Shown here piece by piece: positions 1 through 35,040 of a stretch of 35,040 bases of DNA. Position 1 is the first letter of the stretch, and each line of letters begins with the position of its first letter. The stretch is taken from the NCBI GenBank assembly GCA_027068385.1, contig JAMOTR010000038.1, positions 1 through 35,040 on the forward strand, in the 5' to 3' direction. A program made the position numbers and the translations under genes. A model generated the notes under the pieces. It ran no database searches. It was not told where the DNA came from and saw only the letters and a list, made by a program, of their open reading frames with translations. The stretch comes from Candidatus Heimdallarchaeota archaeon. GTDB taxonomy: Archaea > Asgardarchaeota > Njordarchaeia > Njordarchaeales > JAMOTR01.

Positions 1-2
1 GG

Positions 3-179
3 GGTTACTACGAGGAGACGCGCGGGCGGAAGGAGCTTCCCATTAAGGTTCCCCCGAAGAAGATTCGGTACAAGTCCTCGCTTTATAGGATCGAGAAGAT
101 CGAGAAGGGAGCCGGTTACAACAAGCCGATAAACATGGGGAGAGAGTTCTACTACGACGATGAAGTAGCGACCGTGTGA
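3..179 (+). CDS. 3' end of a gene starting upstream of the window (unknown function)
   Basis: The frame is open from the window edge to TGA at 177-179. Translation: GYYEETRGRKELPIKVPPKKIRYKSSLYRIEKIEKGAGYNKPINMGREFYYDDEVATV. I recognise no family. Confidence 0.35.
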   Translation, partial: GYYEETRGRKELPIKVPPKKIRYKSSLYRIEKIEKGAGYNKPINMGREFYYDDEVATV

Positions 180-203
180 TCGTGCTATTTTTGGTAGCGA
201 ACT

Positions 204-212
204 ATAAAAAAG
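204..212 (+). promoter_or_regulatory. TATA-box-like element upstream of the 237 gene
   Basis: tataaaaaa lies about 25-30 nt upstream of ATG 237. This is the typical archaeal TATA spacing for leaderless or short-leader mRNAs. Confidence 0.4.
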
Positions 213-236
213 AAATTCCCTAATCGGCACGATTTT

Positions 237-1013
237 ATGGGGAATATCATCACGAGGACGACGTTTAAGGACATTAAGAACAAGGTTCGGGAGTTCGTCG
301 GATATGACGATTTGACGGCCGAAATAAGGTCCTCGGATAAGAGGTTCGAGATTCGCGATCTCTATAGGCCTATAATTTACTACACTCGCCACTACCCCGA
401 TCTTGAGCCGATATTCTTCATCGTGCTCGCCGCGATGATGTTCCGGTTCGGTTATATGTTTCGCGACTATCTCGACACCATATTACTATTTTGGGGCATG
501 GGGCTCTTCTTAGTGATAATAGCCGTTTACTTCCTTAAGACGGACCCCAGCACGTATAAGACGGTATATTCTCTATCGCTCTACGAGGACGGAGGGGAGA
601 TCGGCACGTTCGATAAAAGGGCCTTCGAGGAGCTGGGGAAAGCGTTGGACGCCCGGGTGATGAAGTCCATAAGAATCTCGCGTGATACCCTCTCGAAGCT
701 CGAGGGTAAGCCTTTGAGCGAGATCTCTTTCGAGGACGTAGAGGGGAACAAGCGGGAGATTAAGATATACGAGAACGGCAAGGCGGAAATCCTAGGGAAA
801 AAGAGGTACAAAACGTTTCTGCCTAGTAGCAGTCTCTTCTTGAAGCCGACGAAGAAGAATAGATGCCTCGTGTACCTTACGAGGGGCCCCGAGGAGGAGG
901 AAATCGCTTACGTCGACAAAGAGACGTGTGAGAGGATCCGCAAGTTCTTGAGGGAAGCTCATAGAAAGCTCGCGGATAAGGTTAGAGAAATCATAAGCGC
1001 GGGTAGTTCGCGA
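237..1013 (+). CDS. hypothetical membrane protein (two central TM helices)
   Basis: The ORF runs from ATG 237. Hydrophobic stretches are PIFFIVLAAMMFRFGYMF and LLFWGMGLFLVIIAVYFL. The only in-frame CGA (1011-1013) lies 8 codons before the standard stop (1035-1037), and I take CGA as the end. I recognise no family. Confidence 0.45.
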
Positions 1014-1059
1014 GGTTTTTTGGGAAATGAATTTTGAATGTTCGTTCATAATCAATCGT

Positions 1060-2952
1060 ATGCCGAGACTTCTCCGTGTAAACCTAACTGACGGTACTTT
1101 TAAGTTCGAGGACATTCCTGAGGACGTTCATAAGCGCTTCTTAGGCGGATTCGGTTACATAGCGTACTATCTCTTAAAGGAGGTAGATCCTAAGGTCGAT
1201 CCTCTATCGCCCGAGAACAAGCTCATGTTCGCCCCCGGAGCCTTAGTAGGAACCGGAATACCCACGGCTTCGAAGACCATGGCCGGAGCGAAGAGCCCGT
1301 TAACGGGGACGATCATGCGCTCATCCGCGGGAGCCACTATAGGGCCCGCGTTAAAGAAGGCCGGAATAGATCTTCTAATTATAGAAGGCGCTGCCGAGAA
1401 GCCCAGCTTACTCATCATAGACGACGACCACGTGGAGATCAAGAGCGCCTCTAAGTATCGGGGAATGGACGCTATAGAGGTACAGGGGCACCTAAAGGCG
1501 GACTTCGGCACCGACTTCGCCACCGCCGCCATCGGTCCCGCGGGGGAGAACTTACTACGCATAGCCGATATAGACTCTGAGGAGCGTCAGTTCGGACGCG
1601 GAGGGCTAGGAGCCGTAATGGGCTCTAAGAAGCTTAAGGCGATACTCGTGAGGGGCACTAAGGAGGTACCCGTAGCTAAGCCCGACATGCTCAAGAAGCT
1701 CATAGCTAAGCGGGCTAAGATCATCAAGGAACACCCGGCTACGAAGGACGACATGAACTACGGTACCGCCGAGTTCTTCGACCGGATGAACCGCGAGCGC
1801 GGAACGTTCCCCTCCCGCAACCGGCAGCGGGGCTATCGGAAGACCTGCGTGGACCTAAAGGAGCCTCATAAGTGTCCCGTAGATCCTTATAACCGGGCCC
1901 CGAAGTATACCGTAGAGCTTCATCCGTGTCCCAAGTGTACGAAGCCCTGTGGACGCTACATAGAGGGAGACGATACCGAAGTCGGACACTTCCGCGTGGA
2001 GGGACTCGAGTATGAGACGATATACTCGCTAGGAGGAGCTCTAGATATCACGCACTTCCCTGCCGTAGCGAAACTACACGAGATGTGCGACAGGCTGGGA
2101 ATGGACGCTATATCCGCCGGACTCACGATAGCCCGGGCTATGGAGGCGTTCGAGAAGGGCTTCCTAAAGCCCGAGGACCTAGACGGTCTAGAGCTCACGT
2201 TCGGTAATCGGAAGGCGGCCTTAGAAGCTCTGAGGAAGATGGCTTACCGCGAGGGTAAGGTCGGGGAGCTATTAGCGGACGGAGTTAAGGTAGCCGCTGA
2301 GAAGCTCGCGAAGAAGCTCGGAACCGATGAACCGCTCAAGTTCGCGATACACGTAAAGGGTATGGAGCCTCCCGCTTACGACGTACGCGGAATCAAGGGC
2401 ATGGCGCTCGCTGTAGCCGTATCGTACCGCGGAGCCGACCACTTAACGGCTGTAGTATACGGTACCGAGCTAGTAGGAAAGCGGCGGGTGTTCGAGAACG
2501 TCGATCGCACGAAGGCCGAAGGTAAGGGATTCGAGGTGAAGATACACGAGGACCTGATGGCCGTATACGACGCTACCGGCATCTGTAAGTTCTCGAGACA
2601 CATGTTCTACCTAGAGGGCATACCCGAGCTCATCGAAGCCGTATATGGACGGAGGCCCACTAATGCCGAGCTCCTAGCTATCGGAGAGAGGATCGTGAAC
2701 GTGGCGAGGCTCTTCAACGTACGCGCTGGATTCACGCGCAAGGACGACACCCTACCGCGGCGCGTGATGCACGAGCCGATACCCGAAGGACCCTCTAAGG
2801 GCATGTATGTAAGCGAAGAGGAGCTCAACAGGATGCTCGACGAGTACTACGAGGCCCGCGGACGGAGTAAGGACGGAATCCCGCTAAAGGCTAAGCTCGT
2901 AGCCCTAGATCTAATGGAGTTCCTAGATTATGGAGTAGGATCCGAGGCTTGA
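1060..2952 (+). CDS. aor: aldehyde:ferredoxin oxidoreductase family (tungstopterin enzyme)
   Basis: I moved the start to ATG 1060 (MPRLLRVNLTDG...). AOR-family motifs are present: GRGGLGAVMGSK, CPKCTKPCGRY (CxxCxxxC 4Fe-4S ligands), YRGADH and GERIVNVARLFN. There are 13 in-frame CGG codons, no TGG and no CGA. CGG falls on family Trp positions (IA-CGG-AMEAFEKG, YYEARG-CGG). Confidence 0.9.
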   Translation: MPRLLRVNLTDGTFKFEDIPEDVHKRFLGGFGYIAYYLLKEVDPKVDPLSPENKLMFAPGALVGTGIPTASKTMAGAKSPLTGTIMRSSAGATIGPALKKAGIDLLIIEGAAEKPSLLIIDDDHVEIKSASKYRGMDAIEVQGHLKADFGTDFATAAIGPAGENLLRIADIDSEERQFGRGGLGAVMGSKKLKAILVRGTKEVPVAKPDMLKKLIAKRAKIIKEHPATKDDMNYGTAEFFDRMNRERGTFPSRNRQRGYRKTCVDLKEPHKCPVDPYNRAPKYTVELHPCPKCTKPCGRYIEGDDTEVGHFRVEGLEYETIYSLGGALDITHFPAVAKLHEMCDRLGMDAISAGLTIARAMEAFEKGFLKPEDLDGLELTFGNRKAALEALRKMAYREGKVGELLADGVKVAAEKLAKKLGTDEPLKFAIHVKGMEPPAYDVRGIKGMALAVAVSYRGADHLTAVVYGTELVGKRRVFENVDRTKAEGKGFEVKIHEDLMAVYDATGICKFSRHMFYLEGIPELIEAVYGRRPTNAELLAIGERIVNVARLFNVRAGFTRKDDTLPRRVMHEPIPEGPSKGMYVSEEELNRMLDEYYEARGRSKDGIPLKAKLVALDLMEFLDYGVGSEA

Positions 2953-2954
2953 AG

Positions 2955-2960
2955 TTTTTT
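2955..2960 (+). terminator. oligo-T tract after aor
   Basis: A T6 run lies 3 nt after the TGA stop. Archaeal RNA polymerase terminates at oligo-T. Confidence 0.35.
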
Positions 2961-3053
2961 ACACACTCGCGATTCTCATAAGTCACCACGATCGCCTCGA
3001 GATTTACTCCCGCAAAGGCCTAGGTTTTCTAGGGAAACCCGCGTATACACCAA

Positions 3054-4586
3054 ATGATTAGGAAGGAACTTACTCGCGATCGGAGCGGAAGGCCTATCGT
3101 AGGGTGCGAGAGCGGTAAGGGAGAGGTAAGGATATTCCTAGGAGCAGGAGCTCATGGGGACGAACCAGCGGGAGTTTTAGCGGCCTTAAGGCTAGTGTCC
3201 CGCTTTAAAGATCCGGACGATTTTCGCTTTAGGCGCGTACCGATTCGCGACCCTGCCGGACACGTGGGATTCCTTACCATATTAAGCGAACTCACCGGTG
3301 AAAAGCCTCCGGAGAAATATGAGGAGCTAAGGGAGTTCATCAAAAAACACGGGCGCGAGATATATGACGACGGTATTCTCTTACTCGCGGATTACGATAA
3401 AGTGATCATAGCCTTCGCCCCTCCCGAGGACGATAAGGGTGAGGATGCGATCAACGACCGCATAGCTACGGCTATGAGCGAGAGTTCTACCGTATATGAG
3501 GAGCTCTTAGGGAGGCATATATTCATGCCCGCTAATCAACCGAAGAGCGAGGGAGTGGGACTATACGGTAGAGGGTTCACGAGCTACGTATCGAAAAGCG
3601 GACGCTTGGGAAATTATAACCGTTTCTTCGGTTCTCCGGAGGCCCCTCCTGAGGTAAAGGCCGTACAAGAGTTCCTCGACGAGTTTAAGCCTCATTATAC
3701 GATAGATATGCACGAAGGGTACGACGATTGCTTCTACGTCGTGCTCGATGAGCTTAGGGACGGAATAGATTACCTACTAGCGAGGCCTAAGGTTACCTCT
3801 TTAAGGATATGTTCGAAGGAGGAGCTCGAGAGGACGCATAACGCGGACGCCCCTTGGGACGGTGTGATCGTATATAAGATACCAGATAGTCTAGCGGGAT
3901 ACGCCACGAGATACGGACACGCGATCACGACGGAGACCGGCTTAAAAGCTCCGCTACAGAAGAGGATTACCGCTCATATGCAGGCGTTCTTCAACCTCTT
4001 AGAGGTGATCAAGATAGAGGAGAGGGTGAAGACGGTCGAATGTATGGTAAAGAAGGCCATGAGCGAGCGGCCGGACGATCACGGGTGGAGTCACGTCAAG
4101 CGCGTGAAGACGCTCTCCATGCGGACTTCTAAACGCCTAGGGGCGGACGCCTTCGTCGTATATTTAGCCGCATTACTACACGACATAGCATCGGAGATAG
4201 ATCGTGAGAGGCACGCGCTTATAGGGGCCAAGATCGCTAAAAAGATCTTAGGAGAAGTGGGGCTAGAGGAATATGCGGAGCGCGTCGCGAAGGTAATAGA
4301 GGAACACTCGCGGGGAGAAGAGCCGAGTAATAAGGAATCGCTAGCGTTGAAGATCGCTGATCTCTTGGACGCTACCGGGTACATAGGTGCATATAGGGCG
4401 ATAGCTTATGGGGCTAGAAAGGGAAGGGACCTTAACGGCTTCATAAAACACGCGAACGAGAAGCTCTTGAAGATATACGAGCGGATTTCTAAGCATACTC
4501 GCGATGAAGAAATATTAGCGGAGGCAAAGAGGCGCCATGAGGAGCTCTTAAGATTCGTAGAAGTGATTAGGGAGGAAGGTTTTTGA
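3054..4586 (+). CDS. fusion protein: zinc carboxypeptidase / AstE-AspA-like N-domain plus C-terminal HD phosphohydrolase domain
   Basis: The N-terminal part has GAGAHGDEPAG and IDMHEGYDD (His-Glu...His zinc pattern of M14/succinylglutamate-desuccinylase-like proteins). The C-terminal part has HGWSHVKRV...LAALLHDIASE...IEEHS (HD domain). It is one uninterrupted frame with no in-frame CGA, so the fusion looks real. Confidence 0.55.
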   Translation: MIRKELTRDRSGRPIVGCESGKGEVRIFLGAGAHGDEPAGVLAALRLVSRFKDPDDFRFRRVPIRDPAGHVGFLTILSELTGEKPPEKYEELREFIKKHGREIYDDGILLLADYDKVIIAFAPPEDDKGEDAINDRIATAMSESSTVYEELLGRHIFMPANQPKSEGVGLYGRGFTSYVSKSGRLGNYNRFFGSPEAPPEVKAVQEFLDEFKPHYTIDMHEGYDDCFYVVLDELRDGIDYLLARPKVTSLRICSKEELERTHNADAPWDGVIVYKIPDSLAGYATRYGHAITTETGLKAPLQKRITAHMQAFFNLLEVIKIEERVKTVECMVKKAMSERPDDHGWSHVKRVKTLSMRTSKRLGADAFVVYLAALLHDIASEIDRERHALIGAKIAKKILGEVGLEEYAERVAKVIEEHSRGEEPSNKESLALKIADLLDATGYIGAYRAIAYGARKGRDLNGFIKHANEKLLKIYERISKHTRDEEILAEAKRRHEELLRFVEVIREEGF

Positions 4587-4594
4587 TTAAAAAA

Positions 4595-5869
4595 TCACAT
4601 AACCGCGGAGATAGCCTCCGAAGCGAAGTCGAAGAGGTACCGCGGGAGTAAGGAGAGCATAAGTACGATTACGATCGCTATGGCGAGGAGCCTATGATCC
4701 TTAGCTTTAGGTTCACCGTCTTCGAAGGCCTTAGTGATGAGCTTTCCGTAGTATCCGATAGAGATCACCGTGTTAATTATTAGAAGCACCGCGAGCCGCC
4801 GGAAGTCCGTGCCGACGCTTCCCATGAATAACCGATACTTACTCCGGAATCCGATGAACGGAGGGATTCCGATGAGGCTTAGTACGGACGCTATGAAGGC
4901 TACAGCGATCCGTCTACGCTTCACTAATCCGGCTAAGTCCTCTAGGTTCCTTATCCCCTCTACTACTATGAACGCTAATAGTCCTCCCTTCATAGCCGCG
5001 GTACCGAGTATGTGTATCCGCATCCCTATGAGGGCCTGATTCGTCAAAGCCGCTAACGCTATGGCCGCGTAGCTTGCGTGCGCTATCGTGGAATAAGCGA
5101 GGATCCTTAGGACGTCCTCCTCGTATAGCGCGGCTATGTTCGCATAAGTCATCGAGATCGCGATGAGGATAGCTAGGTATAGCCTTATATCGTATACCCC
5201 GAGGCTCTTTACTACGGCATAAGTTAGGGCCGCGAAGACCACGACTTTAGTTCCGGAAGCGATCCGTGGTAAGCTCCTAGAGTATCCGTTATCGAACACG
5301 TCTACGAGCCGACCGTGTACTGGGAACACGGGTAGCTTAACGAGCATTCCCGTGAGTATGAAGATAGCCCCTATACGCGCGAGCGTGTCGTCCACGATAC
5401 TTAAGAGCTCTAGCGTCCCCATCGAGATCGCGTACATAACTAGCCCTAGTAGCATGAGCGTTGATCCTATGATGCCCACGGAGGCGTACTTCTTAGCCGC
5501 CTCATACCTTCCTTCATAGGCTACTAATAGATAAGTGGGTACGCTTCCTAGCTCCCGCCCTACGATTATCCGGAGCCGGTTCTTACTCATAGCCGCGACG
5601 AGGGCTCCCATAGCGGAAGCTATGATTAGGGAGGAAGCTGTGGGATAACGGTCTAAAGCGAATCCGGAGAAGAACATCGCTAGAGCCGCGGATAGGCTTA
5701 CGAAGGCCACGAAGGCGTTATACGTCCCTAAGCCCGTATAGTCGAAGACGTAGGAAAGAAACGGTATCGCGGCTAAGATCGAGGATATCCACAGCCACAC
5801 GTTCGGCTTCTTTATATAAGCGCCTATCACGAGCGCTACGGATAGAATTAGGAAGAATACCTCATACAT
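4595..5869 (-). CDS. nuoN: complex-I antiporter-like subunit N
   Basis: A 424-aa polytopic membrane protein, third gene after the nuoL and nuoM homologues, overlapping nuoM by 8 nt. It has Mrp/Nuo antiporter-like helices (LPVFPVHGRLVDV, AYSTIAHASY). Confidence 0.7.
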   Translation of the reverse strand: MYEVFFLILSVALVIGAYIKKPNVWLWISSILAAIPFLSYVFDYTGLGTYNAFVAFVSLSAALAMFFSGFALDRYPTASSLIIASAMGALVAAMSKNRLRIIVGRELGSVPTYLLVAYEGRYEAAKKYASVGIIGSTLMLLGLVMYAISMGTLELLSIVDDTLARIGAIFILTGMLVKLPVFPVHGRLVDVFDNGYSRSLPRIASGTKVVVFAALTYAVVKSLGVYDIRLYLAILIAISMTYANIAALYEEDVLRILAYSTIAHASYAAIALAALTNQALIGMRIHILGTAAMKGGLLAFIVVEGIRNLEDLAGLVKRRRIAVAFIASVLSLIGIPPFIGFRSKYRLFMGSVGTDFRRLAVLLIINTVISIGYYGKLITKAFEDGEPKAKDHRLLAIAIVIVLMLSLLPRYLFDFASEAISAVM

Positions 5870-7172
5870 ATCCTACCACCTCCTTAATACCCTCTATAGG
5901 GGTGCTCCGTAGTACTATTAGGAACGCGACGATGATGAGTATAGCGATAGCCGCGGCGCGCTTACCGTCGATCTCCTTCCCCTCTTTCTCTTTAGGTCCG
6001 TATAACACGAGCCGTATGTAGTATACGGCCACGCCCATGAGTATCACGGGGGCGAACACGGGGATCAGCGCTATAGGGCCGTAGCTCATCATACCTATTA
6101 TCGTAAGTACTTCGGCCACGAATCCGGCTGATACGGGGACGGAAGCGGCTAGGAGTAACGATAGAGCTAGAGTTATTCCGAACACCGGCTTATGTAGGAA
6201 GTCCTTGATCTCCTTTAGGTCCTCCGTTCCGAAGAGGGATCTCATGGTGCCGTAGATTCCTAGGAGAGGAGCTAGTATTAGAGGGTGTACGGACATGTAA
6301 TATAGGGCTCCGGTAGTAGCGACGCCGAGCTTAGGTAACGCGATCCGGGCGAAGCTCATGTGACCCATCGCTAGATAAGCTACGAGCTCACGTATTCTCG
6401 AAGTGCCGAAGGCGGAGAGGTAAGCGTAGAAGACGGATATGGTTCCCCGCCGGAAGAACACCGCGGACCGATCCTTTACTATAGGGAACAAGTACATCAC
6501 GCGGAAGAGTCCGAAGATTCCGTTACGGAACATCAACGCGGTAGCCGTGGAGACGTTCGACTCCTTTAGGGTATTGATAAACCGAGTGTGTAAGGGGAAG
6601 AGGGGGACTTCTATGCCGAACCCTATGATCGCGGCGAGCGCGTATTTTTTCGGTAATGAATATCCGGATAGAGCTTCGAACGTGGATGATCCTACGTGAT
6701 AGAACGCGTAGAATATAGGTATGAGAGCTAGTAACACGGCCGCCTGAGAGAACGCTAAGTACATCATCGCGGTCCTCTTGGAGGCCGTTTTTAGTATCAT
6801 TAGGAGCACGGCTACTAGTGATATCTCCCGGAAGATCATCATGAGGACGATGTCGCGCGCGAGGAAGACGCCTATGAGCGAGGCCTCCGCGAGCATCGCC
6901 TCGCCTATAAGGTTTTCTTCGTCTAGTAGTAACACCATGGGGAGGACGAATATAATGAGGAGCGTGAGGAACGCGGAGTATCCGTCGAACGCTAGCGCGA
7001 AGGAGACTCCGTTGTGTAGATCGTAAGCGTATCTCATGTTCTCGCCCGCGACGTAGTACTCGTATAGCGGATAAGCCCGTATGATCGATAAGATCCGGGG
7101 ATAAGCCTTATGACGTAACTTAAACCCTACAAGGGCTAGGACGAACGAAAGGAGAAGAACATACTCGATCAT
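5862..7172 (-). CDS. nuoM: complex-I antiporter-like subunit M
   Basis: A 436-aa polytopic membrane protein. It has the VPLFPLHT-R-F motif, matching the H.WLP motif of NuoM/ND4. It overlaps nuoL by 4 nt. It has no TGG codon at all. Confidence 0.7.
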   Translation of the reverse strand: MIEYVLLLSFVLALVGFKLRHKAYPRILSIIRAYPLYEYYVAGENMRYAYDLHNGVSFALAFDGYSAFLTLLIIFVLPMVLLLDEENLIGEAMLAEASLIGVFLARDIVLMMIFREISLVAVLLMILKTASKRTAMMYLAFSQAAVLLALIPIFYAFYHVGSSTFEALSGYSLPKKYALAAIIGFGIEVPLFPLHTRFINTLKESNVSTATALMFRNGIFGLFRVMYLFPIVKDRSAVFFRRGTISVFYAYLSAFGTSRIRELVAYLAMGHMSFARIALPKLGVATTGALYYMSVHPLILAPLLGIYGTMRSLFGTEDLKEIKDFLHKPVFGITLALSLLLAASVPVSAGFVAEVLTIIGMMSYGPIALIPVFAPVILMGVAVYYIRLVLYGPKEKEGKEIDGKRAAAIAILIIVAFLIVLRSTPIEGIKEVVGYV

Positions 7173-8941
7173 AGGACCATCACCACCCCTATGATCACTA
7201 GGGCTATAAGGAGTATCGCGTAGCCCACGTAGCTCGTACGTAAGCGCCCGAAGTATCCTCCTAGGACGGTGAAGGCCTTAGAAACGTAAGCGTAGAAGAG
7301 GTCCACCGCCTTATCAAACTTGTATAACGCCCTTCCTAGATACACGAAGGCCTTAGCGATGATCGCGTATACGTCGTCGATGAAGTAGCGGCGATAGAGG
7401 AGATACCGTAGAGGCCTCCGAGAGGGTATATCGGACTTTATGTAGTATAATCCGAGGATGAGCCCCATCGAGGCTAATATGGTGGGGACATACTTCCGAA
7501 CCTCTATGGGGGATCCGAAGGTGTAGACGCTTACGAAGTTGTAGCCCTTCTCTAGCCGGTTTAGTAGATCGGAGTGATATAGCGGGAAGGCTAGTATCGC
7601 GATCACGAGCACGTATATGGGTCCGAGTAGTATCCGACTCTCCTTAGCCTCATAAGGCTCACCGCGGAAGTATAATAGGCTCCGGATGCGGAAGATGTAG
7701 AAGGCGGTGAGGAAGGCCGTGAGCACGGCTAAGACGTATACTCCTATGAGACCGCTATCGGCTATCGTGCTTATTACCTCTTCTTTACTATAGAACCCTG
7801 AGGTAGGGGGTATTCCCGATAGGGCTAAAGCCCCTATAAGGAAGGCTATAGCGGAGAGCTTTAGGCTGTTCCGTAGCCTATAGCGTCTAGCGTCGCGCGT
7901 GTGCGTAGCCACGATCGCCACGCCCGCGGAGAGGAACAGTAAGGCCTTGAAGAACGCGTGAGATACTAAATGATACATAGCCGCAGCGTAACCCGCTACC
8001 CCAGCGGCCATGAACATGTATCCGAGCTGTGAGATCGTAGAATACGCTAACACGCGCTTTACGTCGTTATCTACAAGGGCCATGGTCGCCGCTAGGAACG
8101 CGGTTATGGCCCCGAAGTACGACACGAACAACAAATCGAAGGTATCTAGGGTAAGTAAGGGTAAGCTCCTCACTACTAGATACACGCCCGCGTTTACCAT
8201 GGTAGCCGCGTGTATGAGGGCGGATACCGTAGTGGGACCCTCCATGGCGTCCCGAAGCCGACCTATGAAGGGTATCTGAGCGCTTTTAGCGAACGCACCT
8301 AGGACGATGAGCGTCCCTATGAGTCTCACGTTTTCGTTAAGCGTTCCTATGTAGCGTATATCTAGGGTATGAGCGTAGTAATACAAGAGGCCTATGGCGG
8401 CGATCAGTAAAACGTCTCCGATGCGCGTAGTGATCATCGCCTTAGCGGCCGCGGGACCGGTAGTAGTCTTACGATTCCGGAACCCTATTAGGGCATAAGA
8501 ACATAACCCGACTAGCTCCCGAGCCGCGAAGATGAGTAGAAGGTGGGGGGTCGAAACTAGTAGGAGCATCGATCCTATGAAGAGGGTGATTAGGGAGTAG
8601 TAGCGGTTGAGGCCGTAGGCCCCGTGCTCTCCGGTCATATATCCGGGGCTATAGAGGACCACTAGAAACCCTATGAACGATACTAACAAGACCATCACAG
8701 CCGATACGGAGTCGATATAGTAAGGGGTAATCTTAAATCCCCGCAGATTAACTTCCTCGCCTACGAGATTCGAGGAGTCCAGGACTACCTCCTTAAACGC
8801 TTTGATCGAGAGAATTAAGGAGCTAAGCACCGCTAAGGCGGATAGGAGGAACCCTACGGAGCGCCCGCGACGGCCCGTTAATAGTATGAAAGGCGAGGTA
8901 AAGATCGGGATGAGATAGATAAGCTCCGGCCGTGATAGCAT
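7169..8941 (-). CDS. nuoL: complex-I antiporter-like subunit L
   Basis: 590 aa. AA-CGG-ELVGLCSYALIGF-CGG matches the NuoL/ND5 WE.VG...LIGFW signature. Also AYSTISQLGYM and HAFFKALLFL. Confidence 0.85.
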   Translation of the reverse strand: MLSRPELIYLIPIFTSPFILLTGRRGRSVGFLLSALAVLSSLILSIKAFKEVVLDSSNLVGEEVNLRGFKITPYYIDSVSAVMVLLVSFIGFLVVLYSPGYMTGEHGAYGLNRYYSLITLFIGSMLLLVSTPHLLLIFAARELVGLCSYALIGFRNRKTTTGPAAAKAMITTRIGDVLLIAAIGLLYYYAHTLDIRYIGTLNENVRLIGTLIVLGAFAKSAQIPFIGRLRDAMEGPTTVSALIHAATMVNAGVYLVVRSLPLLTLDTFDLLFVSYFGAITAFLAATMALVDNDVKRVLAYSTISQLGYMFMAAGVAGYAAAMYHLVSHAFFKALLFLSAGVAIVATHTRDARRYRLRNSLKLSAIAFLIGALALSGIPPTSGFYSKEEVISTIADSGLIGVYVLAVLTAFLTAFYIFRIRSLLYFRGEPYEAKESRILLGPIYVLVIAILAFPLYHSDLLNRLEKGYNFVSVYTFGSPIEVRKYVPTILASMGLILGLYYIKSDIPSRRPLRYLLYRRYFIDDVYAIIAKAFVYLGRALYKFDKAVDLFYAYVSKAFTVLGGYFGRLRTSYVGYAILLIALVIIGVVMVL

Positions 8942-8954
8942 TTATGCGTCTGCG

Positions 8955-8976
8955 CGCATAATAAAAATAAATTAAG
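8955..8976. promoter_or_regulatory. A/T-rich bidirectional promoter region between the divergent nuoL and nuoA operons
   Basis: The 51-bp intergenic spacer contains cataataaaaataaattaag, which is TATA-like on both strands and lies about 20-30 nt from both start codons (8941 minus, 8993 plus). Confidence 0.4.
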
Positions 8977-8992
8977 TTCTACGAGATCAAAT

Positions 8993-9301
8993 ATGTCGCT
9001 TATCAGCATATTTGAAGCTACCTTAGCGGGCATTATCTTCCTCCTTATCCTACGGTCCGTTCATCTCATAGGAGCACCGAAACATAGAAAGGCGGACGAC
9101 GAGACTTATGAGGCGGGATATTATCCTCTAGAAGATAAGAGGCGCCTTAGGATGCAATATGTTAGGCGGATCATGACGTTCTTAGCCGCGGACGGGTTCG
9201 CGGTCTTCGCGATATTCCTACCGTACATCGCTAAGGAGGTAGCGCTTCCGATACTAGCGGGATTAGGAATAATTCTAGGAGCGACGTTTAAGGTGAGGTG
9301 A
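8993..9301 (+). CDS. nuoA: complex-I subunit A
   Basis: A 102-aa protein with hydrophobic helices at both ends, first gene of the plus-strand operon, immediately preceding nuoB. Confidence 0.65.
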   Translation: MSLISIFEATLAGIIFLLILRSVHLIGAPKHRKADDETYEAGYYPLEDKRRLRMQYVRRIMTFLAADGFAVFAIFLPYIAKEVALPILAGLGIILGATFKVR

Positions 9302-9302
9302 T

Positions 9303-9746
9303 ATGGGCGTAGGTGATCGGATTCGCGGTCACAGCCTTCGGCCCGTTCACTTCTGTACGGGATGCTGTTCGATGGAGATGCTAGCCTCAATAAGCTCGGA
9401 GTTCGACGTAGAGCGCTACGGAGTAATGCCGATGCCCACTCCTAGGCAATCGGACGTGTACTTCATCTCCGGTCTCATAACGAAGAAAGCTCTACCGATA
9501 GCGAAGCGCGTGCGGAATCGGATGCCCGAGCCTAAGCGGGTAATAGCCGTAGGCGCTTGTGCCGCGGGCGGCGGGCTATATCGGGACTCGTACTCGGTAG
9601 TAAACGATGTGCCGAAGCATTTCCCGATAAAGGTGTTCGTGCCCGGATGTCCCCCGAGGCCGGAGGCGATCATAAAGGGTCGGGTAAAGCTACGTAAGAT
9701 ACTAATGGGGGTGGCGAAGAATGGAGGAAAGAATAAGTCCGAACGA
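9303..9746 (+). CDS. nuoB: complex-I subunit B (N2 Fe-S subunit)
   Basis: Motifs CCSMEM, GACAAGGG and PGCPP (cluster N2 cysteines). SL-CGG-P and PK-CGG-VI fall on the conserved LWP and PKWVI tryptophans. In-frame CGA at 9744-9746 is followed two codons later by TAG (9750-9752). Confidence 0.9.
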
Positions 9747-10116
9747 GCTTAGGGAGAAGATCAAAGAACTCAAAGCTAAGGGGTTTAAGAGGCCCGTAAC
9801 GATCGTAGCCGTCGATCACATAGACGAGGGAGAAATAGAGCTCATATACATGCTCCACAACGTGGAGACGAACGAGGACGCGATAATACGCGTGCGCGTC
9901 CCTAGGGATAATCCTAGAGTTCCTACGGTCACCGATATATTACCGGGATTCCGGCGGCGGGAGATGGAGACGTGGGACCTCATGGGCGTGGAGTTCGAAG
10001 GCCTTCAGAAGCCTCCCGAAGAGCTCGGAATAAAGCGCTTCCTACTCCCTCACGACCGGGACGATATACCTCCGCTAAGGAAGGATTACGTTCCTCCAGC
10101 GAGAAGGAAGAGGTGA
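9721..10116 (+). CDS. nuoC: complex-I subunit C (30 kDa)
   Basis: 131 aa, with EMETWDLMGVEFEG matching the ERE.WD..G..F signature. Its stop overlaps the nuoD ATG (gTGAtg). Confidence 0.8.
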   Translation: MEERISPNELREKIKELKAKGFKRPVTIVAVDHIDEGEIELIYMLHNVETNEDAIIRVRVPRDNPRVPTVTDILPGFRRREMETWDLMGVEFEGLQKPPEELGIKRFLLPHDRDDIPPLRKDYVPPARRKR

Positions 10117-11291
10117 TGGGTATGATGGAGTTAGGATCCCGGGAGAAGGACGGTAAGGTATATTACGACTTCATGTTAAATCGGGGTCCCCAACACCCTG
10201 GATATGGCCCCGTGAGGCTTATAGTGAAGGTTAACGGGGATTATATCGAGGACGCTCGGCTCGATCCCGGATACGTCCACAGAGGCTTAGAGAAGCTTAT
10301 GGAATACCGCACGGCACTACAGAACATACCCCTAGCCGAGAGGGCGTGCTTCATCGATTCGATAAACTCTACGCGGGCGTACGTGATGGCCGTTGAAAAG
10401 CTCGTGGGAATAGAAGTGCCGGAGTACGTTGAGGTTCTACGCACGCTAGCCGGAGAACTTAACCGTATCGTGAGCCACTTAACCCGGCTCGGTATGGCCG
10501 GAGGGGCGATGAGTCAGCACACCGCGTTCATGCGGAGCATCAAGGCGCGCGAGCGCGCTTTAATAGCTCTAGAAGCCTTGACGGGAGGGCGCTACGGAAC
10601 CGAGTTCATCATACCGGGCGGTCTCACGAACGATATGCCTCAGGATCTTCCGGATATTATAGAGCGCGAGTTCAAGAAGATCGAGGAACGCCTTAAGGAC
10701 GTAGAAACCGTGCTCCTAAAGAATAGGATCTTCCAGAGCCGCTTAATAGGGGTCGGAATACTAAAGCCCGAGGAGGCTATAGAGTTAGGCGTAACGGGCC
10801 CCTCTTTACGCGGATCCGGGGTGAGGTACGACGTGAGGGAAGCGGACGGCTACGGCTATTATAAGGAGATAGACTTCGAGCCCGTGGTGGCGGAGAAGGG
10901 GGACATATACGAGATAGGCGATTGTTACGCTAGAGTTCGGGTACGCTATCAGGAAATACGGAGGAGTATGGAGATGGTGCGTAAGCTCGTTAAGATCGCA
11001 CAGAGCTTCCCGAAGAACGAGAGGAAGATACTCGCGATTCCGAAGCCTCGCGTGGCTACGCTAACGTTCGAACCCGGTGAAGCTTACGCTAGGACCGAGC
11101 GGGCACGTGGGGAGATGTTGTATTATATCGTAGCGAAGAAGAAGGGACCTTACCCCTATAGGGTAAAGATCAAGTCCCCATCCCCCACGCTCATGCAGGC
11201 GTTCCTAAAGCTCATTAAAGGCGTACGCATAGCCGACATCCCCGCTATACATCTTAGCTTAGACGAGTGCCCAGGGGATCTGGATAGGTGA
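10116..11291 (+). CDS. nuoD: complex-I subunit D (49 kDa)
   Basis: I set the start at ATG 10116, which overlaps the nuoC stop; the longer track ORF from 9972 is out-of-frame overlap with nuoC. Motifs: GPQHP, GYVHRGLEKL, GVTGPSLRGSG, GDCYAR, PYRVKIKSPS. There are 9 CGG codons, no TGG and no CGA. Confidence 0.9.
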   Translation: MGMMELGSREKDGKVYYDFMLNRGPQHPGYGPVRLIVKVNGDYIEDARLDPGYVHRGLEKLMEYRTALQNIPLAERACFIDSINSTRAYVMAVEKLVGIEVPEYVEVLRTLAGELNRIVSHLTRLGMAGGAMSQHTAFMRSIKARERALIALEALTGGRYGTEFIIPGGLTNDMPQDLPDIIEREFKKIEERLKDVETVLLKNRIFQSRLIGVGILKPEEAIELGVTGPSLRGSGVRYDVREADGYGYYKEIDFEPVVAEKGDIYEIGDCYARVRVRYQEIRRSMEMVRKLVKIAQSFPKNERKILAIPKPRVATLTFEPGEAYARTERARGEMLYYIVAKKKGPYPYRVKIKSPSPTLMQAFLKLIKGVRIADIPAIHLSLDECPGDLDR

Positions 11292-12259
11292 TGGGTATGG
11301 AGAAGCGGATGATGTTAGTGTTCTTCCCCGGTGCGACCTCGTTTATCTTATACTCTATGCTCTCTATGCGGTTAGAGAGGAAGACCTTAGCGAGGATACA
11401 CTCGAGGATAGGGCCGAAACACGCGGGACCGCGGGGAATCCTACAGACGCTCTACGACCTACTAAAGGTTCTCATCAAGCAGCTCATCATACCGAGGCGC
11501 GCGGATAAGCTCGCGTACGTAATAGTCCCCCAGCTCGCTATAGTCTTCCTAGGAGTCGCTCTCATGGCTATGCCCATACGGCCTCAGGGACCGTTCCTAG
11601 AGATTCCACACTCCCTCTTATTCGTCGCGGCCGTGTTTACGGCTATGCCCGTTATCTTCGCTGTAGCCGCGCGGTCGACTATGAACAAGTACTCTATTAT
11701 GGGCGGAGCTAGGAGCATCATATCGTTCGTGGCCTTTGAGACCGCTAAGCTCGTTACGATCGCCTCCATAGCTCGGCTCGTAGGGTCTCGGGACTTGGAG
11801 GCTATATTAGAGCGGCAGAACTCTCACGGACCCCTCGCCTTATATCTACCGCTAGCGTTTATCGTGCTCCTAATCGTCACGCTAGTAGAGACGGAGAGGC
11901 CTCCGTTCGACGCTCCCGAAGCCGAGCCTGAGGTAGCCTTCGGACTCGCTACCGAATACACGAGCGTGATGTTAGCGGTGCGCATAGCTACCGGATACGT
12001 AACGCTATACGCCTTAAGCTCTCTACTTTCGATACTCTTCTTGGGCGGATACTACGGGATCCCTATAGGCCCCATAGGAGAGAAGTCCGTGCGGTGGTTC
12101 ATCCTAAAGCTAGCGTTCGTGACGCGGCTCTTCTTCGTGCTTCGCGGAGGTCTAGCGCGCTATAGGCCTGATCAAATCGCCCGCTACGGACGGCGCATCG
12201 CGATGGTGCTAGCGTACATAAACTTACTTCGGGCCGGATATCTAGTGCTACGGAGGTGA
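11291..12259 (+). CDS. nuoH: complex-I subunit H
   Basis: Motifs LERKTLARIHSRIGP, GP-CGG-GILQ, A-CGG-STMNKY (GWASNSKY), ERPPFDAPEAEPE and RYRPDQIARYG-CGG-R (RFGWK). ATG 11291 overlaps the nuoD TGA; GTG 11288 is an alternative start. Confidence 0.9.
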   Translation: MGMEKRMMLVFFPGATSFILYSMLSMRLERKTLARIHSRIGPKHAGPRGILQTLYDLLKVLIKQLIIPRRADKLAYVIVPQLAIVFLGVALMAMPIRPQGPFLEIPHSLLFVAAVFTAMPVIFAVAARSTMNKYSIMGGARSIISFVAFETAKLVTIASIARLVGSRDLEAILERQNSHGPLALYLPLAFIVLLIVTLVETERPPFDAPEAEPEVAFGLATEYTSVMLAVRIATGYVTLYALSSLLSILFLGGYYGIPIGPIGEKSVRWFILKLAFVTRLFFVLRGGLARYRPDQIARYGRRIAMVLAYINLLRAGYLVLRR

Positions 12260-12264
12260 AGGAT

Positions 12265-12678
12265 ATGGTGTTCCGCGCGTTACTCCTATCCCTTAAGCGC
12301 TTCTTCGTGTCGAAGCGCGAGGTTACTCAGATACCCGAAGAACCGATAGAGAGGCATCCTAACGCGAGACTTCAACACACGCTAGATCCGATGAAGTGCA
12401 TCGGATGTAGGATGTGCGAACGCAACTGTCCCAACAACGCGATAACGATGGTGAAGCGGGAGGAGCTCGATAATCCTAAGAACCGCCTTAAGATCTATCC
12501 GCAGATCGACTACGACCATTGTGCCTTCTGCTCTATATGCGTCTTCGTATGCCCAACGGGGGCCTTAGGACACATAAACGTGGCTCCCGATCCCTCCGTA
12601 CCGTTCTCCGAGGATCTAATACAGACGCCTCAGAAGATGTATGAGCGGTACAAGATTAAGGAGGGGGAGAAGGTATGA
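12265..12678 (+). CDS. nuoI: complex-I subunit I (2x[4Fe-4S] ferredoxin-type)
   Basis: Two CxxCxxCxxxCP motifs (CIGCRMCERNCP, CAFCSICVFVCP). ggaggtga lies 7 nt upstream of ATG 12265. GTG 12256, overlapping the nuoH stop, is an alternative start. Confidence 0.85.
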   Translation: MVFRALLLSLKRFFVSKREVTQIPEEPIERHPNARLQHTLDPMKCIGCRMCERNCPNNAITMVKREELDNPKNRLKIYPQIDYDHCAFCSICVFVCPTGALGHINVAPDPSVPFSEDLIQTPQKMYERYKIKEGEKV

Positions 12679-13091
12679 TCGAGGAAGTCGTGCTCCTATT
12701 AGCGGCATTTTTCGCTACGCTAGCCGCTTTAAGTCGTGACGACGTATACGCTTCGTTTAGCTTGGGTACCGCTATACTCTTCGCTTCCCTATATGTACTC
12801 GATTACATCTCGACGCTAATAGGAATCATCATCTTCGCGATTTATACCGGATCCGTGGTAGCGCTCGTGTTCATGGGATACGCGGAGGAAAAGAGCGGAC
12901 TCTCGAAGCTCGTCGCCATAGCCTTACCGCTAGCGTTCGCTATAGCCGTGGCCGTATACAAGTATATCCCCGCCGCTTCCGTGGGTCATGCTGAGGTCTC
13001 GATAGATGTACTAAAGGAGCTCATCATACCTATAGCGGGAGGTCTCGCGGCCGTAATAGTTAGCTCTCAGGAGGTGAGGAATGGTGCTCGA
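12675..13091 (+). CDS. nuoJ: complex-I subunit J
   Basis: A hydrophobic protein of about 138 aa in the canonical position between nuoI and nuoK. In-frame CGA at 13089-13091 lies just after the nuoK ATG. The standard-code frame would run on to TAA 13146-13148, overlapping nuoK by 68 nt. Confidence 0.7.
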
Positions 13092-13308
13092 GGTAGCGGT
13101 ATCGATATACTTAATACTCATAGGGCTCGTGGTGAGCTTATCCGCTAAGACGCGGACGAGGTTCCTCATAGGGGTGGAGATGCAGATGATAGGGGTAATA
13201 TTATTAGCGCTACAGTACGCCTCTTCCGCGAGCGCGCTTGCTACCTTAGCGGTTTTGATGATCGTACTAGAGGCGATGAAAGTCTCAGCGGCGATAGGGT
13301 TAAGATGA
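13081..13308 (+). CDS. nuoK: complex-I subunit K
   Basis: 75 aa. YLILIGLVVSLSAKTRTRFLIGVEMQMIGVILLAL resembles the NuoK/ND4L helices with the conserved membrane Glu. ggaggtgagga precedes the ATG. Confidence 0.7.
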   Translation: MVLEVAVSIYLILIGLVVSLSAKTRTRFLIGVEMQMIGVILLALQYASSASALATLAVLMIVLEAMKVSAAIGLR

Positions 13309-13314
13309 TTTTTT
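13309..13314 (+). terminator. oligo-T tract after nuoK
   Basis: A T6 run lies directly after TGA 13306-13308 at the end of the eight-gene operon. Confidence 0.4.
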
Positions 13315-13496
13315 AAAAATCTAGTAGCTTCTTTAGCCTCCTAGAGCTTATGTAGATCCGTTTATTTTCGGCTACCGCGTTCTTAGGCGAGTAAGATACG
13401 AAGGAGGAAAGCTGTGGTCTCAATCTCCTATAAAACGCGTTAAGGAGTAAAGCGACGAACGTCTTCGTGAGATAAACCTTAAAAGCCCGATAAAAA

Positions 13497-13772
13497 TCAC
13501 GTTACGATCTCTACGTACGGATGTAGCCTTATCTGTCCGGGAACGCCTTTCTCGAACCTCACGAGTACGCGGTCCTTCTTGTTTGATCCCCGTACACGTA
13601 TCACGCGACCCTTTATGACTACCTTTCCATTAGGGTGCCTCCGTATTACCTTCTTCCCTAGAAGCTCGTGAGCCTTTACTCCCTCGGGTATCCTCACGAT
13701 CACCGTGTCGGGTCTATATAGCGTGACCTGAGAACGCTTCTTAAGACGGAAGTTCACCACGTATCCCTTCAT
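13497..13772 (-). CDS. rpl35ae: ribosomal protein eL33 (L35Ae)
   Basis: I set the start at ATG 13772 (MKGYVVNFR...). GKKVI-CGG-RHPNGKVVIKGRVIRVRGSNK..RFEKGVPGQ is the typical archaeal L35Ae pattern. The track's 5' extension to 13889 contains two in-frame CGA codons (13773-13775, 13779-13781). Confidence 0.8.
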   Translation of the reverse strand: MKGYVVNFRLKKRSQVTLYRPDTVIVRIPEGVKAHELLGKKVIRRHPNGKVVIKGRVIRVRGSNKKDRVLVRFEKGVPGQIRLHPYVEIVT

Positions 13773-13804
13773 TCGTTTTCGACCATACGACGAAAAGAAA
13801 TCGT

Positions 13805-14341
13805 TTATCGGGGAAAGAGCATAGCGAGGAGTATTCCGACGATCAATTCGGCCGCGAGTATAGTTACCCGAGGTCTTAGTAACGAACAACGATCGCCTCT
13901 CGGCTCGAGGGAGTATAGGGGAAAACCGTAGATAAATATAGCTATCCCAGCGATGAATAAGGAGCCTAAGGAGAACGCTCTCGGAACTATGACTTCCCGA
14001 AAGGCCCCGTGTAACCCTGCGGAGAGTACGATTTTATCGATCTCACACCCGCTTTTAATCGTATAGCGCGACCGTAGATAGAAGTGTACTAAGAATATCG
14101 GTACGCTACGCACCCGATCATGTATTAAGCTATGAGCCTCGCCATGTAGGCCCCCTCCGAGATAATAAGCGATGGTTTCCTCTATTACTATAAAAGGAAG
14201 AACGAATGACCGGAACCTCACTCTTCTTATTAATAATATGTAGTACGAGAACAACGCTCCGAGATATATTATAAGTCTATGATCCGATACCGCTAGCACA
14301 AGAGCGGAGATTATTACGTAGAGATGGAGGAGCCTTCTCAT
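13805..14341 (-). CDS. hypothetical polytopic membrane protein
   Basis: A 178-codon ORF, strongly hydrophobic, with the His-rich motifs GGGLHGEAHSLIHD. The last sense codon is CGA (13808-13810), directly followed by TAA. Confidence 0.45.
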   Translation of the reverse strand: MRRLLHLYVIISALVLAVSDHRLIIYLGALFSYYILLIRRVRFRSFVLPFIVIEETIAYYLGGGLHGEAHSLIHDRVRSVPIFLVHFYLRSRYTIKSGCEIDKIVLSAGLHGAFREVIVPRAFSLGSLFIAGIAIFIYGFPLYSLEPRGDRCSLLRPRVTILAAELIVGILLAMLFPR

Positions 14342-14480
14342 TAAAACGGGACGCTTATACTCCTAAGGTTCCTCATCACGTACGCCTTTATCCTATTACT
14401 CAATCACATACGTGAGGACGCGTTTCTCGCGAGAGTCTCCGCGGGTCCGGACTATTAAAGGAAGAGGAGTGTTTAAAAAT

Positions 14481-15377
14481 TCAAATCCCTAAGATGAGGT
14501 CCTCAAACACGGCTATAGCGGTCCGCATCCTATTTTCGGCCTGCTCGAAGACGACGCTGTGCTCTTCGTCCTCGAACACGTCGTCCGTTACTTCCTCTCC
14601 TACGTGTCTCGGTAAGCAGTGCATGAAGATATAATCCTCGTGAGCGTGCTTAACGAGCTCAGCGTTTACCTGATACGGCCTCAAGAGTTGTTTCTTCTTT
14701 TCCGCCTCGGCTTCCTGTCCCATCGATACCCGAACGTCCGTGTATATCACGTGCGCCCCCTTCACGGCTTCCACGGGGTCCTCGGTGATGTGTAAGCGAT
14801 CGCCGCATACCTCAAGGACGAGCTTATCCGGTTGTAGCTCCTTAGGGGTAGCGATCCGCATCTCCGCTCCTAGCTTACACGCGCCTATAGCTAAGGAGTT
14901 AGCTACGTTCGAGGACCCGTCTCCTACGAACGCTATCTTTAGTCCGCTGATGCGGTTAAAGTGCTCATATATGGTCATAAGATCGGCTAGAGCCTGAAGC
15001 GGATGGAAGCGATCGCTTAAGGCGTTGATCACGGGCACATCGCTCCGCTCAGCGAGCTCCTCTAGATCCTTATGAGAGTATACTCTAGCCGTTATTCCGG
15101 AGACGTAACGCGATAGGACGCGGGCGAAGTCCTTGATGGGCTCTCCGCGGGATAGCTGGGTCGTCCTAGCCTCTAGGTATATGGGATGTAGCCCTAAGTA
15201 AGCGGCGGCCGCCTCTAGGGATACGCGAGTACGCGTAGAGGGCTTCATGAATATTAGCGCTACGGACTCGCCCGTAGGAGTCGAAGCGGGCGTGGGGTTA
15301 TACTTATGATCTAAGGCGTTATTAATCCGTCTCCGAATGTCTCCCTCAGAATAATCCGCGAGAGTTAAGAGGTGCAT
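14481..15377 (-). CDS. argF: ornithine carbamoyltransferase
   Basis: Motifs STRTR, SRGEP, HPLQ, DV-CGG-VSMGQE (the DVWVSMG motif distinguishes OTC from ATCase) and HCLP. The likely start is ATG 15377 (MHLLTLADY); the track start at 15392 is a GTG. Confidence 0.9.
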   Translation of the reverse strand: MHLLTLADYSEGDIRRRINNALDHKYNPTPASTPTGESVALIFMKPSTRTRVSLEAAAAYLGLHPIYLEARTTQLSRGEPIKDFARVLSRYVSGITARVYSHKDLEELAERSDVPVINALSDRFHPLQALADLMTIYEHFNRISGLKIAFVGDGSSNVANSLAIGACKLGAEMRIATPKELQPDKLVLEVCGDRLHITEDPVEAVKGAHVIYTDVRVSMGQEAEAEKKKQLLRPYQVNAELVKHAHEDYIFMHCLPRHVGEEVTDDVFEDEEHSVVFEQAENRMRTAIAVFEDLILGI

Positions 15378-15405
15378 ATTTTCGTTCCTCACGTGGGTTT
15401 ATGAA

Positions 15406-15936
15406 ATGCATGCCTTAATGGAGCTTGAACTCTTAGAACCAGCGGTCTTAACGCGCGTGAAGCCTAGGGACGTAGAGTTCTTCTTAAGGAAGGCCCTCCA
15501 GCGGTATTCGAGAAAGAGAGGGGTAGCGCTCGACGTTTCGATAGAGTTTGAGCCCATAGAGGGTGATCTTATAGAGATCGTCGCGAGGAAGTTTCCGGGT
15601 AATGAAAGGAAGCGCGTGAAGGCTTTAAGAACGGGTATCGTAAGCGTGGAAGCGAACGTAGAACCGGTAGAAGCTCTAATGTATCTTAACGAGCCGTCCG
15701 GCCCGTTGAGTTTCTTCCGTAAGGCGTGCCACCATACGAGAAACTATCTCAAGGCGCTCGCGCGTAAGAACGTTATAAGACGCTTCGTGATACCGTGCGA
15801 GCTCACTAATCTAGCGCTCGGTTATCTAGTACCGCCCCGGTTCCTCGGAAGGAAGGAAGAGAGTATACGGCTATGGCGCGACGATAGGGGTTTCCGGCAC
15901 GTGTTCGGTCTAGCTAGGATCTCGATAACGTTACGA
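15406..15936 (+). CDS. hypothetical protein
   Basis: The ORF runs from ATG 15406 and its codon usage resembles that of its neighbours. In-frame CGA at 15934-15936 lies 7 codons before the standard TAA (15955-15957). I recognise no family. Confidence 0.4.
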
Positions 15937-15959
15937 ATTACCCCCGACGTTTCGTAATC

Positions 15960-16982
15960 ATGGAGTCGCCTAGACCTTTAGATACCGTAAGGTATATAGA
16001 AGAGCAGAAGGCGGTGAAGCTCATAAATCAGCGTAAGCTCCCGGAGACTTTTGAATACTTTACCGCTAAGACCGTAGAGGACGTTGCTTATGCTATAAAG
16101 AACATGATCGTACGCGGTGCTCCGGCGATAGGTATCACGGCCGCTTACGGCATGAAACTATTCGCGGACACATACAAAGGAAAGGACTTCGAACACGACG
16201 CTAGGAGAGCTCTGGAATTATTGAAGCGTACTAGACCCACGGGTAAGAACCTCTTCCGGGCGCTGAACCACATAGAGAAGGCGATAGATAAGGGGCCCGA
16301 GGCCGTAATAAAAGCCGCTGATGAGGTGGTGGAGAAGGAAAAGGAATATGAGAGGCGCATAGCAGATCGGAGCCTAAAGTTCGTGGAGATGATCTCGGAG
16401 AAGCTAGGAAAGAAGGAAATCACGTTCCACACGCATTGTAACGCCGGTCGTTTAGCCACTTACGGTCTCTTCGGTACGGCTACAGCCCCGATATATGTAG
16501 CACATCGGAACGGATATCGCGTACGGGCGATCGTGGATGAAACCAGACCTGTGCTTCAAGGCGCCCGTCTCACGGCCCGGGAACTTAGCGTTGCGGGAAT
16601 AGATACCACCGTGATACCCGACACCGCTATAGGGTTAGCGTTGATGAAGGGCTTAAGCGACGTGGTCGTCGTAGGGGCCGATCGCGTGTGTAAGGATCGG
16701 TCCGTGACGAACAAGATAGGAACGTATGTGCTCGCCACGCTCGCTAAGAGGCATAACGTCCCGTTCGTCGTAGTAGCCCCTACGTCCACGTTCGACGAGT
16801 GTACCTTCGACAATCCACCGCCCATCGAGGAACGCGACGAGCGCGAGGTGCGTTACATACGTGACGTGAAGATCGTTCCGGACGGTGCGAGAGTGTTGAA
16901 CTACGCGTTCGACATCACCCCCGCTGAACTAATAAACTACGTGATAAGCGAAAAAGGGATTCACGAGGTGAACCCTATATGA
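15960..16982 (+). CDS. aIF-2B-like family isomerase (methylthioribose-1-phosphate or ribose-1,5-bisphosphate isomerase)
   Basis: Motifs VRGAPAIG, RPTGKNLF-CGG-AL (RPTAVNLFWAL), HCNAG, DETRPVLQGARLTA-CGG-EL (RLTAWEL) and NKIGTY. I cannot distinguish M1P from R15P specificity by eye. Confidence 0.8.
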   Translation: MESPRPLDTVRYIEEQKAVKLINQRKLPETFEYFTAKTVEDVAYAIKNMIVRGAPAIGITAAYGMKLFADTYKGKDFEHDARRALELLKRTRPTGKNLFRALNHIEKAIDKGPEAVIKAADEVVEKEKEYERRIADRSLKFVEMISEKLGKKEITFHTHCNAGRLATYGLFGTATAPIYVAHRNGYRVRAIVDETRPVLQGARLTARELSVAGIDTTVIPDTAIGLALMKGLSDVVVVGADRVCKDRSVTNKIGTYVLATLAKRHNVPFVVVAPTSTFDECTFDNPPPIEERDEREVRYIRDVKIVPDGARVLNYAFDITPAELINYVISEKGIHEVNPI

Positions 16983-17287
16983 TTATCACGATCATCACCA
17001 CGGTCTCATCCAAGAACGAAGCCGAAAGGATTGCGGAGATATTGTTAAAAGATCGCTTAGCCGCGTGCGTTACGATAATACCGGCTACCTCTATGTACCG
17101 GCGGAAGGGAAAGATCGCGAAGGAGGACGAGTGCGTGATCCTAATAAAGACCTCTAAGAGGCGTTATACGGAGCTCATGAAGAGGCTCAAGGAGATACAT
17201 CCATACGAGCTTCCCGAGATCCTCATACTTAAGCCCGACGCGCTAGAGGAGTACATTAAGCGGGTAGAAGAAAGCACCTCGGAGCGA
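16979..17287 (+). CDS. cutA: divalent-cation tolerance protein CutA
   Basis: SMY-CGG-CGG-KGKI matches the CutA S.YWW.G motif. Also HPYELPEI, and YIK-CGG-V matching YL.W. Ending at CGA 17285-17287 gives 102 aa, the normal CutA length. The standard-code frame would run to 17482 straight through the antisense tRNA-Ser gene. Confidence 0.85.
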
Positions 17288-17297
17288 GTTTTTGTTA

Positions 17298-17385
17298 TGG
17301 CGCCGGGGCCGGGATTCGAACCCGGGCGGGCGAGATGCCCACGGGATCTCAAATCCCGCGCCTTTCCTGGCTCGGCCACCCCGGC
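17298..17385 (-). tRNA. tRNA-Ser (anticodon UGA), CCA encoded
   Basis: The minus-strand sequence is GCCGGGGTGGCCGAGCCAGGAAAGGCGCGGGATTTGAGATCCCGTGGGCATCTCGCCCGCCCGGGTTCGAATCCCGGCCCCGGCGCCA. It has a 7-bp acceptor stem and a 5-bp anticodon stem CGGGA/TCCCG with loop TTTGAGA (anticodon TGA). It also has a long variable arm (GGGC..GCCC), the T-loop GTTCGAATC and discriminator G. Confidence 0.9.
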
Positions 17386-17478
17386 TCTCTTAACTGAAGG
17401 ACCCGACGTTAATATGCTTTATATCTTCAACGGGACCGAGGGTAAGAAGAACCTTGAGGAATTAATATTTGTTATAAG

Positions 17479-17955
17479 ATGAAGACCCTCTTGCTTATAC
17501 TTCTCCTCATAACCTCACCGAGCATAACCGCGAGTATACCGGATCAGGTAGTGTATGGAGATACGTTTCCCGTAATAATAACGATCGATAATCAGACGAA
17601 CGTTTCGATAACGTTCGAGATAGAGATAGTTTCTCCGTATAAGTCGTCGGACCTCGTCACAGTCGATCCAGGATCCTCGAAGAACTATACGTTCTACATT
17701 ACAACCACGGAATACGGAGTAGGACGTTACGTGAACGTAACCGTGAGGGTAGTCTATACTCTATACGGAGAAGAGTTCGTAAAGGTCTTCCACAAGGATG
17801 TTCTAATTATAGGGAAGGAGATCGATAGGAACATTAGAATACTCATAGGGATCATCATCGTAACGCTAGGAGTGTCCGTAGTAGGATATCGGGCCATGGC
17901 TAGAAGGAAAAAGAAGGAAGAAGAGAAGACGTTTTCTAGACCGCCTCGGCTTTGA
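17479..17955 (+). CDS. hypothetical secreted / C-terminally anchored protein
   Basis: It has an N-terminal signal-like helix (MKTLLLILLLITSPSITA), a beta-rich middle with N-x-T/S sites, a C-terminal TM helix (ILIGIIIVTLGVSVVGY) and a basic tail. Confidence 0.5.
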   Translation: MKTLLLILLLITSPSITASIPDQVVYGDTFPVIITIDNQTNVSITFEIEIVSPYKSSDLVTVDPGSSKNYTFYITTTEYGVGRYVNVTVRVVYTLYGEEFVKVFHKDVLIIGKEIDRNIRILIGIIIVTLGVSVVGYRAMARRKKKEEEKTFSRPPRL

Positions 17956-17979
17956 ATATTTCTTAAACTCTTTTTACTC

Positions 17980-18222
17980 ATGAAGCCGGACCTCGCTAAG
18001 TTAGTGGTATGTATAAAGTGCGGCTCCTCGGATTTTGAGTTAGTACCCGTAAAGAAGGAGGGAGAAGAGATCATCGAGGGACTCATGATATGTAAGAAGT
18101 GCGGTTATACATACGCAATCGTGGATTCGATTCTACGGACAATAGACGACGAAGTGAGGAGAAAAACCCTCGAGAAATATAGGGAATTCATACCCGAAGA
18201 ACTAAAAAAGAAGGCTCGTCGA
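17980..18222 (+). CDS. Trm112-like zinc-ribbon protein
   Basis: CIKCGSS...CKKCGYTYAIVDSILRTIDDE resembles the Trm112 fold motif (C..C ... C..C..YPI.DGIP.ML). In-frame CGA at 18220-18222 gives an 80-aa product. The standard-code tail to 18309 would overlap the convergent gene. Confidence 0.45.
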
Positions 18223-19286
18223 AGGACGGGCGCCTTACCTATCGCCCCTAAGTCTACGCTCTCTTTTTTATCCCGAGGGATCACCCTAGCCCCTATAGTC
18301 TTTCTCTGAGAGAGTCCTATCGCTATAGTATCGACGATGGTCCCGGTCACCTTATAATATAATATAGGTACTACGTCGACTCCGGTCGAACATACGGCCG
18401 ACCGGGCTTTGAGCGTGTCCACCGTAAGCTTACCCTCCTCCGCGAGCCTAGCGAGGACGTGATCCTCACCGAGAGGAGTCATTACGCGGTTGTATCCTAC
18501 TAGAGGGGCGACTAATGGGTACTCCTTGATCGCCTCATTAAGCGTATAGATGTATGAAAGCATACCGTCCACGGAGGACGAAAGGTCGCTTAGTAATGCT
18601 CCGACGCTTTCCTCCTTCACACCGGGCATCGGGGCTAGGGAAACGTCTATTCCCATGTACGGTACATCTAATTTCTGAGCGATCTCGTGTATAGGGTAAG
18701 CGACCTTCGGTAGAGTGACGAATACCGCGCGCTTCACCTCCTCGTAAGAGTTGTTCTCTATAGCATCCCTTAAGTCGCTCACCCGGTTTATGGCGATCGA
18801 GAGTCCGTATGAGATAGCCGGATCGCGTATAAAGCTATAGGGTAAATATGGGGAGAACCTGGGTGGGTTCACGCCCACTAATAACCTAGCCGCTGAGACG
18901 TCGTTCTTTAGCTCTAATACTACGTCGGAAGCTTTTATCGCCTCCTCTAGACTCTCCACGGAGATGAAGGCCGTGACCCTCTCGTCGCTTCTTAACACGC
19001 TCGGTAACGTACGAGTGAGTCCGTTCACACCGAACGTGCCGAACCCTCCGAAATAGTCGAACGGGGCCTCTTCGATTATCTTTAGTATCCCCTCTAGTTC
19101 CTCCTTTGTCCTTGGCGGACTAATCGATAAGCGGACGTTGTATACCTCTATCCCAGCCTTCTCGAACGGCCTCTTTAAACGCTCTATATTAATTTTTGAG
19201 ACGAAGGCCCTGAGCCTCTCGGGTGATCTATTCGTAGGATATAGCGAGGTGTTAAAAAACACCGTGATCGTACGCACCGCAACCAT
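18219..19286 (-). CDS. DUF711/UPF0210-like protein (tentative)
   Basis: The N-terminal VRTITVFF and FGGFGTF resemble UPF0210 proteins; this is a weak by-eye call. The gene ends at a tandem CGA-CGA (18219-18221, 18216-18218). The standard-code tail to 18105 is low-complexity (RRAFFFSSSG...). Confidence 0.35.
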
Positions 19287-19294
19287 TTACTTCG

Positions 19295-20728
19295 TTACCG
19301 ACCATCCTCTTTAGATACAGGCTTGCGGAACCGAGGACAACAGCGTACCTTCCTATACTTGGGGTGGCACTTCTTCAGCGTCTTATCGCTAATCCTTCCT
19401 AAGCGGGTCTCCGGGAGTATAGCTAATAGCTCCCGACCTAGCTCTATAGACTCCACTATGTCGCGCTCCGTCTCTCCCTGATTGATGAACCTCTGCTCGA
19501 ATTCATCCGCGAAGCGCAAGAACGCCTTATCTTCCTCGCTTAACGCCTCTTCTCCTACTACCGCCACGAGGTCGCGTAGATCGACGCCCTCGGCATAAGC
19601 CGCATATAATTGATCGGCTAGCTCCTTGTGACACGGTGTCGTCTTACCCTTACCGATAGCCTCGCGCATCAGACGGGAGAGGCTCGGTAGAGGATCTATA
19701 GGCGGGTATATTCCCTTGCGGTGAAGAGCTCTAGATAGGTATATCTGTCCCTCCGTAATGTATCCCGTTAAGTCGGGCACCGGGTGCGTCACGTCGTCGT
19801 TCGGCATCGTTAGTATCGGCATGAGCGTGATGCTCCCGTTCTTTCCCCTCACGATCCCACAACGCTCGTATATGGAGGCTAGGTCCGAGTATAGGTAAGC
19901 CGGATAGCCGCGCCTTCCGGGTATCTCGTTCCTCGCGGCCGAGATCTCACGCAACGCCTCAGCGTAGTTGGTCATGTCCGTGAGTATTACTAACACGTGC
20001 CTCTCCGTCTCGAACGCTAGATACTCGGCCACAGTTAACGCTAGACGAGGCGTGATTATACGCTCTATAGCCGGGTCGTTAGCGAGGTTCACGAACATCA
20101 CGGTCCTCTCCATCGCCCCGCTTTCCTCGAGGCTCTTACGGAAGAAGTTATACTCCTCGGCCGTGATTCCCATGGCCGCGAACACCACCGCGAACTCCTC
20201 CTCCGTTCCCACCACTTTAGCCTGCCTCGCGATCTGTACGGCTAAGCGGTTATGAGGTAATCCGGATCCGGAGAATAGCGGAAGCTTCTGGCCGCGCACG
20301 AGGGTGAGCATCACGTCTATAGTCGATATACCCGTCTGAATGAAGTCGTGAGGATACTTACGCATCACGGGATTTATAGGGGAGCCGTTCACGTCAAGCC
20401 GCGCCTCGGCTACGGGCTTCTTATATCCGTCTATGGGCTCACCGCGGCCGTTAAATATTCTTCCTAGCATGTCCTCGGAGACCCCTATGCGTAGAGTCTC
20501 GCCAAGCATGCGGAACGAGGAATTAATATCTATCCCGAGCGTTTGCTCGAATACCTGTACCACCACGGCGCTCTCGGAGGCCTCTATGACTTGTCCGAGA
20601 CGCTCGCCTTCCGGAGTTAATATGCGCACGAGTTCCCCGAACATCGGCTTGAGTCCCTTAGGTTCTACGATAACTAGGGGGCCCGTGATCTGTTGGAGGC
20701 CCTTATACGTGATCGCCGGTCTATCCAT
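19295..20728 (-). CDS. atpB: A/V-type ATP synthase subunit B
   Basis: I set the start at ATG 20728 ([22 protein letters not shown]); an in-frame CGA (20735-20737) lies 2 codons upstream. Motifs: [36 protein letters not shown]. It has an unusual Cys/Lys-rich C-terminal tail. Confidence 0.9.
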
Positions 20729-20806
20729 AAAGAATCGATAGCGCGGGAATAAAGAAGGAGTTCGGTAATTGAAAAGATAGAACTTCGATCGGTATTTAGT
20801 CGGAGA

Positions 20807-23800
20807 ATGAGTAAAAGTCCGAGCATAAATGCCACAAACAATATTTTCGAGGCCTTGTACACGGCTCTGTTTCACGACGTCGAGAAGGTGTTCAGAATAA
20901 GGAAGTACGGAGGGGTCGTTCCCACGAAAGATAAACCTAGCTTGGGAGTCGGAACGGAGGAATCAAAATTCATTAATGAAATGGGGAAGAACGCTCACCA
21001 AGTTCTTAATAGCGTTTATGGTGGACCGGGTGGGCGCATCGATACTAATGACGTACATAAAGCGTTGTCGAGCAACCCCGATCTCTTAAGGATCGTCTTC
21101 TATAGGACGAATCTAAACCCGGAAATAGGAGAGTTGAAGCCCATTTACGACGGAAGCGCCGCGGGGAGCACGAGGGGTGGACAAATTCATATCTACCATA
21201 ACAACAACCCGAGCTCCGGTAGATACGCCCAGTTAGAGATACTATCGCTTTACTCTTTAATAAACGGGACGAAGGACCTCGATCCGAGGAAGCTCGTGCA
21301 CATATATTATACCCTTAAGAAGTACGGAAATAATAAGAGGCTCTTATCGGCCGAGGTGGAGCTCGTAGGGAATCCGACCGTGGCGTATAACAACATCTAC
21401 GTCAAGGGATCCCAGGAGTACGAGGACCTCCTTAAGTATAACCCTAACGTACGGGCGAATAAGGACGTTTATCCGTTGGGACCGTTCGTGGAGCTATACA
21501 CGTACCTATACGTCTCGGACGCGTTGAGGGCCAAGGATAACGACCTAATATCGTTAAAGCCCGTGCGGTCTTACGGCTCGATATTCAAAGCGGAGGACGT
21601 ATCCGAACCTTTCACTCCCCTATCGATCCATACGACGCTCGGCGCCGCGATTCAGGCGGCCTCGATGTACTATTCGATCGACGCGAGTAACGCGTTCAAG
21701 AATTCGAAAGTCGCCTTATATCACGTCGTGTTCTCGGGTTATAAGGATCTCATATCTCGCTTGCCGTACACGTTTCACCAAGCCGAAAGTATGTATTTGA
21801 GATTCACGCGCGCGATAAACTTGATACTTTACGGCCTTCTACGCGCCCTGAGCTTAGCGATCCGGCTTAATTATCTCAACGCAGCGAACGTGAGCGATCC
21901 GGAGTTCGAATACGTCCACGATTACGTAGCCCTAATACGCTCGCCCGCGGACATGTTCATCCCGATGTTCGTAAGTAACTCAAGGGGGACGTATGTGGAC
22001 GAAAAGGAGGTGAAGAAGGTCGTGGATACGACACTCATAGACCTTAGTAAGAGGCTCGAGGAGGTTCAGATAGAGCTCGAGGCCGCGGGTGAGAGGAGGA
22101 GGACGTCGCTTTCCGTGGTCCCCAAATACATATCCCTCGTGGGGAACGTCGAGATCACGAACGCGGCCTCGTTTAGGATCAAAACTAGGGGTAAAAGTAA
22201 TTTTGTGGAGCGGAACTTGGGTGGGTTCTCGTATACCATGGTTAACCCCACGGAATACGATGAGATGCTCTTAAGGGCGCGCGTGAGGATACCTACGGTC
22301 ATAAACGCTGGGGCGATAAAGAGTAGCACGGAGTTCTTCGTCCTCAAATTATATCGCGATAAGAGCGACGTCTATCCCGCGATATACGCGTACGAGAAAG
22401 GAAAAGTCTCACAGATCACGAAGAAGTTCGACGACGGAAAGGATATCTCGGAGGTAGAAAAGTACGAACTAGTCGATATAGTAGTGATCTTATACGCTCC
22501 CGAGGCGGAGGGACCCGAGGGAATAGATTACCTAGGGATCTTCGAGAAGCGGCTAGAAGCCGCGGACAAGCTGAGGAACGACGTACAAAGGATGACGAAA
22601 AACGTCGAGCTCAAGAAGAAGAAGGAGGCCGTCGGGATCGTGGATCTATTCGTGATCCCCTCTTATAGGCCAGTAGACCTAGAACAAAAGTATAAGAGGG
22701 ACGATAAGGAGCCTTACGTACTACATCGGAGGTTCGCGTTTCCCGAGCCCGCATATGGGGTGATGCGCTTGAAGAAGTTCGATAAGATATACGTGAGCGG
22801 AATCCCTAAGGACTTCTTTAAGAATGTGAGCCCAGTCCATTACTTAGCGTTCTTAGAGGAGGCCTTAATGTATCGGGGACTAACTATTCTACCTTCCACG
22901 CTCGCCCCCTTGAACCCTACGATCATATACGTGGCTAGGGACGAAAGCTACTATCTAACGGATACAGCGGGCGACTTCTCTAGGGTAATCTCTCTCTTAA
23001 AATCGCGGGACGAGGCGCGTTATCCCGTAGAAGTAATCCTAGAGGCTACGAGCGTGAAGAAACCGATATACTACGTGAAAGCTAATACCGACGGGTTCAT
23101 AGAGCTGAGGCCCGTGAGGGCAGGGAACGACTACTTAATACCCCCGAGGGCCGTCGCGTTCTCGATGCCCATAGGACTAAAGGAGCTCGCTGAAGCCTTA
23201 ACCCGGGGGAGGAAGATCCTAGAGGAATCAAATAAGGGGAAGGTTAATCTGGGCGCTATAATAAGATACCTAAAACCTTACTCTAAGCGGTTCATCCTAG
23301 ACTTCTTCGAGAGAATTAAGGAGGAGACGAAGAAGGAGCCGGAGAACAGGAATTATACGGAGGCTATAAAAGGTGAGGAAAAGTTCGACGAGTTCCTGAA
23401 CGAGAGCCTATACATACTCACGCGCCTCGATAACTTAAGTAACGTGGGAATAGACTCTCAGAAGCTCTACGAGATCGTCGGAAAACCACTCATTAACTTC
23501 GCGTACGCATTAACGTCGAAGGACGGTGACGACCTCGCGTTCTTAAATATATTAAAGGATTTGAGCGGGGAAAAGGGTAAAAGAAAGATAGAGATTATGC
23601 TCGACATCATCGCGTCGTTCTTACTAGAGATCGAGAAATACGAGGGAGGCTCGATAAAGCTCGACGTATTAAAGTATCTCAAGAGCGCCACGCTCATAGC
23701 GAGGGACACTAAAAACTTCGACGAAGCGTTGAATTACGCGATAAAAAGGATCGAGCCGTACTATAAGCGCGATTATAAGGGACTAAAGAGGGAGCTTATG

Positions 23801-23956
23801 CGCCTTCAGAGGATACTTCTACTTACTTTAGCGATCAAGATGATGGAGGAACACGACAAGAACTTCGCGCCCGATCCCAACGGAGATAAAGACTTCGTGA
23901 AGAGGTTCCTAACACTCGCTATAGCGTCTAGACTCGCGGATGTATCTAGGAGCTAA
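20807..23956 (+). CDS. Cas10-like large subunit candidate (N-terminal HD motif, degenerate cyclase motif, helical C-terminal region)
   Basis: A 1049-aa uninterrupted ORF with 10 CGG, no TGG and no CGA. The N-terminal [15 protein letters not shown] (HD at 20873-20878) resembles the Cas10 LLHDIGK HD motif. [11 protein letters not shown] (22634-22660) sits where the GGDDLF palm motif would be, but is degenerate. The last ~250 aa are predicted helical. It lies directly upstream of Cas7- and Cas5-like genes, with a 30-nt spacer. The family assignment rests on context and short motifs only. Confidence 0.5.
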
Positions 23957-23986
23957 AGTTCTTTTTCTTTATTCATAGTTCTTCGT

Positions 23987-24814
23987 ATGTCACAACGTAG
24001 CGAAGCTCAAGAGGTTTTTGTAAAGATCAAAGGGGCGTACGTCCTTCATTTAAAACTTGAAGTCGAGAACATGCTCATTGGGGGCGTAGCTAGGTTCAAT
24101 AGATACGTACATCTCGAGACGATAAAGGACGCGAGGGGTAATCCCTATATACCCGCTTCTTCCGTTAAAGGGCGCCTTAGGATGCTTATAGAGACCTCTT
24201 ATGGACTCGCCGGAATAACCTCGCCCGACGCCTTGACGAAGAGCGCGGACGAGAGGTATACTTGGAGCAAACTCAAGGAGAGGATACCTAAGGATAAGAG
24301 GAAGGACGCATTTTGCCTCTTAGCGCTCTTCGGAGGATTAAACGACGTGGGTCCTACGAGACTAATATTTCACGATCTACGCTTCGAAGGCACCCCGGTG
24401 ACGGAGATAAAGCCGGAGAACATGGTCGATAGGTTCCGCGGAACGGCCGAGAACCCAAGGCTCGTGGAGCGTGTGAGCGGGGTGGCTAGGGGTAGGCTCT
24501 TAATATTAGACGTGGAGCCCGAAACGGAAGTAGAGGATAAAGAACTACGGGAGTCCGTCTGTCCGCACGGAATAAGGATGCTCAAAAACGGCTTTAAGCT
24601 CCTTAAGCTCTTAGGTCTCGGGCGCGGTGTGAGCAGGGGATACGGTAAGATCAAGAATATAATAATAGAGAAGATCGAGAGGATCGACGCGGGAGGGTCC
24701 GTGAGCGTAATATACGAGTATAAAGGAAGCGAAGATAACATAGAGGAGGCGTTCGACGAATTAATACAAAACATGTGTCCGGATAGGGCTCAGGAGAAGA
24801 GGGGTGACGCGTGA
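23987..24814 (+). CDS. cas7: Cas7-family RAMP protein (Csm3/Cmr4-like)
   Basis: Motifs: GNPYIPASSVKGRLRMLIE (the PyIPGSS.KG.lR RAMP signature), LALFGG, TRLIFHDLRF, EIKPENMVDRFRGTAENPRLVERV (idR.tg.a...l...E) and the C-terminal glycine-rich loop LGLGRGVSRGYGKI. Confidence 0.75.
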   Translation: MSQRSEAQEVFVKIKGAYVLHLKLEVENMLIGGVARFNRYVHLETIKDARGNPYIPASSVKGRLRMLIETSYGLAGITSPDALTKSADERYTWSKLKERIPKDKRKDAFCLLALFGGLNDVGPTRLIFHDLRFEGTPVTEIKPENMVDRFRGTAENPRLVERVSGVARGRLLILDVEPETEVEDKELRESVCPHGIRMLKNGFKLLKLLGLGRGVSRGYGKIKNIIIEKIERIDAGGSVSVIYEYKGSEDNIEEAFDELIQNMCPDRAQEKRGDA

Positions 24815-25680
24815 TGAATAAATCGAAAACTATAAAGGCGTTTATTTTGGAACCCTTAGGCCCTTTCTACGGATACATCCCCACGAGTTTAACGCTCTAT
24901 AGAGCGTTGTTAGCGCTAGAAAAGAGCGGCCTAATAGACCTTAAGGACGGCTTCTCCATCGCTGGAATCTTCGCATACGACCCTAAGAACGATCTCTTGT
25001 ACTTACCGTCGGATTCCCGGATTCTAGCGCTCAAAGACGCGACCATCGATAATTATAAGATAAACGTCCCGGAGAGCCTTTACGTTCCGTTCGAGTCCTC
25101 CATGAAGTCTTACTTTGCGCTCGTGAAGGGGAAGAACGAGTATGAGGTAAGGGTCGAATACCCCTTCTTACTCACACTTTCCGCTAGGATAAACGTCTCT
25201 CGCTCCGCGTTTACGTCGTATGGAACCGGGCGCGTAGCATATAATCGCATGTATCTATCGAGGTTTAAACGGGCGATCTTAACGGACCTAGATAAGAACA
25301 TCATAAGGCTCTTAGGCGAGTTTGGGGTCGGTAACTATAAGTCCATAGGGGGCGGGGCGTTCGAGATAATAGGCGAACGCGAGGTGGAGATAAAGCCCAT
25401 TAATGTACAAAAGAAGCTCGAAGGTTACGACCTCGAGTACTCGCCCCTCGACTTCCCCCTAAATTACGGGATCGGGAACGTGCGGGAGATGCGTACGAGG
25501 ATATTCGACGGATCCTCTAGGATTAAGATAGTGAGGTACTTAGCGGGGGGATTAATAAAGAAAGACGCCCTCAAAGACGACCGGCCTCAGGCGTTTCGGG
25601 GGAGTACGTTCCCGCGTATAAAAGGAAACGATTGTCCACGCGCCCGCTTAATAAGGGGATTCCCATTTCTAAAGAAACGA
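24814..25680 (+). CDS. cas5: Cas5-family RAMP protein (Csm4/Cmr3-like)
   Basis: ATG 24814 overlaps the cas7 TGA (TGATG). The N-terminal AFILEPLGPFYGYIPTSLTLYRALL resembles Csm4 (l.p.sp.h.G ... sDTLfsAl). Also FSIAGIFAY, LLYLPSD and the glycine-rich loop FGVGNYKSIGGGAFEI. In-frame CGA at 25678-25680 ends it 45 nt before the convergent kae1 stop; the standard frame runs to 25737 and would overlap kae1. Confidence 0.6.
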
Positions 25681-25725
25681 TCAGCACGCGCACCTATCAT
25701 CATTTTTCAGACCCGTGGAGGCTCA

Positions 25726-26733
25726 TCATCTCGGTAGAATTTCTGGTGGCGGTAGTTCAAATTCTTCCATCCTCCGTTTAGGAATCACGTAACTTTCCTC
25801 GATCTTTAGAGGCTCCATTCCCGCCTTATACATCTCTAACGCTACATACGCGATCATCGCACCGTTATCCACGGCAAGCTCCGGGGATACGATACCGTGC
25901 TTTATGTTCCGATCCTCCGCCATCTCCTCGAACATTTTCCTTAAGCGCTTGTTCCTCGCAACTCCGCCCACAAGTAGAGCCTCTTTTTTACCCGTGAACC
26001 CTAGCGCCCTCTCTAATACTTCTATTACCATAGCGAAGGCCGTCTCTTGTAGCGAATAAGCGACGTCCTCGATCGGAACTCCGGACTCTAATAATTCTAT
26101 AGCCGCCTTTAGGAGACCGCTAAAGCTTAAGTTCATGCCCTTCACGACATAAGGAAGATCGTAGTAACGCGACCCCTTCTGAGCGAAGCGTTCTATATGA
26201 GGTCCTCCTGGGAACGGTATCGTGATCCCTAAGATCCTAGCAGCCTCGCGCGCGAAGGTATCTAATAGATTCCCCAACCCTATATCAAGCGTCTCTCCGT
26301 ACACTACGTATCTTCTTCCCTCGCGACCGACCACGGCCGTGTTTCCCCCGGAGAGATACAACGCTATAGGCTCCTTAAATCCGTGCTCCCGACGCCCTAT
26401 CTCGATGTGAGCTACAGCGTGATTTACCCCGTATAGAGGCACTTCTAACACGGAGGCTAAGAATCTAGCGGCCGTAGCTACGGTCCTTAAACAAGGCCCT
26501 AGACCCGGCCCACGGGAGAAACCTATTGCTACTACGTCCGTTCCCAACGTATCGAACGCCTTCTCTACGAGCTTCGGTAACCTTTGGGCTATAAACTGAG
26601 CGGACTCGCGCGGATGTATACCTCCGGAGGGGGAAGTATATTGTTCCCTCAAGTTTAAGAGTAGCTCACCGTCTAGGCTAAAAGCCCCTACTCCGGCCGT
26701 ATGAGCGGTACCCTCAAGACCTAAAACGTACAT
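25726..26733 (-). CDS. kae1: tRNA N6-adenosine threonylcarbamoyltransferase Kae1
   Basis: ATG 26733 (MYVLGLEGTAHTAGVGAF...), HPRESAQF, YGVNHAVAHIE, LYLSGGNT, LVGGVARN and DNGAMIA. At 335 aa it is the normal Kae1 length. aaggagagg lies upstream of the ATG. Confidence 0.9.
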   Translation of the reverse strand: MYVLGLEGTAHTAGVGAFSLDGELLLNLREQYTSPSGGIHPRESAQFIAQRLPKLVEKAFDTLGTDVVAIGFSRGPGLGPCLRTVATAARFLASVLEVPLYGVNHAVAHIEIGRREHGFKEPIALYLSGGNTAVVGREGRRYVVYGETLDIGLGNLLDTFAREAARILGITIPFPGGPHIERFAQKGSRYYDLPYVVKGMNLSFSGLLKAAIELLESGVPIEDVAYSLQETAFAMVIEVLERALGFTGKKEALLVGGVARNKRLRKMFEEMAEDRNIKHGIVSPELAVDNGAMIAYVALEMYKAGMEPLKIEESYVIPKRRMEEFELPPPEILPR

Positions 26734-26742
26734 TTCAAAAAT

Positions 26743-27531
26743 TCGTTCTCCTCTCCTTCTTAGCTTCTCGTATATCTTCGGGCTCCGTACTATCATAAGT
26801 ATATTAAAGAACATGGCCTCGATCGCGAACGCGAAGGACCTCCGATCGAAGAACCCTCCGAAGGTCCGGAGGACGAAGGAGGGTATGTAGAACACGAGGG
26901 CGAGGGCGGATAAGATCCTGTAGAGCGTGACGTATCCCGCGGATCCCAGAACCCCTATAACGAACACGATCACGCCCATGAGCTGTAGGGAAGAGGCATA
27001 TGGGCCCGAGACGTGAAGCGATATCGTCGCTCCGGAGATGAAGTATCCTACGCTCGAGAGGGCTCCGAGAATTATCGGTACATAATAAGATAATAGAGCT
27101 AAGAGCGCTAATAACGTCCCTAAGAGCCGAAGACCTACCCCTACGCCTAAGACCATCTGAAGGGACTCGGTGAACCTGCCCTGGGCGATCGCTTCCTTCA
27201 ACGTAGGACCTAAGGATATCACGCGTAAGGCTAACACCGACGCGCTAATGCCGGCCCCGACCGAGATCATGAACCTAGCGGGAAACACAGCGTTCGTGAG
27301 GTATATAAGGCCTCCGATAAGGACGGAGAAGCCTCCCAAGTATGCGATGAAGTACAAGACGTTGAGTATAGTCGTCCCTTGTTCCTCCGTAATATACCCG
27401 TACGTCTTCAAATAAGCGACTATCTGAGCGTATATACCCGGATCCCCTACAGCGTTTACGAGCACCAAGATTATCCCTCCCAGGATGGCGAAGATTGGTT
27501 GAAGGATGTATTTGGGCCTTTTCACGATCAT
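26743..27531 (-). CDS. hypothetical polytopic membrane protein
   Basis: 262 codons, about 7 hydrophobic helices. It ends at in-frame CGA 26743-26745, 9 nt before the kae1 ATG. The standard-code track fuses it to Kae1 as a 601-aa ORF. Confidence 0.5.
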
Positions 27532-27562
27532 AATAATAAAAAGATGATTAAATACGATCGCG

Positions 27563-28888
27563 TCGGATATAACCCAAGCGCGTGAGTTCCCTTTCTAGCT
27601 CGCTTAACGATATCTCGGATTCTAATCCCCGTTTCTCTAGAGCGACGCGAAACTCCTCGCTTTCCCTCGCGATTTCCTCTTTCGTATGTCCATCGAGAGC
27701 CCCTTTAAACGCGTCTAGCATAGCCTTCACGCCCGCTTTGATGCCCTTTGGATGTCCCACTATCGCGCGACCGACGAGGTATATGACGTCCCTAAACCCC
27801 ATGTTTATCGCGTCATAAGCTAGTGAGGGAGTTATTCCGGATCCTATTAGCGGTATCGTCTTTCCTATAGGACCTTCGCCCGCTAAAGCGTTATAAGCGC
27901 TCCGAACTGTGTATAAGTCCTTCTTATGAGAACCTACGGGAGGAGGTATCTGTGCTATGTCTGCTCCTGAGATACGTTCGAACAGCGCTAACACGGCCGC
28001 GTTAAACCCTCTCGGACTATCTATTAGCGCGGAGAATCCGGAATTCCTAGTGTATACTGGGACGTCGAACTCCCTTACGACTTCGTTTATCTCGTCGTAA
28101 CTCGCGTACATCGAGGGAATAAGCACGCCTAACCTCTCCACGTCTAATTTTTCTAAGGCCTTAAGAACCGTGCTTAACGTCCTCTTTGGGTCCCTAGATC
28201 CTATATTTAAGAAATAGAAGACGTACTCGTTCTTCGACTTTTTAATTTCGTTGAGGATCCTCTTAGCTCTGTCTATCCTCTTCGAGTACTTCGGATCTAG
28301 GAGCTTCTCGTCGTCCGCTATCATATGAACGCCCGCTTCGGCTACGTCGCGCGCTAGCTTAGCGTATTGATCCGAGGTGAGACCTAGAGAGGGCTTCATG
28401 ATGAACCCTAAATAGGGCCCTGGGCCCCGGATCTTTCTAAGATAATCGGACCTCAAAGGACCCCCGAACCTCTTTAGTATATTCTCCGGAAACTCTATCG
28501 ATGTGATCTTTATGCTACGCACGGACGCGGAATCGAGCAGATCACCCGCGATATATACGAGTATATCGTCGAACGAAATATCTTTGGAGAGATGTACGGT
28601 AGGGTATTCTATTTCTACGATGCCTATATCGACGATGCTCTCGCCTCCATTATGATCGCTCACCACCTTCGATCCTATTGGATCGACGTGCCTCACTACG
28701 GCGCCGTATTTCTTTATGTCCTCCTTGTCGATGCCCAGAACCGAAAATATAACGTCCGTCACTCCGGCTATGCTCAAACTCTGTTCGTCCGCGAGGTGAC
28801 TAGCTATCTCATATAACTTCCCTCTATTATCGGGAGTCGTTTCGACCAAATAGCGCACTCTTATCGTACCGTTTTTCTTAATGGGCAC
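27563..28888 (-). CDS. RuBisCO large-subunit-like protein (divergent, form IV-like; non-carboxylating)
   Basis: It aligns by eye to archaeal form III RbcL. FPENILKRFGGP, YLGFIMKPSLGLTS (the KPK.G motif with the second Lys changed to Ser) and GVHMIADDEKL (DF.KDDE with the carbamylated Lys changed to Ala, GCG at 28316-28318). Also LIGSGITP, VGHPKGIKAGVKA and VALEK-CGG-G (ALEKWG). The start is tentatively GTG 28888, 9 nt after the phosphomutase CGA. The end is at CGA 27563-27565, 4 codons before TAA. Confidence 0.7.
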
Positions 28889-28897
28889 GAAAAAACA

Positions 28898-30244
28898 TCG
28901 TTTAGCTTCTTTTATTATTTCCTCGAGCTTTCTCTTAAACTCCTCCGCGCGCTCCTTAGAGCGAGCTTGAATGTATATGCGAAGCTTCCCTAATTCCGTT
29001 CCCGACTTCCTTACTAGTATCCGCTCACCGTCTCCCAACACTTTTATTCCGTCTATGAGGTCCTTCTTCCGCTTGTATTTGTGGCTCCGCTCCAGTAGTT
29101 GGTGCATGAGGCGCATATATACAATATCTATGCGGCTCGGATCTATGCGGTACGTCCTTCTTATACCGTAATACTTCGGTAACCTAGAAAGACGGTCTTC
29201 GAGACCCTCTTCGACCACCTTCGCGAGTATGCATGCCGAAAGTATACCGTCGTACCGCGCCCCATAAGAGGGTATCATATGTTTCCACGGTTCGGTGGCC
29301 ATGAGGACGTCGTTAATCATAGAGTAGACGATGTCCGGAAGGTAACCGAGCTTGTAGCGGTATACCTTTAGTCCGTATTTCTTAGCTATCTCTTCCGCTA
29401 CGTCTAGAGTATCCACCGAAAGTACCACAACGCGCCTTCCGCGACGCCTTTTAGATACCTCCTCGAGTATTAATGAGGCCGTATAGCTTTGGTCCACGAA
29501 CCTTCCCCTCGGATCTATTAAAGCTAGCCTATCACCATCGCCGTCCAGAGCCATAGCCGGCACGCCCAAACTCCTCGCTATGTTCATAGTATCCTTAAGG
29601 TTCTCCTCGCTAGGTTCGGGCATACGCCCGGGGAAGAATCCGTCCGGTTGGGCGTTCACGTCTATAACCTCGGCCCCTAGTTCCCTCAGAGCCCTCGTAG
29701 CTATCACACCAGCGGCTCCATTAGATCCATCTATAATTACCCTAATCTCCTTCTCCAACGGTTCTACAAATGAGAATAGATGCTCTAGATATTCGTCCAC
29801 GACTTGGTCGGAGATGTCCACATACTTCGGTTCAAGCCTCCGGTCGAACCTCGGTTCAGGCTCCTTCCGATAGTCCTGAAGCATATTTTCTTGTATAGAG
29901 GTAAGCTCGCGCCCGTTCACGAAGATCTTGAACCCGTTATACTCTGGGGGGTTATGGGATGCCGTAACGAGCACCCCTACACCGTTTAACTTCCCAGAAG
30001 CGAAGGCTACTACGGGATAAGGGGCGAGACCGGCATAATATACTTCCGCCCCCATCGCCCCTAAACCGGACATCAACGCACTCGCGAGCACGGGAGACGT
30101 CTTGCGGGAATCTATGCCCACGACTACTTTAGAAGCATTATCGAACGCCTTAGCGATCGTAACGCCCAACTTAAACGCCATATCTGTGGTGATGTTCTTA
30201 CCGAAGATGCCTCTAATGCCCGAAGTACCGAAACGTAGACTCAT
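28898..30244 (-). CDS. alpha-D-phosphohexomutase superfamily enzyme (phosphoglucomutase / phosphomannomutase / possible phosphopentomutase)
   Basis: ATG 30244 (MSLRFGTSGIRG). Motifs: TASHNPPEYNGFK (active-site Ser loop), ALDGDGDRLALID (Mg site) and GTELGKLRIY. Ending at CGA 28898-28900 gives 448 aa, the normal size. The track start at 30358 would overlap the divergent gene. Confidence 0.85.
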
Positions 30245-30296
30245 ATATGGAGTCGTTCGTTGTTTATCTTCAATAACATCTCGATAACAACCCATC

Positions 30297-31496
30297 ATGA
30301 ACGACGAGGTCCTTAAGCCTCTGATGGATTTAGTAGCCTTTAAGACGGTGCGGTACAACGTCGAGGATTACGAAAGGGCGGCTGATTATATCGTAAAACT
30401 CATAGAAAGGGAGATTCCGGAAGCCTCCGTAGAGGTAGTAGAGGGGATCGCTACATACGGTAAAAAGAGGAAGGTTAAGAACATCTTAGCGTACGTAGAT
30501 GCCGGCGCCGATAAGACCGTGGCTCTCGTTTCTCATTACGACGTGGTAGACGCTAAGGGTCCCCGGAGGATAAAAGTGGGAGACTCCGTGATCGAGTTTG
30601 ACCCGTTTAAGCCTACGCTCATAGGCGATCGTCTATACGGCCGCGGCGCTGCTGACGACAAGTCGGCCGTAGTAGCCTCGATATTCGCCACGAAGTACGC
30701 CTTAAACGAACTCTCTAAGAACGTCCTTCTAGTGATAGCCGCGGAAGAGGAGACGGGAGGGGAAGGAGGAATTAAGGCCGTAGCCGATAAAGTAGCGGAA
30801 CTCGCGGATGAGGTAATAGTGATCGACGGGATGTATGGCGTAATAGCTAACGGGGCTTCAGGAGTAGTACACGCGAAGGTTAAGGTATATGGGACACAGG
30901 GACACGCGGGCATGCCTTTCTTATGTAGGAACCCCACGCACGCTCTAATAAGGCTCTTGAACACCGTCCTTAACTACAATATCTTCGGAGCTTATAGCGA
31001 ACTCCCCGTTAGGAGCCACTTTAAGACCATAGCCGATCGCCTCACTATCACGAGGCTATCCGCGGGCTTAGAGTCTTATAACGTAATCTCTAGGGATGCT
31101 GAAGCCGGAATAGACTTCCGTTACGTAACCGAGGAGCCTGAAGCCGCTGAGGATATGCTCAAGCGTATCTTCTATGGAGCGGCCTCATCGTTAGGGCTCT
31201 CTATGGAGGACGTATCCGTAGAGATAATAGGGAATCACCCGAGCCGGTACATACCTCCGAACCATCCGTTCATCACGAGGTTTAAGGAGATAGCCGAGGA
31301 AGTTACGGGAGATAAGCACGTCGTCGGTGTGGAACGGGGAGGTAACGACGGCTTCATATTCGCTAGGAGAGGGATCCCCACGCTTACTTACGGCGCTATG
31401 ACCGAAGACTCGAACATACACGCCCCGCTCGAGAATCTCAGGCTAGACGTGTATGAGAAGCTCATCAAGGTCCTCACAGAGTACCTCAAGAGGTGA
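30297..31496 (+). CDS. M20-family metallopeptidase / deacylase (ArgE/DapE/LysK-like)
   Basis: Motifs SHYDVV, GRGAADDKS and AAEEETGGEGG, which is the typical M20 His/Asp/Glu metal-ligand pattern. 399 aa. I cannot assign substrate specificity. Confidence 0.75.
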   Translation: MNDEVLKPLMDLVAFKTVRYNVEDYERAADYIVKLIEREIPEASVEVVEGIATYGKKRKVKNILAYVDAGADKTVALVSHYDVVDAKGPRRIKVGDSVIEFDPFKPTLIGDRLYGRGAADDKSAVVASIFATKYALNELSKNVLLVIAAEEETGGEGGIKAVADKVAELADEVIVIDGMYGVIANGASGVVHAKVKVYGTQGHAGMPFLCRNPTHALIRLLNTVLNYNIFGAYSELPVRSHFKTIADRLTITRLSAGLESYNVISRDAEAGIDFRYVTEEPEAAEDMLKRIFYGAASSLGLSMEDVSVEIIGNHPSRYIPPNHPFITRFKEIAEEVTGDKHVVGVERGGNDGFIFARRGIPTLTYGAMTEDSNIHAPLENLRLDVYEKLIKVLTEYLKR

Positions 31497-32470
31497 TGAT
31501 GATGAGCTTAGGAATAGAGCTTCAGATTCGCGACCGCATTTCTGAGGGTCGGAATTTCGTCTATGAGGGCGTCCCTTTCTCCGGCATATATAGGCCTATC
31601 TCCGAGGTTATCGGCATCACTCCGGGCATAGTGATATATCTCTACGGTCATCCGGACATCACGAAGAAGTTTATCCTGCGCTACACTACGGCGTTCTTTA
31701 ACACGGAGAACGAAATAATCTCCGTAGGGGCTCTCCCGGATCCGAACAGCAAGGAGATGGATCAGTTCTTAGATTCGAAGACGAACCTAATCGTCCTCGA
31801 CGAGGTATCAGACGATAAAGCGACGGCTAATCGGATCAGGGAGTTCCGTAAGAGGCGCCAGGATAATAATCGGATACTCATGATCAGAGCCTCTCCCGGA
31901 AGCATCATTGATCGCTTAGCTAAAGTAGGATGCGAAACTACATATGAATCGGACTTCTTCCTCCCCTTCCCGCGTCGTTACCCACCGATGACCGAGGTAA
32001 GCGCGCCCGGGAAGCAAATAGTGCCGACGGATGCGATGCTATATTTGTGGAACACCATATTACCTCATAAGCACATCGACCGTCGTCGGGTAGAGGCCGT
32101 CGACAAGATCTTTAGATATCTCTCTAAGCTTACGGGAAAGTACTTCCGTAAGGAGCCGAAGTTCAACAGGGAGGCGTTCGAGTCCGTTATGAAGACGTTT
32201 AAGCGGTATCGGAATAAGGACGTTCCCACGATCAGCGACATCATAGCGATCGTCCCTCTAATGATGGCCCCGAAGATGCTCGTAACCGGGGAGATCGTAA
32301 AGAAGCGTCTTCAGAAGGCCTATCACTATGTAAAGAGGGTACTAGGGGAAGTCGACTTGGATCAGTTATCCGAGGAGGATCTCCTAATGAACGCGGAGCT
32401 GGGCGGGTTTATAGTGTTCGACGTGCTCCGTTTCGCTGAAGGAATAATTAAGTACATACTCTCGACGTGA
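31496..32470 (+). CDS. hypothetical protein with degenerate P-loop-NTPase-like N-domain
   Basis: IVIYLYGHPDITKKF (imperfect Walker A) and NLIVLDEVSD (Walker-B-like), followed by a helical C-terminal domain. The ATG overlaps the M20 gene TGA. I recognise no family. Confidence 0.4.
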   Translation: MMMSLGIELQIRDRISEGRNFVYEGVPFSGIYRPISEVIGITPGIVIYLYGHPDITKKFILRYTTAFFNTENEIISVGALPDPNSKEMDQFLDSKTNLIVLDEVSDDKATANRIREFRKRRQDNNRILMIRASPGSIIDRLAKVGCETTYESDFFLPFPRRYPPMTEVSAPGKQIVPTDAMLYLWNTILPHKHIDRRRVEAVDKIFRYLSKLTGKYFRKEPKFNREAFESVMKTFKRYRNKDVPTISDIIAIVPLMMAPKMLVTGEIVKKRLQKAYHYVKRVLGEVDLDQLSEEDLLMNAELGGFIVFDVLRFAEGIIKYILST

Positions 32471-32501
32471 GGTTTTTTCTTCAGGTAAATAGTGTCTATT
32501 T

Positions 32502-33029
32502 ATGACCCAGACTATAAGAATAGAACTACACACGCGTCGGCACCATCCGCTCAAGTACTTATATCGTTCTCCTAAGGCGAACCCCATTAAAGCCGCTGTG
32601 TACGCTACGATAAGTAAGGCTAGAAAGAGTAGCCCCGAGATAGGAAACATCATTAAGTCCACGGACATCTCCGTAGTAGCGGGAGAAATCAACCGCGCTA
32701 TATTACGGACCGTTCGTGATATCCTAATAAAAGGCGGTCTCTTCCCGATAAAACCGGACGGTACGCTCGATGAGAACGAGGTGAACTTCATACGCTCCCG
32801 TTATCGTATGCGTTTCGATATCATAGTGGACGTAGACGTGGAACGCGGTGAGGCCGGAGCCGTCGTAAAGGACTTGCGCGTAAACCAGTTCCACTACCAG
32901 ATAAGGTACGAACTCGCGAACGTGGACCTACCTGCCGAGGCTTTAGCTCAGATCGTGAGGCGCGAAGTAGACGTGACGGAGCAGATACAGATGAGGGAGG
33001 AGGAAGGCGAGGAAATAGAGGAGGAGTGA
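32502..33029 (+). CDS. hypothetical protein with acidic C-terminal tail
   Basis: A 175-aa ORF ending in MREEEGEEIEEE, with codon usage consistent with its neighbours. I recognise no family. Confidence 0.4.
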   Translation: MTQTIRIELHTRRHHPLKYLYRSPKANPIKAAVYATISKARKSSPEIGNIIKSTDISVVAGEINRAILRTVRDILIKGGLFPIKPDGTLDENEVNFIRSRYRMRFDIIVDVDVERGEAGAVVKDLRVNQFHYQIRYELANVDLPAEALAQIVRREVDVTEQIQMREEEGEEIEEE

Positions 33030-33074
33030 TTTTTCTTCGTTTAGTTTCATAATATCTTCTTCGAGCCTTCATGC

Positions 33075-33497
33075 ATGGCCCTGGATAATCTTAAGAAGAA
33101 ATATAAAGACCTAGAGGAGGTCCTCACGTTCTTAGAGGAGGCGAGCGAGTCCTTCGATCGGATAGCCGCGGGTAGACGCTCCGATAGGGAAGCAGAAACG
33201 ATAGAAGAAGCCGTTAAAGAGGCGCTAGAAGAGGACGTTCAGTCCATATATGTAAGAGAGGCGGACGTCACGTTATCGCGCGTCCCTATAGATGGCTCGG
33301 AAAGTATACCTTCGCTCATCGATAAGGTAGAGAACGAATTGGGAGGCTACGATCCTGTGACTAGTCTCGTGCGTGAGATATCTAAGCTCTCCGCGATAAT
33401 ATGCGAAAACCCGAACGTGCTCCTTAACGCTTCTCCGGACGCTTTAGCGGGCCTTCTTTACTACCTAAGGATGGTCCTCAACAAGAAGAAAGAATAG
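33075..33497 (+). CDS. hypothetical acidic helical protein
   Basis: A 140-aa ORF with predicted coiled/helical character (LKKKYKDLEEVLTFLEEASESF). I recognise no family. Confidence 0.4.
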   Translation: MALDNLKKKYKDLEEVLTFLEEASESFDRIAAGRRSDREAETIEEAVKEALEEDVQSIYVREADVTLSRVPIDGSESIPSLIDKVENELGGYDPVTSLVREISKLSAIICENPNVLLNASPDALAGLLYYLRMVLNKKKE

Positions 33498-33572
33498 GCA
33501 CGTTTTTAGAGCTCAAAAAAGATTCCTCTAAGCGGTTTTCGTATAGGTACTAGGGCTAAAAGGGTTAGAACT

Positions 33573-33580
33573 TTAAAAAC
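33573..33580 (+). promoter_or_regulatory. TATA-box-like element upstream of the 33600 gene
   Basis: tttaaaaa is centred about 24 nt upstream of ATG 33600 in a 102-nt intergenic spacer. Confidence 0.4.
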
Positions 33581-33599
33581 AACCGTAACACCCTTAAGT

Positions 33600-34385
33600 A
33601 TGCCCGGTTCGCTAGTAATCCCTGACGTCTCGGCTAGGAAGCTCTATGAGTACCGGGTAGCGGGTAAGTCCGCCGACGAAGTAGGAGGGAATTATGGACG
33701 TGCCATTCGCGTATTAGAAGAACTTGGCGTGGAAAGAAGGCCGGACATGACCTACCCCGAGTTCGTAGAGGCCGTACGGAACGCGATGCCTGATAACATC
33801 AAGAGCGCCTTCACGATCGCCTACAGCCTCGTAAGCTCCGTCGGAAAGGTAACCCCCGACTCCCTATACTCCGTAGCCCGCCGCTTAAAGCGGGTAGGAA
33901 TACGCAAGGTCACCCTCGGCTTCCTACTAGGACTGCTCAAGGGAATCAAGATACCTGGTCCCGCTAGGATACCCACCGGATCCTTCGATGAGGACCCCGT
34001 GGCCGTAACGCTAAACGAGCTAGGTGGAATCGCTAAGGTGCGCGACGTCGTTAAGAGGCTAGAGAATAAGGGATACAAGGAGCCCAGGAAGCTACTCGTG
34101 GACTCCTTCCTAAACAAGAAGTTCTTCCCCATCCCCGAGGGCAAGCGTAGTCCTACCCTACCGCCTCACCGGTACGAGGTGCTCAAGCTAGCTATCGAGA
34201 AGGGATCCGTAGAGGAGACCACGGACGAGTTCATCAAGATCTCCGTACCTAAGACGGAGCTAGAGGACGCCGAGATGAAGCACTTCAATGCCGTCACCGG
34301 CCTAGTGGAGGATCGCGACGCTGATTACCTAGTGCTCGTCCCCATCAAGGATAACATACGCATAATCAGCGAGAAGCTCCTATGA
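33600..34385 (+). CDS. hypothetical protein (possible helix-turn-helix / winged-helix modules)
   Basis: A 261-aa ORF with no in-frame CGA. I recognise no family. Confidence 0.4.
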   Translation: MPGSLVIPDVSARKLYEYRVAGKSADEVGGNYGRAIRVLEELGVERRPDMTYPEFVEAVRNAMPDNIKSAFTIAYSLVSSVGKVTPDSLYSVARRLKRVGIRKVTLGFLLGLLKGIKIPGPARIPTGSFDEDPVAVTLNELGGIAKVRDVVKRLENKGYKEPRKLLVDSFLNKKFFPIPEGKRSPTLPPHRYEVLKLAIEKGSVEETTDEFIKISVPKTELEDAEMKHFNAVTGLVEDRDADYLVLVPIKDNIRIISEKLL

Positions 34386-34416
34386 TTTTTGATCCCGAAT
34401 TTTTAGCGTTTTACTT

Positions 34417-35040
34417 ATGAAGGTAGTTGAGGTAGACGAGAAGCGTAAGATGATTAAGGTTGTACCCGAAAACGTCGAGGATCTGTATCTCTTATCTCAG
34501 ACGATCCTACCGGGAGATCGCGTATTAGCTAGGACGACTAGAAAGATCAAACGCGAAGACGGGGAGAGTAAACGTATACCCATGGATCTAGAGATCGAGG
34601 TCGAGAGTATAGGGTTCCACGAGTTTGGGGGCTTACGCATACACGGTCGCATCGTGAGGGGCCCGAAGAATTTAGTCCCTATAGGCTCTTATCATACGAT
34701 TACGATCAACAAATACCAAGAGCTTACGATATTCAAGTCACGCGGGTTCGAGAGCGCGCTTAAGAAGTTCGAAGAGGCTTCCTTGCCCCCTAAGAAGGTG
34801 CTCATTATATCATTAGATCACGATGAGGCGTCGATCGTGTTACTAGACGGAAGGAACATGGAGACGGTCGCGGAGATTAGATCGAACATACCCGGGAAAC
34901 ATTATCAGACGGGAGAGAAATACGATAGCCTCATCAAAGCATATTTCTCCGAGATACTTAGGGAGGCGAAGAAGTACGAGAACGTGGACGGAATCATCGT
35001 AGCAGGCCCGGGACAGATAAAGGAAGATTTCTTAGAACGG
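34417..35040 (+). CDS. pelA: Pelota (aDom34) mRNA-surveillance factor, 5' part (runs off the window)
   Basis: ATG 34417: MKVVEVDEKRKMIKVVPENVEDLYLLSQTILPGDRVLARTTRKIK... and later DGIIVAGPGQIKEDF, a typical archaeal Pelota N-terminal and central region. The frame is open to the window end and is absent from the ORF track because it has no stop. Confidence 0.8.
   Translation, partial: MKVVEVDEKRKMIKVVPENVEDLYLLSQTILPGDRVLARTTRKIKREDGESKRIPMDLEIEVESIGFHEFGGLRIHGRIVRGPKNLVPIGSYHTITINKYQELTIFKSRGFESALKKFEEASLPPKKVLIISLDHDEASIVLLDGRNMETVAEIRSNIPGKHYQTGEKYDSLIKAYFSEILREAKKYENVDGIIVAGPGQIKEDFLER

Follow-up and report, generated by a model that had tools for sequence, protein, structure and literature searches.

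Evidence for CGG as a tryptophan codon and CGA as a probable fourth stop codon in an archaeal contig

Introduction

Capture of the arginine codon CGG by tryptophan has been described in bacteria, namely in Anaerococcus and in RFN20 Bacilli; in Absconditabacteria both CGA and CGG are read as Trp (Codetta; Shulgina and Eddy 2021, PMC8629427). These cases resemble the archaeal contig described here in that an Arg CGN codon has passed to Trp, that the change is deduced from conserved alignment columns and that the anticodon needed is one mutation away from tRNA-Trp(CCA). The bacterial genomes, however, show a low GC content (0.26-0.38) and seldom use the reassigned codon (PMC8629427), whereas here the GC content is 51% and CGG makes up 1.6-1.8% of all codons. 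Moreover, CGA is a Trp codon in Absconditabacteria but appears as a terminator here. In Mycoplasma capricolum CGG is unassigned (Oba et al. 1991, as cited in PMC8629427). There, too, a CGN codon loses its decoder, a plausible intermediate stage, but CGG simply vanishes, whereas in the present organism both CGR codons seem to have gained heavily used new meanings.

For archaea, CGG=Trp was first reported in a preprint of April 2026 for the MAGs GCA_027068385.1 and GCA_964414255.1, using KACI and Codetta (Melnykov, bioRxiv 10.64898/2026.04.02.715157). The initial annotation of our contig had held that such a change was not described in archaea, which is thereby superseded. The preprint also reports a tRNA(CCG) without the Arg identity base A20 in GCA_964414255.1, the absence of tRNA(UCG), and CGA missing from HMM domains in both MAGs, which are placed in a Njordarchaeales family (order-level taxonomy according to the preprint). 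Our contig agrees with these MAGs in the codon change itself, in a GC content of ~50%, in CGG being the dominant Trp codon and in the absence of CGA from domains. In the preprint the case for CGG is statistical, and a CGA stop is raised as a speculative possibility only. The evidence for CGA at gene ends presented here is new and includes overlaps with tRNA genes, false fusions and orthologous TGA or TAG codons; the data are also extended by a further species (species B, ERZ27262679) and by additional samples.

Organelles offer additional parallels. Plant organelles with C-to-U editing likewise show genomic CGG at conserved Trp positions and CGA in place of an expected UGA stop, and in plant mitochondria the CGG/Trp signal was historically traced to editing. 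Plant editing also creates AUG start codons from ACG, and it turns Pro and Ser codons into Leu or Phe codons, His into Tyr and the Arg codons CGY into Cys. Vertebrate mitochondria use the sense codons AGA and AGG as stops, again an Arg codon without cognate tRNA at gene ends; this use is organellar and concerns two human genes only, in contrast to the present archaeon, which is free-living and has CGA at the end of ~41% of its genes.

Results

CGG at conserved tryptophan positions

The stretch of DNA analysed, hereafter the window, comprises 35,040 nt (GCA_027068385.1, JAMOTR010000038.1:1-35040); the source organism is a hydrothermal-vent archaeon. In 31 long ORFs (11,055 codons) we counted 10 TGG, 181 CGG, 24 CGA and 613 other Arg codons. 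The genes for AOR, NuoD, the NuoM-like protein, the MtnA-like protein, the M20 peptidase and a 1049-aa ORF contain no TGG at all, in agreement with the initial annotation, which had however given 13 CGG codons for AOR where 14 are present. A frame test yielded 8 TGG and 161 CGG in the sense frame (frame 0), and 191 TGG and 269 CGG in frame +1. The near-absence of TGG beside abundant CGG is specific to the coding frame. It had been argued earlier that occurrence on both strands demonstrates a codon-level phenomenon. This reasoning is insufficient, because a change of the duplex motif TGG/CCA would give an identical pattern; it is the frame test that settles the codon level, and together with the column statistics below it upholds the claim itself.

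Among 818 strongly conserved alignment columns, CGG was the sole codon departing from its standard amino acid, with 16 of 21 occurrences on Trp and one on Arg. Conserved Arg columns are occupied by CGC (26), AGG (15), AGA (4), CGT (2) and a single CGG, codon 282 of NuoD. The other Arg codons thus follow Arg columns as had been proposed, although the proposal that conserved arginines never use CGG fails at this one site. Here the window reads E-I-CGG-AGG-S and the homologues E-M-R-Q-S, which probably reflects a one-residue shift or a lineage-specific substitution.

When AOR was compared to 118 homologues, CGG occupied all nine Trp-dominated columns, and of its 14 occurrences none fell on an Arg-dominated column. 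In the Nuo subunits, aligned to 80 loci, the conserved-Trp columns comprise eight CGG and one TGG; as the latter, in NuoH, still occupies a Trp column, TGG persists as a minor Trp codon. A few CGG codons in the Nuo alignments are located at Gln or Pro columns. PDB alignments agree with CGG as Trp in six more families, namely OTC, CutA, ATPase B (at LG[W]), MtnA, L35Ae and the RuBisCO-like protein (Table 1). The 19 CGG codons named in the initial annotation all lie in frame of the respective genes. Two of them are not in Trp-dominated columns: AOR 2650 belongs to a Met/Phe/Leu column and NuoH 11432 to a mixed aromatic column. In CutA the second codon of the tandem and the one at 17261 could be confirmed, while the first codon of the tandem aligns with Arg in PDB CutA chains. 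Its reading as Trp rests on the motif YWWEG, which we take to be that of P. horikoshii CutA. Overall, as judged from sequence, the best-supported reading is that CGG is read as Trp at the codon level, and CGG would be the main Trp codon (~93%) with TGG in a minor role.

Table 1. Position of CGG codons, putative CGA terminators and associated features in the window.
Feature	Position	Strand	Observation
AOR CGG, Trp column	1459..1461	+	Trp in 113/118 homologues
AOR CGG, further Trp columns	starts 1711, 1783, 1822, 1894, 2134, 2482, 2485, 2863	+	118-homologue alignment
AOR CGG, near-invariant Trp column	2863..2865	+	Trp in 117/118 homologues
NuoL CGG, Trp column	8477..8479	-	Trp in 52/52
NuoL CGG, Trp column	8519..8521	-	Trp in 51/52
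NuoB CGG, Trp column (LWP)	9339..9341	+	Trp in 64/65
NuoB CGG, Trp column (PKWVI)	9537..9539	+	Trp in 53/67, Tyr in 12
NuoD CGG (aa282), exception	10959..10961	+	conserved Arg column, AGG directly after (Nuo alignment)
NuoH TGG retained, Trp column	12095..12097	+	Trp in 43/59
NuoH CGG, Trp column	12191..12193	+	Trp in 56/56
L35Ae CGG, VI-W	13641..13643	-	aligns with Trp in archaeal eL33/L35Ae
OTC CGG, DVWxSMG motif	14730..14732	-	aligns with Trp of P. furiosus OTC (VIYTDVWASMGQE)
MtnA-like CGG, NLF-W-ALN	16257..16259	+	aligns with Trp, PDB 1t9k
MtnA-like CGG, LTA-W-EL	16578..16580	+	aligns with Trp, PDB 1t9k
CutA tandem CGG CGG, Y-WW-KG	17099..17104	+	second CGG aligns with Trp in PDB CutA chains (YRWQG)
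CutA third CGG, EYIK-W	17261..17263	+	aligns with Trp in PDB CutA chains (EYLDW)
RuBisCO-like protein CGG, ALEK-W-G	27629..27631	-	aligns with Trp, PDB 8dht (ALEKWG)
Putative CGA terminator, 258-aa gene starting 237	1011..1013	+	sole in-frame CGA; next standard stop 7 codons on, inside AOR gene
Putative CGA terminator, NuoB	9744..9746	+	first in-frame terminator
Putative CGA terminator, NuoJ-like gene	13089..13091	+	downstream tail without coding signal
Putative CGA terminator, TAA directly after	13808..13810	-	first in-frame terminator
Putative CGA terminator, 176-aa gene starting 15406	15934..15936	+	first in-frame terminator
Putative CGA terminator, CutA	17285..17287	+	10 nt before antisense tRNA-Ser gene; 102-113 aa PDB CutA chains end here
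tRNA-Ser(UGA) gene, encoded CCA	17298..17385	-	overlapped by standard-code CutA ORF
TCGA common to two convergent genes	18219..18222 (18220-18222 on +; 18219-18221 on -)		each gene ends in CGA
Putative CGA terminator, gene starting 24811	25678..25680	+	first in-frame terminator
CGA between membrane-protein gene and Kae1/TsaD	26743..26745	-	Kae1 ATG 3 codons downstream
Putative CGA terminator, RuBisCO-like gene	27563..27565	-	first in-frame terminator
CGA between phosphoglucomutase and RuBisCO-like gene	28898..28900	-	domain boundaries

CGA at gene ends

The presence of CGA at gene ends is a companion change that had been overlooked in the initial annotation. CGA is the first terminator in 12 of 35 genes of the window and, across ~73 kb with 66 genes, in 27 genes, compared to TGA in 32, TAA in 4 and TAG in 3. 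As TGA is still the commonest stop, CGA may be the weaker terminator. Wherever CGA is in frame, it coincides with a C-terminal end or a junction between genes, or else precedes the true start. Between the supported start and the first terminator not a single CGA is present, yet there are 273 in the +1 and 436 in the +2 frame. Beyond the putative terminators we found 7 CGA in 423 tail codons, versus 0 in ~19,000 codons of gene bodies. Per codon, the coding log-odds amount to +0.59 within gene bodies and +0.46 just before CGA but to -0.16 after it (17 tails, 423 codons). Canonical stops follow CGA at seemingly random distances, with a median of ~14-15 codons and up to 449. The codon in the -1 frame of CGA is NCG, so that a -1 frameshift could not lead onto a standard stop.

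If CGA were read through, several ORFs would extend into unrelated genes. CutA and Pelota, in both of which CGA marks the place where the PDB homologues end, would run on into the tRNA-Ser and tRNA-Lys genes, the CutA ORF becoming 64 codons longer. With the standard code a false 601-aa fusion of the membrane protein and Kae1 arises, the TsaD domain starting at residue 296, as well as a false 936-aa fusion of phosphoglucomutase (PGM) and the RuBisCO-like protein, in which the PGM domains extend to residue 479 and RuBisCO_large begins at 646. Comparison of the window species (species A) with GCA_964414255.1 (species C) showed that CGA is interchangeable with a canonical stop in three of four complete orthologue pairs: CGA in A corresponds to TGA in C for the TFB paralogue and for GGR, and TAG in A to CGA in C for a 202-aa protein. 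CGA is very probably a fourth stop codon in the organism of the contig.

The same pattern in other assemblies and species

Copies of the locus with 99.9-100% identity were found in ENA assemblies ERZ27262635 and ERZ27262631 and in Logan SRR7968109, SRR7968106 and SRR32938003/4/9; SNPs among them are mostly synonymous third-position changes. In species B, AOR shows 89% amino-acid identity and all 14 CGG codons are kept. Species C keeps CGG at the aligned Trp sites as well, and its contig CAYPVV010000042.1 is syntenic with DNA flanking the window (five genes, 47-81% amino-acid identity). The CGG trait is present in three related species and is clade-wide. Within the ~73 kb analysed the tRNA genes are those for Ser, Glu, Leu and Lys, with no tRNA(CCG) or tRNA-Trp, and the only aRF1-family relative is a normal Pelota. 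A pattern scan of the metagenome for tRNA(CCG) returned only ordinary tRNAs of other archaea.

Discussion

We consider it highly likely that the organism uses a variant code in which CGG is the main Trp codon beside the minor TGG, CGA is a fourth terminator beside TGA, TAA and TAG, and Arg is left with CGU, CGC, AGA and AGG. That CGA is in addition a genuine and efficient stop, ending ~41% of genes, seems likely to us, if with somewhat less assurance. The gene ends are read from sequence, where stalling followed by rescue would look the same as true release.

Of the competing explanations, the one that survives best, though it is improbable, keeps CGG=Trp and takes CGA for an unassigned, avoided codon, with genes ending at the next canonical stop, or with stalling and rescue in place of true termination. 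The preprint states merely that CGA is missing from HMM domains, and several CGA codons are followed by a canonical stop 0-7 codons on. Just past the downstream edge of the window the contig carries a Pelota gene, but all archaea possess one. The random-looking spacing to the next stop, the read-through into tRNA-Ser and tRNA-Lys genes and the fusion of unrelated proteins all speak against it, as do the exact alignment of CGA with TGA or TAG in orthologues and the drop in coding signal after CGA. Non-productive stalling at 41% of gene ends would furthermore be very costly.

C-to-U editing of mRNA as in plant organelles would turn genomic CGG and CGA into UGG and UGA and leave the standard code intact. 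A single mechanism would cover both codons, and the same signal in plant mitochondria did prove to be editing. We nevertheless regard it as very unlikely. The plant-type changes at Pro/Ser, His, CGY and ACG codons are absent from the conserved columns of the window: CCN stays at Pro in 55 of 60 cases, CGC at Arg in 26 of 29 and CAC at His in 12 of 15; Thr and Ala are retained at ACG and GCG. Out-of-frame CGR (NCG followed by a purine) is not converted either (36 standard versus 2 'edited'), so that editing would have to find thousands of in-frame sites singly. Nor would editing require the tRNA(CCG) without Arg identity that the preprint reports from a relative.

A T-to-C artefact at TGG and TGA, whether introduced in sequencing, in assembly or in silico, would fit the over-representation of CG and depletion of TG/CA across the window, but is hardly conceivable: TGG and TGA are intact out of frame, ATG and GTG are normal, and the identical pattern recurs in two diverged species as well as in at least seven independent runs or assemblies that came out of different pipelines. 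Strains differ for the most part by synonymous SNPs at third positions, which is what selection on real genes would leave. The initial annotation had been right in rejecting a motif-specific sequencing error. The chance that the standard code applies and Arg has truly replaced Trp throughout the proteome is negligible. Nothing beyond the literal translation speaks for it; Arg would occupy invariant, buried Trp positions in >12 unrelated families by way of one of six Arg codons, the other five tracking conserved Arg columns, and CGA at gene ends would be left unexplained.

Under the variant code, CGG would be decoded by a dedicated tRNA(CCG) charged by TrpRS, and loss of tRNA-Arg(UCG) would have left CGA without a decoder. 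An altered aRF1, or an additional one, may be responsible for termination at CGA; we know of no aRF1/eRF1-type factor that recognises a stop codon with C as first base. Strong genome-wide avoidance of TG/CA could then have pushed TGG to CGG and TGA to CGA, presumably only where the T was not fixed by an overlapping start codon.

No sense-codon change in archaea is known to precede this change of CGG to Trp. Occurring at 51% GC and in a heavily used codon, it does not fit the usual account of rare-codon loss in AT-rich genomes. If the role of CGA as a stop is true, a free-living organism would for the first time be known to have turned a sense codon into a stop, and aRF1 or a paralogue would accept C at the first codon position, making the release factor retunable there. 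The code would then read YGG as Trp and YGA as stop, having arisen at balanced GC under TG/CA avoidance rather than by low-GC codon loss. The proteins of the window are present in NCBI and JGI/IMG, and public databases carry such proteins in the standard-code translation, with ~1.8% of residues wrong (Arg for Trp) and many ORFs falsely extended or fused, such as the 'PGM-RuBisCO', the 'Kae1' and CutA running through a tRNA gene, and these errors spread into annotation, phylogenies and structure prediction for a deep-branching lineage.

CGG at tryptophan positions

We counted 181 in-frame CGG codons versus 10 TGG codons in the 31 long ORFs of the window (11,055 codons; window length 35,040 bp, GC content 51%), while the other Arg codons together made up about 5.5% of codons. 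Across 66 genes of the window and its flanks, Trp codons numbered 325 CGG and 23 TGG. The initial annotation had read CGG as Trp on the basis of 19 listed codons; each of these is indeed an in-frame CGG of the gene given for it, and the reading is supported by conserved alignment columns, PDB alignments and a frame test.

The AOR protein of the window was aligned with 118 homologues, and CGG occupies each of the nine columns dominated by Trp. None of the 14 CGG codons of the gene (previously counted as 13) falls in an Arg-dominated column, and conserved Arg columns are encoded by CGC, CGT, AGA or AGG. Homologues of eight Nuo subunits were taken from 80 nuo loci found by scanning the genome collection with NuoD, where the best matches were Thermoproteota with 40–43% identity. 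Pooling AOR and Nuo gave 818 columns with a consensus of at least 80%. All codons except CGG matched the standard code, and the 21 columns with CGG comprised Trp in 16 cases and Arg, Pro, Tyr and Gln once each. As NuoH retains TGG at a Trp column, two codons are in use for Trp. Alignments with PDB chains for six further proteins are listed in the table.

Two sites previously assigned to Trp columns, AOR 2650 and NuoH 11432, are in fact hydrophobic or aromatic columns. The earlier claim that conserved arginines never use CGG held at the other conserved Arg columns and failed at NuoD residue 282. This CGG, immediately followed by AGG, is probably a one-residue register shift, or else may be a sign of imperfectly clean decoding. 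In the NuoB motif YDQMPEPKW the new code yields an unusual change, if real.

In the sense frame we found 161 CGG and 8 TGG, and in frame +1 269 CGG and 191 TGG. The depletion of TGG thus depends on the frame, which rules out a change of a motif in the DNA duplex; the occurrence on both strands, used before as an argument, could not do so alone. A frame-blind chemical or enzymatic conversion of TG to CG is rejected on these counts and on NCG codons before a purine, which keep their standard meaning.

Positions and properties of features in the window and in DNA outside it (L002, L005)
Feature	Position	Strand	Observation
OTC, CGG			DV-W-xSMG in PDB alignment
CutA, CGG			Y-WW-KG and EYIK-W in PDB alignment; first CGG of the pair against Arg in PDB chains, second against Trp
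ATPase B, CGG			LG-W in PDB alignment
MtnA, CGG			NLF-W-ALN and LTA-W-EL in PDB alignment
L35Ae, CGG			VI-W in PDB alignment
RuBisCO-like protein, CGG			ALEK-W-G in PDB alignment
NuoB motif	9513-9521	+	CGG at Tyr column (65/67) and invariant Gln column (67/67); W-N-W under the new code
NuoD residue 282	10959-10964	+	E-I-CGG-AGG-S versus E-M-R-Q-S in homologues; sole CGG at a conserved Arg column
CutA terminator CGA	17285-17287		PDB CutA chains (102-113 aa) stop here
tRNA-Ser (UGA)	17298-17385	-	3' CCA encoded
TCGA	18219-18222		Common to two convergent genes
A-type ATPase B gene	19295-20728	-	No other ATPase subunit genes close by
Three successive genes	20807-25680	+	1049-aa ORF without Pfam match, RAMP-superfamily gene, gene without Pfam match
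Public call "TsaD"	25726-27531	-	601 aa, called as a single protein
Public call "PGM + RuBisCO_large"	27548-30358	-	898/936 aa, called as a single protein
PGM terminator	28896-28900	-	CGATG, like stop-start overlaps TGATG of the standard code
CGA breaking the 936-aa ORF	28898-28900		
tRNA-Glu (CUC)	L002 5217-5293		3' CCA encoded
tRNA-Leu (UAA)	L002 7840-7926		3' CCA encoded
tRNA-Lys (UUU)	L005 11907-11983		3' CCA encoded
Cas4/PD-(D/E)XK nuclease-like gene	L005 13379-14128	+	About 2 kb past the window end, after a CGA junction; C-terminal cysteines

CGA at the ends of genes

A second change, missed in the initial annotation, is that CGA very probably ends genes. In-frame CGA is absent from the interior of genes; it is confined to C-terminal ends, to stretches ahead of the true start and to junctions within implausibly long ORFs. 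Without a CGA stop the CutA ORF would run on for 64 codons across the antisense tRNA-Ser gene. The 601-aa "Kae1" ORF consists of a membrane-protein gene, CGA, three codons and the ATG of Kae1. Like the "PGM + RuBisCO_large" ORF, this "TsaD" call is an artefact of reading CGA as Arg, and each comprises two genes. The ATG in the CGATG at the PGM end is not in the reading frame of the RuBisCO-like gene, whose probable start is a GTG lying four codons further downstream.

The flanks of the window were obtained from a 206-kb ENA contig with 99.9% identity to the window (about 38 kb gained). Genes with a CGA end in these flanks include aIF2-beta, PGK, a PNP-family protein, Pelota, GatD, PhoU, GGR and a class II aminoacyl-tRNA synthetase. 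PDB Pelota chains finish at the same place as the CGA, without which the ORF would enter tRNA-Lys. The first terminators of the 66 genes are TGA (32), CGA (27), TAA (4) and TAG (3). Beyond CGA, the next canonical stop in frame follows at distances that look random (median about 14–15 codons, maximum 449), so the canonical stops are not the real ends. The coding log-odds per codon falls from +0.59 within genes and +0.46 directly ahead of CGA to −0.16 in the tails behind it, and further CGA codons occur 7 times in 423 tail codons, whereas the roughly 19,000 codons of gene bodies contain none.

Comparison with the syntenic relative GCA_964414255.1 revealed swaps between stop codons: CGA in the TFB paralogue and in GGR is aligned with TGA of the relative, and TAG of a 202-aa protein with its CGA. 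These swaps are the most direct evidence for termination at CGA. A −1 or +1 frameshift at CGA onto a standard stop was discarded, the shifted codons being NCG and GAN. P0213, a 704-aa ATPase B match considered as CGA read-through in a relative, turned out to be a misassembled duplication from an archaeon of 67% GC with normal code. Release at CGA might be carried out by a modified aRF1 or run through a rescue pathway.

Occurrence in other assemblies and species

The same locus was found in two ENA and five Logan assemblies from separate runs with 99.9–100% identity, and SNPs among them are mostly synonymous third-position changes. Among about 50 strain SNPs, an uninformative sample, there was no TGG/CGG or TGA/CGA polymorphism. 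In a second species (ERZ27262679), whose AOR is 89% identical in amino acids and 83% in nucleotides, all 14 CGG codons are kept and TGG is absent. A third species, GCA_964414255.1, also present in ERZ27262668, is syntenic and has both the CGG and the CGA features. No closer outgroup was identified in the protein collection, the next matches being about 60% (AOR), 70% (ATPase B) and 35% (TFB paralogue) identical.

tRNA genes and the question of editing

ARAGORN and Rfam searches of approximately 73 kb of the contig of the window species and of the short contigs L001, L095 and L096 of the second and third species yielded no tRNA-Trp, tRNA-Arg or unusual tRNA, and aRF1, TrpRS and ArgRS were not found in the roughly 38 kb of flanking DNA. 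The four tRNA genes in the table have the T-arm GGGTTCRAATCCC in common. A tRNA(CCG) pattern based on the D-loop and T-arm of the window species was applied to metagenome contigs; among the matches listed were ordinary genes for tRNA-Arg(CCG) and tRNA-Gly(UCC) from other archaea, flanked by ORFs with normal TGG use. For GCA_027068385.1 and GCA_964414255.1, a preprint reports a tRNA(CCG) without A20, no tRNA(UCG) and absence of CGA from HMM domains (Melnykov, 6 April 2026, bioRxiv 10.64898/2026.04.02.715157).

A single C-to-U editing activity, converting CGG to UGG and CGA to UGA, would account for both changes together. However, CCN, TCN, CAY, CGY, ACG and GCG, which are targets of plant-type editing, match their standard amino acids, and out-of-frame CGR (NCG followed by a purine) corresponds to the standard residue in 36 cases, to the "edited" one in 2 and to another in 14. 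Editing would therefore have to choose thousands of in-frame sites one by one. Given this demand and the relatives' tRNA(CCG) without A20 and missing tRNA(UCG), reassignment is much more likely than editing.

Dinucleotide bias

TG and CA are depleted about two-fold in the window (odds ratios 0.51 and 0.50), while CG and TA, both at 1.37, are over-represented. This depletion exceeds that of all 80 archaeal and bacterial metagenomic loci compared, the lowest of which was 0.57; in GCA_964414255.1 the bias is milder (0.63–0.66). L001 and L095 also show the extreme bias. NCA codons are scarce, and among codons followed by G, NNC outnumbers NNT about six to one. From the counts we estimate that only about a fifth of the TG/CA deficit is due to in-frame changes from TGR to CGR. 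With CGG as Trp and CGA as stop, pressure against TG/CA, whether mutational, repair-related or selective, could have replaced TGR by CGR at Trp and stop positions. Some TGA stops may have been kept since they share their T with an overlapping start codon (ATGA or GTGA); by coordinates, 7 of 19 TGA stops in the window are of this kind.

Neighboring genes

The three genes at 20807-25680 may constitute a CRISPR-Cas effector module of type III, with a Cas10-like protein and RAMPs. The ATPase B protein carries a C-terminal tail of 16 residues with Cys and Trp that is absent from PDB homologues. Unlike its neighbours, the Cas4-like gene of L005 encodes two or more Trp residues by TGG, which may reflect recent horizontal acquisition.

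Relation to previous work

The observation is confirmed and the reading of CGG is supported; the claim that such a change was undescribed in archaea has been overtaken by the 2026 preprint. There, the Arg-to-Trp change of CGG was reported for the two MAGs, which come from hydrothermal vents in the sea, fall into one family of the archaeal order Njordarchaeales and have GC near 50%; it was confirmed by Codetta (bioRxiv 10.64898/2026.04.02.715157). In contrast, bacterial CGG-to-Trp cases have a GC content of 0.26–0.38 and rare reassigned codons (Codetta, PMC8629427). Our literature search found no further papers on the archaeal CGG = Trp or CGA change. Regarding CGA as a stop, the preprint states that it "will require a separate investigation". 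What is new here is the positional, comparative and coding-potential evidence for CGA as a terminator, together with one more species and more samples.

Follow-up and report, generated by a model that had tools for sequence, protein, structure and literature searches.

A three-gene locus with Csm3- and Csm4-type RAMP genes and an ORFan in the cas10 position that looks like a stripped-down type III variant in a recoded Asgard archaeon

The stretch of DNA analysed here (the window, 35,040 nucleotides of an archaeal contig of 206 kb) raises the question of whether three genes lodged between atpB and kae1 make up a reduced CRISPR effector that relies on guides made elsewhere, or a complex that has left CRISPR biology altogether. 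A sequence-only reading had described them as a co-directional, tightly spaced Cas10-like/Cas7/Cas5 module in a core-genome setting, and its account of the layout is borne out: the three ORFs are present, a 30-nt spacer (23957-23986) separates the large gene from cas7, the ATG of cas5 shares one base with the TGA stop of cas7 (TGATG), and both flanking genes were located, the true start of atpB being fixed by PDB alignment (Table 1). A C/D box sRNA adjoining the trio is an element of the kae1 side and an ordinary methylation guide.

Table 1. Positions of the three genes and their immediate surroundings in the window.
Feature	Position	Strand	Basis
Large-subunit candidate, 1049 aa, cas10 position	20807..23956	+	ORF list
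Cas7, Csm3-family RAMP, 275 aa	23987..24814	+	Pfam, PADLOC, PDB, hhalign, HMM
Cas5, probable diverged Csm4-like RAMP, 289 aa	24814..25680	+	PADLOC, hhalign, Csm4 HMM
Divergent intergenic region, 77 nt, atpB start to large-gene start; presumed to hold the promoter of the operon	20730..20806		
atpB, neighbour	19295-20731	minus	
kae1, neighbour	25726-26733	minus	

The advice to read CGG as Trp was correct for this lineage. The Trp codons of the trio comprise 16 CGG and 1 TGG, with 10 of the CGG codons in the large gene, and the sole in-frame CGA of the trio is the stop of cas5. Under the standard code the third ORF would extend over 24811/24814-25737 on the + strand; position 25680 is the final base of the in-frame CGA at 25678-25680, and since CGA acts as a stop in this lineage, the Cas5-like protein has 289 residues and the coordinates of the locus are exact. 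The bias toward CGG for Trp and the lone CGA at the end of cas5 indicate that the trio is adapted to the altered code and was not recently imported.

The second gene encodes a Csm3-family Cas7. It matches the PADLOC Csm3 profile (3.1e-24), Pfam RAMPs (1.7e-14), the Csm3 chain 9zs2_E in the PDB (9e-15), five Csm3 proteins by hhalign (1e-25) and a local Csm3 HMM (1e-30), in agreement with the Csm3/Cmr4-like assignment made earlier, which here resolves to Csm3 at E 3e-24 to 1e-30; the motifs quoted for it, PYIPASSVKGRLR, DRFRGTAENPRL and LGLGRGVSRGYG, are all found in the translation. Against TIGR02582 it scores 75.9 bits, under the equivalog cutoff of 90, and PADLOC Cas7_IIIg matches at 6e-4 versus 3e-24 for Csm3. 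The 25 best of its 38 PADLOC matches are all type III families (Csm3, Cmr6, Cas7_IIId, Csm5 and Cas7_IIIg), with no Csf2 or Csf3 family among them. Compared with canonical Csm3, the protein has 7 extra residues inserted in its catalytic loop, a K/E-rich stretch added at about residues 75-110 and an extended C-terminus. In Csm3 the catalytic Asp, which serves target RNA cleavage, lies in the IGGxD loop. MAFFT aligns this residue to A35, followed by the 7-aa insertion; HMMER sets D33 of St Csm3 on or next to the invariant E44; and a reading anchored from the C-terminal side places it at H42, with a D in the orthologue from a second species (L001). Because the Asp appears not to be conserved and its partner varies with the alignment, RNA cleavage by this Cas7 is uncertain. 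All five of the nearest relatives outside the family that were looked up belong to canonical cas10-csm2-csm3-csm4-csm5 loci, which puts the 1049-aa ORFan in the slot of cas10 (or of cas10 and csm2).

The third gene is probably a diverged Csm4-type Cas5, as judged from a weak and specific profile signal seen separately in both orthologues, and the earlier Csm4/Cmr3-like call stands to that extent. PADLOC Csm4 matches range from about 1e-4 to 1.3e-3 across the two (6.5e-4 in the window, 1.3e-4 in L001), and TIGR01903 gives E-values of 0.007-0.05 at 13-16 bits, where the cutoff is 55; every profile score falls under its curated cutoff. Profile-profile alignment by hhalign favours Csm4 (P=1.3e-4 with five Csm4 proteins) over Csm5 (0.02) and Csm3 (0.2), and when the Csm4 HMM was run over all six-frame ORFs, this protein was the best match. 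The quoted motifs SLTLYRALL, LLYLPSD and GNYKSIGGGAFEI are likewise found in the translation.

The signature protein of type III systems is Cas10, which has two palm domains, usually a GGDD motif, and a Cys4 zinc finger. The 1049-aa protein had been labelled Cas10-like, and this label is not supported: nothing underlies it beyond gene position and an HD dipeptide near the N-terminus. The protein has no Cys, and so no zinc finger, and no GGDD; the invariant C397/C400/C412/C415 and GGDD581-584 of Csm1 have no counterpart in it. When aligned with five Csm1 proteins by hhalign, it gave a probability of 0.1% and P 0.2-0.6, which is chance level, and the 'ARDE' that hhalign sets on GGDD is placed there at P ~0.6, again at chance level, as were the alignments to Csm2-5. 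Sequence, profile and profile-profile tests against Cas10 were negative with either translation, and no family or PDB match was returned by Pfam, NCBIfam, PADLOC or the PDB. Searched exhaustively with HMMER at E<=1e-3, a set of 1.84 billion representative proteins yielded only the protein itself. The N-terminal HD motif is real as a dipeptide, H23-D24, in a context that resembles the Cas10 motif LLHDIGKF, but only 12 Cas10 columns match (P=0.18) and no HD-domain profile matches around it. The conserved core lies at residues 674-830, the C-terminal 377 residues of the L001 orthologue are 30-33% identical, and the C-terminal 260 or so residues are predicted, at low confidence, to be all-helical. 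Two AlphaFold runs gave models with pLDDT ~35 that are unusable for comparison; as no confident structure is available to compare, a Cas10-like nature is unproven but not refuted.

The remaining parts of a CRISPR system are missing from the neighbourhood, as the sequence-only reading had held for array, cas6, cas1/2, a separate cas11 and ancillary genes; the scope of this absence is about 54 kb around the trio. There is no repeat array in the window or in the roughly 10 kb of the contig beyond each side of it. Pfam and PADLOC scans of the ORFs detected none of Cas1, Cas2, Cas6, Cas11/Csm2 and CARF. Local HMMs run over all six frames gave the same outcome, including for Csm2 as a separate gene, and no CARF/SAVED gene occurs in the same ~54 kb. 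A Cas11-like domain is possibly fused into the 1049-aa protein, beyond sequence recognition.

The same trio is found in L001, also beside kae1. The Kae1 proteins of the two species are 88% identical and the trio proteins only 33-46%, and the three ORFs, one of them 3150 nt long, are intact in both at saturated synonymous divergence. The RAMP motifs, the CGG-Trp codons and the translational coupling have been kept, and pN is below pS in all three genes; the trio is under purifying selection. Its dN is 0.51-0.71, versus 0.10-0.40 in nine neighbouring genes. The shared kae1 site, the divergence, the purifying selection and the lineage code together indicate that the module is old, native and fast-evolving.

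We favour, at roughly even confidence, the explanation that the trio is native to this archaeal lineage and makes up an effector module that arose from type III-A (Csm) by reduction. The three proteins may form a complex in which several copies of the Csm3-like Cas7 polymerise on a guide RNA whose 5' end is capped by the Csm4-like Cas5, and the 1049-aa ORFan stands in for the large subunit Cas10, its helical C-terminal third perhaps replacing the missing small subunit. The guides would come in trans from a CRISPR array and a Cas6 encoded elsewhere in the genome, as has been suggested for III-G, III-F and III-H. Cyclic-oligoadenylate (cOA) signalling would play no part, as GGDD, zinc finger and CARF/SAVED effector are all missing; the presumed defence would act by binding or by nuclease activity of the large protein, with the HD dipeptide as its sole candidate. 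Several points count against an effector module: a defence locus does not usually stay settled between housekeeping genes in two species, the 1049-aa protein shows no link with Cas10 or with a nuclease of any kind, the catalytic Asp of Cas7 appears not to be conserved, and the ~54 kb hold neither an array nor cas6 nor a further cas locus. A more tentative proposal is that the 1049-aa protein is not a Cas10 at all. It would then be either a new signature large subunit that had taken over a Csm3/Csm4 backbone, which would make a new class 1 subtype or type in the way that Cas14 made type VII, or part of a CRISPR-independent, vertically inherited RAMP ribonucleoprotein of this recoded Njordarchaeales-like (Asgard) lineage.

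In a rival explanation, the Csm3/Csm4 pair and a lineage-specific partner have been exapted for a host function such as cellular RNA binding or processing, with no crRNA. The atpB-kae1 position is fixed in two species, array, cas6 and adaptation genes are all absent from the ~54 kb, the large subunit is unlike any known Cas protein, and the catalytic Asp typical of Csm3 appears not to be conserved, all of which would suit such a complex. Yet the trio is the fastest-evolving part of its neighbourhood, which befits conflict genes better than housekeeping ones, type III variants that have no array and take their crRNAs in trans have already been described (PMC12669027), and no candidate cellular RNA partner was found, the adjoining C/D box sRNA being a methylation guide on the kae1 side. 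We consider this exaptation unlikely.

The reduced effector module that we favour has closer precedents than the III-F and IV-C systems named by the sequence-only reading, which overlooked III-H, III-G and type VII (PMC12669027); the locus is accordingly less unprecedented than had been assumed. By published gene content its closest known counterpart in architecture appears to be subtype III-H, along with III-G and type VII. III-H is a three-gene Cas10/Cas7/Cas5 system without an adaptation module, and its Cas10 combines an active HD domain with an inactivated palm and a C-terminal domain that resembles Cas11 (Makarova et al. 2025, PMC12669027). The present locus corresponds to it in pairing a single large subunit with one Cas7 and one Cas5 in an archaeon, in having no cas1/2 or CARF/SAVED gene in ~54 kb, neither adaptation module nor cOA signalling partners, a Cas7 whose catalytic Asp appears not to be conserved, and no separate Cas11, whose role the C-terminal part of the large subunit is assumed to carry. 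It differs in that its large subunit matches no Cas10 or other protein at a detectable level and has no Cys and no recognisable palm, its Cas7 groups with III-A Csm3, no array lies within ~54 kb and the housekeeping neighbourhood is conserved. An extremely diverged III-H (or III-F-like) system, with a true Cas10 whose N-terminal HD nuclease cleaves DNA, whose palms are inactivated and whose C-terminus is Cas11-like, would account for the gene content, the archaeal host, the absence of adaptation module and cOA effector, the LLHDIGKF-like context of residues 23-24 and the helical C-terminus of the low-confidence models; the III-I Cas10, too, has no detectable sequence similarity and was recognised from structure alone (PMC12669027). 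Against this, the III-H Cas10 loci were gathered by profile search in NR (PMC12669027), whereas no relative of the 1049-aa protein was retrieved from the 1.84 billion representatives, which indicates, indirectly, that it is not a III-H member at the sequence level. The III-A affinity of Cas7, the lack of Cys and GGDD and the chance-level placement of 'ARDE' point the same way, and we regard this origin as improbable.

The other comparisons bring out what the proposed III-A-derived module would have kept and lost. As in III-A (Csm1/Cas10-Csm2-Csm3-Csm4-Csm5), genes nearest to csm3 and csm4 follow directly after the large-subunit gene in the same order, whereas Csm2, Csm5, Cas6, Csm6/Csx1, Cas1/2 and the array are all missing, as are the Cas10 hallmarks (GGDD, zinc-finger cysteines), and the Csm3 catalytic loop is remodelled, with TIGR02582 under its equivalog cutoff. 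III-G (Sulfolobales) and III-F are likewise reduced type III systems without arrays, adaptation genes or cOA effectors, which presumably rely on crRNAs borrowed in trans and on the HD nuclease as effector; III-G, however, carries Csx26 and two Cas7 genes, III-F encodes its Cas11 separately, and the Cas10 of both is recognisable. Type VII (Cas14, Cas7 and Cas5) is also an archaeal three-gene class 1 module, a type III reduction whose large subunit is not a canonical Cas10, but Cas14 is a beta-CASP metallo-beta-lactamase nuclease and its Cas5 is close to III-D, whereas the Cas5 here is closest to Csm4. A Cas14 was rejected, as Pfam searches at E<=10 on separate segments of the 1049-aa protein gave no Lactamase_B or beta-CASP match. 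IV-C combines a large subunit bearing an HD motif with Cas7 and Cas5, often without an array; type IV, however, has Csf2/Csf3-type Cas7 and Cas5 and a separate Cas11, whereas the RAMPs here are of Csm3/Csm4 type with no Cas11 gene, and type IV was rejected because the top 25 of the 38 PADLOC matches to Cas7 are exclusively type III families. A decaying remnant, that is, the last genes of a once-complete III-A locus, now non-functional and with an unrelated or degenerate large ORF, could explain the loss of Cas6, Csm2, Csm5, Cas1/2 and array, the very high divergence and the low TIGR02582 score, but is very hard to reconcile with three ORFs intact in two species with pN below pS, conserved RAMP motifs and CGG-Trp codons, and preserved translational coupling.

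The locus has the look of a new, pared-down form of the type III machinery. Reduced type III derivatives such as III-G, III-H, III-I and type VII show that class 1 effectors lose parts and swap their large subunit, and the present locus adds a case in which a Csm3/Csm4 backbone survives with a large subunit that is unrecognisable by sequence, the trio keeping a fixed place among housekeeping genes in two species of an archaeal lineage from hydrothermal vents that is poorly sampled and has an altered code. Modelling or expression of the three proteins needs the corrected code (CGG as Trp, CGA as stop), as standard annotation misreads 16 Trp residues of the trio and lengthens Cas5 by 19 residues. 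Should the large protein prove to be a new effector, a new subtype or type would be warranted for the locus; a complex that functions without CRISPR arrays would illustrate the exaptation of RAMP proteins.

The three reading frames that the sequence-only reading had placed between housekeeping genes, a large gene followed by cas7 and cas5, are all present in the translated window. The 30-nt spacer between the large gene and cas7 (23957-23986) is there as described, as are the TGATG overlap at the cas7/cas5 junction (gcgTGATGaat, with one base common to TGA and ATG) and all six of the quoted peptide motifs; the end coordinate it gave, 25680, is exactly the last base of the CGA codon of cas5. 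The neighbours are also those named, atpB on the left, whose product matches PDB 2c61 (E = 5e-177) as subunit B of the A-type ATPase, and kae1 on the right, encoding Kae1/TsaD. The atpB gene is solitary, with a DUF711 gene downstream, the Cas-like trio upstream and no adjacent atpA or atpD.

Coordinates of the features discussed (window positions, except where L036 is named)
Feature	Position	Strand	Product or remark
HD-domain protein	3054-4586	+	510 aa
Ornithine carbamoyltransferase ORF	14481-15392	-	conserved Trp = CGG, codon 221
IF-2B-family protein	15960-16982	+	
CGA site	17285-17287	+	
atpB	19295-20731	-	
AtpB ORF	19295-20875	-	conserved Trp = CGG, codon 481
Large gene	20807-23956	+	1049 aa
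cas7	23987-24814	+	275 aa
cas5	24811/24814-25737	+	standard-code ORF; true end at CGA 25678-25680; 289 aa
CGA site	25678-25680	+	
C/D box sRNA	25678-25733	-	
Membrane domain + Kae1 fusion	25726-27531	-	standard-code artefact, 601 aa
CGA site	26743-26745	-	
RuBisCO large-chain-like protein	27548-28897	-	
Phosphoglucomutase + RuBisCO-like fusion	27548-30358	-	standard-code artefact, 898-936 aa
CGA site	28898-28900	-	
Phosphoglucomutase/phosphomannomutase	28901-30253	-	
Further CGA sites			about 20; L001, L036, L039
Direct repeat	L036 12109-12348		~105 nt, 3 copies

Apart from a few single-base differences, the window agrees with a stretch of the 206-kb contig k141_146051 (ENA ERZ27262635), in which the 10 kb past each window end hold housekeeping genes only. 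No tandem or interspaced repeat array was found in the 35 kb, in agreement with the absence claimed, and none in the 10 kb past either end. A six-frame scan with HMMs for Cas1, Cas2, Cas6, Csx1/Csm6, Cas10, Csm2 and Csm5 returned nothing but the trio. The trio is preceded, at a distance of 16 kb (16,221 bp), by a gene for an HD-domain protein (Pfam HD, 1.4e-13) that stands among hydrogenase/Mrp-type genes. PADLOC matches this protein weakly (0.0024) to a Cas10 profile, in its HD part, and a generic HD hydrolase is the likeliest identity. About 2 kb past the 3' end of the window, in the flanking stretch L036, a direct repeat lies within a 99-aa ORF; its start-to-start spacings of 24 and 111 nt mean that two copies overlap, so it is not a CRISPR array. 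Within the window, an IF-2B-family protein, a RuBisCO-like protein and a phosphoglucomutase are encoded in one region, a set reminiscent of AMP/nucleoside salvage in archaea by way of ribose-1,5-bisphosphate.

The need to read CGG as tryptophan, also raised from the sequence, is borne out by an analysis of the code. In 13 housekeeping ORFs, in-frame TGG is nearly absent (5 in about 6500 codons) and CGG reaches a frequency of 15.9 per 1000 codons. CGG also encodes a conserved Trp of AtpB and, in ornithine carbamoyltransferase, the Trp of DVWxSMG that is universally conserved. Nine housekeeping genes were compared codon by codon with L001 (ENA ERZ27262679), DNA of a second species in which the same large-Cas7-Cas5 order stands directly beside kae1. 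Window CGG aligned to CGG in 31 of 33 cases, the remaining two being Ile codons, and never to AGG, CGC, CGT, AGA or AAG, though those codons freely interchange; both aligned window TGG codons stand opposite CGG. Conserved-Trp positions, CGG pairing and TGG rarity together indicate that CGG encodes Trp. This matches the CGG-to-Trp reassignment reported for two hydrothermal-vent Njordarchaeales assemblies of about 50% G+C, which have no CGA in conserved domains and in which the meaning of CGA was left open (bioRxiv 10.64898/2026.04.02.715157). Under the corrected code the large protein has 10 Trp instead of none, Cas7 gains one and Cas5 has five.

In-frame CGA is confined to positions just before a conventional ORF stop, upstream of true starts or at the junctions of apparent fusions, and the fusion ORFs split exactly at CGA into genes that are separate in L001. 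Thus the membrane protein/Kae1 junction reads '...KLRRRGE[CGA]' against '...KKLRRRR*' in L001, the phosphoglucomutase/RuBisCO-like junction reads '...KEAK[CGA]' opposite a standard stop in L001, and the CutA and Pelota genes terminate at CGA right before tRNA genes. Because CGA occurs in frame only at such places, it behaves as a stop codon, and these positions are direct positional evidence on the meaning that the preprint left open (bioRxiv 10.64898/2026.04.02.715157). Both artefactual fusions appear in the public gene calls for the contig.

Immediately 3' of kae1 lies a C/D box sRNA with two 12-nt guides (C ATGATGA, D' CTGA, C' ATGATGA, D CTGA), which matches Rfam snoPyro_CD just below the gathering score (42.9 bits, E = 4e-8) and has the kae1 TGA stop inside its C box. 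At the DNA level the sRNA has hardly changed between the window and L001, and the flanking cas5 sequence has diverged; hence the 19 residues at the end of the standard-code Cas5 ORF are only spuriously 'conserved'.

On its profile matches, gene 2 is identified as a Csm3-family Cas7. It matches Pfam RAMPs (1.7e-14), the PADLOC Csm3 profile over its full length (3.1e-24), Csm3 chains in the PDB (E down to 9e-15) and, by hhalign, an alignment of five Csm3 (1e-25); TIGR02582 scores 75.9 bits, under its cutoff of 90. The canonical Asp of IGGxD, the Csm3 catalytic loop, is either substituted, or moved out of place by an insertion of 7 aa; the loop contains an invariant Glu, E44. Gene 3 is assigned as a diverged Csm4-type Cas5: PADLOC Csm4 profiles match the protein of the window (6.5e-4) and, in a separate hit, the orthologue (1.3e-4), which is 38-44% identical to it, with the match at the G-rich loop; hhalign gives P = 1.3e-4 against five Csm4 (0.2 for Csm3, 0.02 for Csm5), and when every six-frame ORF from about 66 kb is scored with a Csm4 HMM, the Cas5 ORFs come first. 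By eye, its N-terminal 'IPTSLTLYRALL' appears to fit the Csm4/Cmr3 N-terminal motif. All five of the nearest extra-family Cas7 relatives that were looked up come from canonical III-A loci with Cas6, Cas1/2 and Csm6/Csx1. Their order is cas10-csm2-csm3-csm4-csm5, which puts the large gene in the place of cas10 and csm2.

The large protein is, by every search made, an ORFan. When 5.8 billion proteins were searched by word index, with the standard translation and with a two-sequence profile corrected for Trp, it found only itself; the same held for an exhaustive phmmer search of 1.84 billion representatives (uncorrected translation). The whole protein and five segments, in both translations, had no meaningful match in Pfam, NCBIfam, PADLOC, PHROGs or PDB sequences, and when the full-length protein and six segments of it were compared by hhalign with Cas10, Csm2, Csm3, Csm4 and Csm5 alignments from five III-A loci, every result was at chance level. 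The description 'Cas10-like' thus finds no significant profile similarity behind it. The protein has no GGDD and, being without cysteine, no Cas10 Zn finger. Placing an 11-residue stretch on the GGDD hairpin, co-linear with a beta-alpha-beta-beta-alpha-beta pattern, was not significant (P about 0.6), and the guess that 'KANTD' is a degenerate GGDD was dropped. Single-sequence AlphaFold2 models were unusable (pLDDT 34.8 at full length, 36.6 for aa 640-1049). Consistent with a large-subunit role are the cas10 gene position, a core conserved over aa 674-830, a C-terminal stretch of 260 aa that is helical and H23-D24 in a Cas10-like context, whose 10 residues on the Cas10 motif 'LLHDIGKF' do not reach significance (12 columns, P = 0.18). 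It may be a new signature protein, which is less likely than not but a real possibility.

The best-supported reading is that the trio is a reduced Csm-derived effector. We propose that a Cas7 filament would assemble on a guide RNA supplied in trans, with Cas5 placed at the 5' handle and the ORFan in the large-subunit role and possibly the small-subunit role too; cyclic oligoadenylate signalling would be absent. A rival reading holds that the trio was exapted for a host function, to which its housekeeping setting and array-free surroundings could belong. A further rival takes the large protein as a subtype III-H Cas10 diverged past recognition. III-H has the same architecture (large subunit, Cas7 and Cas5), is archaeal and likewise comes without an adaptation module or ancillary genes; type VII (Cas14, Cas7 and Cas5) is analogous (PMC12669027). 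Judged at the level of sequence, the locus lacks the Cas10 signature that strict type III membership needs.

Between the window and L001, Kae1 is 88% identical and other neighbouring genes 55-85%, against 44-46% for Cas7, 38-44% for Cas5 and 30-33% for the C-terminal part of the large protein. Non-synonymous divergence is 0.51-0.71 in the trio and 0.10-0.40 in its neighbours. All ORFs are intact and pN is below pS in all three trio genes, which sits poorly with a third rival, a decaying remnant. The trio has 16 CGG to 1 TGG as Trp codons, avoids in-frame CGA and has a G+C of 0.47-0.50, near the window value; on these grounds recent horizontal acquisition is rejected. Divergence, pN/pS, codon use and G+C together indicate that the trio is long-resident, vertically inherited and fast-evolving but constrained. 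In GTDB species genomes, scanned with Kae1 as the anchor, the best match was 49% identical and none was closely related. Among JGI metagenome contigs, the Cas5 profile and the sRNA DNA pattern picked up just a piece of 2 kb from the L001 species, and viral contigs held no further relatives.

The locus is less exceptional than the sequence-only reading supposed, since the type III derivatives catalogued by now include three-gene systems that have no array and a dead cyclase. Because its large subunit is unique and the core-genome position fixed, the locus merits follow-up.

Follow-up and report, generated by a model that had tools for sequence, protein, structure and literature searches.

The phosphohexomutase-RLP locus

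The locus lies on the minus strand of the window (the whole stretch of 35,040 nucleotides analysed here) and consists of an alpha-D-phosphohexomutase gene followed by a gene for a RuBisCO-like protein (RLP), which the standard genetic code joins in one open reading frame. Its features are:

27548..30358, minus strand: standard-code ORF, 936 aa, TTG start, phosphomutase plus RLP
28898..30244, minus strand: alpha-D-phosphohexomutase gene, 448 aa, ATG at 30244, ending in CGA at 28900-28898
28909..28920, minus strand: TATA-like A/T-rich box AAATAATAAAAG, 21-32 nt upstream of the RLP GTG; candidate promoter of a leaderless RLP mRNA
28889..28897, minus strand: spacer tgTTTTTTc, 9 nt, with a T6 run at 28895-28890; putative archaeal oligo-T terminator-like signal
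27563..28888, minus strand: RLP gene, 441 aa from the GTG at 28888-28886, ending in CGA at 27565-27563, 5 codons before the TAA at 27550-27548

The first-pass annotation had described the 936-aa ORF as a complete alpha-D-phosphohexomutase joined to a complete RLP, with a CGA codon at the domain boundary and a GTG 9 nt downstream of it. Coordinates and domains hold as described, the RLP being divergent. Within the ORF, Pfam assigns aa 42-479 to the PGM_PMM domains I-IV and aa 646-908 to RuBisCO_large; the CGA is ORF codon 487 and the minus-strand junction reads ...gaa ata ata aaa gaa gct aaa CGA tgt ttt ttc GTG ccc att... A split at the CGA yields products of 448 and 441 aa, as had been proposed.

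The mutase translation carries VTASHNP (catalytic Ser loop), LDGDGDR (metal loop) and VRKSGTE (phosphate-binding loop). Pfam domains I, II and IV score above their cut-offs and domain III is weak (18.2 vs 20.7 bits); by its four domains and three loops the protein belongs to the alpha-D-phosphohexomutase superfamily. The NCBIfam archaeal GlmM-type profile (Arch_GlmM, positions 4-443 of 444) covers aa 5-443 and ends 5 residues before the CGA. With a score of 332 the protein does not reach the Arch_GlmM equivalog cut-off of 439, so no substrate specificity is given.

The RLP is recognised by PF00016 (76.9 bits, cut-off 30.1). The OiaX profile (1-412 of 412) covers aa 9-421, beginning 8 residues after the GTG; the MtnW profile also aligns over its full length, and both score far under their equivalog cut-offs. 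The protein is an RLP of form IV in the broad sense, with no named subfamily that fits. It shares the large-subunit fold signature, Lys175, Asp203/Glu204 and the C-terminal LEKWG motif (ALEK-CGG-G in the RLP) with the form IV RLPs (MtnW/YkrW enolase, OiaX, R. rubrum-type) and with form III RuBisCO; it differs from them by Ala in place of Lys201, Thr in place of His294, and scores far below the curated cut-offs. Nor does it qualify as a bona fide RuBisCO (forms I-III; Lys201 in the KDDE motif, His294, His327), the rubisco_III score being 121 with a cut-off of 497. Aligned with the form III structure 8dht, HMIADDEK stands opposite DYIKDDEN and YTRNSGF opposite HGHRAMH. The position of Lys201, carbamylated in RuBisCO, is occupied by Thr at the syntenic locus of a related genome (L001). 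A standalone RLP ortholog (P0121) has 418 aa, and a single RLP ortholog was found among 5.8 billion proteins. When metagenome contigs were searched with the RLP alignment, a single form III RuBisCO of the standard code (L083) came up, and no mutase lies in its vicinity. MtnA is encoded 11 kb from the locus.

Translation of the RLP most probably starts at the GTG at 28888-28886. The exact start may differ, as the F-V-P-I residues around this codon also occur in L001, where the ATG picked by the gene caller is located further upstream. A Shine-Dalgarno-like motif was not found before the GTG, and the TATA-like box, centred at about -26, points to leaderless expression. In L001, AAAGGATAATC precedes the GTG at the matching distance, and many starts in the window have comparable A/T boxes some 20-35 nt before them.

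CGA and CGG codons across the window

In 32 long standard-code ORFs of the window, CGA occurs in frame 26 times, whereas the other two frames contain 299 and 479 copies. The in-frame codons are concentrated near ORF ends: 23 of the 26 lie less than 50 codons from the end, while the other codons of the Arg box do so in 263 of 800 cases (Fisher p=1.2e-8). The remaining three are found at junctions of unrelated parts, namely CutA and tRNA-Ser, a membrane protein and Kae1, and the mutase and RLP. No CGA was found within homology-supported coding regions or conserved domains of the window. The 35 gene models contain 10,890 sense codons and no CGA among them (CGC 183, CGG 180, CGT 83, AGG 252, AGA 86), and 12 of the models end in CGA. 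As controls we used the matches of a search of genome contigs with the Kae1 alignment, which returned only standard-code Thermoproteota (at most 50% identity) and no orthologous junction; in 80 archaeal Kae1 genes of the standard code there are 58 CGA and 159 TGG codons.

From a C-terminal CGA the next standard stop is 1-38 codons away, roughly as expected if non-coding sequence follows, and back-up standard stops show no enrichment immediately after the CGA. T5-T6 runs follow the gene end in 14 of the 35 models. A run of at least five T lies within 18 nt downstream of 5 of the 12 CGA ends, 9 of the 23 standard stops and 0.6% of sense codons. We read these runs as terminator-like signals that trail CGA ends as often as standard stops. 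The ORF tails beyond CGA contain a tRNA-Ser, a tRNA-Lys and a C/D-box sRNA; the tRNAs in the 35 kb and its flanks are tRNA-Ser(UGA) and tRNA-Lys(UUU). Further features at or next to CGA ends are:

25726..26733, minus strand: Kae1 gene, 335 aa, with its ATG 9 nt after the CGA of the membrane protein gene
26743..27531, minus strand: membrane protein gene, 262 aa, CGA end at 26745-26743, fused with Kae1 under the standard code
16979..17287, plus strand: CutA gene, 102 aa, ending in CGA (codon 103)
18219..18222, no strand assigned: palindromic TCGA at which two convergent genes, 17980-18222 (plus) and 18219-19286 (minus), both end in CGA

The arch_KAE1 profile (1-322 of 323) starts 6 codons after the CGA of the membrane protein. 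For CutA, the profile (2-99 of 100) ends at aa 99, 4 residues before the CGA, and under the standard code the ORF continues through the tRNA-Ser gene (17298-17385, minus strand) as far as 17482. The two convergent ORFs would overlap by 205 nt under the standard code. At 25681-25737 a "post-CGA peptide" is conserved, and a putative C/D-box sRNA on the opposite strand, identified by box architecture and conservation alone, accounts for it; Rfam at gathering thresholds returned tRNA only. Codon statistics, profile end-points, T runs and RNA genes in post-CGA tails, all taken across the window, support the first-pass reading of CGA as a stop. CGA is absent from sense positions, sits where homologs end, and is followed by gene-end signals that are independent of translation.

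A second codon of the same box also departs from the standard code. In this lineage CGG stands for Trp, and hardly any TGG is left (11 TGG vs 180 CGG in the 35 gene models). Recoding CGG as Trp raises the Pfam scores of six of six domains by 3 to 24 bits, with CutA rising from 99.3 to 114.8 bits. CGG occurs at conserved Trp positions; for example, CGG codon 320 of Kae1 aligns with Trp in 77 of 80 homologs. TGG and CGG interchange among members of the lineage.

Orthologous loci in related genomes

The comparison set comprises three related genomes. At the syntenic locus L001, the mutase is 73% identical to that of the window and the RLP 54% in global alignment (53% by BLASTP). The L001 mutase ends ...LERIIFSE-TGA at the aligned position, with the RLP adjacent in a different reading frame; the standard stop that had been predicted for the orthologous junction is therefore present. 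At L084 (GCA_964414255.1), an orthologous mutase-membrane protein-Kae1 locus, the mutase is 72% identical and ends ...LEEIIKS-CGA; a different gene follows 13 nt on and there is no RLP. Both mutase orthologs have 445-446 aa, and at one aligned position the mutase ends in CGA in both the window and L084 but in TGA in L001. The spacer after this codon, 9 nt long in the window, measures 11 nt for L001 and 13 nt for L084; its length is not kept at a multiple of 3.

The same exchange is seen elsewhere. Orthologs of the membrane protein end in TGA at the matching place in L001 and are standalone, with TGA, in L084 and L085; CGA/TGA swaps between orthologs also occur in Pelota and rhomboid. The CGA-bridged "fusions" of one genome are separate genes in the other. 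The expectation that genuine fusion orthologs do not exist was borne out as well: besides the window's own protein, none of 348 mutase and 35 RLP/RuBisCO matches combines both domains, and a search of genome contigs with the whole fused ORF gave no match. Both domains on one polypeptide, the mark of a bifunctional fusion, were found in neither ortholog, as L001 has separate frames and L084 the mutase alone.

Interpretation of the CGA codon

A recent preprint (Melnykov, bioRxiv 2026, 10.64898/2026.04.02.715157) raises CGA as a possible, untested stop in this lineage, its method being unable to infer stops. According to the preprint, two related assemblies lack tRNA(UCG), and GCA_964414255.1, which it assigns to Njordarchaeales, has no CGA in HMM domains. 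The window resembles the code described there for GCA_027068385.1 and GCA_964414255.1 in its GC content of about 50%, in CGG at conserved Trp positions and as the dominant Trp codon, and in its CGA-free domains. The organism of the window is another member of this lineage, with a Kae1 76% identical, and additionally has an RLP gene; beyond the preprint, the locus and its orthologs give positional and comparative evidence for a CGA stop.

The 936-codon ORF is most likely an artefact of standard-code translation, spanning two neighbouring genes of ordinary size parted by a CGA stop. We hold it very probable that mutase and RLP are separate proteins of an uncultivated archaeon, related to GCA_964414255.1, with a variant code, in which CGG is Trp and CGA ends translation. 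That CGA is a fourth stop codon read by aRF1 in this hydrothermal-vent lineage, having evolved alongside CGG = Trp, is a more specific proposal that we consider probable. CGA would then not be decoded as an amino acid and would terminate translation, CGG would largely replace UGG for Trp, and the CGR half-box would mirror the UGR half-box (Trp/stop). The mutase would end at CGA 28900-28898 with the T6 run directly after it, as after many gene ends, and an RLP of about 441 aa would be made separately, most probably from the GTG on a leaderless transcript, to end at CGA 27565-27563. The cognate tRNA(UCG) would have been lost, as the preprint reports for relatives, and the archaeal release factor aRF1 would read CGA alongside UGA. 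Mutase and RLP may be functionally coupled, and with both genes sharing a frame in the window there may be low-level read-through to a fusion.

The two proteins would still be separate if CGA were unassigned, with neither a tRNA nor aRF1 reading it and stalled ribosomes freed by rescue (e.g. Pelota/ABCE1). Such an arrangement agrees with the reported lack of tRNA(UCG) (10.64898/2026.04.02.715157) and with the Pelota gene nearby, and the sequence-based observations fit it equally well. We nevertheless consider it unlikely: 12 of 35 genes would need stalling and rescue in every round of synthesis, CGA and TGA exchange freely at ortholog positions as synonymous stops do, and back-up standard stops are not enriched directly after CGA. 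A further point against it comes from yeast: PMC7379694, whose title states such misdecoding, connects truncated products at CGA repeats with the hypothesis that eRF1/eRF3 misread CGA because it resembles UGA. The yeast misreading would be an error of low efficiency, confined to an Arg codon that is rare, whereas the window would represent a reassignment; it offers a plausible route by which CGA could have been captured by aRF1.

An assembly error or frameshift in the T6 run is improbable. With one T fewer, the ATG within CGATG (28898-28896) would enter the RLP frame (MFFVPIKK...), and the mutase would end at the CGA or 12 codons later. CGATG does resemble the classic overlapping stop/start TGATG, and the caller-chosen RLP ATG of L001 overlaps the mutase stop, MSIIFVPI... 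being similar to MFFVPI... However, a T6 run is expected at this place, given the T5-T6 runs after 14 of 35 gene ends, and the indel would not restore a fusion: the genes would stay separate, and the genome-wide evidence on CGA is independent of it.

Still less credible is a genuine bifunctional fusion, in which CGA would be a very rare codon for Arg or another amino acid within a K-R-C-F-F linker. Mutase and RLP do share one frame with 3 codons from CGA to GTG, the gene caller of the source assembly reports an 898-aa protein at the locus, and the adjacency of the two genes in L001 as well suggests functional coupling. Against this, the L001 genes lie in different frames with TGA between them, the lone mutase of L084 still ends in CGA, no other two-domain protein was found among the database matches, CGA never falls inside a conserved domain, and the supposed linker would contain a T6 terminator-like run.

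C-to-U editing of the kind found in plant organelles, turning CGA into UGA and CGG into UGG in mRNA under an otherwise standard code, would cover both codons by one mechanism; because of such editing, CGG was at one time believed to be a Trp codon of plant mitochondria. It is nevertheless the least credible reading of all, as a frame-specific change of about 1.7% of all codons has no known precedent. The preprint, moreover, describes an unusual tRNA(CCG) without an Arg identity element (10.64898/2026.04.02.715157). Frame-blind editing of CGR was tested separately and rejected: Kae1 NCG codons before A or G keep the standard residue at conserved columns (for example Thr in 79 of 80, Pro in 80 of 80), and the edited residue essentially never occurs.

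Changes within the CGN box are known from a Codetta screen (PMC8629427), with CGA/CGG reassigned to Trp in Absconditabacterales and CGG reassignments in Clostridia; CGG = Trp is shared with the window. The genomes in the cases from that screen are rich in AT and also use CGA as sense (Trp), whereas the window has about 51% GC and a CGA that acts like a terminator. For the window, a CGA = Trp code of the Absconditabacterales type was rejected, since it accounts for neither the gene-end positions nor the TGA equivalents in orthologs.

Changes from sense to stop are familiar from organelles, namely AGA/AGG in vertebrate mitochondria, UCA in Scenedesmus mitochondria and UUA in Thraustochytrium mitochondria; we know of none in a free-living organism. 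As in these organelles, a standard sense codon ends genes in the window and is absent from coding positions. The organelles differ in having tiny genomes, few genes and bacterial-type release factors, whereas here a free-living organism with an archaeal aRF1 would use the codon in 12 of 35 genes. Our literature search found no sense-to-stop change established in any free-living organism, aside from the preprint's untested suggestion for this lineage. If true, the reassignment would be, to our knowledge, the first from sense to stop in a non-organellar genome.

The practical consequence concerns annotation. Standard gene calling would fuse or extend roughly a third of the genes of the lineage and render about 1.7% of residues wrongly (Arg for Trp). 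In the 35-kb window and the adjoining 5 kb of its contig, three false fusions join mutase and RLP, membrane protein and Kae1, and a rhomboid and a nuclease, and many C-termini are lengthened. Correct proteomes matter for phylogenomics, because the lineage is placed in Njordarchaeales, which are discussed in connection with the origin of eukaryotes. If confirmed, CGA termination would show that cellular genomes are able to add to their set of stops, and the lineage would provide a natural system for the study of first-codon-base discrimination by aRF1/eRF1-type factors.

The mutase and RuBisCO-like genes at their junction

On the minus strand, a single standard-code ORF joins an alpha-D-phosphohexomutase (mutase; 28898-30244, 448 aa) to a RuBisCO-like protein (RLP; 27563-28888, 441 aa).

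27548-30358, minus: standard-code ORF of 936 codons joining mutase and RLP
28900-28898, minus: CGA at the mutase/RLP boundary, ORF codon 487
28888-28886, minus: GTG after the boundary CGA, with a 9-nt spacer between them
21-32 nt upstream of GTG 28888, minus: A/T-rich box AAATAATAAAAG, resembling boxes before many apparently leaderless window genes

The junction reads gaa ata ata aaa gaa gct aaa CGA tgt ttt ttc GTG ccc att aag (minus strand). By Pfam, residues 42-479 of the ORF carry PGM_PMM domains I-IV, and residues 646-908 carry RuBisCO_large. Among NCBIfam profiles, the archaeal GlmM-type profile aligns ahead of the CGA, from its position 4 to 443 of 444, and the RuBisCO-like OiaX profile aligns in full (1-412 of 412) from 8 residues past the GTG; the CGA falls in the 11-residue gap between both alignments, and both halves are complete. 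Direct reading confirms the positions of CGA and GTG given by the first-pass annotation, and the profiles agree with its description of two complete proteins in one ORF. Its proposal that the ORF is split by a CGA stop is supported by codon positions, T-runs and orthologous loci.

The mutase starts at ATG 30244, with two further in-frame CGAs upstream in the intergenic region. Its CGA is followed by tgTTTTTTc, a context matching TGAggtttttt and CGAggtttttt at other window sites. For the RLP, no in-frame ATG, GTG or TTG lies between the CGA and GTG 28888, and no Shine-Dalgarno-like motif precedes this GTG; GTG starts are common in the window, and the sequence GTG CCx ATT is conserved in the syntenic contig L001 (ENA ERZ27262679). 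It is improbable that the RLP starts at the out-of-frame ATG within CGATG, which only a T5 in place of the T6 run would bring into frame, a variant that leaves mutase and RLP as separate genes regardless.

CGA in the window and at orthologous loci

A set of 32 long ORFs called with the standard code (11,133 codons) has 26 in-frame CGAs; off frame, the trinucleotide turns up 299 times in one frame and 479 times in the other. The other Arg-box codons are frequent (CGC 188, CGG 182, CGT 91, AGG 251, AGA 88). Of the 26 in-frame CGAs, 23 lie less than 50 codons from an ORF end; for the remaining Arg-box codons, the count is 263 of 800 (Fisher p=1.2e-8). Those at N-terminal ends sit upstream of likely start codons, and those at C-terminal ends are followed by a standard stop 1-38 codons on, roughly the expectation for random sequence. 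All three internal CGAs sit where unrelated parts meet: besides the mutase-RLP boundary, these are codon 103 of the CutA ORF, where the CutA profile stops at residue 99 and the tail past the CGA crosses a tRNA-Ser gene, and codon 263 of the ORF joining a membrane protein to Kae1, six codons before position 1 of the Kae1 profile.

25726-27531, minus: false fusion of a 262-aa multi-pass membrane protein and Kae1, joined via CGA 26745-26743

The membrane protein is lineage-specific and has no Pfam match. When gene models are built with CGA as a stop, none of the 35 contains an in-frame CGA, and their terminators are CGA (12), TGA (20), TAA (2) and TAG (1). For example, a palindromic TCGA at 18219-18222 is the shared end of two convergent genes, Trm112-like (plus) and DUF711 (minus), whose ORFs overlap by 205 nt under the standard code.

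Among 5.8 billion proteins, the RLP has one close relative only, the standalone P0121 (418 aa, 53% identical) on L001. Gene order there is syntenic (M20 peptidase, mutase, RLP, small gene, membrane protein, Kae1), TGG occurs once and CGG 66 times, and CGA is confined to gene ends or junctions. The mutase ends ...LERIIFSE-TGA in L001, versus ...LEEIIKEAK-CGA in the window. The spacer to the conserved GTG is 11 nt in L001, not 9 as in the window, which puts mutase and RLP out of frame with each other and rules out a fusion in L001. The membrane-protein gene likewise ends with TGA in L001 and with CGA in the window. The L001 sequence has independent confirmation from the JGI contig L085, which matches it at 99.9% identity. 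A search with the membrane protein retrieved L084 (GCA_964414255.1, CAYPVV010000062.1), whose mutase, at 72% identity, has the terminus ...LEEIIKS-CGA. After 13 nt comes the membrane-protein gene, in a different frame, and this locus has no RLP. The expectation that orthologs end with TGA or TAA at the split is borne out by the TGA of L001. Membrane protein and Kae1 are separate genes in L001, L084 and L085. Genuine fusions in relatives were also looked for: among the 348 and 35 matches examined, only the window's own ORF combines phosphomutase and RuBisCO domains.

L002 (the window's contig with flanks) 2518-5828, in part outside the window; L001 296-3550: further CGA/TGA swaps from ortholog comparison

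Here, Pelota ends with CGA in L002, where the ORF tail runs into tRNA-Lys, and with TGA in L001. In L002, CGA 'fuses' a rhomboid to a PD-(D/E)XK nuclease-like protein, the two being separate in L001; conversely, L001 'fuses' an acidic Cys-rich protein to the rhomboid via CGA-GAA-CGA, and L002 has these two apart. Comparison of the sequences shows that CGA marks gene ends and is interchangeable with TGA.

Oligo-T tracts are the usual transcription termination signal of archaea. A run of at least five T within 18 nt downstream is found at 5 of 12 CGA ends, 9 of 23 standard-stop ends and 64 of 10,890 sense codons (0.6%). We note that T5-T6 runs directly follow about 40% of stops, CGA or standard alike, and that many start codons have an A/T-rich, TATA-like box some 20-35 nt ahead of them, which suggests mostly leaderless transcripts terminated by oligo-T.

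Among the ORF tails past a CGA, the one at 25681-25737 seemed to be conserved across genomes.

25678-25732, minus (L001 about 12455-12512): C/D-box sRNA-like intergenic element, from box architecture and conservation

This element, on the strand opposite the tail, reads A-TGATGA-GCCTCCACGGGT-CTGA-AAAA-TGATGA-TAGGTGCGCGTG-CTGA, with guides of 12 nt each that are identical in the window and L001, the flanking proteins being only 50-88% identical. The element shares part of its C box with the Kae1 stop codon and extends, on its 3' side, right up to the CGA that ends the convergent gene. It has no Rfam match; its box arrangement is that of archaeal C/D-box sRNAs, making it a candidate sRNA. Because of this architecture, conservation of the tail is no argument for coding.

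CGG as a tryptophan codon

In the 35 gene models (10,890 codons), TGG occurs 11 times and CGG 180 times. Recoding CGG from Arg to Trp raised the Pfam score in each of six domains tested, and likewise the scores of mutase and RLP.

Pfam scores in bits, CGG as Arg and CGG as Trp
AFOR_C: 394.5, 418.7
AFOR_N: 248.8, 253.3
NADHdh: 236, 257
Complex1_49kDa: 220, 223.2
Oxidored_q6: 89.2, 93.4
CutA1: 99.3, 114.8

Of 80 Kae1 homologs, 77 have Trp opposite codon 320 (CGG). A control set of 80 Kae1 genes with the standard code contains 159 TGG and 58 CGA. Within the lineage, a given position may carry CGG in one member and TGG in another: in the mutase, a window TGG (EPWKH) is CGG in L001 and Trp in haloarchaeal homologs, which also have Trp at the window's YGA-CGG-YDG and DGE-CGG-ILVR. 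ALEK-CGG-G of the RLP corresponds to LEKWG conserved in RuBisCOs. CGG is the main Trp codon of the window, and standard translation puts Arg in place of Trp at about 1.7% of residues (35 gene models).

Encoded functions and proposed termination at CGA

The mutase retains the catalytic Ser, metal and phosphate loops. Its score against the GlmM equivalog (332 bits) is below the 439-bit cut-off, and its substrate is therefore left without assignment. The RLP keeps Lys175 and Asp203/Glu204. Lys201 is replaced by Ala (Thr in L001) and His294 by Thr; the RLP is accordingly not a carboxylase. No named RLP subfamily includes it. Mutase and RLP genes are neighbours in two of three genomes.

15960-16982, plus: MtnA (S-methyl-5-thioribose-1-phosphate isomerase), 343.6 bits against a cut-off of 271

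The position of this gene, 11 kb from the RLP, is a hint that the RLP may belong to methylthioribose or pentose-phosphate salvage; a role of mutase and RLP in sugar-phosphate or methylthioribose-type salvage is possible but speculative. Elsewhere, genes at 20807-25680 (plus) encode a 1049-aa protein without family match, a Csm3/Cas7-like RAMP protein (23987-24814) and a protein (24811-25680) without family match in the window, whose L001 counterpart is annotated RAMPs (Pfam). They may form a divergent type III CRISPR-Cas effector module, and the same genes flank Kae1 in L001. A 510-aa protein (3054-4586, plus), whose sole match is a C-terminal HDIG domain, the N-terminal part being without assignment, adjoins a tungsten-type aldehyde:ferredoxin oxidoreductase (1027-2952, plus); a complex-I-like Nuo gene set spans 4595-13091.

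With respect to termination, we infer that tRNA(UCG) may have been lost and CGA then captured by aRF1. CGA differs from UGA in the first base only, and a yeast study proposes misreading of CGA by eRF1/eRF3 (PMC7379694). First-position discrimination is not relaxed in general, because CAA (36) and CAG (81) are normal sense codons in the 35 gene models. It is improbable that CGA is merely unassigned, with release through a rescue system instead of true termination, two situations that look alike in sequence. Frame-blind C-to-U RNA editing is excluded, since at conserved columns of Kae1, NCG codons preceding a purine still stand for Thr, Pro or Ala.

The nearest Kae1 proteins in one-genome-per-species GTDB contigs are about 50% identical (Nezhaarchaeota, Methanomethylicota and Thermoprotei MAGs), and the closest named relative is GCA_964414255.1. 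The latter is one of two hydrothermal-vent assemblies that a 2026 preprint places in Njordarchaeales. For both, the preprint inferred CGG = Trp, reported HMM domains without CGA and did not find tRNA(UCG); it remarks that CGA might be a stop, its method being by its own statement unable to infer stops (bioRxiv 10.64898/2026.04.02.715157). This remark lessens the novelty of CGA as a stop; in the literature searched, we found no paper that establishes it. The locus and its orthologs supply comparative evidence missing from the preprint. To our knowledge, no earlier sense-to-stop reassignment is known in any cellular genome, and CGA in this lineage would be the first.
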